Shown: one piece after another, positions 1-61,641 of the stretch | Numbering within the stretch: position 1 is the stretch's first letter | Layout of the letters: every line of letters begins with the position of its first letter | DNA from: a virus | Strand: one strand, 5' to 3' | DNA: 61,641 bases | Virus record (IMG/VR): IMGVR_UViG_3300020182_000008 | Span: 104,628-166,268 of that record | Program-made: the position numbers and the translations under genes | Notes under the pieces: generated by a model | Database searches by the model: none | What the model was told of the DNA's origin: nothing | The model's input: only the letters and a program-made list of their open reading frames with translations

Positions 1-128
1 GAAGAAGAAAAAAAAAAGCTGACCGCTGCCTTAGAATAGCACGTAGAAAAATGCCACAATCATCTGCTTATCGTTCTGGATTGATCGTAAAATGTAGAAA
101 AGGAATGATATGGAAAAAGGAGAAATAA
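1..128 (+). CDS. Partial CDS (C-terminus ADRCLRIARRKMPQSSAYRSGLIVKCRKGMIWKKEK), possibly reached by -1 frameshift at G-A10-G
   Basis: Frame 3 is open from the window start to TAA at 126-128. Frame 1 reads EEEKKK, then stops at 37-39. Not in the ORF track. Confidence 0.5.
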   Translation, partial: RRKKKADRCLRIARRKMPQSSAYRSGLIVKCRKGMIWKKEK

Positions 129-382
129 AAAAATTAATTCGAGAAGTCCTATTAAGCGAGAAAGAAACCTTACGTACTTGGTTTTCTCGTAAAGGGTCGC
201 CTGGTAAAAAAGGTGGTTGGGTTGATTGTAATTCTCCAATCCGTAAAGACGGCAAAATCACAGGTTACAAACCTTGTGGAAGACAAAAAGGCGAAAAACG
301 AGCAAAATACCCATCTTGTAGACCTACACCAGCGGGGTGTAAAGACAAAGGTAAAGGTAAATCATGGGGAAAAAAGAAATGA
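110..382 (+). CDS. Small basic Cys-containing phage hypothetical protein
   Basis: LRTWF...GGWVDC...PCGRQKGEKRAKYPSCRP; resembles, from memory, small proteins of uncultured T4-like phages. Confidence 0.65.
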   Translation: MEKGEIKKLIREVLLSEKETLRTWFSRKGSPGKKGGWVDCNSPIRKDGKITGYKPCGRQKGEKRAKYPSCRPTPAGCKDKGKGKSWGKKK

Positions 383-903
383 GATATTTAATAGTTTTAT
401 TGGCATTTTCATTAATGAGCTGTGGCTCATTCACACACACTTCGTATCGTGTTGAAAGCGTATTAGCAATTACCGAAAAAGGTGATACAATTGCTGTACC
501 ATTACGCGAATTTGAAAGACAAAAGTATAACACTTATACAAGATTTAACTACAATAACAACTGGTACTGGAACAACTGGCGCTACGATTTTAATTGGAGA
601 TGGCAACAACCCTTCTTTGCTTACCCAAATCAATTTTGGTGGGGTAATAATCTTCGCTATACTAATCCTAGCAGGGGTTATCGCGCACCTAGTAGACCGC
701 AGGTTAAACCACAAACAAGACCACGGACAAGACCTCAAAGACCAAGAGTAGCTACACCTAGAGGTAGCAGATCAGAATATACCCCTAGAACACCTCAACG
801 CATTCAACGAAATACAACCCCAACTAGAACAAGAACTACACCAAATGTGCAAACACGTGTAAATGTAGGTCGCAACTCTAGTGGAGGTAGACGAAATAAT
901 TAA
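379..903 (+). CDS. Putative lipoprotein with aromatic-rich segment and R/P/T-rich disordered tail
   Basis: ATG at 379 overlaps the upstream stop (ATGA). MRYLIVLLAFSLMS-C is an SPII signal with lipobox. Confidence 0.7.
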   Translation: MRYLIVLLAFSLMSCGSFTHTSYRVESVLAITEKGDTIAVPLREFERQKYNTYTRFNYNNNWYWNNWRYDFNWRWQQPFFAYPNQFWWGNNLRYTNPSRGYRAPSRPQVKPQTRPRTRPQRPRVATPRGSRSEYTPRTPQRIQRNTTPTRTRTTPNVQTRVNVGRNSSGGRRNN

Positions 904-910
904 TATTTAT
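901..910 (+). promoter_or_regulatory. Representative copy of the putative late promoter motif (A/T/C)ATATTTAT
   Basis: Recurs at ~23 intergenic positions shortly upstream of start codons (see findings). Confidence 0.7.
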
Positions 911-927
911 ATTAAAATATACCTACA

Positions 928-1941
928 ATGGATAACTTCAACTTAAAAATTTTCATCAACGAAAATAACCTTGGTGCTTATTCTAAACTAGAAGGCCAAA
1001 AACGCGACATTGATGGAGACGGAGATATAGATTCAGACGATTACAGGGCTGCAAAAGATGCTGCTATTAAAAAAGCAACTGGTAAAACCGAAGCCATCGC
1101 TGACCCAGATTCACTTACCTCAATCATTATGGGAGGTTTAGCCGCGGTTGGTGCTGTTAAAGCATTACCTAAACTAGTTGATCTATTAGGAGACGAGACT
1201 GGAGATATCACTGTCGATAGCTTAAAAAAAGCATTGTCTAAAAAAGATACAAACGAGGCATCTAAAGAAGAAGAAGAAACATTCCATAAAAAATTAGATA
1301 CTTTAGTTCACAAAACATTTGGTCCAAGCAGTGATGAAAAGGACATGAAAGAAGATAGATTTGTAGCTTCATCTATGGAAGATCTAGAGCAAGTAATCAG
1401 AAATCTAGCCCATACTGCTAACATATCAGAAGACGAAGCATTAGAAATGGCTATTAAAAAGCTAGAAAATATGCTAGATGGTAGAGATGATATGGATGAA
1501 GATTTAGACGTAGGACATCAGGATGATGAACCAAACATGTTAAAGAAAAAAATGTATAGAGCAGCTAAAATGGCAGCTATGTTATACAAAGAACTAGACA
1601 AATTTGATTCATTACCTAACGAAGTTGACTTCCCAGATTGGTGGCAAGCTAAATTAACCAAAGCAGCTGACTATTTAAACTCAGCATTCGATTATCTAGA
1701 TGGCGAACAACAAACAGCTAAGCTAGATGCTATGGGTGAAGAAGTAGAGGAAATGAAAAACCCAGGATATTCTTCATCTAGCCAGAAAAACCAATATGCT
1801 AACAGAGTATCTAGACCAACTAAATTTGGTAATGCTCCTGAATTAGATAAAGAATTAGGAGATACAGCTCAAAGAGCAATGGATATTCTAAAAAGAAAAG
1901 GATTAGCTGAAGACAACATCAAACTCTCAGACGCACTTTAA
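928..1941 (+). CDS. Acidic hypothetical, probable internal head protein
   Basis: Preceded by the late motif. EF-hand-like DIDGDGDIDSDD; many hydrophobic-x-E sites. Confidence 0.6.
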   Translation: MDNFNLKIFINENNLGAYSKLEGQKRDIDGDGDIDSDDYRAAKDAAIKKATGKTEAIADPDSLTSIIMGGLAAVGAVKALPKLVDLLGDETGDITVDSLKKALSKKDTNEASKEEEETFHKKLDTLVHKTFGPSSDEKDMKEDRFVASSMEDLEQVIRNLAHTANISEDEALEMAIKKLENMLDGRDDMDEDLDVGHQDDEPNMLKKKMYRAAKMAAMLYKELDKFDSLPNEVDFPDWWQAKLTKAADYLNSAFDYLDGEQQTAKLDAMGEEVEEMKNPGYSSSSQKNQYANRVSRPTKFGNAPELDKELGDTAQRAMDILKRKGLAEDNIKLSDAL

Positions 1942-3545
1942 TGAATAGCAAACAATTAATACAACTTTTAGAGCAAGAAGTAGAAGACTTCATGCAAACT
2001 CAAGCCGAAAAGATCGTTAAATTCGAAGACGATCCTAAGGAATACATTCTACAAAAATATCCTTCACTAAAGGCTACTCTAGAAGATTTAATGACAAATA
2101 GTTTTGACGAGTACATTACTGGAATCTATGTAATGGCTCCTAAACCAACTACATTCAAAATATTACTTCACAATGGTCAACATTTTTTCCTTATCTATGC
2201 TAGAGATTCTTACATAGCAAAAATACAAGGAAAAAAATATTACCTACTTAACTTAGGTGAAGAAGAATATGCTATTAAAGCAATAGCAGATCTACTTACA
2301 ATGGGTATGCCTCCTGGAGCAAAAGGACCAGAAGGTGAAGAAGAAAATGATACGACAGCAGGCGCAGATGAAACACCAGATGAGGCACCAGCTGACGATG
2401 CAGGAGGAGACGATGAAGAATTGGCTGAAACTAAAGAGGAAACTAAGGAAGAAAAGCCAAAACGTAAAACTCCACTTAAGTTTAAGATTTTAAAAGAGGA
2501 CATAGAAAAAAAAAAGTCACCTCTTAAATTTAAAATTTTAAAAGAAGCCCTATCTCCCGAGGCTCAACAAGCAAAAGACATTCTAAAACAAAACTTTGAT
2601 CTAGAAGATAAAAATTTTCTAGAAATGACATCTACTAGTTTTAAAGTTTTAATGGACAATAGCGAACGTAGAGATTTCCTTAAAAAAGCATCTGAACTAG
2701 ACGATTTTGAATTTGAATTAAAAGGTGCTTCTGTAGGTAGATTAAAATATCAACCTGAAGATCAAGCTAAACCTATCTTAATTTATGCTAAACCAGCAAA
2801 TGTTCAAGGTTTAGGTTCAGCAGGTAAACAAAACGAGGATAATTTCATTAGAAATATTAATGAAAAAATAGCAGAGGCTGGAGGATCAGCAGATATTGAT
2901 ATTGTTGCCCCAAACTCCGAAACATTAACTACTAAAGGTATAACTGAAGTAAGAGATTCTTCAACAGCAGGTGCTGGTAAAGGAGACAAATCAGATGCTC
3001 AATTTTTAGCGGACGGTAAAGTACTCCAAAACATATCTTTAAAACAAGCCGAAGGATTTAGATGGGCTTCTGTAAAATCGGACCCTGAATTTGCTCCTTT
3101 TATTAAAACATTCATTGATAAAGCCTTGGCTGGTAACATAAAGGGTCTTAAATTAGAACGTAATACAGAAGTAGCAGGAGAAAAATATCTCATGTTTAAC
3201 GATGAAGGTGAAAGAATCACCTTAGTTGTTATAGATGACTTCCCAGAAGGATTCGAAGAAAGAGTAGTATTTGGACCTGAAACACCCAAAACAGTAGTAG
3301 TAGGTGGTACTTTCAGTAAAGACGATAAAGATTTTAAATTAAATGGTAATAAAATTACTGTTCAAGCTGCTGGGATCTATAGAACACTAGAAGACATTGA
3401 AAAAACAGGACAAGAACCTGTATTTGTTATAGCACAACACGCTAAAATGTCTTATGGTTTAGATTTTAGAATCTTCCCAGCTAATAAAGCAAAATTAGGT
3501 CCTAGATCTAGAGGGGTAAAATTATCATATAACGACGTAGTATAA
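1941..3545 (+). CDS. Modular hypothetical: N-domain, acidic linker, C-terminal PD-(D/E)xK-like domain
   Basis: Duplicated PLKFKILKE flanking an A10 run; NE...KSD...ISLK pattern in the C-terminal half. Confidence 0.55.
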   Translation: MNSKQLIQLLEQEVEDFMQTQAEKIVKFEDDPKEYILQKYPSLKATLEDLMTNSFDEYITGIYVMAPKPTTFKILLHNGQHFFLIYARDSYIAKIQGKKYYLLNLGEEEYAIKAIADLLTMGMPPGAKGPEGEEENDTTAGADETPDEAPADDAGGDDEELAETKEETKEEKPKRKTPLKFKILKEDIEKKKSPLKFKILKEALSPEAQQAKDILKQNFDLEDKNFLEMTSTSFKVLMDNSERRDFLKKASELDDFEFELKGASVGRLKYQPEDQAKPILIYAKPANVQGLGSAGKQNEDNFIRNINEKIAEAGGSADIDIVAPNSETLTTKGITEVRDSSTAGAGKGDKSDAQFLADGKVLQNISLKQAEGFRWASVKSDPEFAPFIKTFIDKALAGNIKGLKLERNTEVAGEKYLMFNDEGERITLVVIDDFPEGFEERVVFGPETPKTVVVGGTFSKDDKDFKLNGNKITVQAAGIYRTLEDIEKTGQEPVFVIAQHAKMSYGLDFRIFPANKAKLGPRSRGVKLSYNDVV

Positions 3546-3589
3546 CATTTAGACTGATTCATAGCCAGTCGATTTTAAAAATTATATAG

Positions 3590-3627
3590 GAGCTGTGGCC
3601 CATTTATTGGAGCCACAGCTCTTTTTT
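3590..3627 (+). terminator. Intrinsic terminator
   Basis: GAGCTGTGGC / GCCACAGCTC stem followed by T6. Confidence 0.8.
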
Positions 3628-3637
3628 CGTATATTTA
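3607..3637 (+). promoter_or_regulatory. Host-type (Bacteroidota sigma-A-like) promoter TTG-N20-TATATTTA
   Basis: One of five copies with an exact 20-nt spacer; resembles the -33 TTTG / -7 TAnnTTTG consensus. Confidence 0.65.
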
Positions 3638-3656
3638 ACAGTTAAATAAATAGTAA

Positions 3657-4976
3657 ATGTCTAAAAACGTAGTAATTATTGGAGCAGGAGTAGCGGGTGT
3701 AAACGCTGCCACTAAACTAATTGACAACAATTTTAAAGGTAAAATCACCATCATTGATATGGGAAAAAACCCATACGAAAGACCATACGAAGACGTAATG
3801 ACCGGATTCTTAGGAGCAGGTGGTTGGTCTGATGGTAAATTAACTTACCATACAGCAATTGGTGGTCAACTCTCAAAGTACACAGGCGAAGATAAAGCCA
3901 TGGAATTGATGGATCAGGTGATCACTAACTTTAAACGTTTTCACCCTAAACCAGAAGAAGTACAATGTTCAAACCCAGTAGAAGAACCAGATTTTATTAA
4001 ACCATACTTTGGTTTACGTTTGTTTCCTGTATGGCATGTAGGTACAGATTACCTACATGAGATAGGTAAAAATTGGTACGATTTTCTAGTAGAAAATGGT
4101 GTAGAATTTCATTGGGAAACTAAAGTTACAGATATTGATTTTAAATTATCATTAATTACAATGCGTTCTGTAAAACCTGAATTTTCCCAAATGGATGATG
4201 ATAATATTTTTTATGATCAACTTATATTTGGTGTAGGAAAATCAGGTATCGACTTTGGAAAACAACTAGCAGAAAAATATGAGCTACCTACTGAACCAAA
4301 ATCAGTACAAATTGGGGTACGCTTTGAAGCACCACAAAAACACTTCCAAAAACTAATCGATGTATCATATGATTTCAAACTTTATCGCAAATTTGAAGAT
4401 GCTGGCGTATCGCTTCGCTCTTTTTGTACAAACAATAATGCAGCTTATGTGGCCGTAGAGCAAACATATGGAGACCATAGTTACAATGGACACGCTAAGA
4501 AAGACGAGGCGTTTAGAAACGATATGACCAATTTTGGTATCTTAATGGAAATTAATGGTATTGAAAAACCATTTGACTGGTCAAGAAATGTAGTACAATC
4601 TGTAAACAAAGAAGGTACAGGTTTATATTATAGCCCATCTCGTAGACCATCAACCACATCTGAAGGTGTAGATGTATCCGCTATTCAAATTAATAGCAAA
4701 GAGCTAGAAACCGTTAGAGAACAATTTGAAGGATACTTTCAATATATAGACGATTTTATTGCTGATATGAAAAAAGTATTCCCAACATTACAACACGATT
4801 GGGGTATTTACATACCCGAAGTTAAATATTTATCACCAGAACCATTAGTTAATTATAACAATTTAAGTCTAACAAAGTATGAAAATGTCCACTTCGTCGG
4901 AGACGCTCTCTCAGCTCGAGGAATTACTGTCAGTGGAGCACAAGGAATCTACGTTGCCGAAGACCTTATCAAATAA
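3657..4976 (+). CDS. FAD-dependent oxidoreductase (COG2509-like)
   Basis: N-terminal GAGVAG Rossmann motif, GAGGWSDGKL, RSFC, C-terminal FVGD...RGI. Confidence 0.85.
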   Translation: MSKNVVIIGAGVAGVNAATKLIDNNFKGKITIIDMGKNPYERPYEDVMTGFLGAGGWSDGKLTYHTAIGGQLSKYTGEDKAMELMDQVITNFKRFHPKPEEVQCSNPVEEPDFIKPYFGLRLFPVWHVGTDYLHEIGKNWYDFLVENGVEFHWETKVTDIDFKLSLITMRSVKPEFSQMDDDNIFYDQLIFGVGKSGIDFGKQLAEKYELPTEPKSVQIGVRFEAPQKHFQKLIDVSYDFKLYRKFEDAGVSLRSFCTNNNAAYVAVEQTYGDHSYNGHAKKDEAFRNDMTNFGILMEINGIEKPFDWSRNVVQSVNKEGTGLYYSPSRRPSTTSEGVDVSAIQINSKELETVREQFEGYFQYIDDFIADMKKVFPTLQHDWGIYIPEVKYLSPEPLVNYNNLSLTKYENVHFVGDALSARGITVSGAQGIYVAEDLIK

Positions 4977-5133
4977 GGAACTTGGCGATTTGTTAGAGGC
5001 TATTGATTTATATTTTCTAATGAATTATGATGTAATGTCTTTCTATGAGAAAGGTACACAAGATGAAATAAAATTATTTTTAGATCTGCGTAGTGAGGTT
5101 TTAAGTAAATATAAAGGCCCGGTTCAAGCCTAA
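4954..5133 (+). CDS. Small hypothetical (start uncertain)
   Basis: Open frame filling the gap; in-frame TTG at 4954 or a later ATG. Confidence 0.35.
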   Translation: MPKTLSNKELGDLLEAIDLYFLMNYDVMSFYEKGTQDEIKLFLDLRSEVLSKYKGPVQA

Positions 5134-5165
5134 TATTTATATGTACAATAACAAAACCCTCTACA

Positions 5166-5486
5166 ATGGACGAAAACATAATACACGTTCTATTAACCTT
5201 GATTTCAGCACTTGGTAGTGTTGGGGCTTGGAGGTTCTATGAGACTAAATTAAAATCTAAAGCTGCTAGATTTCAAAATCCACAAAAGGCAAACGAAAAC
5301 TTTATAGCTGATTTACAAGCTAGAGTAGCAAAATTAGAGACTTTATTAATCGAATCATCTGAAGAAAAAGATGAAATGCGTAACATTATTACGGGTTTAT
5401 CCTCAGAGGTATCTGCTTTAAAGGTAAAAATAGAATATCTTGAAGAAGAAAATGCGTACCTTAAGGGAAAAAGATCGCGAAAATAG
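5166..5486 (+). CDS. Single-TM plus coiled-coil membrane protein (holin-like candidate)
   Basis: N-terminal hydrophobic helix, heptad coiled coil, basic C-terminus; late motif upstream. Confidence 0.5.
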   Translation: MDENIIHVLLTLISALGSVGAWRFYETKLKSKAARFQNPQKANENFIADLQARVAKLETLLIESSEEKDEMRNIITGLSSEVSALKVKIEYLEEENAYLKGKRSRK

Positions 5487-5517
5487 TTGGATGTTTAAAA
5501 AAGCATTCGTATATTTA
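5487..5517 (+). promoter_or_regulatory. Host-type promoter TTG-N20-TATATTTA
   Basis: TTG at 5487, TATATTTA at 5510. Confidence 0.65.
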
Positions 5518-5540
5518 CGCCTAATTTAAATGTTATATAT

Positions 5541-5789
5541 ATGCCTAAAGTAAAAGAAGATTGGTCAACAAGATCAATTACAACCCCCGAAGGAATTAAA
5601 ATTACCTTTTTCAACAACAAACTTCACAATTGGAATGGTCCTGCTATAGTTTACAATGATGGCAGTAGAAGAAAATCTGAATACTATCTATATGGTATCC
5701 AAAGAACTAAAGACGATTGGTTAGAATTTAGACGAGATCGTAATGGTGTCCCTCCGGACAAGAATCCACAAGTACAATCAAGATTTTAA
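5541..5789 (+). CDS. Hypothetical with MORN-variant-like LHNxxGPA...YYLYG motif
   Basis: KLHNWNGPAIVY...EYYLYG. Confidence 0.65.
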   Translation: MPKVKEDWSTRSITTPEGIKITFFNNKLHNWNGPAIVYNDGSRRKSEYYLYGIQRTKDDWLEFRRDRNGVPPDKNPQVQSRF

Positions 5790-5790
5790 T

Positions 5791-6210
5791 ATGAGAAAAG
5801 CCGTTATAGTGAGTGGGTACTTCAACCCACTCCATAAGGGCCATCTAGAGTTATTTAGAACGGCCCGAGAATTTAGTGATGATTATTTAATTGTAATTGT
5901 AAATTCTGATTTACAAAGAGAATTAAAAGGTTCTAAAGAATTCCAAGACGAGAATGAAAGACTAGAAATAGTCAAATCAATCAAATACGTTAGCGAAGCA
6001 AGAATCTCACAAGATTTAGATAAAACACAATGCGAAACCCTAAGACAAATTTACAATGATTATGGTAAAATTTGGGACTTACATTTCGCAAATGGTGGTG
6101 ATCAAGATAACAAATCTATACCAGAAAGCGTGGTTTGTGAAAAACTAGGTATTAAATTAATAGATGGGTTTGGTGATAAAATTCAAAGTAGTAGTTGGTT
6201 ATTAAAATAG
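5791..6210 (+). CDS. HxGH nucleotidyltransferase (cytidylyl/adenylyltransferase family: TagD, RfaE-II, RibL-like)
   Basis: SGYFNPLHKGH, VIVNSD, ER, FANGGD, C-terminal SSS. Start reassigned to ATG 5791. Confidence 0.85.
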   Translation: MRKAVIVSGYFNPLHKGHLELFRTAREFSDDYLIVIVNSDLQRELKGSKEFQDENERLEIVKSIKYVSEARISQDLDKTQCETLRQIYNDYGKIWDLHFANGGDQDNKSIPESVVCEKLGIKLIDGFGDKIQSSSWLLK

Positions 6211-6216
6211 TAAAGT

Positions 6217-6747
6217 ATGAAAATAGGTTTATGTGGTACAATGAGTGTAGGTAAAACTACATTAGTTAATGAATTAAAGAAATTAGGTCAATTTAAAGGT
6301 TTTGAGTTTGCTACTGAACGTAGTGAATATTTGCGTGATTTAGGTATTCCATTGAATACTGATTCAACATTAAATGGTCAAACTATATTTTTAGCAGAAC
6401 GTGTTGCTGAATTAATAAAAGAAAATATTATAACTGATAGAACTGTATTAGATGTTATAGCATTTACTAATTTAGCTGAATCAATTGATTGGAAAGATAA
6501 AGAATATTTTGAAGATTATGCTAGAGTATTTGTAGGTCAATATGATTATATTTTCTATATTTCTCCTGAGGGTACTATTATGGAAGATAATGGTGTTAGA
6601 GAAACTGATTTAGAGTATAGAGAATTAATTGATCAGGCTATTATTAAAGCAATGAACACTTATGGACATAGATGTAAAAATGTACATATGTTAAAGGGTA
6701 CAACACTTGAGCGAATTGAGCAGATGCTTGGAGTAATTCAATTTTAA
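6217..6747 (+). CDS. P-loop nucleoside/nucleotide kinase, NadR/AAA_28-like
   Basis: GTMSVGKTT Walker A, ITDR, YDYIFY...EDNGVRE. Confidence 0.8.
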   Translation: MKIGLCGTMSVGKTTLVNELKKLGQFKGFEFATERSEYLRDLGIPLNTDSTLNGQTIFLAERVAELIKENIITDRTVLDVIAFTNLAESIDWKDKEYFEDYARVFVGQYDYIFYISPEGTIMEDNGVRETDLEYRELIDQAIIKAMNTYGHRCKNVHMLKGTTLERIEQMLGVIQF

Positions 6748-6771
6748 ATATTTATAATAAAATATTATATC

Positions 6772-7467
6772 ATGCAAGATAATTTTAGCATCCGTAATTG
6801 GAAAAATACAGTATTACACGAAGATGCCTTCAACGAAGGTGCAGGTGAAGTAGATGTATACGGATATAGAACCCAACATTTTGATATGTGCCCCGCTGCT
6901 ACAACTTTATTTAAAAATATAATGGCGGGTCAATATACAGATGGTGTACCCTCAGCCAGAGAAGAAGCATCAGTTATAGCAATGGCTAAATTACATGATG
7001 CTCTTTTTAATATGGAGAAAAAAGCTCTAGGATATGGTGAGGTAGACAAATCATACTTAGATCAAGCTGAAAGATTAGAGAACGAAATATATATGCAAGC
7101 AAGAAATCTCGATTTAGAAGATGAAGTTAAAGCATATATCCCTGGTCATATAGATAGAATTGCAAATGTTGTAGTTAATCCTGCAGATGTGTCTGAACAA
7201 GACGAGCTAGAAGATGACGATATTGAACTTGAAATCCCAGGTGAAACACCTACTGTAGATAAAAAATTACAAGCTAAAGCATCTAGACAAGATGTTAAAA
7301 TTAAAGCATATAAGGAAATTACTTCTAAAATGAAGGATGCTCTTGAAAAATTCAAATCAGCAGAAGGTGATGCTAAGGAAACGGCTAAAGAAGAACTTAA
7401 AGCATTAACCCCTGAATTTCAAGCAGCTAAGAAAGAATACGAAAAACTAAAAGGCGTTAAGCTTTGA
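6772..7467 (+). CDS. Hypothetical, probable internal head/late protein
   Basis: Late motif upstream; acidic middle region and helical K/E-rich tail. Confidence 0.55.
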   Translation: MQDNFSIRNWKNTVLHEDAFNEGAGEVDVYGYRTQHFDMCPAATTLFKNIMAGQYTDGVPSAREEASVIAMAKLHDALFNMEKKALGYGEVDKSYLDQAERLENEIYMQARNLDLEDEVKAYIPGHIDRIANVVVNPADVSEQDELEDDDIELEIPGETPTVDKKLQAKASRQDVKIKAYKEITSKMKDALEKFKSAEGDAKETAKEELKALTPEFQAAKKEYEKLKGVKL

Positions 7468-7835
7468 ACAGAATAAATACAGTTATAATTTGTATTGCGG
7501 CTATTGCTATATTCTATATCTTAAATAAAGAATCGGATATAGACATAACCCAATATGAAACTGAAATTAACCTTTTACAAATTCAATTAAATGAATTACA
7601 AGAGGTTAACGACAGTTTACAAACTGTAGAAAAGGAATTAGAAGCCAAAATGGCTTCTTATGATAATACCATTAGAAATTTAAAAGGTCAAATAAATGTT
7701 ATCAAAAAAGAAACTAAACGCAAACTTGATTCTGTTGATCAGTTTGGTGATGATGAGCTGGAACAGTTTTTCGCAAAGCGATACAAGCAGCTCAACGATT
7801 CAATTAATAAAACCAGTAGCGAAACTGGTAATTAA
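7464..7835 (+). CDS. N-terminal TM plus coiled coil (i-spanin-like)
   Basis: TTG start; VIICIAAIAIFYIL helix followed by a long heptad region. Confidence 0.55.
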   Translation: MNRINTVIICIAAIAIFYILNKESDIDITQYETEINLLQIQLNELQEVNDSLQTVEKELEAKMASYDNTIRNLKGQINVIKKETKRKLDSVDQFGDDELEQFFAKRYKQLNDSINKTSSETGN

Positions 7836-8124
7836 AGACTTAATTCAGTTCGATGGTTTAACTCAAGAAATGCAATCAATGCAAACCATCCTATCTGAGA
7901 CAAATCAAAAATTAATTATTCAAGGAGAATTGGTATCTAATTTAAGAATACAGGTATTAAATACCCAAAGCATGTTAGAGAAAAAAGATAACCAATTAAA
8001 TTCTCAAAAAAACGCTACTATTTCTCTACAAAAGTCATTAAAAAAAGAAAGACGAAAAACCAAATTATATAAAATCACCTCTACAATTGGAGGTGCGGCT
8101 ATTCTTCTACTTTTAGTACAATAA
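7696..8124 (+). CDS. Exported coiled-coil protein with C-terminal TM, overlapping the previous gene (spanin-partner-like)
   Basis: Signal peptide ending SFS-Q; C-terminal TIGGAAILLLLVQ; 140-nt out-of-frame overlap. Confidence 0.5.
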   Translation: MLSKKKLNANLILLISLVMMSWNSFSQSDTSSSTIQLIKPVAKLVIKDLIQFDGLTQEMQSMQTILSETNQKLIIQGELVSNLRIQVLNTQSMLEKKDNQLNSQKNATISLQKSLKKERRKTKLYKITSTIGGAAILLLLVQ

Positions 8125-8128
8125 ACAC

Positions 8129-9712
8129 ATGGCTGAAAATTTAAAAAGTATAATTAAAAGTGAATTTATAAAATGTGCCAAAGATCCGGTATATTTTATG
8201 AAAAAATATTATACGATTCAACACCCACAAAGAGGTAGAATTAAATTCAATCTATACCCTTTCCAAGAAAAAGTTCTTATGCACATGCATAATGAAGACT
8301 ATATTATTATTAATAAGTCTCGACAGTTAGGTATATCTACTTTATGTTCTGCATTTGCCTTATGGATGATGTTATTTCAAAAAGATAAAAACGTGCTGTG
8401 TATCGCTACAAAGCAAGAAACAGCCAAAAACATGGTAACAAAGGTACGCTTTGCCTACGATAATTTACCACAATGGTTGAGGATTAAAACAGTCGAACAC
8501 AACAAACTATCGCTACGCCTAGCAAATGGTTCACAAATTAAAGCAACATCCGCAAGTTCAGATGCTGGTCGATCAGAAGCAGTATCTTTGCTACTAATTG
8601 ATGAGGCCGCCTTTATTGATGGAATTGATGAAATATTTGCCTCAGCTCAACAAACACTAGCCACTGGGGGTGGGTGTATCGCATTATCTACCCCATATGG
8701 TACTGGAAACTGGTTCCATTCTACATGGGTTAAAGCAGAAGCAAGAGAAAACACATTCTTACCAATTAGGTTACCATGGACTGTACATCCAGAGCGTAGC
8801 CAACCTTGGAGAGACGAGCAAGACGTTATATTAGGGCCTAGAATGGCAGCACAAGAATGTGATTGCGATTTTAGTACCTCCGGGGATACAGTAGTAGAAC
8901 CAGATATATTAAATTTTTATGAGAAAACATATATTCAAGAACCTGTTGAACGCAGGGGAATGGATGGTAACTTTTGGGTGTGGCAAATAGCAGACTATTC
9001 AAGAGACTATATGGTAGTAGCTGACGTTGCCCGTGGAGATGGAAACGATTATTCAGCATTCCACGTATTTGATATAGAGGAAGCAACTCAAGTTGCCGAA
9101 TATAAGGCACAAGTACAAACTAAAGACTATGGTAATTTACTATATGCCGTAGCTACAGAATATAACGATGCTCTACTAGTAGTAGAAAACGCTAATATTG
9201 GGTGGGCTGTAATACAACAATTAATTGATAGAGGTTACAGAAACCTATATTATTCACCTAAAATGGATGTATCAATGACCAATGCTGATCAATATCTTTC
9301 AAGATATGAAAATGGTCAAGGTATGGTTCCTGGATTTACTACATCAATGAAGACAAGACCACTTGTTGTCTCCAAATTAGTTTCGTATCTTCATGAAAAA
9401 TCTGTAACAGTTCGTTCTAAACGATTGTTAGAGGAATTAAGAACATTTATTTGGAAACATGGTAAAGCACAAGCACTATCAGGATATAACGATGATTTAA
9501 CTATGGCCTTTGGTATATCAATGTTTTTAAGAGATACAGCACTACACTTTAGACAACAAGGTGTAGATATGGTTCGTGCAACATTAGGAGGAATACATTC
9601 TACTAATCACGAAGCTCCTAGAATTTATAGTGGAAACCCACAAATAAAAAATCCTTATGAAATGGAAAACCCACGTGGAGGTAAAGAGGACATCTCCTGG
9701 TTATTAGGGTAA
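8129..9712 (+). CDS. gp17: Terminase large subunit (T4 gp17-like)
   Basis: LYPFQ, KSRQLGIS, LLLIDEAAF Walker B, STPYG; nuclease DVARG...D, NDDL. Confidence 0.95.
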   Translation: MAENLKSIIKSEFIKCAKDPVYFMKKYYTIQHPQRGRIKFNLYPFQEKVLMHMHNEDYIIINKSRQLGISTLCSAFALWMMLFQKDKNVLCIATKQETAKNMVTKVRFAYDNLPQWLRIKTVEHNKLSLRLANGSQIKATSASSDAGRSEAVSLLLIDEAAFIDGIDEIFASAQQTLATGGGCIALSTPYGTGNWFHSTWVKAEARENTFLPIRLPWTVHPERSQPWRDEQDVILGPRMAAQECDCDFSTSGDTVVEPDILNFYEKTYIQEPVERRGMDGNFWVWQIADYSRDYMVVADVARGDGNDYSAFHVFDIEEATQVAEYKAQVQTKDYGNLLYAVATEYNDALLVVENANIGWAVIQQLIDRGYRNLYYSPKMDVSMTNADQYLSRYENGQGMVPGFTTSMKTRPLVVSKLVSYLHEKSVTVRSKRLLEELRTFIWKHGKAQALSGYNDDLTMAFGISMFLRDTALHFRQQGVDMVRATLGGIHSTNHEAPRIYSGNPQIKNPYEMENPRGGKEDISWLLG

Positions 9713-9740
9713 TTAATATTTATATACATATACAATAAAA

Positions 9741-11663
9741 ATGGCAGATACTTCATTATTTGGTAGATTAAGGAGATTATTCTCTACGGATGTAGTAATC
9801 CGAAATGTAGGAGGAAATCAACTTAAAGTAGTCGATTCTAACCAAATACAATCTCTCGGACAATTACAAACAAATTCACTATATGACCGATTTAACAAGT
9901 TATATAGTACAGTTGGTGGTCTAAACTTCACAAACCAACAACAAATTAATTTCCCATCTACCCGTATTCAGCTATATACTGATTATGAAGCGATGGATAC
10001 AGATTCAATTGTTGCTTCTGCCTTGGATATTGTTTCAGATGAATCATGCTTACGAAATGATATGGGCGAGGTATTACAGATTCGCTCTGCAGATGAAACT
10101 GTACAAAAAATATTATATAACCTATTTTACGATGTTTTAAATATCGAGTTTAACCTATGGTCTTGGACTCGTAACATGTTAAAATATGGTGATTTTTATC
10201 TTAAATTAGAAATATCTGAAAAATTTGGTGTATATAATGTTGTACCGTTTTCTTCTTATACTATTATTAGAGTAGAAGGTAGCGATCCTCAAAACCCATC
10301 AGATGTAAAATTCAAATATGATCCTAGCTATTCAGTATCTGAAAACCCACTAGGATTCCAACAAATATCACCTTCAATGGGTGTAAATACAGGCGAAGAA
10401 GTATTTTTCGATAATTACGAGATGGCTCACTTCCGCCTACTTTCAGACTTTAACTATCTACCTTACGGAAGATCATATCTTGAACCGGGTAGAAAAGTAT
10501 GGAAACAAATGACATTGATGGAAGATGCAATGTTAATCCACCGTATTGTAAGAGCGCCTGAAAAACGTACTTTCTTCGTGAATGTCGGTAATATCCCACC
10601 AAATGAGGTAGAGACCTACATGCAAAGAATGATCAACAAAATGAAGAAAACACCTTATGTTGATCCAAATACAGGTGATTACAATTTAAAATTCAATATG
10701 CAAAACATCTTAGAGGATTTCTATATTCCTGTTAGAGGTGGAGATGCAACTACAAGAATCGAGACCACAAAAGGTCTAGATTACGCTGCTATTGAAGACG
10801 TTACATATCTAAGAGACAAATTATTTTCAGCACTTAAAGTACCGAAAGCCTATTTAGGATATGAAGGTGATTTAGAGGGTAAAGCAACATTAGCTGCTGA
10901 AGATATTAGATTTGCTCGTACAGTAGAACGTATTCAAAAAATATTAATATCTGAATTAACTAAAATTGCTTTAGTACACTTATATGCTCAGGGGTATGAT
11001 GGAGCTTCACTTACAAACTTTGAATTATCATTAACTACTCCTTCTATCATTTATGACCAAGAAAGAATAGCATTATTGAAAGAAAAAGTTGATTTAGCTC
11101 AACAAATGACAGATAGTAAATTAGTTCCTTCTGATTGGATTTACGATAACATCTTCCACTTTAGTGAAGACCAATATCAAGAATATAGAGATCTAATTAT
11201 TGAAGATCAAAAACGTGCATTTAGAAGAAATCAAATTTCTGAAGAAGGAAACGATCCTGCAGAATCAGGTGAAGCATATGGAACACCACATGCACTAGCC
11301 TCATTATACGGAGCAGGTAGATACCCAGGCAGTAAAGGAGTGCCACAAGGATATGATGTAAACGATTCTGAATATCCAGATGATGCACTTGGTCGCCCCG
11401 GAGAAAATGCTTCAGACTACAATACCCAAGACAGTAATTTAGGTAGAGATACCTTAGGTAAAGACAGAATGAAAGGTAGAATGGGAGATGAAGAAAGACC
11501 TGGATTATCTAATACTGGTTTAACGATTGAGAATTTAAACACTAAAGCTGTATTCGCTAAAAACGAAAGAAGTCTAAAATCAATGTTTCCTAAACAAAAA
11601 GTATCACTTTTTGAAGGTGAAAATTTACTAGATGAGGACCAAATTCGTGAAGAAGTTGAATAG
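9741..11663 (+). CDS. gp20: Portal protein (gp20-like)
   Basis: LMEDAMLIHRIVRAPEKR, EDFYIPVR, KLFSALKVP, EDIRFAR. Confidence 0.95.
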   Translation: MADTSLFGRLRRLFSTDVVIRNVGGNQLKVVDSNQIQSLGQLQTNSLYDRFNKLYSTVGGLNFTNQQQINFPSTRIQLYTDYEAMDTDSIVASALDIVSDESCLRNDMGEVLQIRSADETVQKILYNLFYDVLNIEFNLWSWTRNMLKYGDFYLKLEISEKFGVYNVVPFSSYTIIRVEGSDPQNPSDVKFKYDPSYSVSENPLGFQQISPSMGVNTGEEVFFDNYEMAHFRLLSDFNYLPYGRSYLEPGRKVWKQMTLMEDAMLIHRIVRAPEKRTFFVNVGNIPPNEVETYMQRMINKMKKTPYVDPNTGDYNLKFNMQNILEDFYIPVRGGDATTRIETTKGLDYAAIEDVTYLRDKLFSALKVPKAYLGYEGDLEGKATLAAEDIRFARTVERIQKILISELTKIALVHLYAQGYDGASLTNFELSLTTPSIIYDQERIALLKEKVDLAQQMTDSKLVPSDWIYDNIFHFSEDQYQEYRDLIIEDQKRAFRRNQISEEGNDPAESGEAYGTPHALASLYGAGRYPGSKGVPQGYDVNDSEYPDDALGRPGENASDYNTQDSNLGRDTLGKDRMKGRMGDEERPGLSNTGLTIENLNTKAVFAKNERSLKSMFPKQKVSLFEGENLLDEDQIREEVE

Positions 11664-11695
11664 CTTTAATATTTATTGATAGTAGCGCACTACTT

Positions 11696-12544
11696 ATGAA
11701 AATAAAACATAACAAGTACAAGAATACTGGAATTCTGTTTGAACTGTTAGTAAGAAAAATTACTGCAGATACTCTATCAAGCGGTAATTCTAAAGCAGCC
11801 TCGCTAGTAAAAAAATATTTTACTAAAAGCGAGTTAGCTAATGAAAATAAACTTTATCAGACTATCAACAATTCAATCTCTTTATCGGAAGGTAAAGCAG
11901 AGACTGTATTATCTACAGTACTTGAACTATCTAAAAAATTAGATAGAGATAGATTAGCAAAAGAAAAATACAATTTAATTAAAGAAATTAAAGAAAATTT
12001 CGATTTAAATGACTTCTTTCAAGCTAAAATTAAAAATTATAAGCTACTAGCTTCTACTTATGTTCTGTTTGAATCATCAAACAATAAAGGCTTCGGAAAC
12101 CCCGAATCAATTATTACCTCAAAAATTACCATTTTAGAACACATCACATCTACCCCAGATTCTAAAATGTCTTTATCTCCATTAGTAGAAGAACTAATGG
12201 CCTTAGATAAAGGTACACGTGCGCTTACCTACAAAATAATGCTCGAAAAATACAACACAAAATTTGACGGGCTATCTAAAGAACAAAAAGAAGTATTAAA
12301 AGAATATATAAATAGTGCTACGGATGCTCCAAAGCTTAAAGAATTTTTGAATTCTAAGTTTAAAAGTATATCTACTACGCTGAAAGAAAACGTAGATAAA
12401 ATAGAGGAGCCGGCACTTAAAATAAAAATTCAAGAAGTTATAAATCTTATCGATCCTATCCTAGAGACTAGAAAGTTAAAAGACGATCATTTAGTTGCGC
12501 TACTACAATATCTCGATCTTTCTAATGAAATAGTGACAGTATGA
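11696..12544 (+). CDS. Head-region hypothetical protein
   Basis: 282 aa helical ORF between portal and protease; late motif upstream. Confidence 0.7.
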   Translation: MKIKHNKYKNTGILFELLVRKITADTLSSGNSKAASLVKKYFTKSELANENKLYQTINNSISLSEGKAETVLSTVLELSKKLDRDRLAKEKYNLIKEIKENFDLNDFFQAKIKNYKLLASTYVLFESSNNKGFGNPESIITSKITILEHITSTPDSKMSLSPLVEELMALDKGTRALTYKIMLEKYNTKFDGLSKEQKEVLKEYINSATDAPKLKEFLNSKFKSISTTLKENVDKIEEPALKIKIQEVINLIDPILETRKLKDDHLVALLQYLDLSNEIVTV

Positions 12545-13419
12545 AACTAAAAGTAACAGGTTTAAAGCAAGAGATGAGCACCACTGGAACTGGTGCTTCC
12601 TTTGCAGCTGGCTCCGGCGAGCAATATGCCTCACCTAAAGCGTTTAAAATACGCAAAGATGAAATAGGCGAACCTTTTACTGACCCCAATCCTTCTATTC
12701 CAAACCGACCTTCGAAATTCATTGACTACAAACAATTGTTTGAAAAAGCGATTGAAGAATTATATAGCCCTATTAAAGACATGACCAGTAGTCAATCAAA
12801 CATAGGCGATAATTCAGGATACGATATGGATACTCAAGACGCAGCATCTGTATTAGAATTATCTCAATTTTCAAAAGGAGAATATACTGTAGGAGATACT
12901 GAAACTGAAAAGGGTACAAAATATACTGTAACAGATATCGATCCTGAAACAGGAAGAATATCTTGGGATGTAGAATATGTTCCCGCATTCGATTCTGTCT
13001 ATAAAGAATTTGACGATTTACGTAAAGTAATTGCTAAACTCGATCAAAAAACAGACGACAAAGTGGTAGACGATATTGCTGCTAGAATCAAAACTGAATT
13101 CAACAGATATCGCACCCACATCAGAAAAAATTACCCTGAAGAATACAAAAAATTCACTATAAACGAAGCTCGTTATAGTCAATTCAAAAAGAAATCTCAA
13201 TTCCGTACACCTACACAACAATTACATTCAGCTGTACGTGAAATTAGACGTAAAATTGACGAAATGACCAAAGTAGTGGCGTTTACTGAAAGAATGCGCA
13301 CAGAATTAAAAGCAAGTAATGAAGGCATGTCATATCTAAATCGTACTCGTGAAGCCATTTCTAAAATAAACGAAAAATTACAAGAATTAAATAATAGAAT
13401 AAAAGGTTTAACTGAATAA
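12541..13419 (+). CDS. Hypothetical, probable prohead core/internal protein
   Basis: ATGA overlap with the upstream gene; C-terminal coiled coil. Confidence 0.65.
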   Translation: MKLKVTGLKQEMSTTGTGASFAAGSGEQYASPKAFKIRKDEIGEPFTDPNPSIPNRPSKFIDYKQLFEKAIEELYSPIKDMTSSQSNIGDNSGYDMDTQDAASVLELSQFSKGEYTVGDTETEKGTKYTVTDIDPETGRISWDVEYVPAFDSVYKEFDDLRKVIAKLDQKTDDKVVDDIAARIKTEFNRYRTHIRKNYPEEYKKFTINEARYSQFKKKSQFRTPTQQLHSAVREIRRKIDEMTKVVAFTERMRTELKASNEGMSYLNRTREAISKINEKLQELNNRIKGLTE

Positions 13420-13556
13420 TGGCAAAAGGTTTAACGCTTGGTAACTATTTATCCAAGCCAAAGAAAAAACGTCCAGGTGTACACGCTAAAAGCAAAACAT
13501 CAAAAATAAAAAATAGTAAAAATTACGTTAAGACCTACAGAGGTCAAGGTAAATAA
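13419..13556 (+). CDS. 45-aa highly basic protein ending YRGQGK
   Basis: Manual translation MAKGLTLGNYLSKPKKKRPGVHAKSKTSKIKNSKNYVKTYRGQGK; TAATG coupling; below the ORF-track cutoff. Confidence 0.7.
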   Translation: MAKGLTLGNYLSKPKKKRPGVHAKSKTSKIKNSKNYVKTYRGQGK

Positions 13557-13568
13557 ATATTTATATAC

Positions 13569-14375
13569 ATGACAACACAAGACTTATATACCAAACTGGT
13601 AACTGGTGAAATTACAGAACAAAAGTTCTTGTATGAAGTGCGTCGTGACGCTAGATTGCCCTGGATTACCTCATCTAATAATTTTACAGATACAGTAAAG
13701 ATCCTTAAAAATAAGGGTATGATATCTGAAAAACAAACAAAAGAATCTACAGGAAAGCAAGAAGTAGATATTATTGCTAAAACTATTGATATGGTTAACC
13801 CATATGAATACGCTAGAGGTATGGATATTGAACTAGGTCTTGAAAACGAAGCTGTTGGTAATGTAGATATTACAGAAGACGACGTTAAAAAAGCACAGAA
13901 AAAAGTACTTAAAAATCTTACTAAAGACCCTAACTATTACTCTAAAAAGAGAATAGCATCTATGGGTGATAGCGAATACGAAGTAGAAGTAAACGCAAAA
14001 TCTATTGCTGCTTTAGAAAAGCAAAAAGGCAAAATTATCCGTGAAGGAGATGATGATGGATTCGCATCAGAAGACGAAAGAGAAAACTATTACTTAGATT
14101 TAGACGATGTAAATGAACACGGAGAAGAATACGATAGAGTAGCTGATGTAAACGCTGATTCAACTCCACTAGAAGAAGAAAGTGTTGAAGAACTAGGTAG
14201 AACTAGAGATGCTATCTACGAAAAATACGCTAAAAAATATGGTGTTGATGTAGATGAACTTAAAGATAAAGTTGAAGCACTTAGATTAGAAGCAATCGAG
14301 GTAGACAATGAACAAGATGCAATTAATGTTCAAAAGAAAGCCCCCGATGCTGACGTTCGTATAGTAAAAAAGTAA
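13569..14375 (+). CDS. Hypothetical prohead core/internal protein
   Basis: GMDIE...VLKNLTKDPNYY motif; acidic C-terminal half. Confidence 0.65.
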   Translation: MTTQDLYTKLVTGEITEQKFLYEVRRDARLPWITSSNNFTDTVKILKNKGMISEKQTKESTGKQEVDIIAKTIDMVNPYEYARGMDIELGLENEAVGNVDITEDDVKKAQKKVLKNLTKDPNYYSKKRIASMGDSEYEVEVNAKSIAALEKQKGKIIREGDDDGFASEDERENYYLDLDDVNEHGEEYDRVADVNADSTPLEEESVEELGRTRDAIYEKYAKKYGVDVDELKDKVEALRLEAIEVDNEQDAINVQKKAPDADVRIVKK

Positions 14376-14376
14376 G

Positions 14377-14994
14377 ATGGCTCAAAAACTATTAATAGAA
14401 TATTCCGTATTTACACCTAAAAATACCCAAATTACAGAGGGTATTTCTGGTAATAAAAATATGATGGTTGAAGGTGTTGTTCAGCGTGCTGAAGAATTTA
14501 ACCATAACGGAAGACGCTATCCATTTGATATACTAAAAAGAGAAGTAGACAAATATATAGGTGGCCCTATCGCTGAAAATAGAGCACTAGGTGAATTAGA
14601 TCACCCAGAATCATCTGTCATTAATTTAAAAAATGCTTCTCACAATATTAAAGAGTTATATTGGGATGGAAACGATTTAATGGGTAAAATTGAAGTTTTA
14701 CCAACCCCATCAGGCAATATATTAAAAGAATTATTCAATAATAATATTACTGTTGGTATTTCATCTCGTGGTATGGGTTCTGTTAAACCTTTAGGTGAAG
14801 GTAGAGTAGAAGTAGACGATGATTTCGAACTATTATGTTGGGATTTTGTTTCTACCCCTTCTACACATGGTGCTTTTATGAAACCTACAGGATTAAACGA
14901 AAGTAGAAAATATACTACTAACAAATACACAAAACTACACGAGATAGTTTCAGATATTATCTGCACCCAGTCAGGTATTTGTTGCCTACGCTAA
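14377..14994 (+). CDS. gp21: Prohead protease (gp21-like)
   Basis: NHNGRRY, ALGELDHP, GISSRGMGS, WDFVSTPS. Confidence 0.95.
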   Translation: MAQKLLIEYSVFTPKNTQITEGISGNKNMMVEGVVQRAEEFNHNGRRYPFDILKREVDKYIGGPIAENRALGELDHPESSVINLKNASHNIKELYWDGNDLMGKIEVLPTPSGNILKELFNNNITVGISSRGMGSVKPLGEGRVEVDDDFELLCWDFVSTPSTHGAFMKPTGLNESRKYTTNKYTKLHEIVSDIICTQSGICCLR

Positions 14995-15126
14995 ATTTCC
15001 TTATTTTTTTATACTCCCTATATATTTATCTACAGATAAGATAGATATTCCCAATAATATCTCACTCAAGATATAAACTCTTATATTACTTCCCTTAATA
15101 AGTAATCCCGACAAAATTTTATTACA

Positions 15127-16290
15127 ATGTCAAACACAAAGTTTTTCAACGATGCTATCGCTGAAGCTAAAGCTATTCGTGAGACTGCTCTAGCCAATGC
15201 CAAACTCGCTCTTGAAGAGGCTTTTACTCCACAAATCCAATCTATGCTTGAAAAGAAGCTTTCAGAAGAAGCAGACGAGCTAGATGAGGAAAAAGATCTT
15301 GACGAATCTACTGTAGAAGAAACTACAAATGTAGATGAGAAAAAAGATATGGATGAAGCTAAAAAAGACGATATGGACGAGGCTAAGAAGGACGTTGACG
15401 AAGCCAAAAAAGATGACATGGATGAAGCAAAATCTGATGTAGATGAAGCTAAAGACATGGAAGAGGCTAAGAAAGACGTAGACGAAGCTAAAGCTGACGT
15501 AGATGAAGCAAAAGTTGACGAGAAAAAAGACATGGAAGAAGCTGCTGTAGAAGAAGCATCTGACATGGAAGAAGGTTCAATTGAAGAAATTGACCTAGAT
15601 GAATTATTAGCTGAACTTGAAGCTGCTGAAAGCCAAGTATCAGAAGAAACTGTAGAAGAAACAGCACCTGTTGCTGAAGAGCCTGTAGCTGAAGAAGAAG
15701 TTGCCCTTGGGGAAGCTGAAGCTGAAGACGAAGTAGGTGAAATTACAGTAGATGAGCTTAAAGACATTATCCGTGACGTCCTTGCTGATGTAATGGGTGG
15801 TGGTGCTGGTGAAGGCGAAGATATGGAAGTTGACGTAGATGGAGATGGTGACATGGATGTTGCTATTGACGGAGACGAAGACGGAGATATTGAAATTGAC
15901 GAAACAAAAGTTGAAGAGAAAAAAGAAGTTGAAGAAGTTAAAGCTGAATTAAACGAAGCTATTACTGTAATCAACACTTTGAAATCAGAACTTAACGAAG
16001 TTAACCTTCTAAACGCTAAGCTATTATACGTGAACAAATTGTTCCGTAGCAAAACCTTAACTGAATCACAGAAAGTAAAAGTAATCAATGCATTTGATAG
16101 AGCTGAATCTGTGAAAGAAGTTAAAAACATTTTTGAAACAATCAAGGATGCTGTAACAACAGAAGCTAAAAAGCCTGTAAACGAATCTCGTTCATTCGCT
16201 TCTAAAGCTGCTGGAGTTGCACCTAAGAAACCTATTGTTGAAAGTAACGATTTCGTAGCTAGAATGCAAAAACTAGCCGGAATTATTTAA
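15127..16290 (+). CDS. gp22: Prohead scaffold (gp22-like)
   Basis: Very acidic coiled-coil protein between protease and major capsid protein. Confidence 0.85.
   Translation: MSNTKFFNDAIAEAKAIRETALANAKLALEEAFTPQIQSMLEKKLSEEADELDEEKDLDESTVEETTNVDEKKDMDEAKKDDMDEAKKDVDEAKKDDMDEAKSDVDEAKDMEEAKKDVDEAKADVDEAKVDEKKDMEEAAVEEASDMEEGSIEEIDLDELLAELEAAESQVSEETVEETAPVAEEPVAEEEVALGEAEAEDEVGEITVDELKDIIRDVLADVMGGGAGEGEDMEVDVDGDGDMDVAIDGDEDGDIEIDETKVEEKKEVEEVKAELNEAITVINTLKSELNEVNLLNAKLLYVNKLFRSKTLTESQKVKVINAFDRAESVKEVKNIFETIKDAVTTEAKKPVNESRSFASKAAGVAPKKPIVESNDFVARMQKLAGII
15340..15540 (+). repeat. Tandem ~7-aa repeat (K)KD[M/V]DEA in the scaffold
   Basis: About nine degenerate copies visible in the translation. 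Confidence 0.85.
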
Positions 16291-16313
16291 TAACGACTTA
16301 AAATTTATTTAAA

Positions 16314-17948
16314 ATGTCAAACGTAGTAAACCAACTATTAGAGACCGCTAACCCATACAAGTCAGTACAAAAAGATGCTGCTAGACTTGCTGGAAAGTGG
16401 GACAAGTCAGGGTTACTAGAAGGAATTTCTGGTGACACTGATAAAGCTAACATGGCAATCATGTTAGAAAACCAAGCTAAACAACTTGTTGTTGAAGCAA
16501 ACCAAACTGGAACTGGCGCAAGCTTTACTCCCGGAACTGGTGAGCAGTATGCTGCAGTAGCTCTACCCCTAGTACGTAAAGTATTCGGACAAATCGCTGC
16601 TAAAGAATTTGTTTCTGTTCAACCAATGAGCCTTCCTGCTGGACTAGTATTTTATCTAGACTTCCAATACGGAACAACTCAAAAACCATTTACAGATGGT
16701 AATTCAATGTACGGTACTCCAACTGAGCACTTCGGTAACACAAACGAAGGTGGACTTTATGGAGCTGGAAGATTTGGATACTCTATCAATGAGCACACTG
16801 CTTCTGCTGCTGGTGTATTTGCTACAGCTTCTTGGGCTGACGCAAACTTTGATTCAAACTTCTCAGAATCTGTAGCTCAAGCTGCTGGATCTGATTATTT
16901 GAAAACTCTTACATTCACTACAGCTTCTATTTCTGCTGATATCGATACTGATGCAGTACGTTCATTCGTACCTTCTTCAGGATCTTGGCTAGAGGCTAAT
17001 ACTTTATCTCAATTTACTAAACTTAGTGGTGGTAACTTAGTATTTGTAGTATCTGGATCTGCTACTAACCTATTAGATGATACTATATCTGTATACTATT
17101 CTAAGAAAACTGCTGATAATGCACGTGGTGATTATGAAGATGGTTCAACACTAGCTACAACTGACCCAGCAAGAACTGAGATCTCTATCCCAGAAATTGA
17201 TGTACAGTTAAGAAGTGAAACTATTGCTGCTAAAACACGTAAGTTAAAAGCACAATGGACACCAGAATTTTCTCAAGACCTTAACGCTTTCCATTCACTA
17301 GATGCTGAAGCTGAATTGACTAATATCCTTTCAGAATACATCTCATTGGAAATCGATCTTGAAATTCTTGATATGTTAGTACAAAATGTACCTACTTCTC
17401 AAGTTGCTAACTGGTCTGCGAGAGTAGGCGAGGAAATCAACTCTGCAGGAACAGGATTCAATTCTAACACTAACGGTGTATATTATACTCAAATGAGCTG
17501 GTTCCAAACACTTGGAATTAAATTACAGAAAATCTCTAACTTGATTCACCAGAAAACTCTACGTGGTGGTGCTAACTTTATGGTAGTATCTCCAACTGTA
17601 GCAACTGTACTAGAATCAATTCCAGGATTTGCTGCTGATACTGATGGTGATGTAACTAAAGCTACTTATGCTTTCGGTGTACAGAAAATCGGTGCTTTAA
17701 ACAGCCGTTACAAAGTTTACAAGAACCCATACATGAACGAATCAACAATCTTGATGGGCTTCAGAGGAAATCAATTCCTAGAAAGTGGTGCAGTTTACGC
17801 TCCATATATTCCATTAATCATGACACCTCTAGTGTACGATCCAAATACCTTCACTCCAAGAAAAGGTATCATGACTCGTTATGCTAAGAAAATGGTACGT
17901 CCTGAATTCTATGGTAAAGTAAATGTATCTGGATTAAACGTAATCTAA
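16314..17948 (+). CDS. gp23: Major capsid protein (gp23-like)
   Basis: VSVQPMSLPAGLVFYL, AKTRKLKAQWTPE, QDLNAFH, YAPYIPL, FTPRKGIMTRY. Confidence 0.97.
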   Translation: MSNVVNQLLETANPYKSVQKDAARLAGKWDKSGLLEGISGDTDKANMAIMLENQAKQLVVEANQTGTGASFTPGTGEQYAAVALPLVRKVFGQIAAKEFVSVQPMSLPAGLVFYLDFQYGTTQKPFTDGNSMYGTPTEHFGNTNEGGLYGAGRFGYSINEHTASAAGVFATASWADANFDSNFSESVAQAAGSDYLKTLTFTTASISADIDTDAVRSFVPSSGSWLEANTLSQFTKLSGGNLVFVVSGSATNLLDDTISVYYSKKTADNARGDYEDGSTLATTDPARTEISIPEIDVQLRSETIAAKTRKLKAQWTPEFSQDLNAFHSLDAEAELTNILSEYISLEIDLEILDMLVQNVPTSQVANWSARVGEEINSAGTGFNSNTNGVYYTQMSWFQTLGIKLQKISNLIHQKTLRGGANFMVVSPTVATVLESIPGFAADTDGDVTKATYAFGVQKIGALNSRYKVYKNPYMNESTILMGFRGNQFLESGAVYAPYIPLIMTPLVYDPNTFTPRKGIMTRYAKKMVRPEFYGKVNVSGLNVI

Positions 17949-17973
17949 GACTAGATAATTTTACTTATTTAAA

Positions 17974-18002
17974 AGAACCCGCCCCGTAAGGCGGGTTTTT
18001 TT
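17974..18002 (+). terminator. Intrinsic terminator after major capsid gene
   Basis: AACCCGCC / GGCGGGTT stem followed by a T run. Confidence 0.9.
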
Positions 18003-18027
18003 ATTTTAAAATATATTTATAGTATAT

Positions 18028-18297
18028 ATGTTAATAGAAGAAGTACCATTTAAAGTCTTCCTTGAAAGGAACCCACATCTAAAGAATCGACCTATTAACG
18101 AGCAGTCGTTTCATTATCACGATTATATATCTAAATGTCAAATGCAACTAAGATATATGATAGAGTGTGGAGGTCAAGGAGCATCTTCTACTACAAGTGA
18201 GGGTGGAGGACCAGTAACTGATACTTATTTTATATTACAAGAAAACGCTGACTATGTGTTACAAGAAGATGGCGATAAACTAATTTGGACAATCTAA
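18028..18297 (+). CDS. Small virion-associated hypothetical
   Basis: C-terminal ILQEN..VLQEDG repeat; late motif upstream. Confidence 0.6.
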   Translation: MLIEEVPFKVFLERNPHLKNRPINEQSFHYHDYISKCQMQLRYMIECGGQGASSTTSEGGGPVTDTYFILQENADYVLQEDGDKLIWTI

Positions 18298-18301
18298 TAC
18301 C

Positions 18302-19369
18302 ATGGCTGACAAGAAAATAACAGAATTAAACGAACTCTCCTCAGCATCTTTAAATGACATATTTGCTGTAGTAGATATAGCTGGGAGTGAAACTAAAAAA
18401 ATTACTAACGAAAGCTATATCACAAATGTTAGAAATCACGAATCTCCTTTAACCGCCTCTGGTGTGGTAATATCAGGTGATTTAATTCCAAAATTTCCTT
18501 CTGGCTCAACTTTAGGTACAGCAGACAAACCATTCGCCGAACTATATCTACAATCAGGCTCTATCTACGTAGAATCTGATACACCTGGGGATCCACCAGC
18601 TGTTATTTCAAATGTAAGTGGTAACTTAGAGATATCAGTCGGTGGTATGTTACTAATAGAACCCGGCAACTCATTTATAGCAGATACAGGCTCATTTAAA
18701 TATCTTTCTGGTAGCTTAGAACATATTGGATCACTTATCCGATCAGGTTCAACTGATATATCAGGATCACTTACAGCATCTTTAACAAATGAACACGTTT
18801 GGATAGGAGATGAAAATAATAGAAGCACCGAAATATCGGCCTCGGCATTAGCTACCTACCTTACTTCCTCATTTGTTACACCAGAACAGACAGGCTCATT
18901 TGTTGAATCAGCTTATATATCACTTTACTCTTCAGCATCTCAACAATTAGCAGTATCTGGAGCAGCACAACCAGTTACTTTTAATAGTGTGTGGGCACAA
19001 GATGGAGTAAGTCTATCGGGGGGTTCTCAACTAGTAATGGAAAAAGCAGGGACTTATCAATTTAATTTTGTTGCTCAAGTTCAAAATACAGAAAACGCAG
19101 TACATGATTCGTACTTTTGGATAAAATACAATGGAAATAATTTTCCAAACTCAGCAACTCAAATGTCTTTACAGCCAAGAAAGAATGAAAGTACTCCATC
19201 TGCTCAATTGATGACTGTGAATATAGTAGGTGTTGCACAAAACGATGATGATTATATTGAATTATATTGGACAGGTGATAGTAATACTATACAGTTAAAT
19301 GAAACTCCAGGTAATGGAGTTAAACCAGAAACACCTTCGGTAATTGCAAACATAATAAGGGTAGGTTAA
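18302..19369 (+). CDS. Virion appendage/decoration protein with C1q/BclA-CTD-like C-terminal domain
   Basis: MADKKITEL N-motif; many SGS/TAS; ...VTFNS...AGTYQFNF...DDYIELYW. Confidence 0.6.
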   Translation: MADKKITELNELSSASLNDIFAVVDIAGSETKKITNESYITNVRNHESPLTASGVVISGDLIPKFPSGSTLGTADKPFAELYLQSGSIYVESDTPGDPPAVISNVSGNLEISVGGMLLIEPGNSFIADTGSFKYLSGSLEHIGSLIRSGSTDISGSLTASLTNEHVWIGDENNRSTEISASALATYLTSSFVTPEQTGSFVESAYISLYSSASQQLAVSGAAQPVTFNSVWAQDGVSLSGGSQLVMEKAGTYQFNFVAQVQNTENAVHDSYFWIKYNGNNFPNSATQMSLQPRKNESTPSAQLMTVNIVGVAQNDDDYIELYWTGDSNTIQLNETPGNGVKPETPSVIANIIRVG

Positions 19370-19421
19370 TATTTATATGTGAACGTTCTTTCACATGTAT
19401 TAACCCTTTAACAAACCGTTT

Positions 19422-20156
19422 ATGGCAAGTAAACCCCATACGGACGAAGTATATCGTCCAAAGAGGATACCTAAAAACCCAATTAATTTTAAATTACAAT
19501 TAAACGAAGAGCAAAAAGAAGCAAAAGCTAAAATATTAGACAATACAATAACCCTCCTAGCAGGGCAAGCAGGTTCTGGAAAAACGTTATTAGCATGTAA
19601 TGTCGCACTCGATGGTCTATTCAGACGAATGTATGATAAAGTAATCATAACCAGACCAACTGTATCAAAAGAAGAAATCGGATTTTTACCCGGAGATTTA
19701 AGAGAAAAAATGGACCCTTGGGTTCAACCCATATATCAAAATATGTTTTTACTATATGACAAAGTCAAAATAGAAAAATGTATTGAAGATGGTACTATAG
19801 AAATTGTACCTGTATCGTTTATGCGAGGTAGAACATTTCTAGATTCTGTTATTATAGTAGATGAAGCACAAAACGTTACACACGATCAAATGGAAATGAT
19901 CGCAACACGTATTGGAAAACGATCCAAAATGATAGTGTGTGGTGATACACATCAAGTAGACCTTAAAAATAAAGGTGATTCAGGATTCAAATTCCTATAT
20001 AATGCTGCTAAAAAGGTCAAAAATATGGAATCCATTACTTTGATGACAAACAATAGAGACGAAGTAGTTCAAGACCTTATTGATTACTATAACGAAGCAT
20101 ACGACAAAAAACAAATTGTAGGTACCGCGGGTAGCAGTGGAACAACAAGAAGGTAA
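19422..20156 (+). CDS. phoH: PhoH family ATPase
   Basis: GQAGSGKT, GFLPGDLREK, FMRGRTF, DEAQN, GDTHQVD. Confidence 0.95.
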   Translation: MASKPHTDEVYRPKRIPKNPINFKLQLNEEQKEAKAKILDNTITLLAGQAGSGKTLLACNVALDGLFRRMYDKVIITRPTVSKEEIGFLPGDLREKMDPWVQPIYQNMFLLYDKVKIEKCIEDGTIEIVPVSFMRGRTFLDSVIIVDEAQNVTHDQMEMIATRIGKRSKMIVCGDTHQVDLKNKGDSGFKFLYNAAKKVKNMESITLMTNNRDEVVQDLIDYYNEAYDKKQIVGTAGSSGTTRR

Positions 20157-20178
20157 ATATTTATAACAAAATCTAATT

Positions 20179-21330
20179 ATGTCTCAAACCCCTATTATAT
20201 GGACGGGTGCTTCCACATTCGCAGGTGGTCAAACTCCATTTGGCTTTTATGATAGTGATACTCAATTTTCTACAGATGCTGATAAAGTAGCACAATTTTG
20301 TGCTTCACGTTTAGGATATCCTACAGTTGATGTTGAAATGGGTAGTGGTTCGTTTTATGCTTGTTTTGAAGAAGCTGTAACTACATATGGTAACGAGCTT
20401 TATTTATATCAAATACGAAATAACTTTATAAATTTAGAAGCCTCTAATACAGGTTCTGAATTAAATCAATCTGTAATTAACCCTAACTTAGGAAACGTTA
20501 TTAGATTAGCTGAAAATTATGGGTCAGAGGCAGGTTCAGGTGGTAATGTAACTTGGTATTCAGGCTCAATCCCACTAACAGCATCAGTTCAAGAATACGA
20601 TTTAAATGCTTGGAAAGATACCCAAGGTATTACAGGTTCAATTGAAGTAAAACAAGTATTTTATCAAAATACTCCTGCAATTGTTAGATATTTTGATCCT
20701 TATGCTGGTACAGGATATGGATCTCAACAATTACTTGATGTATTTGGGTTTGGAAACTATTCTCCTGCAATTAACTTTTTGTTAATGCCAATCTATTATG
20801 ATATTTCTGTAATTCAAGCAATTGAACTAAATGATCAAATTAGAAAATCAGCATTCTCATTTGAATTAGTTAATAACAAATTAAGAGTATTCCCTATCCC
20901 AAACTTACCAGGACAATTATTCATTCAGTACATTAAAGTAGATGAAAGAAATGCCCCTACATCATCTAATTTCTCAGGTGGCGATATGGTAACAGACATT
21001 TCAAATGTTCCTTATGAAAACCCAACATATGAATATATCAATGCACCTGGTAGATATTGGGTATTTGAATATACTTTAGCATTAGCAAAAGAACTATTAG
21101 GATACATAAGAGGTAAATACTCTCAGGTACCAGTACCAGGAGCTGAAGTAACATTAAATCAAGCTGATTTAATTGCTGCTGCAAATACAGAAAAAGCAGC
21201 ATTAATTGAAAAACTAAGATTAGATCTAGATGAAAACTCTAGAAAAATGCAATTACAACGTAAAGCAGAAGAAGCAGATGCAATGGGCAGAACATTAGAA
21301 CAAGTTCCCCTACCAATTTATATAGCATAA
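20179..21330 (+). CDS. Neck protein (gp13-like)
   Basis: RLGYPTVDVE, WVFEYTLALAKELLG..RGKY, PGAEVTLN. Confidence 0.85.
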   Translation: MSQTPIIWTGASTFAGGQTPFGFYDSDTQFSTDADKVAQFCASRLGYPTVDVEMGSGSFYACFEEAVTTYGNELYLYQIRNNFINLEASNTGSELNQSVINPNLGNVIRLAENYGSEAGSGGNVTWYSGSIPLTASVQEYDLNAWKDTQGITGSIEVKQVFYQNTPAIVRYFDPYAGTGYGSQQLLDVFGFGNYSPAINFLLMPIYYDISVIQAIELNDQIRKSAFSFELVNNKLRVFPIPNLPGQLFIQYIKVDERNAPTSSNFSGGDMVTDISNVPYENPTYEYINAPGRYWVFEYTLALAKELLGYIRGKYSQVPVPGAEVTLNQADLIAAANTEKAALIEKLRLDLDENSRKMQLQRKAEEADAMGRTLEQVPLPIYIA

Positions 21331-21331
21331 T

Positions 21332-21823
21332 ATGGCCCTATACGGAAAAAATAGAGATGTATTACTATTTCAGGGGCTCAATACAGAACTCCTACATAAA
21401 ATCATCGAACAACAGGTTGGATACTACAAGCCTGTTTTAGACGATACACCTGCCAATCTATATGGCGAAGCGCAAAATAAAACGTGGTTAGGCCCTGTTT
21501 TAATTAAATGTTTGCTCGATAGAGGCGAACAAGAAGTAGTAAACGATGAATTTGGTGTAGATAGAAATAGACCATTATCAGTTCGTTTCTTTAGAAAAGA
21601 TTTAGTTGACGCTAATATTGTTCCTGAAATAGGAGATGCGATACTTTGGAATGAAGATTACTATGAAGTTGATAATCTAGTAGAAAATCAATTAATATTA
21701 GGTAAAGATCCATCATATCCATACAGTGATACAGTAGACGATTTTGGTTCAAGTCACTCAATCATATTAACATGCCACTATACAAGACCAGAACGTTTAG
21801 GAATTAAAGAAGAAAGAATGTAA
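21332..21823 (+). CDS. Head closure/neck protein (gp14-like)
   Basis: NLYGE, FG, PEIGD...YYEV; position after the gp13-like gene. Confidence 0.75.
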   Translation: MALYGKNRDVLLFQGLNTELLHKIIEQQVGYYKPVLDDTPANLYGEAQNKTWLGPVLIKCLLDRGEQEVVNDEFGVDRNRPLSVRFFRKDLVDANIVPEIGDAILWNEDYYEVDNLVENQLILGKDPSYPYSDTVDDFGSSHSIILTCHYTRPERLGIKEERM

Positions 21824-22698
21824 TGGAGTTTAAACCGAGACCATATACAAAACGAGAATTTTTATCTAAGTTACAGGAACCTTATGTTAACCCTGCAACT
21901 CAAGAAGAAGTTCTACCTAAACAAGCTCCTGCATCTATAGAAGTTAAACCTGGCCAACCAGAATTTAATAGAGCAAAAGAAGTATCGATGAAAGACGATA
22001 CTAAAAACAAAACTATATCAATTGGTTTAAAAGATATAGATAGCTCTATAATGTACTATCTTGAAAACGTAATTAAACCTACAGTAACCCAAAACGATAG
22101 ACAAATATCTGTACCCATTATATATGGTTCTCCTGAAAGATGGAAATCAATGCAAGCAGATGGTTTCTATAGAGACAAAAATGGTAAAACAATGGTACCT
22201 CTTGTAATGTTTAAAAGAGACAGTTTTACAAAAAATAATACTTTAGGTAATAAATTAGATGGTAATAGAGTTCAAAACGTACAATATTTTGAAACAGGAT
22301 ACTCTAAACGAAACGTTTACGATAATTTTAATCTTTTAAGAGATCAAAAACCTCAAAAAGAATATATTTTAGGTATCATCCCAGATTATATAGATATAAC
22401 TTATAGTTTATCTATTTTTACAGATTATGTAGAACAAGCAAACGAGATAACGGAAGCAATTGAATTTGCTGCTCGTTCATATTGGGGTGATCCTGAAAGA
22501 TTTATGTTTAGAGCAGATATTCAAACATTTAACACACCTGTTTTATTAGAAAACGGAAGTGATAGAGCAAATAGAACAACAATGAATGTTTTAGTTAACG
22601 GATATATTATACCATCGGGTATAAATGTAGCTATGGCTGGACCTAGCCCCAAATCATATAACGTTACTAAAACTGTATTTAAAGAAACAGTAGTATAA
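21823..22698 (+). CDS. Tail terminator/sheath stabiliser (gp15-like)
   Basis: VPIIYGSPERW, P.YIDITYSLSIFT; synteny. Confidence 0.75.
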   Translation: MEFKPRPYTKREFLSKLQEPYVNPATQEEVLPKQAPASIEVKPGQPEFNRAKEVSMKDDTKNKTISIGLKDIDSSIMYYLENVIKPTVTQNDRQISVPIIYGSPERWKSMQADGFYRDKNGKTMVPLVMFKRDSFTKNNTLGNKLDGNRVQNVQYFETGYSKRNVYDNFNLLRDQKPQKEYILGIIPDYIDITYSLSIFTDYVEQANEITEAIEFAARSYWGDPERFMFRADIQTFNTPVLLENGSDRANRTTMNVLVNGYIIPSGINVAMAGPSPKSYNVTKTVFKETVV

Positions 22699-22729
22699 TA
22701 TATATTTATTATAGAAATAGTCTAGCCAG

Positions 22730-24859
22730 ATGAGCAACCATAGAAAAATAAGCACCCAAGGAATTGATAGTGGTAGTATTATCTACCCAGAACACGTTTT
22801 AAGAGCAATTGACGCCTTAAATGGTGATGCTGGACCTTATGATCTTGTTATATCTGGTTCATTAACTTCAACGGGTCCACAATTTATTTCTTCAGGTAGT
22901 TTAATTGAAAATAATAATGCTCCTGCCGCTTTAATGTATAACACCTCTTCAGGTGACATTTATTATAGTACAGGTAGTTTAGGTGGAGGAAGTGGTGTAG
23001 TAGGTACAAATGGTACCTCTGGAACCTCTGGAACCTCTGGTATAGATGGAACCTCTGGAACTTCTGGAAACACAGGTACATCTGGTACATCAGGTACAGA
23101 CGGAACTTCTGGAACAAGTGGTACAAACGGTACTTCTGGTACTTCTGGAGCAGATGGAAATTTATTTACAACAACTTCATCCACTTCAATATCAATTGCT
23201 ACAGGAGCCCAATCCCTTAATGTAGCTACAGGATTAGCTTATATTAATGGTCATGGTATATTAATAGCATCTGCAGCAAACTCAGCTAATTTTATGCTAG
23301 GTAAAGTTACAGGATACAATTCCAATACTGGTGCTATGTCCGTATCTATACAAACCATTGGTGGTAGTGGAACTTACTCAAATTGGAATGTAAGTTTAGA
23401 ATCAGCCCCTGGTACTTCTGGTACAAGCGGAACAAGCGGGACTTCAGGAACAAATGGTACTTCAGGTACAAATGGAACATCAGGTACCGATGGTAGTTCA
23501 GGTAGCTCAGGAAGTTCAGGATCAAGTGGTACATCAGGTACATCAGGTACTAGTGGTACTTACTCAGGTACTTCAAGTACATCTTTAGCAATTGGAACTG
23601 GATCTACTTCATTAACCGTAGAAACTGGTTTATCATTTGCTGCAGGACAATCAGTAATAATCCAAGAAAATGGAAATACTGCTAATTATATGATTGGTAA
23701 AGTCACCACATATAATAGCGGAACAGGTGCCTTAACAGTTAACATTACAAGTACAGGAGGAACCGGAACAATTTCATCTTGGACAATAGAATTAGGTTCA
23801 GGAGATGGTACTTCAGGTACATCTGGTTCTTCAGGAAATTCAGGAACATCCGGCACTTCAGGTACAAACGGTACTTCAGGAACAGATGGTTCATCAGGTA
23901 CTAGTGGAGAAAATGGAACTAACGGAACTAGTGGTACTTCAGGAACAAACGGAACATCTGGTACAAATGGTACAGATGGCACTTCAGGAACAAATGGTAC
24001 TTCTGGTACAGACGGGACTTCAGGAACAACACCTGAAGCACAATTTACAGGATCATATACTGGTTCATTTACAGGAGATGGTACAGGTTTAACCGGCGTG
24101 GCTTCATCCACAGGTTCTTATACAGGATCATTTACAGGTAGTATATTAGTAGACGATGCTTCTGGTTCATTTAGTGGATCATTTGAAGGAGATGGATCTA
24201 ATTTAACAGGACTTGTAGCTGGTATAAGTACAATATATAACACACAAGTAAGATACGAGGCATTAAACGCTGGAAACAGTGGTGCTGATGGTAGAGTAGA
24301 AATTTTATCTACAGGTACTGTATATGGTGGTTTAACTTGGTCTAGATCAGGTACTACCCTAACTATTACAAAAACTAATCATGGTTTATCCACAGGAGAT
24401 TATATTGTAATAAGAAACATGAATTCAGATTATACTTATGTTTCTGTAACAGCAACTAATTCTAATACATTAACTTGTACTGTAGCCGATAGTGGAGGAA
24501 CATCTGGAACTGAAGGAGCGTATGTACCCGCATTTAAAGCAAGTTCATATACACAAAACGGTGTAACCATTACATCACCTAATACCGGAGATTGCCAAGT
24601 AGATTCTATTCAAATTACTACACCTACTAAAACAAACAGTAACTTTAATTTGATAATGCCTAGTTCAGTATCAAATGGTGCTGGTGGTAATAATAGTTTA
24701 TACTATCAAAACCCTCCATTAATACAAGTATGGGCTTTAAGTAATGGTAACCAAAATTCATCCGCAGTAATAACATTAAATACTTCAAGTAATTTTAATC
24801 AATTTGAAGTAGGTGGTTTAGCATCACTTGTAAAAAGTTTAATTAGATTAACATTCTAG
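22730..24859 (+). CDS. Collagen-like (Gly-Thr-Ser)n fibre protein
   Basis: Three GTS triplet blocks separated by two similar ~80-aa beta modules. Confidence 0.8.
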
Positions 24860-24860
24860 A

Positions 24861-26813
24861 ATGGCATATAGAGACCAACCATTTATAGGTGCAGTTAGTG
24901 CCGATAGCATATTAAAAGAAAACTTTATAATTGCTACTGGTAATTTTGCTAGTGCTTCTAACCAAATTGCTGATTTTAGTGTTTCATCTGGTGATGAAAA
25001 TTTATTAAGAGTAGGTCAAACTATTTACTCTGTAGGAGGTGCTGTTCCTACAAGTGCTACTATTACAAACATAAATGGTAGTTTAATTACTTTAGACACC
25101 CCATCAGTTGGAACTATTACGTCGGATACAATTGGTATATCTCTACCCTCAGGATCTTATTTATTTCAATCTGCTTCTTTTACTGATCCTAATAATGAAA
25201 TTACTGTAGGAGATATTACAGGTAGTAACACTGATCCCTCATATGATTATGCTATTTTAGGTGTAGCTAAACGAAATAATGCTACTAGAAAAGGTGTATT
25301 TCATATCTATAAAATTTCTGAAGTAGTACAAACTAATATAGGTGGTTCTGAATTATCATTTTTTGTAGAATGGGGAGAAGAAGGAACCGAAGCTGATTCA
25401 GGAGATATTTTACAAACTTCTGAAGAAACTGTTGCAATTGTAAATTTAACCGATTCAGGTTCAATAGCACCTGGATTTTCAAGAGCAATTGCTGGTTTAG
25501 AAAATATTAAAGATGGCTCAGAATATGCTGGATTTAATGTAGCAATATCCCAATATCTATCTGATATATCAGGTTCATCAGGAGGTACTTCAGCAACAGG
25601 TTCATTTACAGGATCATTTACAGGTTCAATTTTAGGAGATGTTTTAGGTACTGCTTCTATAGCAGATTTTGCTACTACTGCTTCTTATATATCAACTGCT
25701 AGTTTTTCAGATAGTGCTACAAGTGCTTCATATGCTGAAACCTCATCTATCCAATACGATTCAGGTTCAGGTACTATTACAGGATTAGACGAGATAAAAA
25801 TTAATGATTTTGATGATAACGTAGGTGTTACATTTCAAGATAGTAAATTAACACTAACATTTGGCTCACCAACTGTACCTTCTATCTCAAGTTTTTTTAA
25901 TAGTGGGTTTGATACAAATAGATTTAATTTAGTAGAAGACGATTCTACTGTTACTGCTAACTGGAGTAATGGTGGTTATACTTTTTTAAGTGCTTCTATC
26001 TACACAGGAAGTATAGAATTAACTCATAGTTTAGATGCTGGTGATACTAATTTAACATTAGCTTTAACTACATCAGGTTCACAAAGGTATTTCTTATATT
26101 ATACTGCTTCAAGTCCCTTAGACAATACAGAATATTACTTATCACAAACTTTAACTAGTAACTTAAGTAAAACAAACCCAACGAATCCATCAATATCACC
26201 TACCCCAGCAGTACAATTAGGTGCTTCATCTAATCAAATAGAACAAGGGGGTACAGGTAGTATAGCATTTACAAGTGCATACGGAAGTTCAAATGGATGG
26301 GATCAAGTATCATTAGTAAATACCCCAGTTGCAACACCTTTAGAAGTAACAGGTTCAGCTACTGGTTCAAATAGTTTAAGTATTCAAGCAGTAGCAAGTT
26401 ATGAATCACCCGATGGAGATAATAATCCACAATTAACTACGAATAGAACAGCAACAACTACCTATAGTAAAATACGTAGTGTAAGATATGGTGCTTCAGC
26501 AACAACAGCATTTACACAAACTCAATACGAAGATTTAGGAGCTTGGGATACAACATTAGGAGGAAATATAGGTACTATAGATAAAGGTAACACTTCCCCA
26601 TCAGGAGATAGTTTAACTATTACTTGGAGTGGAGATAAATACCATTATATAGTATATGATAGTAATAGAAGTGATTTAACTAATATTTCTACAGGAGGAT
26701 TTGGAGTAATAGGACAGTTTACTAAAACTACAGTAGGAGACTATACAGTATATAGAACTAATGACTTACAAGCAGGAGGTGGTAGTACTAGTATAACCTA
26801 TGATTTAACATAA
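24861..26813 (+). CDS. Ser/Thr-rich virion structural protein
   Basis: TGSF/SAS/TAS motifs; located in the fibre cluster. Confidence 0.7.
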   Translation: MAYRDQPFIGAVSADSILKENFIIATGNFASASNQIADFSVSSGDENLLRVGQTIYSVGGAVPTSATITNINGSLITLDTPSVGTITSDTIGISLPSGSYLFQSASFTDPNNEITVGDITGSNTDPSYDYAILGVAKRNNATRKGVFHIYKISEVVQTNIGGSELSFFVEWGEEGTEADSGDILQTSEETVAIVNLTDSGSIAPGFSRAIAGLENIKDGSEYAGFNVAISQYLSDISGSSGGTSATGSFTGSFTGSILGDVLGTASIADFATTASYISTASFSDSATSASYAETSSIQYDSGSGTITGLDEIKINDFDDNVGVTFQDSKLTLTFGSPTVPSISSFFNSGFDTNRFNLVEDDSTVTANWSNGGYTFLSASIYTGSIELTHSLDAGDTNLTLALTTSGSQRYFLYYTASSPLDNTEYYLSQTLTSNLSKTNPTNPSISPTPAVQLGASSNQIEQGGTGSIAFTSAYGSSNGWDQVSLVNTPVATPLEVTGSATGSNSLSIQAVASYESPDGDNNPQLTTNRTATTTYSKIRSVRYGASATTAFTQTQYEDLGAWDTTLGGNIGTIDKGNTSPSGDSLTITWSGDKYHYIVYDSNRSDLTNISTGGFGVIGQFTKTTVGDYTVYRTNDLQAGGGSTSITYDLT

Positions 26814-26823
26814 TATATAGCAG

Positions 26824-27693
26824 ATGGCAATTACTTTACCTGGTGGCTTTAGGATAACGAATAACGAAGCAGTTGATTCTAGAATAAGTGTAGCTGACCA
26901 ATCAGCACGTTTAGGATTTTCTGCTGCTAACGTATATGAAGGTTTACTTGTTTATCAACAAGATACAGATGAAATATACGTTTTAACTGATACTTCCGAT
27001 CCTACAGATAATGATAATTGGAAAAAGATATATCCTGTAGCATCAATGACAGGATCATTTAGTGGATCATTTACTGGTTCATTTGATGGTTTAATAGATA
27101 GTGCTTCATTTGCTGAAACAGCATCTTACGCTATGTATGCTGTATCTGCTTCACATGAAATAGTTCACGAAACATCCTCTTCATTTGCTGAAACAGCTTC
27201 ATTTGCACAAGGTGGAGATGGTGAATTTACTGGTTCCTTTACTGGTTCCTTTTCAGGTTCAAACTATTCTACAGACTTTACATTTGATGGTGATACTTTA
27301 ATTGTATCAGGTAACGTGTTTGTAGATGGAACATTAGATGCTGCAACTAAAAACTTTAAAATACAACACCCTACAATGGAAGGGTATTATCTACTCCACT
27401 CATCATTAGAAGGACCTGAACGTGGAATTTACCATAGAGGTAAATTAAGTGTCAGTAATATTATCCACTTACCAGACTATTGGAAAGAATTACCTGTAGA
27501 TGATACTGATATTACAGTACAACTTACTCCAATTGGTAATGCTTGCCATCATTGGGTTAAAAGAGTTACTAAAGAAGAAATTGAAATAGAATGTGAGTGT
27601 GGTAAACCAAGTTGTTTTTATATTGTACATGCCCAACGTTATAATGAGGGTAAATTTGAAATATTAGAACCAAAACGCAACAAAAGCTTGTAA
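26824..27693 (+). CDS. Fibre/appendage protein with chaperone-like C-terminal domain
   Basis: TGSFSGSF repeats; KNFKIQHP...HSSLEGPE...LPDYW...VQLTP. Confidence 0.7.
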   Translation: MAITLPGGFRITNNEAVDSRISVADQSARLGFSAANVYEGLLVYQQDTDEIYVLTDTSDPTDNDNWKKIYPVASMTGSFSGSFTGSFDGLIDSASFAETASYAMYAVSASHEIVHETSSSFAETASFAQGGDGEFTGSFTGSFSGSNYSTDFTFDGDTLIVSGNVFVDGTLDAATKNFKIQHPTMEGYYLLHSSLEGPERGIYHRGKLSVSNIIHLPDYWKELPVDDTDITVQLTPIGNACHHWVKRVTKEEIEIECECGKPSCFYIVHAQRYNEGKFEILEPKRNKSL

Positions 27694-27718
27694 AATGTAC
27701 TAAAGGTTATTATATTAA
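27688..27718 (+). promoter_or_regulatory. Host-type promoter TTG-N20-TATATTAA upstream of the glycosyltransferase
   Basis: TTG at 27688, TATATTAA at 27711. Confidence 0.6.
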
Positions 27719-27723
27719 ATGTT

Positions 27724-30027
27724 ATGAAGGTTCAAGCTCACACGAGTTTTATAGGTACTACTGGCTACGCAAATCATGCGCAGTCATTTTTTACTGAACT
27801 TGATAAATTAACCCCAACTAAAGTACGAAATTTTACAGTAGGTAAATCTTGGCAAGGACCTAACCATACACCTCACGATAAAGAACCCTATATTACACCT
27901 CAAATGAAGAAGATGCTTCATCTTCAAACATTATTTAATAATGATGGTTCTAGAAGCAATTTACCAATATACTCTTATAAAGACGGCTATCGTGCTGACA
28001 TTGATATTATACTTGAAGAACACGACCACCATTACTTCTACGATGCATATGATGGTTATAAAATAGGATATAACGTTTGGGAATCAACTCGCTACTCCGA
28101 ACAATTTTTTCAACAACTACTTACTTTAGATGAACTTTGGGTGCCAACTAAATGGCAAAAACAAATCTCTATAGAACAAGGATACCCAGAAGATAAAATA
28201 TTTGTTATACCTGAAGGAGTAGACGGTAGAGTATTTAAACCTACTTCTAAACCTAAGAAAAAAGATAAATTTCAATTTGTTATAGTTGGAAGATGGGACT
28301 ATAGAAAAGGTATAAAAGAAAGCATAGAAGGTTTCCTCAAAGCATTCCCAGATAACCAAAGTGTTGAATTATTATTAAACGTTGAAAATCCATACCCTGT
28401 AGATGGTATGAACTCTACAGAAGAACGTTTAAAATATTATGGGTTAGAAGATGATAGAATAAAAATATTAAAGTTTTTAGATAGAAAACAATATATTTCA
28501 TTACTACAAAACGCTAATGTGATAATATCTTGTGCCCGTGCTGAAGGATGGAATTTACCCTTAATTGAATCTTTAGCTTGTGGTATCCCTTCAATTTATA
28601 CTAAATGTTCAGGTCAACTCGAATTTACTAAAAGTGAAGGATTAGGAATAGATATATTAGGTGAAGAACCTGCTACAAATGGTAAAAATCTAACATATGA
28701 ACACAATATACCAGGTAACTTTTATACACCTGATTTAGACCATTTAGTGGATCAAATTAGAGATTCATATGAAAATTATGCTTATTGGAAAGATTGGTAT
28801 TTGAAACGTTCTAAAGAAATACGACAAAAATTTTCTTGGAAAAATCAAGCTAAAAAAGCATACGAACGTTTACAACAAATCGATATTAAACCAAAGAAAA
28901 AATTACCTAGATTAGAGGTAAATTTTGCAGATGGTCCCTATGCCTGTTTAAGAGATGCAGAACAAGAATATTTAATAGATTTTGTAAATCAGGATACAGG
29001 TAAAAGCGAATATTCTGTTAATTTACAAAATAACCATTGGGGTAAATCATTCCACAAATTTTTTATAAATTGGGATATTCAAGTTAAAGATAAATTTGGA
29101 GAAGTAGTTACATCTCACAAATATAATGCTGCTGGTAAACGCGTTTATATTGCTTGTGGTTCAAAATCATTAGGAGATACATTAGCTTGGTTCCCTTATG
29201 CCTTAGAATTTCAAAATAAACATAAATGTCACGTTATAGTATCTACCTTTTGGAATAAATTTTTTAAAAATAAATACCCTGAATTAACATTTGTAGAACC
29301 AGGTGAAACTGTACCTAACATATACGCAATGTATGAGTTAGGATGGTTTTACGATGACAATAAATTAAATGGTTTTAAACAACCCTATGATCCTAAACAA
29401 TTTACTTTACAACAAACTGCAACTAATATATTAGGATTAGAATATAAAGAGGTTTTACCTAAACTAGATTATCAAGTTAAAGAACGTCCTTGGAAAGAAA
29501 AATATGTTTGTATCTCACCACACGCTTCAGCAGGTGCAAAATACTGGCAACACCCTACAGGATGGCAAGATATAATAAACCACTTAAATAGTAAAGGTTA
29601 TAAAGTAGTTCAAATATCAAAAGAAAAACACAACGATAGTTGGGAAAATAGAAAATTACCCCAAAATAAATCCTTTGAAAATATTATAGATGCAACAGGA
29701 GACCATCCTATAGAAGATATAATCAATATTATTCACCATTCAGAATTATATATAGGAGTATCAAGTGGTTTAGCTTGGTTATCGTGGGCAATACAAAAAC
29801 CCGTAGTAATGGTATCTGGATTTAGTTCAGAATGGACTGAATTTAGTACAAAAATCCAACGTATTATAAACAAAAATGTTTGTAATTCTTGTTTTAATAA
29901 CTTTAAATTAGATGCTGGGGATTGGGATTGGTGTCCAATACATAAAGATACTTCTAGACAATTCGAATGTACTAAAAAAATATTACCCGAAAGTGTAATA
30001 GAGGGCATTACTCGCAGCCTTAGTTAA
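27724..30027 (+). CDS. Bifunctional glycosyltransferase: GT4 domain fused to an Aah/TibC-like protein O-heptosyltransferase domain
   Basis: GT4: VGRWDYRKG and EGWNLPLIE (Ex7E). Aah/TibC-like: SLGDTLAWFPY, YIGVSSGLAWLSW, ISG-type EF motif, CxxC-x13-C-x11-C. Confidence 0.9.
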   Translation: MKVQAHTSFIGTTGYANHAQSFFTELDKLTPTKVRNFTVGKSWQGPNHTPHDKEPYITPQMKKMLHLQTLFNNDGSRSNLPIYSYKDGYRADIDIILEEHDHHYFYDAYDGYKIGYNVWESTRYSEQFFQQLLTLDELWVPTKWQKQISIEQGYPEDKIFVIPEGVDGRVFKPTSKPKKKDKFQFVIVGRWDYRKGIKESIEGFLKAFPDNQSVELLLNVENPYPVDGMNSTEERLKYYGLEDDRIKILKFLDRKQYISLLQNANVIISCARAEGWNLPLIESLACGIPSIYTKCSGQLEFTKSEGLGIDILGEEPATNGKNLTYEHNIPGNFYTPDLDHLVDQIRDSYENYAYWKDWYLKRSKEIRQKFSWKNQAKKAYERLQQIDIKPKKKLPRLEVNFADGPYACLRDAEQEYLIDFVNQDTGKSEYSVNLQNNHWGKSFHKFFINWDIQVKDKFGEVVTSHKYNAAGKRVYIACGSKSLGDTLAWFPYALEFQNKHKCHVIVSTFWNKFFKNKYPELTFVEPGETVPNIYAMYELGWFYDDNKLNGFKQPYDPKQFTLQQTATNILGLEYKEVLPKLDYQVKERPWKEKYVCISPHASAGAKYWQHPTGWQDIINHLNSKGYKVVQISKEKHNDSWENRKLPQNKSFENIIDATGDHPIEDIINIIHHSELYIGVSSGLAWLSWAIQKPVVMVSGFSSEWTEFSTKIQRIINKNVCNSCFNNFKLDAGDWDWCPIHKDTSRQFECTKKILPESVIEGITRSLS

Positions 30028-30066
30028 TATTTATTAAGGAATAATCCTAGGTAAATTCATTAATTA

Positions 30067-32175
30067 ATGGCTAATACAATAAGCACATCGGGCATTCAGA
30101 GTGGTAGCGTAATTCACGCCGAGAATGTAACTCGAATTATAGATGCTCTTTCTGGAACAGCAAACAACAATATCCAAATCTCAGGTTCTTTAGGAATTAC
30201 AGGAAGTTTTGACATTGGTAGCGGAAGTATAGCAGAAACAGGAGTAGGAGATGCTCCTCAATTACTTGCTTATAACACAGCTAGTGGAGAAATAACATTT
30301 ACAAATAGACAATCAACCTCGGGTACCTCTGGTACATCTGGTACTAGTGGTACATCTGGAACATCTGGTTCTTCAGGTACTTCTGGTACATCTGGTACAT
30401 CTGGTTCATCAGGCTCTTCAGGAAGTTCAGGTACTTCAGGAACAAACGGTACAAATGGTACTTCTGGTACATCAGGTACATCTGGTACTTCAGGAACAAG
30501 TGGAGAAAAAGGAGGAGTTGAATATAATTTTGACGATTCTACTGGAGATGCCGATCCCGGAAATGGAAATATTAGATATAATACAGCTACTATAGGTACT
30601 GTTACTTTTTTATATATAGATAATGTAGATCAAAGATCTACAGATCAAACCCAATGGTTTGCTGCTTGGGATGATTCAACTAATACTAATCCCTATGGGT
30701 ATGTTACTATTACTAGTAGAGATACTGGTAATATTGTTAATATATTTGAAGTTCAAGGCACAGTAACAGCATCCTCAGGATATTATAAAATTCCTGTTAT
30801 AAATTTAACAGGTACTTTACCTTCAAATGGAGATAAATTATCGATCCAATTTTCTAGAACCGGAGATGTAGGTACTTCCGGAACCTCAGGTACCTCTGGT
30901 ACTTCAGGCCCACTTTCAATAAATGGTGGAACCACAGGATCCATATTACTATTTTCAGGTAGTACAGGTACTTTAAATGCAAGTAATTTTTTAAATTATG
31001 ATGCTGATCAATTACAAATTACTTCTTCAAATTCATCATACTTAGGTTCAGTTAACATAACTGGATCTTTAGATGTATCTGGTTCAGTAATATTAAGTGG
31101 TTCATTTAGCGGTTCATTTGAAGGGTTAATTGATTCTGCTTCTAATGCTATAAATGCATTAACATCTTCTCATACTTTAGGTACAGCCTCATTTGCAAAT
31201 AACGCTACTACTGCCTCCCACACTTTTGGAACAGCTAGTATAGCAGACCGTGCTACAACAGCCTCTATAGCAGACAATATAAAATCAGGCTTAATTATTT
31301 CAGCCTCTTCGATTGCTGTATCAAATAATTTAAGTGTAGAAGGTACAGCATCATTTGGATATTTAGAAAGTATTACAGGTTCAGCTAAAATAATTGGAGA
31401 CGCCTTTATTATATTAAATAATAATACACCTGCAGAACGATACGCTGGTTTAGTAGTACAAGATTCAGGTTCAAATAACAATACAGCTTCTATACAGTTT
31501 GATGGTCAAACAAATGACTGGTTTTATGAATATACAGATGATGGAGGAGCAACAGTAGATCATGCATCAATAATGTTTGGCCCTGCATTTCCTACAAAAG
31601 GATCCCCAGTTTTCCCTGCAAGTGAATCTGTACTAGTATCAGAAGGTGGGCATCATATTACTAGCTCTGCAATGTTTATTAAGAGTGATATTGTAGATAT
31701 ACAATTATCAACCAAAACCACAGGCTCAGTGTTAATATCAGGTAGTGATCATATCACTACTGGTAGTTTATCTATATCTGGAAGTTTAGGTGTTGGAACT
31801 GAAGCATCCGGTGTAGTAGGAGCAATATTGGCAACAAACGATGTTGTAGCGTTTGCTTCTTCAGATTTAAGATTAAAATCTAACTTAAATAAAATAGAAA
31901 ATCCATTAGAGAAAATAAATCAACTTTCGGGATATGAATTTGATTGGATTCCTATGGAAGGTATTCACATTCACTCAGGACACGATATTGGAGTAATAGC
32001 CCAAGAAGTAGAAAAAGTATTTCCTGAAGTCGTTGCTGATAGAGAAAATGGATATAAAGCTGTAAAATACGAAAAATTAGTATCGGTTCTAATAGAAGGA
32101 ATAAAAGAATTAAAAACAGAGCTTGATCAATTAAAAACTGAACATGCTATTATAAAAGATAGATTTAATATATAA
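30067..32175 (+). CDS. Collagen-like GTS fibre with C-terminal peptidase S74 chaperone
   Basis: GTS blocks; SSDLRLK...FDW...GVIAQEVE...V.YEKL; N-terminus paralogous to the 22730 protein. Confidence 0.85.
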
Positions 32176-32549
32176 TGGCTAAAAATGTAAGAATAGTTCC
32201 CGCCTCCGGTTCTATTTACTTTACAGCTGATGGATATGATATAACCGGATCTGTAGTATTAAGAACATTAGGAGATACCGAAGATTTGGAATTCTCCACT
32301 GGAGGAGACCAACCTGCATTACTTATATCTAAAGAATCAGGCAGAATTGGAGTAGGAACAGTTTCTTCATCAGCAAAATTAGAAGTTTCTTCTTCAGTAG
32401 ATGAAGATCTTTTACTTATAAAAAATGCAAGTGGTAGTATTAAAGTAAACCAAGAAGGTGTACTAGTACTATCCCCCTATCAAGGAGAAGTAACCGCGGT
32501 AAGTGGTGCACTTATATATAGTGCTTCTAATCTCTTTGTAGGTGGTTAA
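32175..32549 (+). CDS. Small fibre-associated protein
   Basis: GRIGVGT..SAKLEV trimeric fibre motif. Confidence 0.7.
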   Translation: MAKNVRIVPASGSIYFTADGYDITGSVVLRTLGDTEDLEFSTGGDQPALLISKESGRIGVGTVSSSAKLEVSSSVDEDLLLIKNASGSIKVNQEGVLVLSPYQGEVTAVSGALIYSASNLFVGG

Positions 32550-32601
32550 ATATTTATAGTAGATTAATATCATAATAACCCTTAATTAAAAACAATATAC
32601 A

Positions 32602-35600
32602 ATGGCAGAATGGAAAAAGATAGTCGTCTCTGGTAGCGACATATCCCAATTAAACAACGACAGCGGATATTTAGTTGCTGGTGGAACAATCGATTCCGCT
32701 TCAGTCGCTGATAGAGCTACCTTACTATCCCCAGATGCCACAGCATCTTTTGCTGATAGTGCTTCCTTTGCTCGAATGGCCCTCGAAGGATCTGGATCTT
32801 TCAGTGGTTCATTTGAAGGAGATGGATCAGGATTAACAGGATTAGCAACAAACTTAACAGTTGATGGTGATACCGGTACACAAGATGTAGATCTTATTAC
32901 AGATGATTTACAAATTCTTGGTACTACAAACGAAATTGAAACTGCTGTAACTAAAGTTGGTAACGATGTAAAAGTTACACTTGGTTTACCTGATAATATT
33001 ACAGTAACAGCTTCCTTTGCTGATTTAGCAGGAACTGTTCATGATGGTAATATTACAACTGCAAAACTTGCAGATGGTGCCGTAACAACAGCTAAGATTA
33101 CTGATGCTAACATTACTACCGCAAAAATTGCGGATGCTAATGTAACAGATGCCAAATTAGCCTCAGATTCAGTAACAACTGTAAAAATTGTAGATGCTAA
33201 CGTAACAGCTGCTAAATTAGCAACTGATTCTGTTGAAACTGCCAAAATTGTTGATGCAAACGTAACAACTGCAAAACTTGCAGATGACGCTGTAACAACA
33301 GTAAAAATTACAGATGCAAATGTTACCGCAGCCAAATTAGCAACAAACTCTGTTGAAACAGCTAAGATTGTAGACGGTAATGTAACAACAGCTAAAATTG
33401 CAGATGCAAACGTAACAGATGCTAAACTAGCTTCTAACTCTGTAACAACTGATAAAATTGTAGACGCTAATGTTACTACAGGTAAATTAGCAGATAGTGC
33501 CGTTACAACAGCTAAAATCAATGATGGTGCTGTAACAAATGACAAAATTACAGATGGTACAATTGCCAACGTAAAATTAGTAAATGATAGTGTTACACTA
33601 GGTAGCACAGAAATAGATTTAGGACAAACTGTAACTGAAATTTCTGGATTAACCAGTATTTCTGCTACAACTGGTAGCTTCGTATTACAAGTATTCGAAT
33701 CCTCTTCTACAATTATTACCTCTGGTTCAAACATCTTTGGTGATAAACAAGACGATATACAACAAATTACAGGTTCATTAAAACAATCTGGTAGTTTTAC
33801 ACTCTCAGGTAGTTTACTTCAATCAAACGGTGTAATTAGTGGTTCATTCCAAGGTGACGGTTCAGGATTAACTGGAGTTACTGTAGATACACTAAATAAT
33901 GCTCTTACGGATGGTAATGGTATTACAGACTTTACATTTGATGGTTCAGCTACTGCAACAGTAGCAGTAGAAGCAGATGGAGCTACTTTAACAGTAGGTG
34001 CCAATGGAGTTAAAGTTTCAGACAGTGGAATTGATACTACTCAATTAGCTGATGATGCTGTAACGACAGTTAAAATCACTGACGCAAATGTAACAACTGC
34101 AAAAATTGCAGATTCTAATGTTACTACTGCTAAAATTGCAGATTCTAATGTTACTACTGCTAAAATAGCTGATTTAAACGTAACTACAGAAAAACTCGCA
34201 GCTAATGCAGTAACTACTGCTAAAATTACAGACGCAAATGTAACAGCTGCTAAATTAGCAACCAACTCAGTAGAAACTGCAAAAATTGTAGACGCTAACG
34301 TTACAACAGCTAAAATTGCTGATGCCAATGTTACTACAGGTAAACTTGCAGACAATGCTGTAACAACAGCTAAAATTACAGATGCAAACGTTACTGCGGC
34401 TAAACTTGCAAGCAATTCAGTTGAAACTGCAAAAATTGTAGACGCTAACGTAACAGCTGCTAAATTAGCAACGGATTCAGTTGAAACAGCTAAAATCGTA
34501 GACGGTAATGTTACCACTGCAAAACTTGCAGACGATGCTGTAACTACAATTAAGATTACAGACGCTAATGTTACTGCAGCTAAATTAGCTACAGATTCAG
34601 TTGAAACAGCAAAAATTGTTGATGCAAATGTAACAACTGCAAAAATTGCAGATAGTGCTGTAACAACAGCTAAAATCGCTGATGGTGATGTAACAAATGC
34701 TAAATTAGCTAACGATAGTGTAATATTAGGTACTACAGAAATTGATTTAGGTCAAACTGTAACAGAAATCTCAGGATTAACTAGTATTTCAGCTGTAACA
34801 GGTAGCTTTGTATTACAGGTTTACGAATCCTCTTCTACGATTATTACTTCAGGATCAAACATCTTTGGTAATGATCAAAACGATATTCAACAAGTAACAG
34901 GATCATTAAAACAATCAGGAAGTTATACACTTTCAGGAAGCTTATTACAATCAAACGGTGTAATTAGCGGTTCATTTATTGGTGATGGTTCAGGATTAAC
35001 AGGAGTTGCTGTAGATCAATTAAATAATTCTCTTACAGACGGAAATGGTATTGCAGATTTCACATTCGATGGAAGTGGTGCTGCTACTGTAGCTGTTGAA
35101 GCAGATGGATCTACCTTAACAGTAGGTGCTAGTGGTGTAAAAGTTTCTGATGCAGGAATTGACACTACTCAATTAGCCGACAATGCTGTAACAACTGCTA
35201 AAATTACCGACTTAAATGTAACAACTGGTAAACTTGCAGACGGTGCAGTAACAACAGCAAAAATCACTGATGCTAACGTTACAACAGCTAAAATTGCTGA
35301 TGCTAACGTTACAACAGCTAAAATTGCTGATGCAAATGTAACAGTTGACAAATTAGCAACTGATTCAGTAACTACAGCTAAAATTGTAGATGCCAATGTT
35401 ACAACTGCCAAAATTGCAGACGCTAACGTTACTACAGGTAAATTAGCTGATGATGCTGTAACGACAGTTAAAATCACAGATGCAAACGTAACAGCTGCTA
35501 AATTAGCAACAGATTCTGTTGAAACAGCTAAGATCGTTGATGCAAATGTTACTACTGCCAAACTCGCTGACAATGCCGTAACAACGGTTAAAATCACTGA

Positions 35601-37449
35601 TGCTAACGTAACTACCGCAAAAATTGCTGATAGTAATGTTACAACTGCAAAAATTGCAGATAGTGCAGTAACAAACGATAAAATTACAGACGGTACGATT
35701 GCTAATGCTAAATTAGTAAACGATAGTCTTACATTTGGTGTAACAGAACAAGCACTTGGTTCAACTATAACAGAAATTAAAGGTTTAACTTTAATTAGTG
35801 CTGATACAGGTACATTTGTTCACCAAATTTTCGAATCCTCTTCTACAATTATTACTTCCGGATCAAACGTATTTGGTAATGATGCAGGAGATATTCAACA
35901 AATTACTGGTTCATTAAAACAATCAGGTAGTATTACATTATCTGGTAGTTTATTACAATCACATGGTGTAATTAGTGGTTCATTTATTGGAGATGGTTCA
36001 GGATTAACTGGATTAGCTACAATATTAACCATTGATGGTGATTCAGGAGGTACCTCAACAGTAGATTTACAAACACAAAATCTAGATATTGCTGGTACAG
36101 CAAACGAAATTGAAACTTCAGTTTCAGGTCAAACTATTACTATTGGTTTACCTACTAATATTACAGTAACAGCTTCATATGCTGATACAGCAAGTATTGC
36201 TAGAACTGCAGATTCAGCTTCAAACTCAACAAATGCTATTTCAGCCTCAGCTACAGTAGCGGGTCAATTATTCCCAACAACAGAGGGATTAAATGGTCAA
36301 GCTCTTGTAACAGATGGTGCTGGTCAATTAATATATGCTGATGCATTCGGAACTGGTTCAACTAAGAAATTAAACCAAACCGTAGCAGCAGAAACTTGGT
36401 CGTTTGTTCACAATTTAGATGAAGAATATCCTATAGTACAAATTTGGGATACTACTGGAGATATGATTCTTCCAGACAGAATTGTAACTATAAATGCCAA
36501 TACTGTTGAAATTATATTCCCTGTGCCTGTTGCCGGTATCGCCGCTGCAATGGTAGGTGGAATGGGAATTTCAGCTTCTGAAGCAACCCATGCTCAAACA
36601 GCCTCAGTCGCTGATCGTGCTACAGAATTAAGCGTAGATGCAACAGCTTCATTTGCTGATGTAGCAGGAACAGTTCACGCTGGTAATATTACTACTACTG
36701 AATTAGCTGATAATGCAGTAACAAATGCTAAAATTACAGATGGTACAATTGCCAACGTAAAATTAGTAAATGATAGTGTTATTCTTGGTACAACAGAAGT
36801 AGATTTAGGTGCCACTTCAACCACTTTAGTAGGATTAACTAACGTAGAAAGTACTATGTTCAGTGGTTCCTTCAAAGGTGATGGTTCCTTATTAACTGGA
36901 TTAGTAACAGAATTAGATATTGCTGGTGATACAGGTACAGATGCTTTAGATCTTAAAGTTGATACATTAAATGTAGTCGGTACTACTGGTGAAATTGAAA
37001 CCGCTGTAACAAATAATCAAATTCAAATTGGATTACCTAGTAACGTAACAGTTGGAAACGACTTAACTGTAACAGGTGATGCAACTATTGCTGGAGATTT
37101 AGTAGTAGGTGGTGCTATAGTAAGTGCTTCTTCGTTGGAAGTTGCAGATCAATTTATTATATTAGCATCCGGTTCAAATGGTGCGATTGATGGTGGTATC
37201 ATTATTAATCAAGTCGATGATGATCCAGATGGTAGAGGTAAAGCATTTGCTTACGATTCTAGTGCAAACAGATGGGCATTACAATCAGAATTGGTTGATT
37301 CTGCCACAACAATTACACCAGATGCGTATATGGGTGTTATTCAAGAAAGTGCAGGTGCTCCAAGTTCCGATCCAACATATGGTGGAACAAATGGTAAAGG
37401 TACGATTTTTGTAGATACCTCAAATAACGAAGCTTATATTTACATATAA
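32602..37449 (+). CDS. Giant repetitive fibre protein (1615 aa)
   Basis: Arrays of decapeptide VT(T/A)AK(I/L)xDxx separated by three ~100-aa modules. Confidence 0.85.
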   Translation: MAEWKKIVVSGSDISQLNNDSGYLVAGGTIDSASVADRATLLSPDATASFADSASFARMALEGSGSFSGSFEGDGSGLTGLATNLTVDGDTGTQDVDLITDDLQILGTTNEIETAVTKVGNDVKVTLGLPDNITVTASFADLAGTVHDGNITTAKLADGAVTTAKITDANITTAKIADANVTDAKLASDSVTTVKIVDANVTAAKLATDSVETAKIVDANVTTAKLADDAVTTVKITDANVTAAKLATNSVETAKIVDGNVTTAKIADANVTDAKLASNSVTTDKIVDANVTTGKLADSAVTTAKINDGAVTNDKITDGTIANVKLVNDSVTLGSTEIDLGQTVTEISGLTSISATTGSFVLQVFESSSTIITSGSNIFGDKQDDIQQITGSLKQSGSFTLSGSLLQSNGVISGSFQGDGSGLTGVTVDTLNNALTDGNGITDFTFDGSATATVAVEADGATLTVGANGVKVSDSGIDTTQLADDAVTTVKITDANVTTAKIADSNVTTAKIADSNVTTAKIADLNVTTEKLAANAVTTAKITDANVTAAKLATNSVETAKIVDANVTTAKIADANVTTGKLADNAVTTAKITDANVTAAKLASNSVETAKIVDANVTAAKLATDSVETAKIVDGNVTTAKLADDAVTTIKITDANVTAAKLATDSVETAKIVDANVTTAKIADSAVTTAKIADGDVTNAKLANDSVILGTTEIDLGQTVTEISGLTSISAVTGSFVLQVYESSSTIITSGSNIFGNDQNDIQQVTGSLKQSGSYTLSGSLLQSNGVISGSFIGDGSGLTGVAVDQLNNSLTDGNGIADFTFDGSGAATVAVEADGSTLTVGASGVKVSDAGIDTTQLADNAVTTAKITDLNVTTGKLADGAVTTAKITDANVTTAKIADANVTTAKIADANVTVDKLATDSVTTAKIVDANVTTAKIADANVTTGKLADDAVTTVKITDANVTAAKLATDSVETAKIVDANVTTAKLADNAVTTVKITDANVTTAKIADSNVTTAKIADSAVTNDKITDGTIANAKLVNDSLTFGVTEQALGSTITEIKGLTLISADTGTFVHQIFESSSTIITSGSNVFGNDAGDIQQITGSLKQSGSITLSGSLLQSHGVISGSFIGDGSGLTGLATILTIDGDSGGTSTVDLQTQNLDIAGTANEIETSVSGQTITIGLPTNITVTASYADTASIARTADSASNSTNAISASATVAGQLFPTTEGLNGQALVTDGAGQLIYADAFGTGSTKKLNQTVAAETWSFVHNLDEEYPIVQIWDTTGDMILPDRIVTINANTVEIIFPVPVAGIAAAMVGGMGISASEATHAQTASVADRATELSVDATASFADVAGTVHAGNITTTELADNAVTNAKITDGTIANVKLVNDSVILGTTEVDLGATSTTLVGLTNVESTMFSGSFKGDGSLLTGLVTELDIAGDTGTDALDLKVDTLNVVGTTGEIETAVTNNQIQIGLPSNVTVGNDLTVTGDATIAGDLVVGGAIVSASSLEVADQFIILASGSNGAIDGGIIINQVDDDPDGRGKAFAYDSSANRWALQSELVDSATTITPDAYMGVIQESAGAPSSDPTYGGTNGKGTIFVDTSNNEAYIYI
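33043..35720 (+). repeat. Three arrays of 30-nt/10-aa VTTAKIADAN-type repeats
   Basis: Approximately 33043-33590, 34041-34715 and 35170-35720. Confidence 0.9.
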
Positions 37450-37455
37450 TAGACA

Positions 37456-37695
37456 ATGTTTAAAAAAGTTATGGGATTATTAGATAAAATCAGAGAAAAG
37501 GAAGCTGCCCAGGAGGCGGCTTCCTCTGTCTCTAAAAAAGAAAAAAAGACTTCTAAAGAAGATTTATCATTAAATGCTGAAGAAACAAAAATTCTTTTAC
37601 ATTTAATTAAAAATTCAAATTTTAAAGGAGAAAGTGTAGAATTAGTATACAATCTTACTTTAAAACTCCAAAAAGTTCTAAATATTTTAGGTTAA
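37456..37695 (+). CDS. Small hypothetical (possible fibre assembly factor)
   Basis: 79-aa ORF directly after the giant fibre gene. Confidence 0.6.
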   Translation: MFKKVMGLLDKIREKEAAQEAASSVSKKEKKTSKEDLSLNAEETKILLHLIKNSNFKGESVELVYNLTLKLQKVLNILG

Positions 37696-37718
37696 ATAAT
37701 ATATATTTATACTAGAGC

Positions 37719-37770
37719 ATTATTGGCCCGAAAGGGAAGTGGGCATCCTATGATGTAACCAACCGTAATA
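37719..37770 (+). ncRNA. Candidate structured cis-regulatory RNA in a 5' UTR
   Basis: CCC-GAAA-GGG hairpin, GCATC/GATGT hairpin, closing stem ATTA(T)TGG/CCGTAAT; GC-rich island in an AT-rich spacer. Confidence 0.45.
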
Positions 37771-37778
37771 GAGTATAT

Positions 37779-38585
37779 ATGCCAAACTGGAAAAAAATAG
37801 TCGTTGGAGATTCCAACGCATCCTTAGCGTCACTTAATATAAGTGGTAATTTAACTGCATCCGCAGCATACCTAGAATCTGCCTCAATTGGTCATTTACA
37901 GACCATATACGAGACAGCTTCCGTTATTTATAGTTCAGGCTCAACCAAATTTGGTGATACATCCGATGATACTCATGAATACACCGGTTCTCTTTCAATA
38001 TCAGGTTCAATATCAATTGTTGAAGGAGCCCAATTAACAGGTACTTCAAGTTTTGCTATAACAGCATCGCATGCCCTAAACGTACCTGACACGGCTTCCC
38101 ACGCTTTAACAGCGGTAACAGCCTCACACACATCAGGTACTGCCTCATTCGCAAATAACGCTACTACATCGTCTTATACGCTAACTGGTGACGGGGTGTT
38201 TAGTGGTTCATTTAGTGGATCATTTCAAGGAAATGCAGCCGAACTAAATGTAATCCCCTTCCCGTTCACTGGTTCAGGTGAAATGCAAGGTGATTTAACA
38301 GTTCACTCTTTACAAGATTATACTGACGAAGATTACGTAGAAAGTTATTTCGCAGGTACCGCAATATACTCAGATGGAGATATAGCATTAACAGGTAGTA
38401 TTTTTAGTGCTTATATTAATGCAAATACCTTTACAGGATCATTCTTAAATGATACAGGATATGTTGTGTTAACACAAGTATCTCAAAGTTTAAACTTTAC
38501 TGACGATTCTGCTGCACAAGCTGGTGGGGTGCCGTTAGGAGGATTGTATAGAAACGGAAATACCATACAAATTAGAATAAGTTAA
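37779..38585 (+). CDS. Fibre-associated protein, N-terminus paralogous to the giant fibre
   Basis: MPNWKKIVV vs MAEWKKIVV; shares the SSGSTKFGD..D.H..TGS module. Confidence 0.75.
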   Translation: MPNWKKIVVGDSNASLASLNISGNLTASAAYLESASIGHLQTIYETASVIYSSGSTKFGDTSDDTHEYTGSLSISGSISIVEGAQLTGTSSFAITASHALNVPDTASHALTAVTASHTSGTASFANNATTSSYTLTGDGVFSGSFSGSFQGNAAELNVIPFPFTGSGEMQGDLTVHSLQDYTDEDYVESYFAGTAIYSDGDIALTGSIFSAYINANTFTGSFLNDTGYVVLTQVSQSLNFTDDSAAQAGGVPLGGLYRNGNTIQIRIS

Positions 38586-38609
38586 CAATATTTATAATAT
38601 ATAATAGAC

Positions 38610-38918
38610 ATGCCAAACGGAAGTTTAACATTACGCTCAGGATTAGGTAGAAAATTAACTACCGGAGAAATGGATGATAACTTAATATTTTTAAGTGCAT
38701 CCTATTCTCATCGCCAAGATTTATTAGATAGTACAGGATCATACGTTGTATCACATTCATTAAATGAAAATTATCCTGTAGTAACAGTATGGGATACTGG
38801 TAGTGGAGGAGTTAATCCTGAAGTAGTATTACCTAATAGCATAATTTCAAACAATACCAATACTATAACAGTAAATTTTGGTGAGCCTTTTAATGGACAT
38901 ATTATAATTAAAGTATAA
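38610..38918 (+). CDS. Small virion protein
   Basis: LT..EMDDN; H.L.E.YP.V.VWD module shared with the giant fibre. Confidence 0.7.
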   Translation: MPNGSLTLRSGLGRKLTTGEMDDNLIFLSASYSHRQDLLDSTGSYVVSHSLNENYPVVTVWDTGSGGVNPEVVLPNSIISNNTNTITVNFGEPFNGHIIIKV

Positions 38919-38987
38919 GTTTTAAATAAAACTCAATATTTATCATCGATTAAAACAACATAATAACCCCCTAAGAAAAAATAAAAT

Positions 38988-41732
38988 ATGAAATCATACG
39001 GTATAGCAATGGTAGCCGGTACCTTAGCGATGGATGGAAATGCATCCTCTAATCTATCCGGATCATTTACGGGATCTTTTTCAGGTAGTACAACAGATGA
39101 GTTTTATGCTTCTGGTGCTTTTAGTGGATCCTATGAAGGTGATGGAGCCTTATTAACGGGAATCGTAGCTACTGATCTAGATATTGATGCCTTTGGAGAT
39201 GATTTAACCGGTACTACCATTACGGGGGCAGATAGACTAATTGTATCCGATGCTTCAGAAGGAGGTTCTGAAGGTAGAATGAATATATCCCAGTTAGCCC
39301 CAGCTTTAGTTGGAGCGGGTTTAGATGCAAGTCAAGGTAGTCTTAGAATTAATGCTACTGCAGCAGGAAATGGATTATCTGGAGGTGATGGTTCAGCTTT
39401 AGCAGTAAATGTAGATGATTCTTCTATTGAAATTGATACGGATTCATTAAGAGTTAAAGCAAGTGGTATTACCAATGCTATGTTAAATGGTTCAATTGCT
39501 AATGATAAACTAGCAAATGATGGTATTACTATTGCAGGAGTTGATACTTCACTAGGTGGAACCATTACCGCAGATACAATTGCAGGTCAAATCTCTGCTG
39601 ATACAATCACAAACTCTCAACTAGCTAATGATAACATCACAATTGCTGGTGCTTCAACTGCACTAGGGGGCACTATTACCGCAGATACAATTGCAGGAGC
39701 AATTTCCAATGATACTATTACTAATGCACAATTAGCAAATGATTCTATAACAATTAATGGAACTTCTACTGCATTAGGTACTTCTTATAGTGTAACAAAA
39801 GCAGATGTAGGATTAGGAAATGCAGATAACACATCAGATGCTAGTAAACCAGTATCAACTGCTACTCAAACTGCATTAGACCTAAAAGCACCATTAGCTT
39901 CACCAACATTTACTGGAACAGTAAGTGGTGTAACTAAAGCACACGTAGGACTTGGAAACGTTGATAACACTGCAGATTCTGCTAAACCAGTATCTACTGC
40001 ACAACAAACCGCATTGAACTTGAAAGCTAATTTAGCTTCTCCAACATTTACTGGAACTGTTATAGCACCAACACCTTCAAATGGTGATGATTCTACTAAA
40101 GTTGCTACTACTGCATTTGTAATGCAAGAAGTATCTGATTTATTAGGTGGTGCACCAGCAGCGTATGATACATTAATTGAACTCTCTGCTTCTCTTGCAA
40201 ATGGAGATTCTGATGTGGTTGCTTTAACAGCTGAAGTAGCTACTAAAGCTACAAAAGCAAATAACTTAAGTGATTTAACTAACGCATCTACAGCAAGAAC
40301 AAACTTAGGGTTAGGTTCAATTGCAACATTAAGTAGTATTGACATTTCAACTAATACAAACTTAGCTGCTAGTACAGGTATTACCTTAACAGGAGATACA
40401 TTAACAACAAATGATGGACAAATTGTTCACGATAATTTAAGTGGATTTGTAGCAGATGAACATATTGCCCATAGTGGGGTAACACTAACAGCAGGAAATG
40501 GTTTAACAGGAGGAGGTACTATAGCTGCAAGTAGAACATTTGCAGTAGGAGCAGGTACACTTATAGATGTAGCAGCAGATACCGTAAATGTAGATCTATC
40601 AGAACTATCAACTTCAACAACTAATGGGGATGGAGATTATTTTGTAGTAGTAGATACATCAAATGCTCAAAGAAAATTAACAAAAGCAAATATTGCTTTA
40701 TCTGAATTTAATAACGATTCTGGATGGACATCGAATGTAGGAGACATTACAGGTGTAACAGCAGGTAACGGTTTAACAGGAGGTGGCTCATCAGGAGCTG
40801 TAACAGTTAATGTTGTTGCGGGTACAGGTATTAGTGTTGCTGCAGATTCAGTGTCTACAAATGATGGGCAAATTGTCCACGATAACTTATCAGGATTTGT
40901 AGCTAACGAACACATTGATCACTCTGGAGTATCAATTACCGCAGGTAATGGTTTAACAGGTGGTGGTACAATTAATTCTACTAGAACATTAAACATTGGT
41001 GAAGGAACAGGTATCACAGTCGCAGCAGACACTATATCTACAAATGATGGAGAAATTGTCCACGATAACTTATCAGGATTTGTAGCTAACGAACACATTG
41101 ATCACTCTGGAGTATCAATTACCGCAGGTAATGGTTTAACAGGTGGTGGTACAATTAATTCTACTAGAACATTAAACATTGGAGCTGGTACAGGTATTGA
41201 TGTAGCAGCGGATGCTATTTCAGTAGACGTATCAGATTTTATGTCTAATGGTGCAAATAATCGTATTCTTACAGCAACTGGTACGGATGCAATGAATGCT
41301 GAAGCAAACCTAACATTTGATGGTACAACTTTTCTAGTTTCTGCTGCAAAATCCCGAACAGATGGTCTTGGGGTAGGTATTGCACCATCATCAACTGTAG
41401 GGGTAATTCAAGCTTCAAATGATGTTATAGCATTCGCTTCTTCAGATGAAAGATTAAAAGAAAACGTAACATCTATTGAAAGTGCTTTAAATAAAGTAGA
41501 ATCTTTAAGAGGTGTTGAATTTGATTGGATCGCTAATAAAGAAATCCACCCTAACGAGGGACATGATTTAGGAGTAATTGCTCAAGAAGTTGAAGCAGTG
41601 CTACCAGAATTAGTTCAAACTAGAGAAAACGGATATAAAGCAGTTAAATACGATAAATTAACAGCCGTATTAATTGAGGCAGTAAAAGAATTATCTGCTA
41701 GAGTAAAAACTTTAGAAGGATATCATAATTAA
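38988..41732 (+). CDS. Long tail fibre with C-terminal peptidase S74 chaperone
   Basis: KADVGLGNVDNT repeats, AGNGLTGGG repeats, SSDERLK...FDW...GVIAQEVE. Confidence 0.88.
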   Translation: MKSYGIAMVAGTLAMDGNASSNLSGSFTGSFSGSTTDEFYASGAFSGSYEGDGALLTGIVATDLDIDAFGDDLTGTTITGADRLIVSDASEGGSEGRMNISQLAPALVGAGLDASQGSLRINATAAGNGLSGGDGSALAVNVDDSSIEIDTDSLRVKASGITNAMLNGSIANDKLANDGITIAGVDTSLGGTITADTIAGQISADTITNSQLANDNITIAGASTALGGTITADTIAGAISNDTITNAQLANDSITINGTSTALGTSYSVTKADVGLGNADNTSDASKPVSTATQTALDLKAPLASPTFTGTVSGVTKAHVGLGNVDNTADSAKPVSTAQQTALNLKANLASPTFTGTVIAPTPSNGDDSTKVATTAFVMQEVSDLLGGAPAAYDTLIELSASLANGDSDVVALTAEVATKATKANNLSDLTNASTARTNLGLGSIATLSSIDISTNTNLAASTGITLTGDTLTTNDGQIVHDNLSGFVADEHIAHSGVTLTAGNGLTGGGTIAASRTFAVGAGTLIDVAADTVNVDLSELSTSTTNGDGDYFVVVDTSNAQRKLTKANIALSEFNNDSGWTSNVGDITGVTAGNGLTGGGSSGAVTVNVVAGTGISVAADSVSTNDGQIVHDNLSGFVANEHIDHSGVSITAGNGLTGGGTINSTRTLNIGEGTGITVAADTISTNDGEIVHDNLSGFVANEHIDHSGVSITAGNGLTGGGTINSTRTLNIGAGTGIDVAADAISVDVSDFMSNGANNRILTATGTDAMNAEANLTFDGTTFLVSAAKSRTDGLGVGIAPSSTVGVIQASNDVIAFASSDERLKENVTSIESALNKVESLRGVEFDWIANKEIHPNEGHDLGVIAQEVEAVLPELVQTRENGYKAVKYDKLTAVLIEAVKELSARVKTLEGYHN
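40870..41182 (+). repeat. Exact 130-bp direct repeat (40870-40999 and 41053-41182)
   Basis: Identical including third codon positions; 183-nt period. Confidence 0.85.
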
Positions 41733-41748
41733 AATAAATTTATAAAAA

Positions 41749-42174
41749 ATGGCATTAACCGGAACATTTGAAACTTATACCCCTGTCTTCTCAGAAACAG
41801 AATATACTTATACTTCTTTATCAGTACCTAATGATATTAGTGTAGATGATCCTTATTATGTTCATAGAGGAACTACTATTATACAATCTCAATCTGCGGT
41901 AGAATCTGTAGAAACTTCTTCTGTTAGTGGATATATAAGTGTTTACCAATTCACATCTTTTAAATCTGAAATTACAGGTGATACATATGACTCCTTAGCA
42001 GTTTGGTATAATGTTTATAATAATGAAGCCTCTAGAAGTGCTGATTGGAATAATTGGTCATCTCAAGGAGAAATAACTTTTTCAACAACTTTAGCCCCTG
42101 AAGATGATGTAAGATCAAAGGGATATGAATTACTTAAATCTCAAGACGGATGGGGTAATTTAACAGACGCATAA
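41749..42174 (+). CDS. Hypothetical fibre-associated protein
   Basis: 141-aa ORF following the S74 fibre gene. Confidence 0.65.
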   Translation: MALTGTFETYTPVFSETEYTYTSLSVPNDISVDDPYYVHRGTTIIQSQSAVESVETSSVSGYISVYQFTSFKSEITGDTYDSLAVWYNVYNNEASRSADWNNWSSQGEITFSTTLAPEDDVRSKGYELLKSQDGWGNLTDA

Positions 42175-42193
42175 TAAATAAAACTAAAATAAA

Positions 42194-42958
42194 ATGGCAG
42201 TACCAAGTTCAGGACAGTTAGGATTATACGAAGATATTTTTACAGCTTTTAATGAACATTCTCAAGGAGATAATTCATTGCACAATGCTTCCACATACGC
42301 CGGGTTTTCTACCCCAGACGCTATGTCTGATTTTTATGGGTATGTAGATGCAGTTGCACCTTCAGTTACAACAAATGCTGCTACTAGTGTTGGAAGTACT
42401 AGTATGACAATAAATGGTAATGTAACTAGCGATGGTGGTGGAACAATTACAGAAAGGGGATTCTATTTTGGAACCTCTACTACTGCTACCAGTAATACAA
42501 AATATGTAGTATCAGGCACCACAGGAGCTTTTTCAAATAGTAGAGGAGGATTATCAGCTGGTACTTTATATAGAATATTTGCCTTTGCAACTAATGTTGC
42601 AGGAACCACAATAGCTGGTAGAGTTGATCAATATACTACATTTACAGCTACTTTTTCCCCATCATCCTTTTATGTAAGAATAGGAGGATATCATACTGAT
42701 AGACACTATTGGTATAATCCAACTTCAGGATGGGTAAATAATTCTACTACTACTAGAAGGCATGCTAACCATGGTGGAGTAACTGTTCAATCTGCAACTA
42801 ATACCCCTAATTTAGGACAAGGTCAACTTACAAATCATCCCCAAGCCCAAGGTGGATCACCATTTGCATGGGGATGTGTGAATAGAAATAAAACACAACT
42901 TTTTTCCACTCAATTTATCTATAATGGTCAAACTAGAGGAGGTACTTACTCTTGGTAG
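42194..42958 (+). CDS. Putative fibre tip/adhesin with FN3-like domain
   Basis: MAVPSSG...MSDFYG N-motif; PSVTT...GNVTSDGG..ITERG...FATN.AG domain. Confidence 0.65.
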   Translation: MAVPSSGQLGLYEDIFTAFNEHSQGDNSLHNASTYAGFSTPDAMSDFYGYVDAVAPSVTTNAATSVGSTSMTINGNVTSDGGGTITERGFYFGTSTTATSNTKYVVSGTTGAFSNSRGGLSAGTLYRIFAFATNVAGTTIAGRVDQYTTFTATFSPSSFYVRIGGYHTDRHYWYNPTSGWVNNSTTTRRHANHGGVTVQSATNTPNLGQGQLTNHPQAQGGSPFAWGCVNRNKTQLFSTQFIYNGQTRGGTYSW

Positions 42959-42977
42959 TTTATTAAATAGTAAAAAT

Positions 42978-43003
42978 AGGGAACGCTTGCGTTCCCTTTT
43001 TTT
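42978..43003 (+). terminator. Intrinsic terminator ending the fibre cluster
   Basis: AGGGAACGC / GCGTTCCCT inverted repeat followed by a T run. Confidence 0.88.
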
Positions 43004-43054
43004 GTTCTCGTATATATTTTAAATATTTATATTAAATAATTAATTAAATTCGTT

Positions 43055-43312
43055 ATGGCAATAAAACAAACAAAGGTAACAGAGGAGGAATTAAAGGAAC
43101 TAGAAAACTTTCAACAAAACATTAACGTTATAACATACCAATTAGGACAGTTAGCGTTAAGAAAGTTAAATTTAGAAAAAGAAGAAGAAAATTTGGAAAT
43201 ACGATATGACCAAATACTTCTACAAGAAAAAGAATTGGGCGATCGTTTAAAAGAAAAATATGGTAGTGCCCAAATCGATTTAAAAACAGGTGAGATCATA
43301 CAATCGGAATAA
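43055..43312 (+). CDS. Small coiled-coil protein
   Basis: Heptads; C-terminal KYG...IDLKTGE. Confidence 0.7.
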   Translation: MAIKQTKVTEEELKELENFQQNINVITYQLGQLALRKLNLEKEEENLEIRYDQILLQEKELGDRLKEKYGSAQIDLKTGEIIQSE

Positions 43313-43363
43313 TGTTTTTGAACTCCCCTTACATATTTATCATTGATAAAATAACTAATAACA

Positions 43364-45100
43364 ATGGCTGAAACTTTATTATCCCCAGGAGTATTAACAC
43401 GTGAGAACGATCAATCACTAGTTACTCAAGGACCTATTGTTGCAGGTTTGGCTTTAGTAGGCCCAACTGTAAAAGGACCTGTTAATGTTCCAACAGTAGT
43501 TACTTCATATAGTGACTTCAAAAATAAATTTGGTGGTGCATTCGAAAGTGCTAGTATTCGATATGAATATTTAACTTCAATCGCTGTAAACAATTACTTC
43601 CAACAAGGTGGTGAGACTGCTTTAATAACTAGAGTTGCATCTGGTTCTTACACTCCCTCAACCGCTGACGTTAGAGCAATTATGCATGCTGATTCTTCTT
43701 CATTCACATTAGAGACAATTTCTCAAGGTGAAATCATGAACAACTCAGGTAGTGTATCTACAAGTGGTTCATTAGTAAGTGGTTCAGGTGATAACGTACG
43801 TTGGGAAATTGCAGGAATTGATTCAGGAAGTGGTACGTTTAATCTACTAGTTCGTGGTGGAAATGACAATTCTAAATCAAAAACAATATTAGAAAGCTGG
43901 AATGATTTATCATTAGATCCAAATTCAGACAACTATATCGAAGCTGTAATTGGTAACCAAACAAGAAACTTCGATACCGATAGTGATGGTAATCAATTTA
44001 TCCAAACAACTGGATCTTACGTTAATAACAGCCGTTACGTAAGAGTATCTTCAGTAGGGTTACCAACATTAAACTACTTAGATAACGACGGAAACTTTAA
44101 AGCAGAATACACTTCATCTCTACCACAAGTAGGAAGTGGATCTTTAGAAGGAGCATTTGCAAATGGTACTGGTAAAATTTATGGAGATGGTGCTAATGCA
44201 AACACTAGATTAAAAATGTTTGATGAAATTGATGTTTCATCTATCCAAGGTCTAGAACCATCTCACTATACAGCCTCACTAGCTCTTCTACAAAATCAAG
44301 ACGAATACGATTATGAAATCTTATCTATTCCCGGTGTAACAATTCAAAACGGATTAGTTGCTGTAAATACAGCGATTGATACGGTTACAGAAAGAGGAGA
44401 TGCGATTGCCGTAGTTGATACAAGAAATTATGGTTCAACACTTAACCAAGCCGTAACTTCCGCTGGAGCTGTTGATTCAAGCTACGCTGCTACATACTGG
44501 CCTTGGGTTCAAGTACAATCAGGTGAAACTGGAAAACTAGTTTGGGCACCTGCTTCTACAGTAATTCCTGGAGTATATGCTACTAACGATAGATTAGGAG
44601 CTGAATGGTTCGCACCTGCTGGATTTAACAGAGGTGGTGTAGGTGGTGTAATCCAAGCTGAAAGAAAATTATCACCAGCTGATCGTGATAAACTGTATTT
44701 AGCTAAAGTTAACCCATTAGCTACATTCCCAGGAAATGGAACAGTAGCATTTGGACAGAAAACATTACAAACTAAAGCAACTGCCTTAGATAGAGTAAAT
44801 GTAAGAAGATTGTTAATTGAATTGAAACGTACTATTGGAAACATTGGTAAAACGTTACTATTCGAACAAAACACAGCTGCAACTAGAAATAGATTTTTAT
44901 CACAAGTTAACCCATATCTAGAATCAATACAACAACGTCAAGGATTGTACACTTATAGAGTGGTAATGGATGATACAAACAACACAGCTGATGTGATTGA
45001 CAGAAATCAAATGGTAGGACAAATATTCATCCAACCAACTAAAACAGCTGAATATATAATCTTAGACTTTAATGTAACGCCTACTGGTGTAACATTCTAA
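43364..45100 (+). CDS. gp18: Tail sheath protein (gp18-like)
   Basis: SPGV...E.D, YAATYWPW, WFAPAGFNRG, FGQKTL, DRVNVRRL. Confidence 0.96.
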   Translation: MAETLLSPGVLTRENDQSLVTQGPIVAGLALVGPTVKGPVNVPTVVTSYSDFKNKFGGAFESASIRYEYLTSIAVNNYFQQGGETALITRVASGSYTPSTADVRAIMHADSSSFTLETISQGEIMNNSGSVSTSGSLVSGSGDNVRWEIAGIDSGSGTFNLLVRGGNDNSKSKTILESWNDLSLDPNSDNYIEAVIGNQTRNFDTDSDGNQFIQTTGSYVNNSRYVRVSSVGLPTLNYLDNDGNFKAEYTSSLPQVGSGSLEGAFANGTGKIYGDGANANTRLKMFDEIDVSSIQGLEPSHYTASLALLQNQDEYDYEILSIPGVTIQNGLVAVNTAIDTVTERGDAIAVVDTRNYGSTLNQAVTSAGAVDSSYAATYWPWVQVQSGETGKLVWAPASTVIPGVYATNDRLGAEWFAPAGFNRGGVGGVIQAERKLSPADRDKLYLAKVNPLATFPGNGTVAFGQKTLQTKATALDRVNVRRLLIELKRTIGNIGKTLLFEQNTAATRNRFLSQVNPYLESIQQRQGLYTYRVVMDDTNNTADVIDRNQMVGQIFIQPTKTAEYIILDFNVTPTGVTF

Positions 45101-45140
45101 AAGTTTAAAAATACAATATTTATAATAAACATAAATTAAA

Positions 45141-45626
45141 ATGGCAGTATTAGATCCCAATGAAATAATGTTCACCGCCTTTGAACCCAAAGTGCAAAAC
45201 AGGTTCATTCTATATGTAGACGGTATTCCCGCTTACTTAATCAAGAACGCAACTGCACCTGGATTCGACGCTGGTGAAATCACCTTAGATCATATTAACA
45301 CTTACCGTAAAGTAAAAGGTAAAGTTCGTTGGAACGATATGACTTTAGGTTTATATGATCCTGTAACCCCATCAGGAGCTCAAGCCGTAATGGAATGGGC
45401 ACGTTTAGCTCACGAATCAGTAACTGGTCGTGACGGATATTCAGATTTCTACAAGAAAGACTTAACATTAGATATATTAGGTCCTGTAGGAGATGTAGTA
45501 TCAGAATGGGTGATCAAAGGAGCATACGTTAAAACTGCCAGTTTCGGTGAATACGATTGGAGTGCAGATGCTGCTATCAATTTAGATATCACCATTGCAA
45601 TGGATTATTGTATCCTAAACTTCTAA
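45141..45626 (+). CDS. gp19: Tail tube protein (gp19-like)
   Basis: Follows sheath; NRF, KGKVRW, YKKD..L..L, W...GA. Confidence 0.9.
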   Translation: MAVLDPNEIMFTAFEPKVQNRFILYVDGIPAYLIKNATAPGFDAGEITLDHINTYRKVKGKVRWNDMTLGLYDPVTPSGAQAVMEWARLAHESVTGRDGYSDFYKKDLTLDILGPVGDVVSEWVIKGAYVKTASFGEYDWSADAAINLDITIAMDYCILNF

Positions 45627-45654
45627 AAATACCCCAACCCTCCAACCCTGAATT

Positions 45655-45680
45655 AGGTGTTCCATTTGGAACACCTTTTT
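45655..45680 (+). terminator. Intrinsic terminator overlapping a TTG-N20-TATATTTA promoter (45666-45696)
   Basis: AGGTGTTCCA / TGGAACACCT inverted repeat followed by T. Confidence 0.85.
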
Positions 45681-45721
45681 CTATTTCGTATATTTATATA
45701 CACAAATAAGTTATTTATAGT

Positions 45722-46495
45722 ATGGAACAACAAGTTACAGAAAACAAATTTAAATTTCCCACTGAAGTCGTTGAGTTACCATCTAAAGGATTAATATATC
45801 CTAAGGACAACCCACTATCATCCGGCAAGATAGAAATGAAATACATGACAGCTAAGGAAGAAGATATCCTTACCAACCAGAATTATATTTCAAAAGGTAT
45901 AGTGTTGGATAAACTCATTGAATCGCTGATTGTCTCTAAAATTAATTATAGAGATTTAATTACAGGAGATAAAAATGCCTTATTAATAGCATCTCGTGTA
46001 TTAGGTTATGGTAAAGACTATACCTTTAAATCCTTTAATTCTTCAACAAGTCAAATGGAAGATTTTACAATTGATTTAACAACCCTAGAAGATAAACTAT
46101 TAGATCCTAATGATCTTAAAGAAAACGGAGTAAATGAATTTGAATTTACATTACCACATTCAAAAACCACCATTACTTACAAGTTATTAACACATGGTGA
46201 TGAAAAGGATATAGAAAGGGAAATTAAAGGATTACAAAAAATTAATAAAGAAACTTCACCGGAATCCTCAACCCGTTTAAAATACTTAATTACATCAGTA
46301 GATGGTGATAGAGAAAAGAAAACAATTAGAGAATTTGTAGATACCTACTTATTAGCTAGAGATTCTAGGTCTTTGCGTGAAGAAATTAAACGCATAGCCC
46401 CAGATGTAAATTTAATATATACCGGGGAAGATGACGAGGAGGACATCGTTATCCCCATCAATCTTAACTTTTTTTGGCCTGACGCCCGAATATAG
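45722..46495 (+). CDS. Baseplate hub assembly / tail assembly chaperone (gp26-like)
   Basis: VELPSKG..Y, MTAKEEDIL, L.GD...L...R..GYG, C-terminal NFFWP. Confidence 0.8.
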   Translation: MEQQVTENKFKFPTEVVELPSKGLIYPKDNPLSSGKIEMKYMTAKEEDILTNQNYISKGIVLDKLIESLIVSKINYRDLITGDKNALLIASRVLGYGKDYTFKSFNSSTSQMEDFTIDLTTLEDKLLDPNDLKENGVNEFEFTLPHSKTTITYKLLTHGDEKDIEREIKGLQKINKETSPESSTRLKYLITSVDGDREKKTIREFVDTYLLARDSRSLREEIKRIAPDVNLIYTGEDDEEDIVIPINLNFFWPDARI

Positions 46496-46745
46496 GCAAA
46501 ATCTATTTTCTCAAATACATGAAATTGTATTTCATGGTAATGGGGGATATGATTGGCATACCCTATATAATATGCCTATTTGGCTTCGTAATTTTACCTT
46601 TAAAAAAATTGAAGAATATTACGAAAAACAAAACGAAGCTAATGATAAGCAAAATAATATGCTTAAAAATAATAGCAAAGAAATAGCAAGACCTAATATT
46701 AATCCTGCTAATGTATATAATGCATCAGTGCCTACTAAAAAGTAG
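46470..46745 (+). CDS. Frameshift extension of the tail chaperone (GT-like)
   Basis: Overlapping +1-frame ORF crossing the T7 run; Y.MPIWLR.F motif; precedes the tape measure gene. Confidence 0.65.
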   Translation, partial: FFGLTPEYRQNLFSQIHEIVFHGNGGYDWHTLYNMPIWLRNFTFKKIEEYYEKQNEANDKQNNMLKNNSKEIARPNINPANVYNASVPTKK

Positions 46746-46753
46746 GCACTTTT
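46727..46753 (+). terminator. Hairpin/terminator
   Basis: AGTGCCTACT-AAAA-AGTAGGCACT followed by TTT. Confidence 0.75.
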
Positions 46754-46777
46754 CATATTTATATTATATACCCTTAT

Positions 46778-48952
46778 ATGGCTGACGAAGAAGATAATAT
46801 TAAAAAGGAGTTTAGATCTGCAGCAGAAGAAACAGCAGCGGTGTTTGGAAATACCCTAGCTAGTATCTCAGAAGAATATTCTAGAAAATTAAGAGAAGAA
46901 GCAGATAACCTTGATGATTTAGGTAAATCTTTATTAAGAAATTTTAAAAATGATTTAGCTTCTTTAGGTAGATCTAGTTCAGCTTTATTAGATATCCAAA
47001 CTAAATTATTAAATGGTAATTTAAAACAACAAGATATAGCTAAAGCTATTCAATCTATTGATTTAAAAATCAATAAAATTAGAAATGATAGAAATCAACT
47101 TGAACTCGAATTTGGTAAACTTTCTAAAAAACAAGAAGAAGACTTTACTAAAGCATTATCAATTGCCCAGGAACAGAAAAAATCAATTAAAGAACAAGGT
47201 CAAGAATTAGATAATGTTAATAAAAAATTAGGAGTAGCAGGAACTGCTCTAGGAATTGCTGGAGGAATCCTTAAAAAAATATCAGGCACTAATCCTTTTG
47301 AAAATATAGTCTCCTCAGCGGCCGCCGCAAATGCTCAAATTAAACTTAATAATGAAGAATTAAAAGATTCTTTAAACCTTACAGAAGAAAGAAGAGCAGA
47401 ACTTACAAAAGAAAATCAAGATTTAAAATCTCAAACAACTGTTAGAGGTCAAATTGGAAAAAAACTTAAAGAATCCTTAACAGTTACTAACCTAGTAATG
47501 GTAGCGGGTGCCGCTATTTTAAAATCTGCACTTGAATTAAATAAAGTTCAAACTGAATTTAGAAGATTAACAGGAGAATCAGCATCAAATTTTACAAGTT
47601 TTAATGACGCTTTAATTAGTGGTATTGATCAAATTAAAACCCTAACAGCACTAACAGAACAATTTGGGTTTAATGCTAATGCTGCTTTTGATCAAATTAA
47701 TATCCAAGAAGCAGCTGAACTAGAAGTATTACTTGGCCTATCAGCTGAAGAAGCAGGTTTACTAGCATTTAATGCCCAAGTAAGTGGTGAAAATTTAAAA
47801 GATGGAGCTGCTAATGCCTTTAAAGGAGTAAGTCCTTTATTATCTCAAAGAAAAATTTTACAAGAAATTGCTAAAGTTTCTCCTTCTATAGCTATGTCTT
47901 TTGGTAATAGTAATGAAGAACTAGCTAAGGCTGCTTCTAATGCTAAATTATTAGGATTAAATTTAAGCCAAGTAGATAAAATAGCAGGAGGTTTATTAGA
48001 CATAGAACAATCCCTTACAGCTGAATTTGAAGCTGAAGTTATTACTGGAAAACAGTTAAATTTAGAAAGAGCAAGAATGTTTGCTTTAACTAACGATTTA
48101 GCAGGGGTAACAAAAGAATTAACTAAACAGGGTATTACCCAAGAAAGTTTTGCAAAGTCTAATAGAATTGAGCAAGAAGCAGTAGCTGCAGCACTTGGTT
48201 TAAGTAGAGATGAATTATCTAAATCTTTACAAGAACAAGCTATCCTTAGTGGAATGAGTGCTGAAGAAATTAAAGCTAAAGAAATAGCAGATGCTAAAAG
48301 ATTAACAGCACAACAACAACTTAATAAAGCAATAGAAAAAATGACTGTTGCTCTAGCAGGGCCTGTAGAATTAATGGCTAGTTTGCTTAGTAATTCGGTA
48401 GTATTATATACTACTATGGGAATGATTGGAGTTATTATGACCCAGTCTATTTTAGGTAGCATGGTTAAGCTTGGTGCAGCACTAATTCCCGTAATTGCAA
48501 GAATGGGGTTTCTAGTTGGGTTAAGTGTAGCTGATGCTACTGCTAAATTAACAGCTTTGTCTGCTGCTACTTTAGGTATAGGAACCATAGTTGCACTTGC
48601 AGCGGCAGGTGCTGGTATAGCTTATTTATATAATAAAGTAAGTGAAGCTAAGTCACAAGGTGTCAATGATGGTATAGCACCATCCTCAAAAGGTCCATTT
48701 ACTATTACAGATAGCTATGGAGCAACGGCAATCACAGCTAAAGGAGATGGATTAGCAGTATCACCAAACATCAGAAGAGAGGGTAGAAACGATAGTGCCC
48801 CAATCGATTACGAAAAACTAGCAAACGCAATCGCTAAAGGTGCTGAAAGAGGTACTTCACGTGCTACTGTAGTTACAAATTTAGATGGTGATAGAATATC
48901 CACTCGATTACAACCATCACTAGCAGTTAATACTAGAAGATATTCAGTTTAA
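46778..48952 (+). CDS. Tape measure protein
   Basis: Ala/Leu-rich helical protein with hydrophobic C-terminal segments, after tube and chaperones. Confidence 0.85.
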   Translation: MADEEDNIKKEFRSAAEETAAVFGNTLASISEEYSRKLREEADNLDDLGKSLLRNFKNDLASLGRSSSALLDIQTKLLNGNLKQQDIAKAIQSIDLKINKIRNDRNQLELEFGKLSKKQEEDFTKALSIAQEQKKSIKEQGQELDNVNKKLGVAGTALGIAGGILKKISGTNPFENIVSSAAAANAQIKLNNEELKDSLNLTEERRAELTKENQDLKSQTTVRGQIGKKLKESLTVTNLVMVAGAAILKSALELNKVQTEFRRLTGESASNFTSFNDALISGIDQIKTLTALTEQFGFNANAAFDQINIQEAAELEVLLGLSAEEAGLLAFNAQVSGENLKDGAANAFKGVSPLLSQRKILQEIAKVSPSIAMSFGNSNEELAKAASNAKLLGLNLSQVDKIAGGLLDIEQSLTAEFEAEVITGKQLNLERARMFALTNDLAGVTKELTKQGITQESFAKSNRIEQEAVAAALGLSRDELSKSLQEQAILSGMSAEEIKAKEIADAKRLTAQQQLNKAIEKMTVALAGPVELMASLLSNSVVLYTTMGMIGVIMTQSILGSMVKLGAALIPVIARMGFLVGLSVADATAKLTALSAATLGIGTIVALAAAGAGIAYLYNKVSEAKSQGVNDGIAPSSKGPFTITDSYGATAITAKGDGLAVSPNIRREGRNDSAPIDYEKLANAIAKGAERGTSRATVVTNLDGDRISTRLQPSLAVNTRRYSV

Positions 48953-48980
48953 AATATTTATAATAAATAAAATTAAAATT

Positions 48981-49226
48981 ATGGCGATCCTAGGAACAGA
49001 AAAAACATCCAATTTAAGTACAGGAGGAGTAAAACCTGATAATCTTGATATTTTAAGAGATTCAAACTTACATGATGTAGCTTCTTTAAGTGGTCAAGGT
49101 TTACCACAAGTAAATCCTGCAATAACAAAGCTACAACCTGCTAACCCATCAGATCTTGATTTAAATGGTGGTTTACCTAAAACAGGTACTTATAGAGATA
49201 ACGCACCTGAGGGGGCATCATTCTAA
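48981..49226 (+). CDS. Small tail-region hypothetical
   Basis: 81-aa ORF with late motif upstream. Confidence 0.6.
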   Translation: MAILGTEKTSNLSTGGVKPDNLDILRDSNLHDVASLSGQGLPQVNPAITKLQPANPSDLDLNGGLPKTGTYRDNAPEGASF

Positions 49227-49229
49227 AAA

Positions 49230-51059
49230 ATGGCTATAAAAGATCTATATAACGATCCTGATAGCTTTAAGTATAATTCAAAAGGTAATAAGTATACAAA
49301 AGATATTAGAGGTGGTGGTTCTTCAGGTCAACCTTTTATAAAGGCACCTGTACCTGATACCATTGACCAACTTAATAACTTAACTACCGAGGCATTAAGC
49401 TTAGACTATCCAATTCGTGGTGGTTCCTATGAGGAGCTAGCCGCTAGAACGGACTTTGCTCGTATAGATCGTTTTTTATTATCTTACCCTCAAGGTAAAG
49501 CATTTTTAGATAAACAAGCCGGGTTAAATTTATCTAACCCTTTAATGGAATCCCGTCAACAAGGTGGAAGACCAAACACTATGCAATATAGTGATGGTAG
49601 AAACCTAATGAAACAAATAGCTGAGGGTGGTACTGGATTCAGGTACCCACAAGCGGGATTAAATGAGAATGAACTTGGTTACATTGAAAACACATATCAA
49701 TATGTTGTATCACATAAACCAAAAGATAGAAATAGATTAGTTGCTTTATATAATTTTAAAGTAAACCCTTCACCTACAGATACATTTGAAGGAGGAGCCA
49801 TTGCTCGTGAACTAGGAATAAATGATTTAATTGATTCAGAATTATTTTTCTACCAAAATGGTCCTGGTTCATTATATGGTTTAGGTAGTACTACAATCCG
49901 TACTGCTACAGATGCTAAAAATCGACCCTTACTAACTAAAAACGCTCCTAATTTTACTGGTCCCTATTATCAAACTAATTTAGATAATATAGAAGTCCAA
50001 GCTAGACCAGTAACCACGTATCAATATTTTAGCACTTTAGGAGCAAGTAGAATATATCAGTTAGGAGATACTTTAACTGGTGTAAGTCAAGATAATCAAA
50101 TCCAAAATACTTATCAACAATCTAGTAAAGATTTTATTAGAGTAGAAAAGGTACCTGAAGTACCCACTACTACACAATACACCCAGCTTGGATATACAAT
50201 GGGGTATACTACTTTACTAAATCAAAAACCCCAAGGTGAAACTAATTCATCCCTTCCTTCTGAAGATTTTAGAAAAAATATTTTAGAACCACAAAAAGTT
50301 TTTTCTAGAGATTATAGAAATCGTAATGTAAACATAGCTACTAGAGTAGGAATAGGAAACCCTGGCAGTTCTTTACTAGACAGAACTGATATAGCAAATA
50401 CAAACCCAACTACCCAGGATAAGGTAAATATGTCTCCTTTAGTAACTAGAGGAAATGATGTCCCTGTTGAAAATGATGGTGAAGTAAGAGATTTAATAAA
50501 ATTCGCTTTTGAAACATTATCAAATAATAATGATGTAACCACCAGAGCTCATTTTAGAGCATTTTTAACTGGATTTAGTGATAGCCATAGTGCACAATGG
50601 GATTCAAAACGTTATGCTGGTAGAGGGGAAAATTTCTACACATACCAGGGATTTGATCGTGATGTAAGTTTTAATTTTAAAATTGCACCTCAATCACGTC
50701 CTGAATTAAAAGTGTTATATCAAAAATTTAACTTTTTAGTCTCTTCTCTTTATCCTGATTATACTGGTAATGGATTTATGAGAGGAAACATTACCAAATT
50801 AACCATAGGTGAATATTTTTATAGAGTACCTGGAATTATTACAGGATTAAATATAACTGTAAATGATGAATATCCTTGGGAAATAAAAATGACCCAACCC
50901 GAAGATGGGGCTGATGTAGATATGATGGAATTACCTCAAATTTTAGATGTAGCTGTTTCATTTAAACCTATTTTAGATGTTTTACCTAAAAAAGGTAGAA
51001 AAGTTCCAATAATAATGACTAACCTTGTTGAAAATAACTTCTTATCTCAAACATTTTAA
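49230..51059 (+). CDS. Baseplate tube initiator/cap protein (gp48/gp54-like C-terminal domain)
   Basis: FRAFLTGFSD...W...YAGRGE.FY.Y.GF.R..SFNF...LTIG. Confidence 0.7.
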   Translation: MAIKDLYNDPDSFKYNSKGNKYTKDIRGGGSSGQPFIKAPVPDTIDQLNNLTTEALSLDYPIRGGSYEELAARTDFARIDRFLLSYPQGKAFLDKQAGLNLSNPLMESRQQGGRPNTMQYSDGRNLMKQIAEGGTGFRYPQAGLNENELGYIENTYQYVVSHKPKDRNRLVALYNFKVNPSPTDTFEGGAIARELGINDLIDSELFFYQNGPGSLYGLGSTTIRTATDAKNRPLLTKNAPNFTGPYYQTNLDNIEVQARPVTTYQYFSTLGASRIYQLGDTLTGVSQDNQIQNTYQQSSKDFIRVEKVPEVPTTTQYTQLGYTMGYTTLLNQKPQGETNSSLPSEDFRKNILEPQKVFSRDYRNRNVNIATRVGIGNPGSSLLDRTDIANTNPTTQDKVNMSPLVTRGNDVPVENDGEVRDLIKFAFETLSNNNDVTTRAHFRAFLTGFSDSHSAQWDSKRYAGRGENFYTYQGFDRDVSFNFKIAPQSRPELKVLYQKFNFLVSSLYPDYTGNGFMRGNITKLTIGEYFYRVPGIITGLNITVNDEYPWEIKMTQPEDGADVDMMELPQILDVAVSFKPILDVLPKKGRKVPIIMTNLVENNFLSQTF

Positions 51060-51358
51060 TGGCAAGAAGATACGAAAATATAGGAACATATAAAGGAATT
51101 GGTGGTAAAGTAATTTATTTACCAACCCAATACCCTAACCTTGTACCTTCAAATGAAGATTATTATATTATATCGAGAGATCAAGATAGATTAGATTTAA
51201 TAGCATACGATTTTTACGGTGATGCTACTTTATGGTGGGTTATAGCTATGGCAAACGATTTACCTGGAGATTCAATGTTTCCTCCACTTGGTTTTCAATT
51301 AAGAGTACCTGCTAATATAGATGCAGCATTAAATGCTTTTGATGGCGCTAATAGTTAA
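51059..51358 (+). CDS. LysM-like baseplate wedge protein (gp53 / tail X-like)
   Basis: DRLDLIAYDFYGDATLWWVIAMAN...LRVP. Confidence 0.85.
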   Translation: MARRYENIGTYKGIGGKVIYLPTQYPNLVPSNEDYYIISRDQDRLDLIAYDFYGDATLWWVIAMANDLPGDSMFPPLGFQLRVPANIDAALNAFDGANS

Positions 51359-51366
51359 AAAATGTT

Positions 51367-54300
51367 ATGGCTAAATATAAAAATATTGTTGGTACTGGTT
51401 TATTAGATTACGTTCAAACACAAATTACAGAACGTGAACAAATAGTTAACCAACCAACCCGCACCCCAGACCAATTACAATGGTTAACTAATAGAACAGG
51501 ATGGTTTCGTCTTAGTTCAGGAGTTGACTTTAACCCCGCTCCTAAACCTCCAATAACTACTCTAGAAGGCCCAGGTAGAGGTAAAGAAGGTCCTGCTAAT
51601 CTTGTAGAAGTTTTTAATCCTGAAGGATATTCTGATAATTTAGCTAAACAATATGTTTTACAAAGTGGAACTGTTTCAACTACAGATGGAAATGATATAA
51701 ATTTAAAAAAAGGTTTTAGTGAAACTTATTCTCAAGGTGAAACTGATAAATTAGGTTATAAACCTATGCCTGGTATTACAGGTGTTAAAGTAGGCACCGG
51801 AGGTAGATGGCAAACCTTAATGCAAGCCGATATAGATTTTGTCTGTTATGACCTAGACCAGTTGGATATAATGACTAAACTTTATATGAGTTTAGGAACT
51901 AGTTTATTTTTAGAATGGGGACATACCCCTTATATTGATAATAATGGAACATTACAGAAAAACATTCGCCCAATTAATTTCTTTAGTTTTGATGATAAAG
52001 ATGAATTGTTACAAGCTATAACTAAAAAACGTCAAGATACTTTTGGTAACTATGATGGTATGGTAGGTACAGTTTATAATTTTGATTATAAATCAAATAA
52101 TGATGGTTCCTATAATTGTAGTGTTAAACTTATGGGGCCTGGGGGTATGTTAGAATCATTAAAAATTAATGGATCTATTAATATTGATTTTGATGCCGGG
52201 AAAAATATAGAAGCAGAAAAGTATTCTTCTACATTAGGAAATGCTTTATACGCTTTGCATAATTATTTATCTAAAAGAGATGATTTATTTAAAACTGAAA
52301 GAATAGCTTATTCTTCGGTTGGTCCCTCTTTAGTAAAAAGTGATTTTTCAACTGCTAAATTTGGTAAAATAGAACCCAAAGATTTCTTTAAAGGAGAACC
52401 TGAAAATAATGTTTGGGGTGGTATTGAAGAAACATTAGAAACTACTAATTGGGGTGAACTTTTAAATAGCATATATTCAGCAGCAACTTATAATAAAGTT
52501 TTTTTTAATAAAAATAACTCTGAAGTAGAATACAAATTAGATGTACAACCTCCCGCTTTACCTTCTCCTTTATCTAATTTTTCTGCTTTTGGAAATGCCT
52601 ATCAATTAGTAATGGGTCTAAAATCCCCAGAACTTAACGATGGTTTAAATACAATACCTACAGATTTTTATAGTGGTTATGCTAATATTTTAAAAACTGA
52701 AGAAAAAGAAAATCAAATAGGTACTTATATTACTTTAGGTCATTTATTTGCTTTAATTCAACATATAGGAGTTTTTACTGAAACTAAAGAAGGTATAACT
52801 TTAGATGCATCCCCTGATACTTCAACTTGTAAACCTATAGTATATCTTGATTACCACCCAGACAATACAGAAATTCTTACTGGTCCCTTAGAATGTAGTG
52901 TAGACCCAACTAAATGTTTAATACCATGGTCACCTACAGAAAAACCCTCTTCATTTTTTGCTCCACTAGATATTGATTCTGATTCTAAAGAAGAATGGTG
53001 GGGTGGTTTAGATAAATTAGGAAATAAATTTAAAAACTTTGTAAATTATCCTGATAAAAATAAAGTAAATCCTGTATTAGGTGATAGTTTTATGGGGAAA
53101 GTATTTAATATTTTAGTTAATCTTAAATTTGCTTATACTACTTTAGAAAGTCTATCAAATAATGAAGATAAAAGTGTTAATTTAATAGAATATGTAAATG
53201 CTATATTAGATGGTATTAATCTAAGTTTAGGTCAAGTTAATAATTTAAGAGCATTTGTTGGAGATGATGGTAAAGTATTAAGAATTATAGATGAAAATGT
53301 AGTAGAACCTTTAGTACCTGAAAAAATGATATCTATTCCTAACTTCGGGTTAAAATCTACAGTTTATGATTATGGTTTTAGTTCTAAAATTACCCCTAAG
53401 TTAGCTTCCCAAATAGTAATAGCTGCTCAAGCTAGAGACACAGGAGGTGTAAAACAATTTTCTGAAGATGTTTTATCATATCAGAGTATGAATGTTGGTA
53501 TTGTTGATAGATTTTCAACTACAAAACTCCCTGCTGTAATATCAAAATCAACCAAAGATAATACAGGTAAACTTAGAAAAACCTATCAAAAATTATACGA
53601 TCACATTTATTATTGCTACTCAGCAGATGATTCAGCTAATTTAGGATTAAAAATTAATAGTATTTCATCTTTAATTAATACTTTTTCATCTTTACAAGGA
53701 ATTAGAAAAAAAACAAATTCAAAAACAGCTGGTACTGCTTTAATTCCTTTAGAATTTAATTTGACAATGGATGGATTAGCAGGGGTTTTACCTTACAATG
53801 CTTTTTTAGTACCTAATAATAGATTACCTAAAAGTTATAGAAATAGAGTAGCGTTTTGTGTGTTTTCTATTAATCATAATTTAGACGATAATCGATGGAC
53901 TACTACTTTACGTGGCCAAACAATATTATTAGATAAACCTATATACATTAATACAACACAAACAATAAAAGCTACAGGAGGACCCGCTTTATCTCCTAAT
54001 TCTAATCTTATTGGTATAGATTTTCCTGAACAAGAATTAATCGGTTCAGAAGTTACTATAGGTAGTTCTAATATTTCTAATAATGAATATTCTCCTAAGA
54101 GACTACCCCCTTCAGATACTACAACAATATCAGATCAAACCACTACAGAAACATCCACCCAAACTACTACCACTCAATCCACTTCTACCCCAGACTTAGA
54201 TATTTTAGCTGCTATACCTTTTATAAAAGACCAAGAAGGATTTGAATCAGAACCTTATCCTGATCCTAAAGATGACCCTAATGGAAGACTTTCTATTGGA

Positions 54301-54672
54301 TATGGTAGTGATACTATAACAAAACCTGATGGTAGTTTTTATAAAATTACTAGAAAAAGTAGAGTAACTGAACAGGATGCTGAGCGTGATCTAATTCGTA
54401 GGATAAAAACAGAATTTAGACCTAGAGTAATTCAAAGATTAAGAGATAGAGGGGTAGATTATAATACTGTAGACACTAAAATACAAGTAGTATTTATAGA
54501 TCTAGCCTATAATTACGGTACCTTATTTTATGATTTTGTAGAAGCATATAAAGCAAATGGAAAACAAGGTGTGATAGAAGAGTTAAATAATAGGATTGAA
54601 CGTTTTGATCGTGGTGAACGAGGACAAGTAAAAACAAGAAGAATAGCTGAAAAAAGATACTTAGGAGGATAA
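51367..54672 (+). CDS. Baseplate hub protein with C-terminal lysozyme (GH24-like) domain
   Basis: PMPGI, LEWG, NYDGM.G, WTTTL hub motifs; IKDQEGF...D...SIGYG...AYNYG...RR.AE. Confidence 0.8.
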   Translation: MAKYKNIVGTGLLDYVQTQITEREQIVNQPTRTPDQLQWLTNRTGWFRLSSGVDFNPAPKPPITTLEGPGRGKEGPANLVEVFNPEGYSDNLAKQYVLQSGTVSTTDGNDINLKKGFSETYSQGETDKLGYKPMPGITGVKVGTGGRWQTLMQADIDFVCYDLDQLDIMTKLYMSLGTSLFLEWGHTPYIDNNGTLQKNIRPINFFSFDDKDELLQAITKKRQDTFGNYDGMVGTVYNFDYKSNNDGSYNCSVKLMGPGGMLESLKINGSINIDFDAGKNIEAEKYSSTLGNALYALHNYLSKRDDLFKTERIAYSSVGPSLVKSDFSTAKFGKIEPKDFFKGEPENNVWGGIEETLETTNWGELLNSIYSAATYNKVFFNKNNSEVEYKLDVQPPALPSPLSNFSAFGNAYQLVMGLKSPELNDGLNTIPTDFYSGYANILKTEEKENQIGTYITLGHLFALIQHIGVFTETKEGITLDASPDTSTCKPIVYLDYHPDNTEILTGPLECSVDPTKCLIPWSPTEKPSSFFAPLDIDSDSKEEWWGGLDKLGNKFKNFVNYPDKNKVNPVLGDSFMGKVFNILVNLKFAYTTLESLSNNEDKSVNLIEYVNAILDGINLSLGQVNNLRAFVGDDGKVLRIIDENVVEPLVPEKMISIPNFGLKSTVYDYGFSSKITPKLASQIVIAAQARDTGGVKQFSEDVLSYQSMNVGIVDRFSTTKLPAVISKSTKDNTGKLRKTYQKLYDHIYYCYSADDSANLGLKINSISSLINTFSSLQGIRKKTNSKTAGTALIPLEFNLTMDGLAGVLPYNAFLVPNNRLPKSYRNRVAFCVFSINHNLDDNRWTTTLRGQTILLDKPIYINTTQTIKATGGPALSPNSNLIGIDFPEQELIGSEVTIGSSNISNNEYSPKRLPPSDTTTISDQTTTETSTQTTTTQSTSTPDLDILAAIPFIKDQEGFESEPYPDPKDDPNGRLSIGYGSDTITKPDGSFYKITRKSRVTEQDAERDLIRRIKTEFRPRVIQRLRDRGVDYNTVDTKIQVVFIDLAYNYGTLFYDFVEAYKANGKQGVIEELNNRIERFDRGERGQVKTRRIAEKRYLGG

Positions 54673-55526
54673 TGGCATACGTACCAAAAAATATGGTTAA
54701 CCAAAACCTGTACACTAATGGTGGAGAATTTATAGACCCATCAACAGGTAAATACTATCAAGGATATTATCACCAATATTTTTCAGGTGAAATATTCTCT
54801 GGTAAAGGACCTACTGATGCTAATCGCAAAAGTTTAAGTAGTGCTCCTCCTGTTTCTAAACAAGCTCAAAATAATGTTCCAAACACTAAACAAAGTATAG
54901 ATTACCAAAGAGCTAAACCAACAGACCAAGAAATATACAAATTTGGTTTAACCCCTGAACCTTATTATCCTGTCCCTACTAGTCAGGATTATAAAAAGGG
55001 AGCATTTGTAAGATATTTTGCTAAAAAACGTAATCAATCTCCTCCTACTATTATAGAGATTGATAAAGTAACTCACGATGATTTAAGATCACAAAGAGGT
55101 AAATATAATTATGCTCTATGGACTGTAACTTCTTTATATTGGAAAATTACAGGGCCAATTTATGATTCTAAAGATAAATTTGGAGTATTAAAAGCAGGTA
55201 TTTATAATACTAATGAAAGAATAGTTAACGCCTCAAATGAACAATTTAGAGGTATAAAAGGTTACTTATCTGATCTAATACAATTTGCTCCTAAAGCAGA
55301 TTTAGAATTAGTATCTAACTTATATTCTGATAAAGGTCAATTAATTGTAAAATTAGATAATAGCAAATATGAAGGTTATTACCATTTAATGGCTGATGGT
55401 ACTATAATGGATGGTACAACACACAGTCAATCAAAAGGTATAACACTTTTAGCAGGAGACGTGTTAATTCAAAATCAAATTAGTACATTGATAAACACAG
55501 CATTAGGAAATCTTGGTGCAACATAA
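54672..55526 (+). CDS. Baseplate-region hypothetical
   Basis: Duplicated Y.GYYH...G motif; DYKKG...RYF.K. Confidence 0.65.
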   Translation: MAYVPKNMVNQNLYTNGGEFIDPSTGKYYQGYYHQYFSGEIFSGKGPTDANRKSLSSAPPVSKQAQNNVPNTKQSIDYQRAKPTDQEIYKFGLTPEPYYPVPTSQDYKKGAFVRYFAKKRNQSPPTIIEIDKVTHDDLRSQRGKYNYALWTVTSLYWKITGPIYDSKDKFGVLKAGIYNTNERIVNASNEQFRGIKGYLSDLIQFAPKADLELVSNLYSDKGQLIVKLDNSKYEGYYHLMADGTIMDGTTHSQSKGITLLAGDVLIQNQISTLINTALGNLGAT

Positions 55527-55544
55527 AGTTATGAATAAAAGGTT

Positions 55545-56843
55545 ATGTATTATATTGTCGAAACAGAAGAGCAGTTAAATAGACTGCATTGCAAAGGAAC
55601 AGACTGCTATATTCGAATCATTCCAATGAATGACGAGTACCATTCTGCTTTGACTTCACCTTGTCTTATATACTTTAAAACATTTGAAAGCAAAGGATAT
55701 ATTTTCCCTATTAACCATTCAGAGGCATTTAAATTGCCTTTAGATAAAGTTAAAGAATGGATAGAATCCAAATACGAGAAAATATACACTACAAATAAAA
55801 AGGAGTGTTTATATCACTTCGATTTACCAAAATTAATTGATATAGGTTATGATGATAATAATGTGGATCATTCTCTTATTAGGTCCCGTACTTTTGATAG
55901 GTATGGACATTTACCATTCTGCAATTCCTTGGTTCCGATCTCGAAGATATACGAGACGGAAGAAAAAATATTTGAAGAGATTAGAGAAACAATCCCAGAA
56001 CAAGTAAACGAATTTTATAACGATACTTTCCCTAGAGTATTTAAATCAATTGAAGAGCAGGGGTTAAGAGTACATCCTGATTATTTTGATAAACACTTTA
56101 AATATCATGAAAAACCATGGTTTTATCACGCAGATACAGTGTATTCTAAATACAACCTATATAATCTCACCACCCGCCCCACAAACTCATTTAACGGTGT
56201 TAACTTTGCTGCTTTAAATAAAAATGATGGTTCAAGAACAGCATTTATCCCTAAAAATGATATGTTCTTTGAATTCGATTACGATGCTTATCACGTGAGA
56301 ATCATGGCTAAACTAATTGATTTTCCATTAGACAGGGGCTCTGTCCATACCCAATTAGGGCGCATGTATTTCGGTAAAGATGAGCTGACTGAAGAAGAAT
56401 ATGCACAATCTAAAGAACTGACATTCAAACAGTTATATGGGGGTGTATTTAAAGAATATAAAGAGATACCTTTCTTTAAAGCAATGAATGAATACATAGA
56501 TAAACTATGGGCCCTATTTAATGCTACAGGAAAATTAGAGCTAGTAGGAGGTAAAATATTAGACAAAGAACAAATCCACAACCCTACACCAAATAAAATA
56601 CTAAACTATGTAATTCAGTCCGCAGAAACGCATAATAATGTAGTTTCTGTAAAACAAGTTATAGAATATTTGGAGGATAAACAAAGTAAGGTTATATTAT
56701 ACACATACGATTCATTCTTAATCGATTATGCAGTTGGAGATGGGAAGGAAGTATTAAAAAAAATCAAACGGTTATTAGAAATAAATGGTTTTGTAGTAAA
56801 GGTTGCGTATGGTCCTAACTACAATTCTTTAAAAGATATATAA
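55545..56843 (+). CDS. Short family-A DNA polymerase-like protein
   Basis: Motif A DYDAYHVR, motif B SKELTFKQLYG, NYVIQS, motif C YTYDS. Confidence 0.8.
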   Translation: MYYIVETEEQLNRLHCKGTDCYIRIIPMNDEYHSALTSPCLIYFKTFESKGYIFPINHSEAFKLPLDKVKEWIESKYEKIYTTNKKECLYHFDLPKLIDIGYDDNNVDHSLIRSRTFDRYGHLPFCNSLVPISKIYETEEKIFEEIRETIPEQVNEFYNDTFPRVFKSIEEQGLRVHPDYFDKHFKYHEKPWFYHADTVYSKYNLYNLTTRPTNSFNGVNFAALNKNDGSRTAFIPKNDMFFEFDYDAYHVRIMAKLIDFPLDRGSVHTQLGRMYFGKDELTEEEYAQSKELTFKQLYGGVFKEYKEIPFFKAMNEYIDKLWALFNATGKLELVGGKILDKEQIHNPTPNKILNYVIQSAETHNNVVSVKQVIEYLEDKQSKVILYTYDSFLIDYAVGDGKEVLKKIKRLLEINGFVVKVAYGPNYNSLKDI

Positions 56844-56851
56844 TATTTATT

Positions 56852-57268
56852 ATGGATTACGATATTAATTTTGACGATTTGGCAAATAAACTATTTTGCA
56901 CATTTACTAGCGAAGAACAACTAGAATCCACTGTAGATACTATAAAAGAACAATATCAAATCTTGTTTAACAAGATATTTGTTTTGTATGTAGAATCAAC
57001 TAACGAATATGTGTGCACATATAACGTAGATTCTTTTAATATGTCTGATACTATATTAGATAATACTATTCTTTTGCATAGAAAAAAAGAATCTAACACT
57101 TTATATACGATAAATGCACTAAACGATTTAATCCGTTCTTTAAATGGAGGTAGTTTAGATAAGAATTATAGAGTAAATTGGCAAGATTATCGCAACTGTA
57201 TTTTACTTACAACTAGTGGCGAGTTAAAAAAATTAGATACCAAAGTACACGAAATAATTAATTTCTAG
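56852..57268 (+). CDS. Hypothetical protein
   Basis: 138 aa; HRKKESNTLYTINALN; late motif upstream. Confidence 0.7.
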   Translation: MDYDINFDDLANKLFCTFTSEEQLESTVDTIKEQYQILFNKIFVLYVESTNEYVCTYNVDSFNMSDTILDNTILLHRKKESNTLYTINALNDLIRSLNGGSLDKNYRVNWQDYRNCILLTTSGELKKLDTKVHEIINF

Positions 57269-57269
57269 T

Positions 57270-57300
57270 TTGGTTATCTAAGAGTAGGTTATTATATTAA
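57270..57300 (+). promoter_or_regulatory. Host-type promoter TTG-N20-TATATTAA upstream of SSB
   Basis: TTTG at 57269, TATATTAA at 57293. Confidence 0.65.
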
Positions 57301-57326
57301 ACAAGTTATAAAAAAATAGTTATATT

Positions 57327-58133
57327 ATGAATTTAGATTTAATCTCAAGCAAGTTAGAAAAACTACAGGCCCCACAAGGTCAAAAATCAGACCAAAAGTT
57401 TGACAGAAGTCAGTATTTTTGGAAAGCTCCTATGGGCAAATCACAAATCCGTTTTGTGCCCTACAAGGAAAACAAAGAAAACCCATTTTCCGAAGTATTT
57501 TTTCACTATGGAATTGGAAACAGAACGATGATTTCACCTATCAATTATGGTGAAAAAGATCCTATCGTAGAGTTCTCAAAAGAATTACGTAAAACATCTG
57601 AACCTGAAAACTGGCGTTTAGCTAAAAAGTTAGAGCCCAAAATGAGAGTATTTGCTCCCGTTGTAGTCAGAGGTGAAGAAAATAAAGGCGTACGTTTTTG
57701 GGAATTTGGAAAACAAGTATATCAAGAACTACTTAGTTATGCTGCAGACGAAGACTACGGAGACTTTACAGACGTAGTATCTGGTTTAGACATGACAGTA
57801 GAAGTAGTTCAAGGTAATCCTTACCCACAAACTTCACTTAGAGTAAAACCAAAACAATCACCATTATCAGATGATAATGCTTCGGTTGAAAAATGGTTAG
57901 CTGACCAACCAGAATTGCTAAAATATTATAAGAAATATTCTTATGATGAAATGAAAACAGCACTTCAAGATTGGTTAAACCCAGAAGAATCTACTGGTGA
58001 AACAGCAACTGATACTCTATTAAATGATCCTTCAGATCTAGAGAAAAAATCTTCAGATCCTGGTTATACACTTAATGTCAAACAAAAAGAGACAGTAAGC
58101 GATAGCGATTTCGACGACTTATTTAAAGATTAA
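57327..58133 (+). CDS. Single-stranded DNA-binding protein (gp32-like)
   Basis: FWK...IRFVP, H, DPI.E, FGK..Y, D...G.D; acidic C-terminus DFDDLFKD. Confidence 0.8.
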   Translation: MNLDLISSKLEKLQAPQGQKSDQKFDRSQYFWKAPMGKSQIRFVPYKENKENPFSEVFFHYGIGNRTMISPINYGEKDPIVEFSKELRKTSEPENWRLAKKLEPKMRVFAPVVVRGEENKGVRFWEFGKQVYQELLSYAADEDYGDFTDVVSGLDMTVEVVQGNPYPQTSLRVKPKQSPLSDDNASVEKWLADQPELLKYYKKYSYDEMKTALQDWLNPEESTGETATDTLLNDPSDLEKKSSDPGYTLNVKQKETVSDSDFDDLFKD

Positions 58134-58138
58134 TTTTT

Positions 58139-59218
58139 ATGGCTAAAAAGAAAGCTAGCCTTGGAGGCGATATTTCCAAGGCTGTTAAGGGAACATTCTC
58201 CCTTGATAAGTTTAAAGCCGCTAAAGGCTTAGGAACAGCAAATAATACCTTTAAGGAACAGGAATGGATACCATTATCACCTGCTTGGCAGGAAATGGTA
58301 TCATTACCTGGTATTCCTCATGGTCACATTACATTATTACGTGGACACTCAGATTCAGGTAAAACAACTGCTTTATTAGAGGTAGCTGTTAACGCCCAAA
58401 AAATGGGAATTTTACCTGTGTTTATTGTTACTGAGATGAAATGGTCTTGGGAACATGCAATGATGATGGGCTTAGAAGTTGAGTTAACTAAAGACGAAAA
58501 TGGTCAAGTTACAAGTGTAGATGGTAATTTTATTTATGCTGATAGAGGTCAATTAGGTACTGTTGAAGCCGTTGCAGGATTTATGGCAGATCTAATGAAT
58601 GAACAAGCAAAAGGTAATTTACCAATGGATATGGTATTTTTATGGGATTCCATTGGATCTGTGCCTTGTCAAATGTCAGTTGAAAAAGCTAAAAACAATA
58701 ACGAGTGGAATGCTGGTGCAATGTCAACTCAATTTGGAAACTTTATCAACCAAGAAATTCTATTATCACGTAAAGAATCTTATCCATATACTAACTCGTT
58801 AGTTGCTGTTAATAAAATTTGGGTTGAAAAACCCATTGGACCTATGTCACCACCTATTATGAAAAACAAAGGTGGAAATACAATGTTCTTTGATTCAACT
58901 TTAATTGTTACATTTGGTAATATCTCTAATTCAGGTACTTTAAAAGTAAATGCTGTAAAAGATGGTAAGAAAGTAGAATGGGCTAAAAAGGTAAAAGTAG
59001 CAGTAGAGAAAAACCATATCTCAGGTGTTACAACTACAGGAAAAATTGTAGTTACCCCTCACGGATTTATATCTGATACTAAAAAAGATATAGACAATTA
59101 TAAAAAAGATCACCAATCAGAATGGGGAGCTATTTTAGGTGAAGGACCATTTGAAGTAGTATTAGAGGGATCAGACGAAGAAGACTTTAAAAATATAGCT
59201 TCTACGTCAGATGAATAA
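58139..59218 (+). CDS. uvsX: RecA/UvsX-like recombinase
   Basis: GIP.G.IT, GHSDSGKTT Walker A, WDSIG, KGG, EKNH. Confidence 0.88.
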   Translation: MAKKKASLGGDISKAVKGTFSLDKFKAAKGLGTANNTFKEQEWIPLSPAWQEMVSLPGIPHGHITLLRGHSDSGKTTALLEVAVNAQKMGILPVFIVTEMKWSWEHAMMMGLEVELTKDENGQVTSVDGNFIYADRGQLGTVEAVAGFMADLMNEQAKGNLPMDMVFLWDSIGSVPCQMSVEKAKNNNEWNAGAMSTQFGNFINQEILLSRKESYPYTNSLVAVNKIWVEKPIGPMSPPIMKNKGGNTMFFDSTLIVTFGNISNSGTLKVNAVKDGKKVEWAKKVKVAVEKNHISGVTTTGKIVVTPHGFISDTKKDIDNYKKDHQSEWGAILGEGPFEVVLEGSDEEDFKNIASTSDE

Positions 59219-60242
59219 AACCTATCAAGATATTCTCAATAACTTGCATGAGGAGTCTAATCTGGAGCCCCTGCACTTAAACAGCAGGGTGCTCCTAATA
59301 GATTCAATGAACACATTTTTACGTTCATTTGCTATGATACCAGCTATTAATCCACAAGGTAATCATATTGGAGGGTTAGTTGGTTTTATGAAATCATTAG
59401 GTTATGCTATTAAATTAATCCAACCAACACGAGTTATTTTAGTATTTGATGGTCAAGGGAATATTACAAATAGGAGAAATACATACTCTGAGTATAAAGC
59501 AAATCGTCAGATAAAACGAATTACTAACTTTAATGTATTTTCCACATTAGAAGAAGAATCAGAATCGGTTTCTACTCAAATGATGCGTTTATTAGACTAT
59601 CTAAAAACGTTACCTGTTAGTATTTCAATCATTGATAAAATTGAAGCAGATGATACAATAGCTTATTTGTCTCAGAAATTAAAGGACGATGTTATAATTT
59701 ATTCTGCGGATCAGGATTTTTTACAATTGGTAAATAAAAGAATTACAGTTTATTCACCAATTAAAAAGAAATTTTATAGACCTAATGATGTATTCGAACA
59801 ATACGGAATGCACCCCTATAATTTTATTACAATGAAATGCTTAATGGGGGACAAATCAGATAATCTCCCAGGTGTTAAAGGTTTAGGTCCTAAAAAATTG
59901 ATGAAGTATTTTCCTGAAATAGCAGGCAAAGAAAAATTTACATTACAGGAAGCATATCAAAAAGCAACTGATAAAGTAGATGAACATGGGATCTATGGTA
60001 ATGTTCATTTGTTCAAAAATCAACTTGAGATAAATTATGAGTTGATGTGTTTAGAAGAAATTGAATTAGTTGAAAGAGACCAAAAAGAATTAGATGAACT
60101 TATAGAAACAAATCCCTATAACTTTAATAAATCTAAATTTTTAGGGATGTATGAAAAAGATTTATTAGGTCGTGGAATTCCTAATACAGAATTTTGGTTA
60201 TCAGAAGTATTTTCTTATCTTCAAAACTATAAGATTAAATAA
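59211..60242 (+). CDS. 5'-3' exonuclease / RNase H (PolI N-terminal/FEN family)
   Basis: LLID, VFDG, YKANR, EADD, SADQDFLQL, GDKSDNLPGVKGLGPK. Confidence 0.92.
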   Translation: MNKTYQDILNNLHEESNLEPLHLNSRVLLIDSMNTFLRSFAMIPAINPQGNHIGGLVGFMKSLGYAIKLIQPTRVILVFDGQGNITNRRNTYSEYKANRQIKRITNFNVFSTLEEESESVSTQMMRLLDYLKTLPVSISIIDKIEADDTIAYLSQKLKDDVIIYSADQDFLQLVNKRITVYSPIKKKFYRPNDVFEQYGMHPYNFITMKCLMGDKSDNLPGVKGLGPKKLMKYFPEIAGKEKFTLQEAYQKATDKVDEHGIYGNVHLFKNQLEINYELMCLEEIELVERDQKELDELIETNPYNFNKSKFLGMYEKDLLGRGIPNTEFWLSEVFSYLQNYKIK

Positions 60243-60245
60243 GTT

Positions 60246-61625
60246 ATGACATTAAAGAGTTTATCTCAATACGGCCCTCATTTTCAAGTAAAGGTTATAC
60301 ATTCGTTATTAAAAAATAAGAAATTTTTACTTAATATTAGGGATGTAATTATACCTTCTTATTTCGAAAACCAAGCTCACCAATGGCTTGTAAAGGAGAC
60401 ATTACAGTATTTTGATGAATTTCATTCTACACCTACACTAGATTTTCTTAAGATCGAAGTTAAAAAGTTAGATAATGATGTTTTAAAAACAGCAATTGTT
60501 GATCAATTAAAAGAAGTTTACAAAATGGTAAACGATGATCAAGAATTTGTTGAACAAGAATTTCAAAATTTCTGTAAAAACCAAGCATTAAAATCCGCAT
60601 TATTAAGATCAGTTGATTTACTTCAAGATGGGATGTTTGATGACATTAGGTTTACAATTGATAATGCATTAAAAGCTGGACAAGACAAGAATATAGGGCA
60701 CGAATATCTTAAAGACGTAGCATCCCGTTATAAAGAAGAAGACCGTCAAGTAATACCTACTCCTTGGCCAATTATTAATGAAAGATTAATGGGTGGTTTA
60801 GGTGGAGGTGACTTTGGTCTAATATTTGGTTCTCCAGGCGGGGGTAAATCATGGACAATGGTTGCTTTAGGTGCCCACGCTGTAAAATTAGGATTAAATG
60901 TTGCTCACTATACATTAGAATTATCTGAAGGTTATGTTGGTAAAAGATATGATGCACATTTTGTAAACCAACCTGTAAATACAGTGCATCTACACCAAGA
61001 TAAAGTCAAAACTTATTTAGAAAACCTAAAAGGTAGTTTAACTATTAAAGAATATGCCCCGGGACATGCTTCAATTACTACAATTGAAGGTCACGTTCAA
61101 AAAATGACAGATTTAGGTTATCCACCTGATATGATTTTAATTGATTATGTTGATTTATTAAAAAGTAGTAGTAATTCTAAAGACGAAAAAGAACGTTTAG
61201 ATAATACTTATGTTTCTACTAAAGCTTTAGCACGCACTTTAAATATTCCTGTATGGTCTGTATCTCAGGTTAATAGAGCAGGTGCAAAAGATGATGTAAT
61301 TGAAGGGGATAAAGCAGCAGGTTCATATAATAAAATTATGATTACAGATTTCTGTATGTCTTTATCAAGATTACCTCAAGATAAAGTTAATGGTACAGGA
61401 AGATTTTTCTTAATGAAAAATAGATATGGTATGGATGGAATGACTTATCACGCAGATGTAGATGTTTCAACAGGTCATATAGAAATGGATGAAAATCCAA
61501 GAGAATTACCTGATCCTTCAACTAATCCCCAACCCGCATTTGCAAACGAGAAAACAGAACAAGATAGAAAGCAACTAGCTCCACTTGCTAATAATTTCTT
61601 TTCAAACCAATCAAACCCTTCGTGA
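60246..61625 (+). CDS. Replicative DnaB-like helicase (gp41-like)
   Basis: GSPGGGKS, YTLE, IDYVDLL, SQVNR, KNRYG. Confidence 0.92.
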   Translation: MTLKSLSQYGPHFQVKVIHSLLKNKKFLLNIRDVIIPSYFENQAHQWLVKETLQYFDEFHSTPTLDFLKIEVKKLDNDVLKTAIVDQLKEVYKMVNDDQEFVEQEFQNFCKNQALKSALLRSVDLLQDGMFDDIRFTIDNALKAGQDKNIGHEYLKDVASRYKEEDRQVIPTPWPIINERLMGGLGGGDFGLIFGSPGGGKSWTMVALGAHAVKLGLNVAHYTLELSEGYVGKRYDAHFVNQPVNTVHLHQDKVKTYLENLKGSLTIKEYAPGHASITTIEGHVQKMTDLGYPPDMILIDYVDLLKSSSNSKDEKERLDNTYVSTKALARTLNIPVWSVSQVNRAGAKDDVIEGDKAAGSYNKIMITDFCMSLSRLPQDKVNGTGRFFLMKNRYGMDGMTYHADVDVSTGHIEMDENPRELPDPSTNPQPAFANEKTEQDRKQLAPLANNFFSNQSNPS

Positions 61626-61641
61626 TATATACTATAGTTAT

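Follow-up and report, generated by a model that had tools for sequence, protein, structure and literature searches.

The window analyzed here, i.e., the whole stretch of 61,641 nucleotides from IMG/VR virus record IMGVR_UViG_3300020182_000008, belongs to a marine, T4-like phage of Flavobacteria; all of the features given coordinates below are encoded on its + strand. Among its tail fiber genes lies a gene for a predicted bifunctional glycosyltransferase (27724..30027; 767 aa), which profile and PDB matches identify as a fusion of a GT4 domain to a TibC/Aah-type (BAHT) domain. The GT4 (Glycos_transf_1) domain (27748..28878; aa 9 to 385) is matched over its full length by phrog_2170 (E = 2e-38) and at aa 175 to 305 by Pfam PF00534 (47.9 bits; gathering threshold, 26.4), retains an intact E-x7-E signature (EGWNLPLIE, aa 274 to 282), and distantly resembles glycosyltransferases from Streptomyces and Rhodococcus phages. 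The C-terminal domain (28924..30012; aa 401 to 763) scores 319.6 bits against TIGR04414 (Aah/TibC autotransporter O-heptosyltransferase; curated cutoff, 200), and its aa 421 to 762 match TibC itself (PDB codes 4rb4 and 4rap; E = 6e-55). A first-pass annotation had described a GT4 domain with E-x7-E fused to a domain bearing SLGD and CxxC-x13-C-x11-C and had likened the latter to Aah/TibC; these matches confirm both points, and the Cys motif lies exactly at nt 29881 to 29970.

Active site and genomic setting of the enzyme

Alignment with TibC places Asp485 (codon 29176..29178), the last residue of the SLGD motif (aa 482 to 485), at the position of the catalytic base Asp110 (PMC4358343), and this position is occupied by Asp in 238 of 240 homologs, the remaining 2 being gapped. 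The donor-binding Thr226, Lys230, and Trp305 of TibC correspond to Ser602 (a conservative replacement), Lys606, and Trp685, and the four-Cys iron finger (C720, C723, C737, and C749; 29881..29970) corresponds to C339, C342, C358, and C370. The Asp, Lys, Trp, Ser/Thr, and four Cys are retained in at least 114 of the 120 sequences of each homolog set, which argues for purifying selection on catalysis. A family departure is seen at Ile666 (codon 29719..29721), which takes the place of TibC Arg286, the contact to adenine N1; Ile is found here in 80 of 120 long or fused forms, and Arg is found in 104 of 120 stand-alone phage forms. The R286A mutation abolishes or largely diminishes TibC activity (PMC4358343), and with this adenine contact replaced, the donor nucleotide may differ from that of TibC. 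As judged from its sequence, with the catalytic and iron finger residues present, the C-terminal domain is a genuine Aah/TibC family member and a predicted protein O-glycosyltransferase. No gene for a GmhA-type (SIS_2) isomerase, the first enzyme of heptose synthesis, was found in the phage, so the donor need not be ADP-heptose. Elsewhere, the phage encodes an epimerase, a GT2 enzyme, two further GT4 enzymes, an APS kinase, and a beta-phosphoglucomutase-type HAD domain fused to an NTP-transferase.

TibC-like domains form a large family in marine and freshwater phages (2,418 long and 1,133 short protein clusters, with thousands of sequences). Their fused or adjacent partners vary among relatives and include GT4, GT2, GT34, and TylF/CmcI/FkbM-type (sugar) methyltransferases; such a variety of second-step enzymes fits a scheme of priming followed by extension. 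The position of the gene or module within the late structural operon is kept across lineages that are 40 to 90% identical, and the module sits either in the fiber cluster or immediately 5' of a p85-sheath-tube array, where p85 (43055..43312 in the window) is a conserved gene of 83 to 85 aa found in relatives just upstream of the sheath gene and 3' of the glycosyltransferase module. The neighbors of the enzyme in the window are phage tail fibers, and no gene for an autotransporter was seen there.

Proline-free collagen-like fibers beside the enzyme

The gene directly 3' of the enzyme gene starts 40 nt past its end and encodes the tail fiber fibC702 (30067..32175), with collagen-like runs of 22 and 6 triplets at aa 86 to 151 and 266 to 283 (nt 30322-30519 and 30862-30915). 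The tail fiber fibA709 (22730..24859) carries three proline-free runs of this kind, with 20, 17, and 25 triplets at aa 86 to 145, 228 to 278, and 360 to 434 (nt 22985-23164, 23411-23563, and 23807-24031). These are uninterrupted Gly-X-Y runs, mostly GTS in fibA709, with Ser at the Y position in 40 of the 62 triplets of fibA709 and 22 of the 28 of fibC702; with a single Pro in 90 triplets, they are not Pro/Hyp rich as collagens are. A DNA pattern for Gly-[ST]-x recovered 31 matches in the 166-kb genome, all of them within fibA709 and fibC702, versus none with a reversed-pattern control.

Across lineages, the (Gly-Thr/Ser-Ser)n repeat of the flanking fibers co-occurs with phage TibC-like genes. 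In at least 10 further lineages (Mel-JY01, L013-21, L022, L023, L026, L129, L130/131, L142, L160, and L176), GTS/GSS collagen-like runs occur at a distance of 0.2 to 5.5 kb from a TibC-like gene; the enzymes of these lineages are 36 to 52% identical to the present one and have different fusion partners, and Ser occupies the Y position in 60 to 88% of the triplets. In the reverse direction, 45 IMG/VR records carrying eight Gly-[ST]-x triplets yielded 12 with a TibC-like gene, and 43 carrying Gly-x-Pro repeats yielded none (Fisher P = 2e-4); these records are mostly fragments and were not picked for phylogenetic independence. Of the five Gly-[ST]-x records with a completeness of at least 90%, three had the gene. 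The complete genomes of immuto and LR756508, which lack the enzyme, have no (Gly-Thr/Ser-Ser)n repeats. The TibC-positive clade L024-L038 showed no collagen-like repeat on its contigs, which are at most 41 kb long and cover only 4.4 kb 5' of the enzyme.

A Ser-specific tripeptide in virion proteins

The first-pass annotation had further claimed that a [S/T]-[G/A/S]-S motif pervades the surface proteins. When [ST][GAS]S counts were compared with whole-protein shuffles, protein by protein, an excess was seen in p355, an uncharacterized product encoded close to the major capsid gene (18302..19369; 13 sites versus 3.0, z = 5.9); the neck/head completion protein (20179..21330; 6 versus 0.9, z = 5.5); fibB650 and p289 of the fiber cluster, which are rich in TGSF/SGSF/TASF repeats (24861..27693; z = 5.1 and 9.2, respectively); fibC702 (z = 7.9); p124, fibD1615, p268, and p102 of the same cluster (32175..38918; z = 4.8, 9.5, 7.2, and 3.6, respectively); and the tail sheath (43364..45100; 11 versus 2.5, z = 5.5). 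[S/T]-[G/A]-S is likewise strongly overrepresented in the outer-baseplate cluster. The claim holds weakly for the gp23-like major capsid protein (16314..17948; 5 sites at aa 162 to 249 versus 2.0, z = 2.3 to 3.0) and fails for fibA709, whose count does not exceed what its own Gly/Ser/Thr-rich composition predicts (z = 0.4), because the protein is collagen-like. The excess persists when the shuffles are confined to 10- or 20-residue blocks and is therefore not a matter of local composition.

To the annotation, the motif had appeared scarce in the terminase, replication proteins, tape measure, and enzyme. There is no [ST][GAS]S excess in the terminase, portal, tape measure, 609-aa and 1,101-aa baseplate proteins, fibE914, or p254; the enzyme itself has no site; [S/T]-[G/A]-S is not overrepresented in inner-baseplate, packaging, and replication proteins; and 95 nonstructural open reading frames together hold 16 sites versus 19.2 expected.

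Among the individual tripeptides, SGS (8.4x), TGS (5.7x), TAS (5.4x), and SAS (4.2x) are enriched, and SGT, TGT, TAT, GSS, GTS, SSG, and SGG are at about 1x or below. The third position must be Ser, as [ST][GA]S is enriched 4.52x versus 1.06x for [ST][GA]T in an unselected structural set; the corresponding values for the phage's own nonstructural proteins are 0.84x and 0.93x. The sheath sites all fall within aa 62 to 305, outside the core common to distant sheaths; about 9 of the 11 recur in relatives at 55% identity, and a confident predicted model places 8 in or at loops that have beta-strands on either side. This Ser-specific tripeptide signal, extending over the sheath, neck, and outer-baseplate proteins, is a second feature beside the collagen-like repeats.

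Candidate substrates and alternative readings

The BAHT substrates known to us so far are beta-helices and not collagen-like helices. From the domain composition, gene position, and pairing with the repeats described above, we consider it somewhat probable that the enzyme is a cytoplasmic two-step protein O-glycosyltransferase acting on the phage's own tail fibers, chiefly on their proline-free collagen-like segments. The TibC/Aah-like domain would put a first sugar on Ser hydroxyls, mainly on the Y-position Ser of the (Gly-Thr/Ser-Ser)n segments of the flanking fibA709 and fibC702, and the fused GT4 domain would then extend it. The resulting glycan may stabilize and hydrate a triple helix lacking proline or hydroxyproline and may also decorate the fiber surface. 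BAHT genes as a rule adjoin the gene of their substrate (PMC4358343), and collagen-like proteins of the BclA type are glycosylated (PMC8968730 and PMC7157674). The mapped acceptor sites of TibA, QNS*GG and NTS*AA, use Ser only (PMC4358343); they resemble T-S-G within GTS repeats.

It is doubtful that the tripeptide marks a particle-wide acceptor, with the TibC-like domain priming the Ser of [S/T]-[G/A]-S on sheath, neck, capsid, outer-baseplate, and fiber proteins and the GT4 domain extending the sugar to yield a virion coated with glycan. Such a reading would also take in the fibers of the explanation above. The motif is sharply defined, its Ser-only third position agrees with the Ser-only specificity of TibC/AAH (PMC4358343), and the conservation and loop placement of the sheath sites outside the shared core speak for it. 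Ser specificity is also sharper in enzyme carriers, namely, this phage and Mel-JY01 (structural sets, [ST][GA]S 3.14x and [ST][GA]T 0.91x), than in enzyme-free LR756508 (1.70x and 1.34x) and immuto (2.32x and 1.87x, i.e., weaker and with Ser specificity lost), and seven distant sheaths from phages without the enzyme lack any specific excess (1.63x and 1.55x). However, immuto, in which no TibC-like gene was found, is enriched nonetheless (sheath, z = 3.3; hyp215, 17 versus 3.0; baseplate cluster, 35 versus 10.8); its sheath and fibers still carry the motif, contrary to the annotation's expectation that relatives without the enzyme would also be without the motif. Sheaths of the lineage are Ser specific alike with TibC in the locus or contig (4.72x) and without it (4.31x). 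Moreover, the enrichment is missing from G032 (0.94x and 2.28x) and G044 (1.18x and 1.21x), both of them jumbo phages and two of the three further complete phages that carry TibC, and G025 has the motif (2.93x and 1.16x) with no TibC found in its assembled 84%. The mapped TibA sites differ as well, having Ser first and then G/A-G/A, and the TGSF/TASF arrays of the fibers may be mere structural repeats. We conclude that the motif is genuine but that its connection with the enzyme, as drawn by the annotation, is so far unsupported. An extended version, in which the BAHT-GT4 protein glycosylates, in the cytoplasm, more than 250 [S/T]-[G/A]-S sites on sheath, neck, outer-baseplate, capsid-associated, and fiber proteins, and the phage's sugar-nucleotide/PAPS genes perhaps supply and sulfate the glycan, with the immuto motif as a relic of a lost system, appears unlikely.

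Every known BAHT substrate is a bacterial surface adhesin (PMC4358343 and PMC8151025), and other envelope-directed, sugar, or sulfate genes occur elsewhere in the phage; the enzyme might accordingly glycosylate host surface adhesins or the envelope, e.g., blocking superinfection or altering the cell surface, with its place in the fiber cluster being incidental. We regard this as quite improbable, because the module stays in the late structural operon across the diverged lineages and tracks phage-encoded collagen-like fiber genes. R286A cripples TibC (PMC4358343), and the Ile at this position in the present clade could point to a TibC-like domain that is no longer a transferase or has a nonprotein acceptor, in a protein serving as a scaffold or chaperone for fiber assembly. 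The near-universal retention of the catalytic and iron finger residues and the intact E-x7-E make this very improbable.

To our knowledge, the BAHT family is known solely as a modifier of virulence factors in Proteobacteria, and phage-encoded virion glycosylation has been shown experimentally in only a few actinobacteriophages. Freeman et al. (Cell Host Microbe, 2023; cited in PMC12801897 and PMC11256854) reportedly found that mycobacteriophages use glycosyltransferases of their own to modify their structural proteins; such systems act on capsid and tail tube proteins of actinobacteriophages and are not known to involve a TibC-like enzyme or a collagen-like acceptor. The TibC-TibA and Aah-AIDA-I systems of Escherichia coli (PDB codes 4rap and 4rb4; PMC4358343) have a homologous catalytic domain with the same Asp, phosphate-binding Lys, sugar-binding Trp, and iron finger, and the phage enzyme gene likewise adjoins a gene for a repetitive surface protein; as in those systems, the enzyme would probably act in the cytoplasm and modify many Ser residues. 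Unlike them, it is phage encoded, is fused to GT4, has Ile in place of Arg286, and neighbors collagen-like fibers rather than beta-helical autotransporters. BclA of Bacillus anthracis/cereus and BclA3 with SgtA of Clostridioides difficile likewise involve a hydroxyl-rich, collagen-like Gly-X-Y region on a surface filament, to which a dedicated glycosyltransferase attaches O-linked sugar, with the sugar thought to aid hydration and stability (PMC8968730 and PMC7157674). Their repeats, however, contain proline (GPT) and bear the sugar on Thr, and their enzymes are unrelated to BAHT, whereas the phage repeats are proline free with Ser at Y.

Proline-free collagen-like repeats are hard to account for without a stabilizing modification. 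If fiber glycosylation by this enzyme is correct, it would explain the folding of Gly-Thr-Ser "collagen," provide a sequence-based rule for recognizing glycosylated phage fibers, and bear on how abundant aquatic phages recognize their hosts, how stable their particles are, and how sticky they are.

Phage context and architecture of the enzyme

The window is the final 61.6 kb of a complete viral record of 166,268 bp. Its major capsid (16314 to 17948), sheath (43364 to 45100), and neck (20179 to 21330) proteins are gp23-like, gp18-like, and head-completion-like, respectively, with 58, 55, and 46% identity to those of the closest cultured relative, Flavobacterium phage vB_FspM_immuto; the next relatives are Microcystis phage Mel-JY01 and the uncultured huge phage LR756508. 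PHROGs recovered a major head protein, PhoH, a neck/adaptor protein, several tail-fiber genes, sheath, and tube between 16.3 and 45.6 kb but no family for p355 (18302 to 19369), the fiber-cluster proteins fibB650 and p268, or five proteins of a cluster at 81 to 95 kb of the record.

The enzyme (767 aa; 27724 to 30027, + strand), encoded within the fiber cluster, had been read in the first-pass annotation as a GT4 domain fused to an Aah/TibC-like (BAHT) domain, and profile searches bear this out. The GT4-type transferase (aa 9 to 385; Pfam Glycos_transf_1, 47.9 bits against a cutoff of 26.4; phrog_2170, E = 2e-38) has an intact E-x7-E motif (aa 274 to 282). The region from aa 401 to 763 matched NCBIfam TIGR04414 (319.6 bits against a cutoff of 200) and TibC (PDB codes 4rb4/4rap; E = 6e-55); judged by these scores, the C-terminal part is a genuine Aah/TibC-family domain.

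The residues named in the TibC structure paper (PMC4358343) were transferred to the enzyme through the TibC alignment. The catalytic base Asp110 corresponds to Asp485, the beta-phosphate contacts Lys230 and Thr226 to Lys606 and Ser602, the sugar contact Trp305 to Trp685, and the stereoselectivity residue Pro300 to Ser680, as in AAH. The iron finger (C339, C342, C358, and C370) is represented by C720, C723, C737, and C749, at nucleotides 29881 to 29970, where the four Cys had been placed by eye. The sole departure among the mapped residues is Ile666 (29719 to 29721) in place of Arg286, which in TibC contacts adenine N1 and whose change to alanine abolishes or largely diminishes activity (PMC4358343). 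Among 240 homologs, this position is Ile in 80 of 120 long or fused forms and Arg in 104 of 120 stand-alone phage forms, and the remaining residues of the catalytic site and iron finger are retained in at least 114 of the 120 sequences of each set. Since these other residues are retained, the TibC-like domain looks catalytically alive, and with Ile at the Arg286 position, it may use a donor nucleotide other than ADP. The Pro300 position, Ser in the enzyme, is Gly in most stand-alone phage homologs; the differences here and at Ile666 hint at a clade-specific donor specificity.

A TTGTAA-17-TATATT site is present upstream of the enzyme gene (27688 to 27716). It carries no weight because sigma-70-like sites between 22 and 33 kb are fewer than in shuffled sequences (33 versus 51.7, in a sigma-70-type scan that does not cover the host promoter type), and a separate promoter is unsupported.

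Gene neighborhoods and collagen-like repeats

In all 37 loci found by the TibC-like domain, the gene lies within the late structural operon: in the fiber cluster in relatives 76 to 90% identical and directly upstream of p85, sheath, and tube in those about 40% identical. Stand-alone 400-aa versions from other uncultured myophages occur in the order GT1, GT1-like, TibC-like, an unnamed gene, an 83-aa protein that is the counterpart of p85, sheath, and tube. The p85 gene (43055 to 43312) is conserved (83 to 85 aa) and, in relatives 40 to 90% identical, always lies just upstream of the sheath and downstream of the glycosyltransferase module.

Every lineage with enough flanking sequence (Mel-JY01, the jumbo-phage group L013-21, L022, L023, L026, L129, L130/131, L142, L160, and L176) encodes a proline-free collagen-like GTS/GSS protein 0.2 to 5.5 kb from the enzyme, with up to 574 collagen-like triplets in the jumbo-phage group and Ser at the Y position in 60 to 88% of the triplets across these lineages. 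In the TibC-positive clade L024-L038, whose contigs include just 4.4 kb on the upstream side of the enzyme gene, no repeat was seen. When this genome was searched with a degenerate DNA pattern for five triplets, the only matches were in fibA709 and fibC702, the collagen-like fibers flanking the enzyme (31 hits; reversed control, 0), and fibC702 starts 40 nt past the end of the enzyme gene. The same pattern had no match in immuto (160 kb) or LR756508 (484 kb), both of which are complete genomes without the enzyme. Conversely, of 45 IMG/VR records found to contain eight Gly-[ST]-x triplets, 12 have a TibC-like gene (3 of the 5 that are at least 90% complete), versus 0 of 43 with Gly-x-Pro repeats (Fisher p = 2e-4). 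Most of these records are fragments, and they were not selected for phylogenetic independence.

Distribution of the Ser-specific tripeptide

The motif is genuine. Relative to shuffles of whole proteins, [ST][GAS]S is overrepresented in p355, neck, sheath, and the fiber-cluster proteins fibB650, p289, fibC702, p124, fibD1615, p268, and p102 (z = 3.6 to 9.5) and only weakly so in the major capsid protein (z = 2.3). The excess persists when shuffling is confined to 10- or 20-residue blocks, and the motif is directional, with F, I, L, Y, or V usually the next residue. No excess was found in the enzyme, terminase, portal, tape measure, 609-aa and 1101-aa baseplate proteins, fibE914, or p254. SGS, TGS, TAS, and SAS are enriched 8.4-, 5.7-, 5.4-, and 4.2-fold, respectively, and SGT, TGT, TAT, GSS, GTS, SSG, SGG, and NGS occur at about onefold or lower. 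Beyond the window, the motif is concentrated in one further tail fiber (genome positions 508 to 2157) and the cluster at 81.5 to 95 kb; across the initial 104 kb, the other 122 ORFs together contain 18 sites (21.7 expected).

This cluster (genome positions 81,478 to 94,979; L377), 23 kb before the window start, encodes five large proteins, and its counterpart in immuto adjoins the baseplate wedge genes. In its 1786-aa protein, 31 sites (3.9 expected) are spread out and do not form repeats; its 1083-aa protein, with no relative in the phage collection, has 32 similarly scattered, nonrepetitive [ST][GA]S sites (3.7 expected). The p355 protein, encoded near the major capsid gene and with 13 sites, may be a capsid decoration protein; its slot varies among relatives, being absent in L003 and occupied in L004, L007, and immuto by different Ser/Thr-rich proteins.

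The sheath sites all lie within aa 62 to 305, outside the core common to distant sheaths, and are conserved in relatives at 55% identity. In a predicted model (pLDDT 83.8; read for secondary structure only), 8 of 11 are in or at loops between beta-strands; a fold search with this model confirmed the sheath fold and nothing beyond. The modeled loop position fits the strand-loop-strand acceptor idea for BAHTs, but loops between strands are also the usual place of Gly/Ser turns. A particle-wide [ST][GA]S sequon is possible but unproven.

Inside the clade, the Ser specificity of the motif is graded: [ST][GA]S and [ST][GA]T are enriched 4.52- and 1.06-fold in the unselected structural set of this phage and 3.14- and 0.91-fold in Mel-JY01, both with a TibC-like gene, and 2.32- and 1.87-fold in immuto and 1.70- and 1.34-fold in LR756508, both without. 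Together with seven distant sheaths of cultured phages that lack the enzyme (1.63- and 1.55-fold), this gradient over four genomes fits the Ser-only specificity of TibC/AAH. On a wider view, the link breaks down. Enzyme-free relatives had been expected to lack the motif in the sheath, yet immuto is still significantly enriched (sheath, z = 3.3; hyp215, 17 sites versus 3.0; baseplate cluster, 35 versus 10.8), and 89 lineage sheaths are equally Ser specific with (4.72-fold) or without (4.31-fold) a TibC-like gene on the contig, as are 137 wider representatives (3.12-fold); of 50 sheath-bearing records searched for the enzyme, none is >45% complete and few span >20 kb upstream of the sheath. Of three additional TibC-positive phages with complete or almost complete genomes, G032 (0.94- and 2.28-fold) and G044 (1.18- and 1.21-fold) have no motif signal and G010 has a modest one, and G025 has no TibC-like gene in its assembled 84%, yet values of 2.93- and 1.16-fold. 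In this 148-kb record (behind L163), five proteins hold 218 [ST][GA]S sites versus 38 expected and no Thr-form excess; it also has 543 collagen-like triplets. An enzyme-free, "slot-empty" class of relatives with p291 directly before the sheath was dropped because Mel-JY01, although arranged in this way, has the enzyme at a distance of 24 kb. Ser-to-Thr drift at ancestral sites was rejected as the source of the immuto [ST][GA]T excess because the nine conserved sheath sites show no Thr replacement there.

Sugar supply and proposed action on the fibers

No SIS_2 (GmhA-type) gene was found in the phage genome, and its NTP-transferase is fused to a HAD domain of the beta-phosphoglucomutase type, not the GmhB type, so phage-made heptose is not supported. 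A sugar/sulfate cassette (genome positions 40,600 to 48,100; L125) encodes an APS kinase, a small cytidylyltransferase-like protein, an NAD-dependent epimerase, the HAD-NTP-transferase fusion, and a GT2, and two further GT4 genes lie at 26.8 to 28.6 kb of the genome. Immuto shares the GT4 pair and GT2 genes but has no TibC-like gene.

No report of BAHT-like enzymes in phages or of glycosylated Gly-Thr-Ser phage fibers turned up in a literature search; the papers returned for TibC in phages were all unrelated, and none was found on Mel-JY01 or O-glycosylated collagen-like tail fibers. Annotation pipelines already label these proteins "autotransporter strand-loop-strand O-heptosyltransferase." The contribution of this case is its setting, a T4-like Flavobacteria phage, together with the unexplained Ser-specific tripeptide signal.

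The analysis shows the domain identities, conserved residues, synteny, and co-occurrence; the activity, donor, acceptor, order of steps, and effect on the fiber are inferred. BAHTs are cytoplasmic and modify repetitive surface proteins whose genes adjoin their own, at Ser in the contexts QNS*GG and NTS*AA (PMC4358343, PMC8151025), which the T-S-G of the collagen-like repeats resembles. By analogy, fibA709 and fibC702 are the most likely substrates of the TibC-like domain, which would O-glycosylate Ser in their (Gly-Thr/Ser-Ser)n segments; the GT4 domain fused to it would go on to lengthen the glycan from this first sugar. The partner of the TibC-like domain in relatives is a GT4, GT2, GT34, or TylF/CmcI/FkbM-type methyltransferase, as expected of interchangeable second-step tailoring. 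The glycosylated collagen-like proteins of the BclA type provide a precedent (PMC8968730, PMC7157674). A proline-free collagen-like helix needs another source of stability, and the glycan would supply it.
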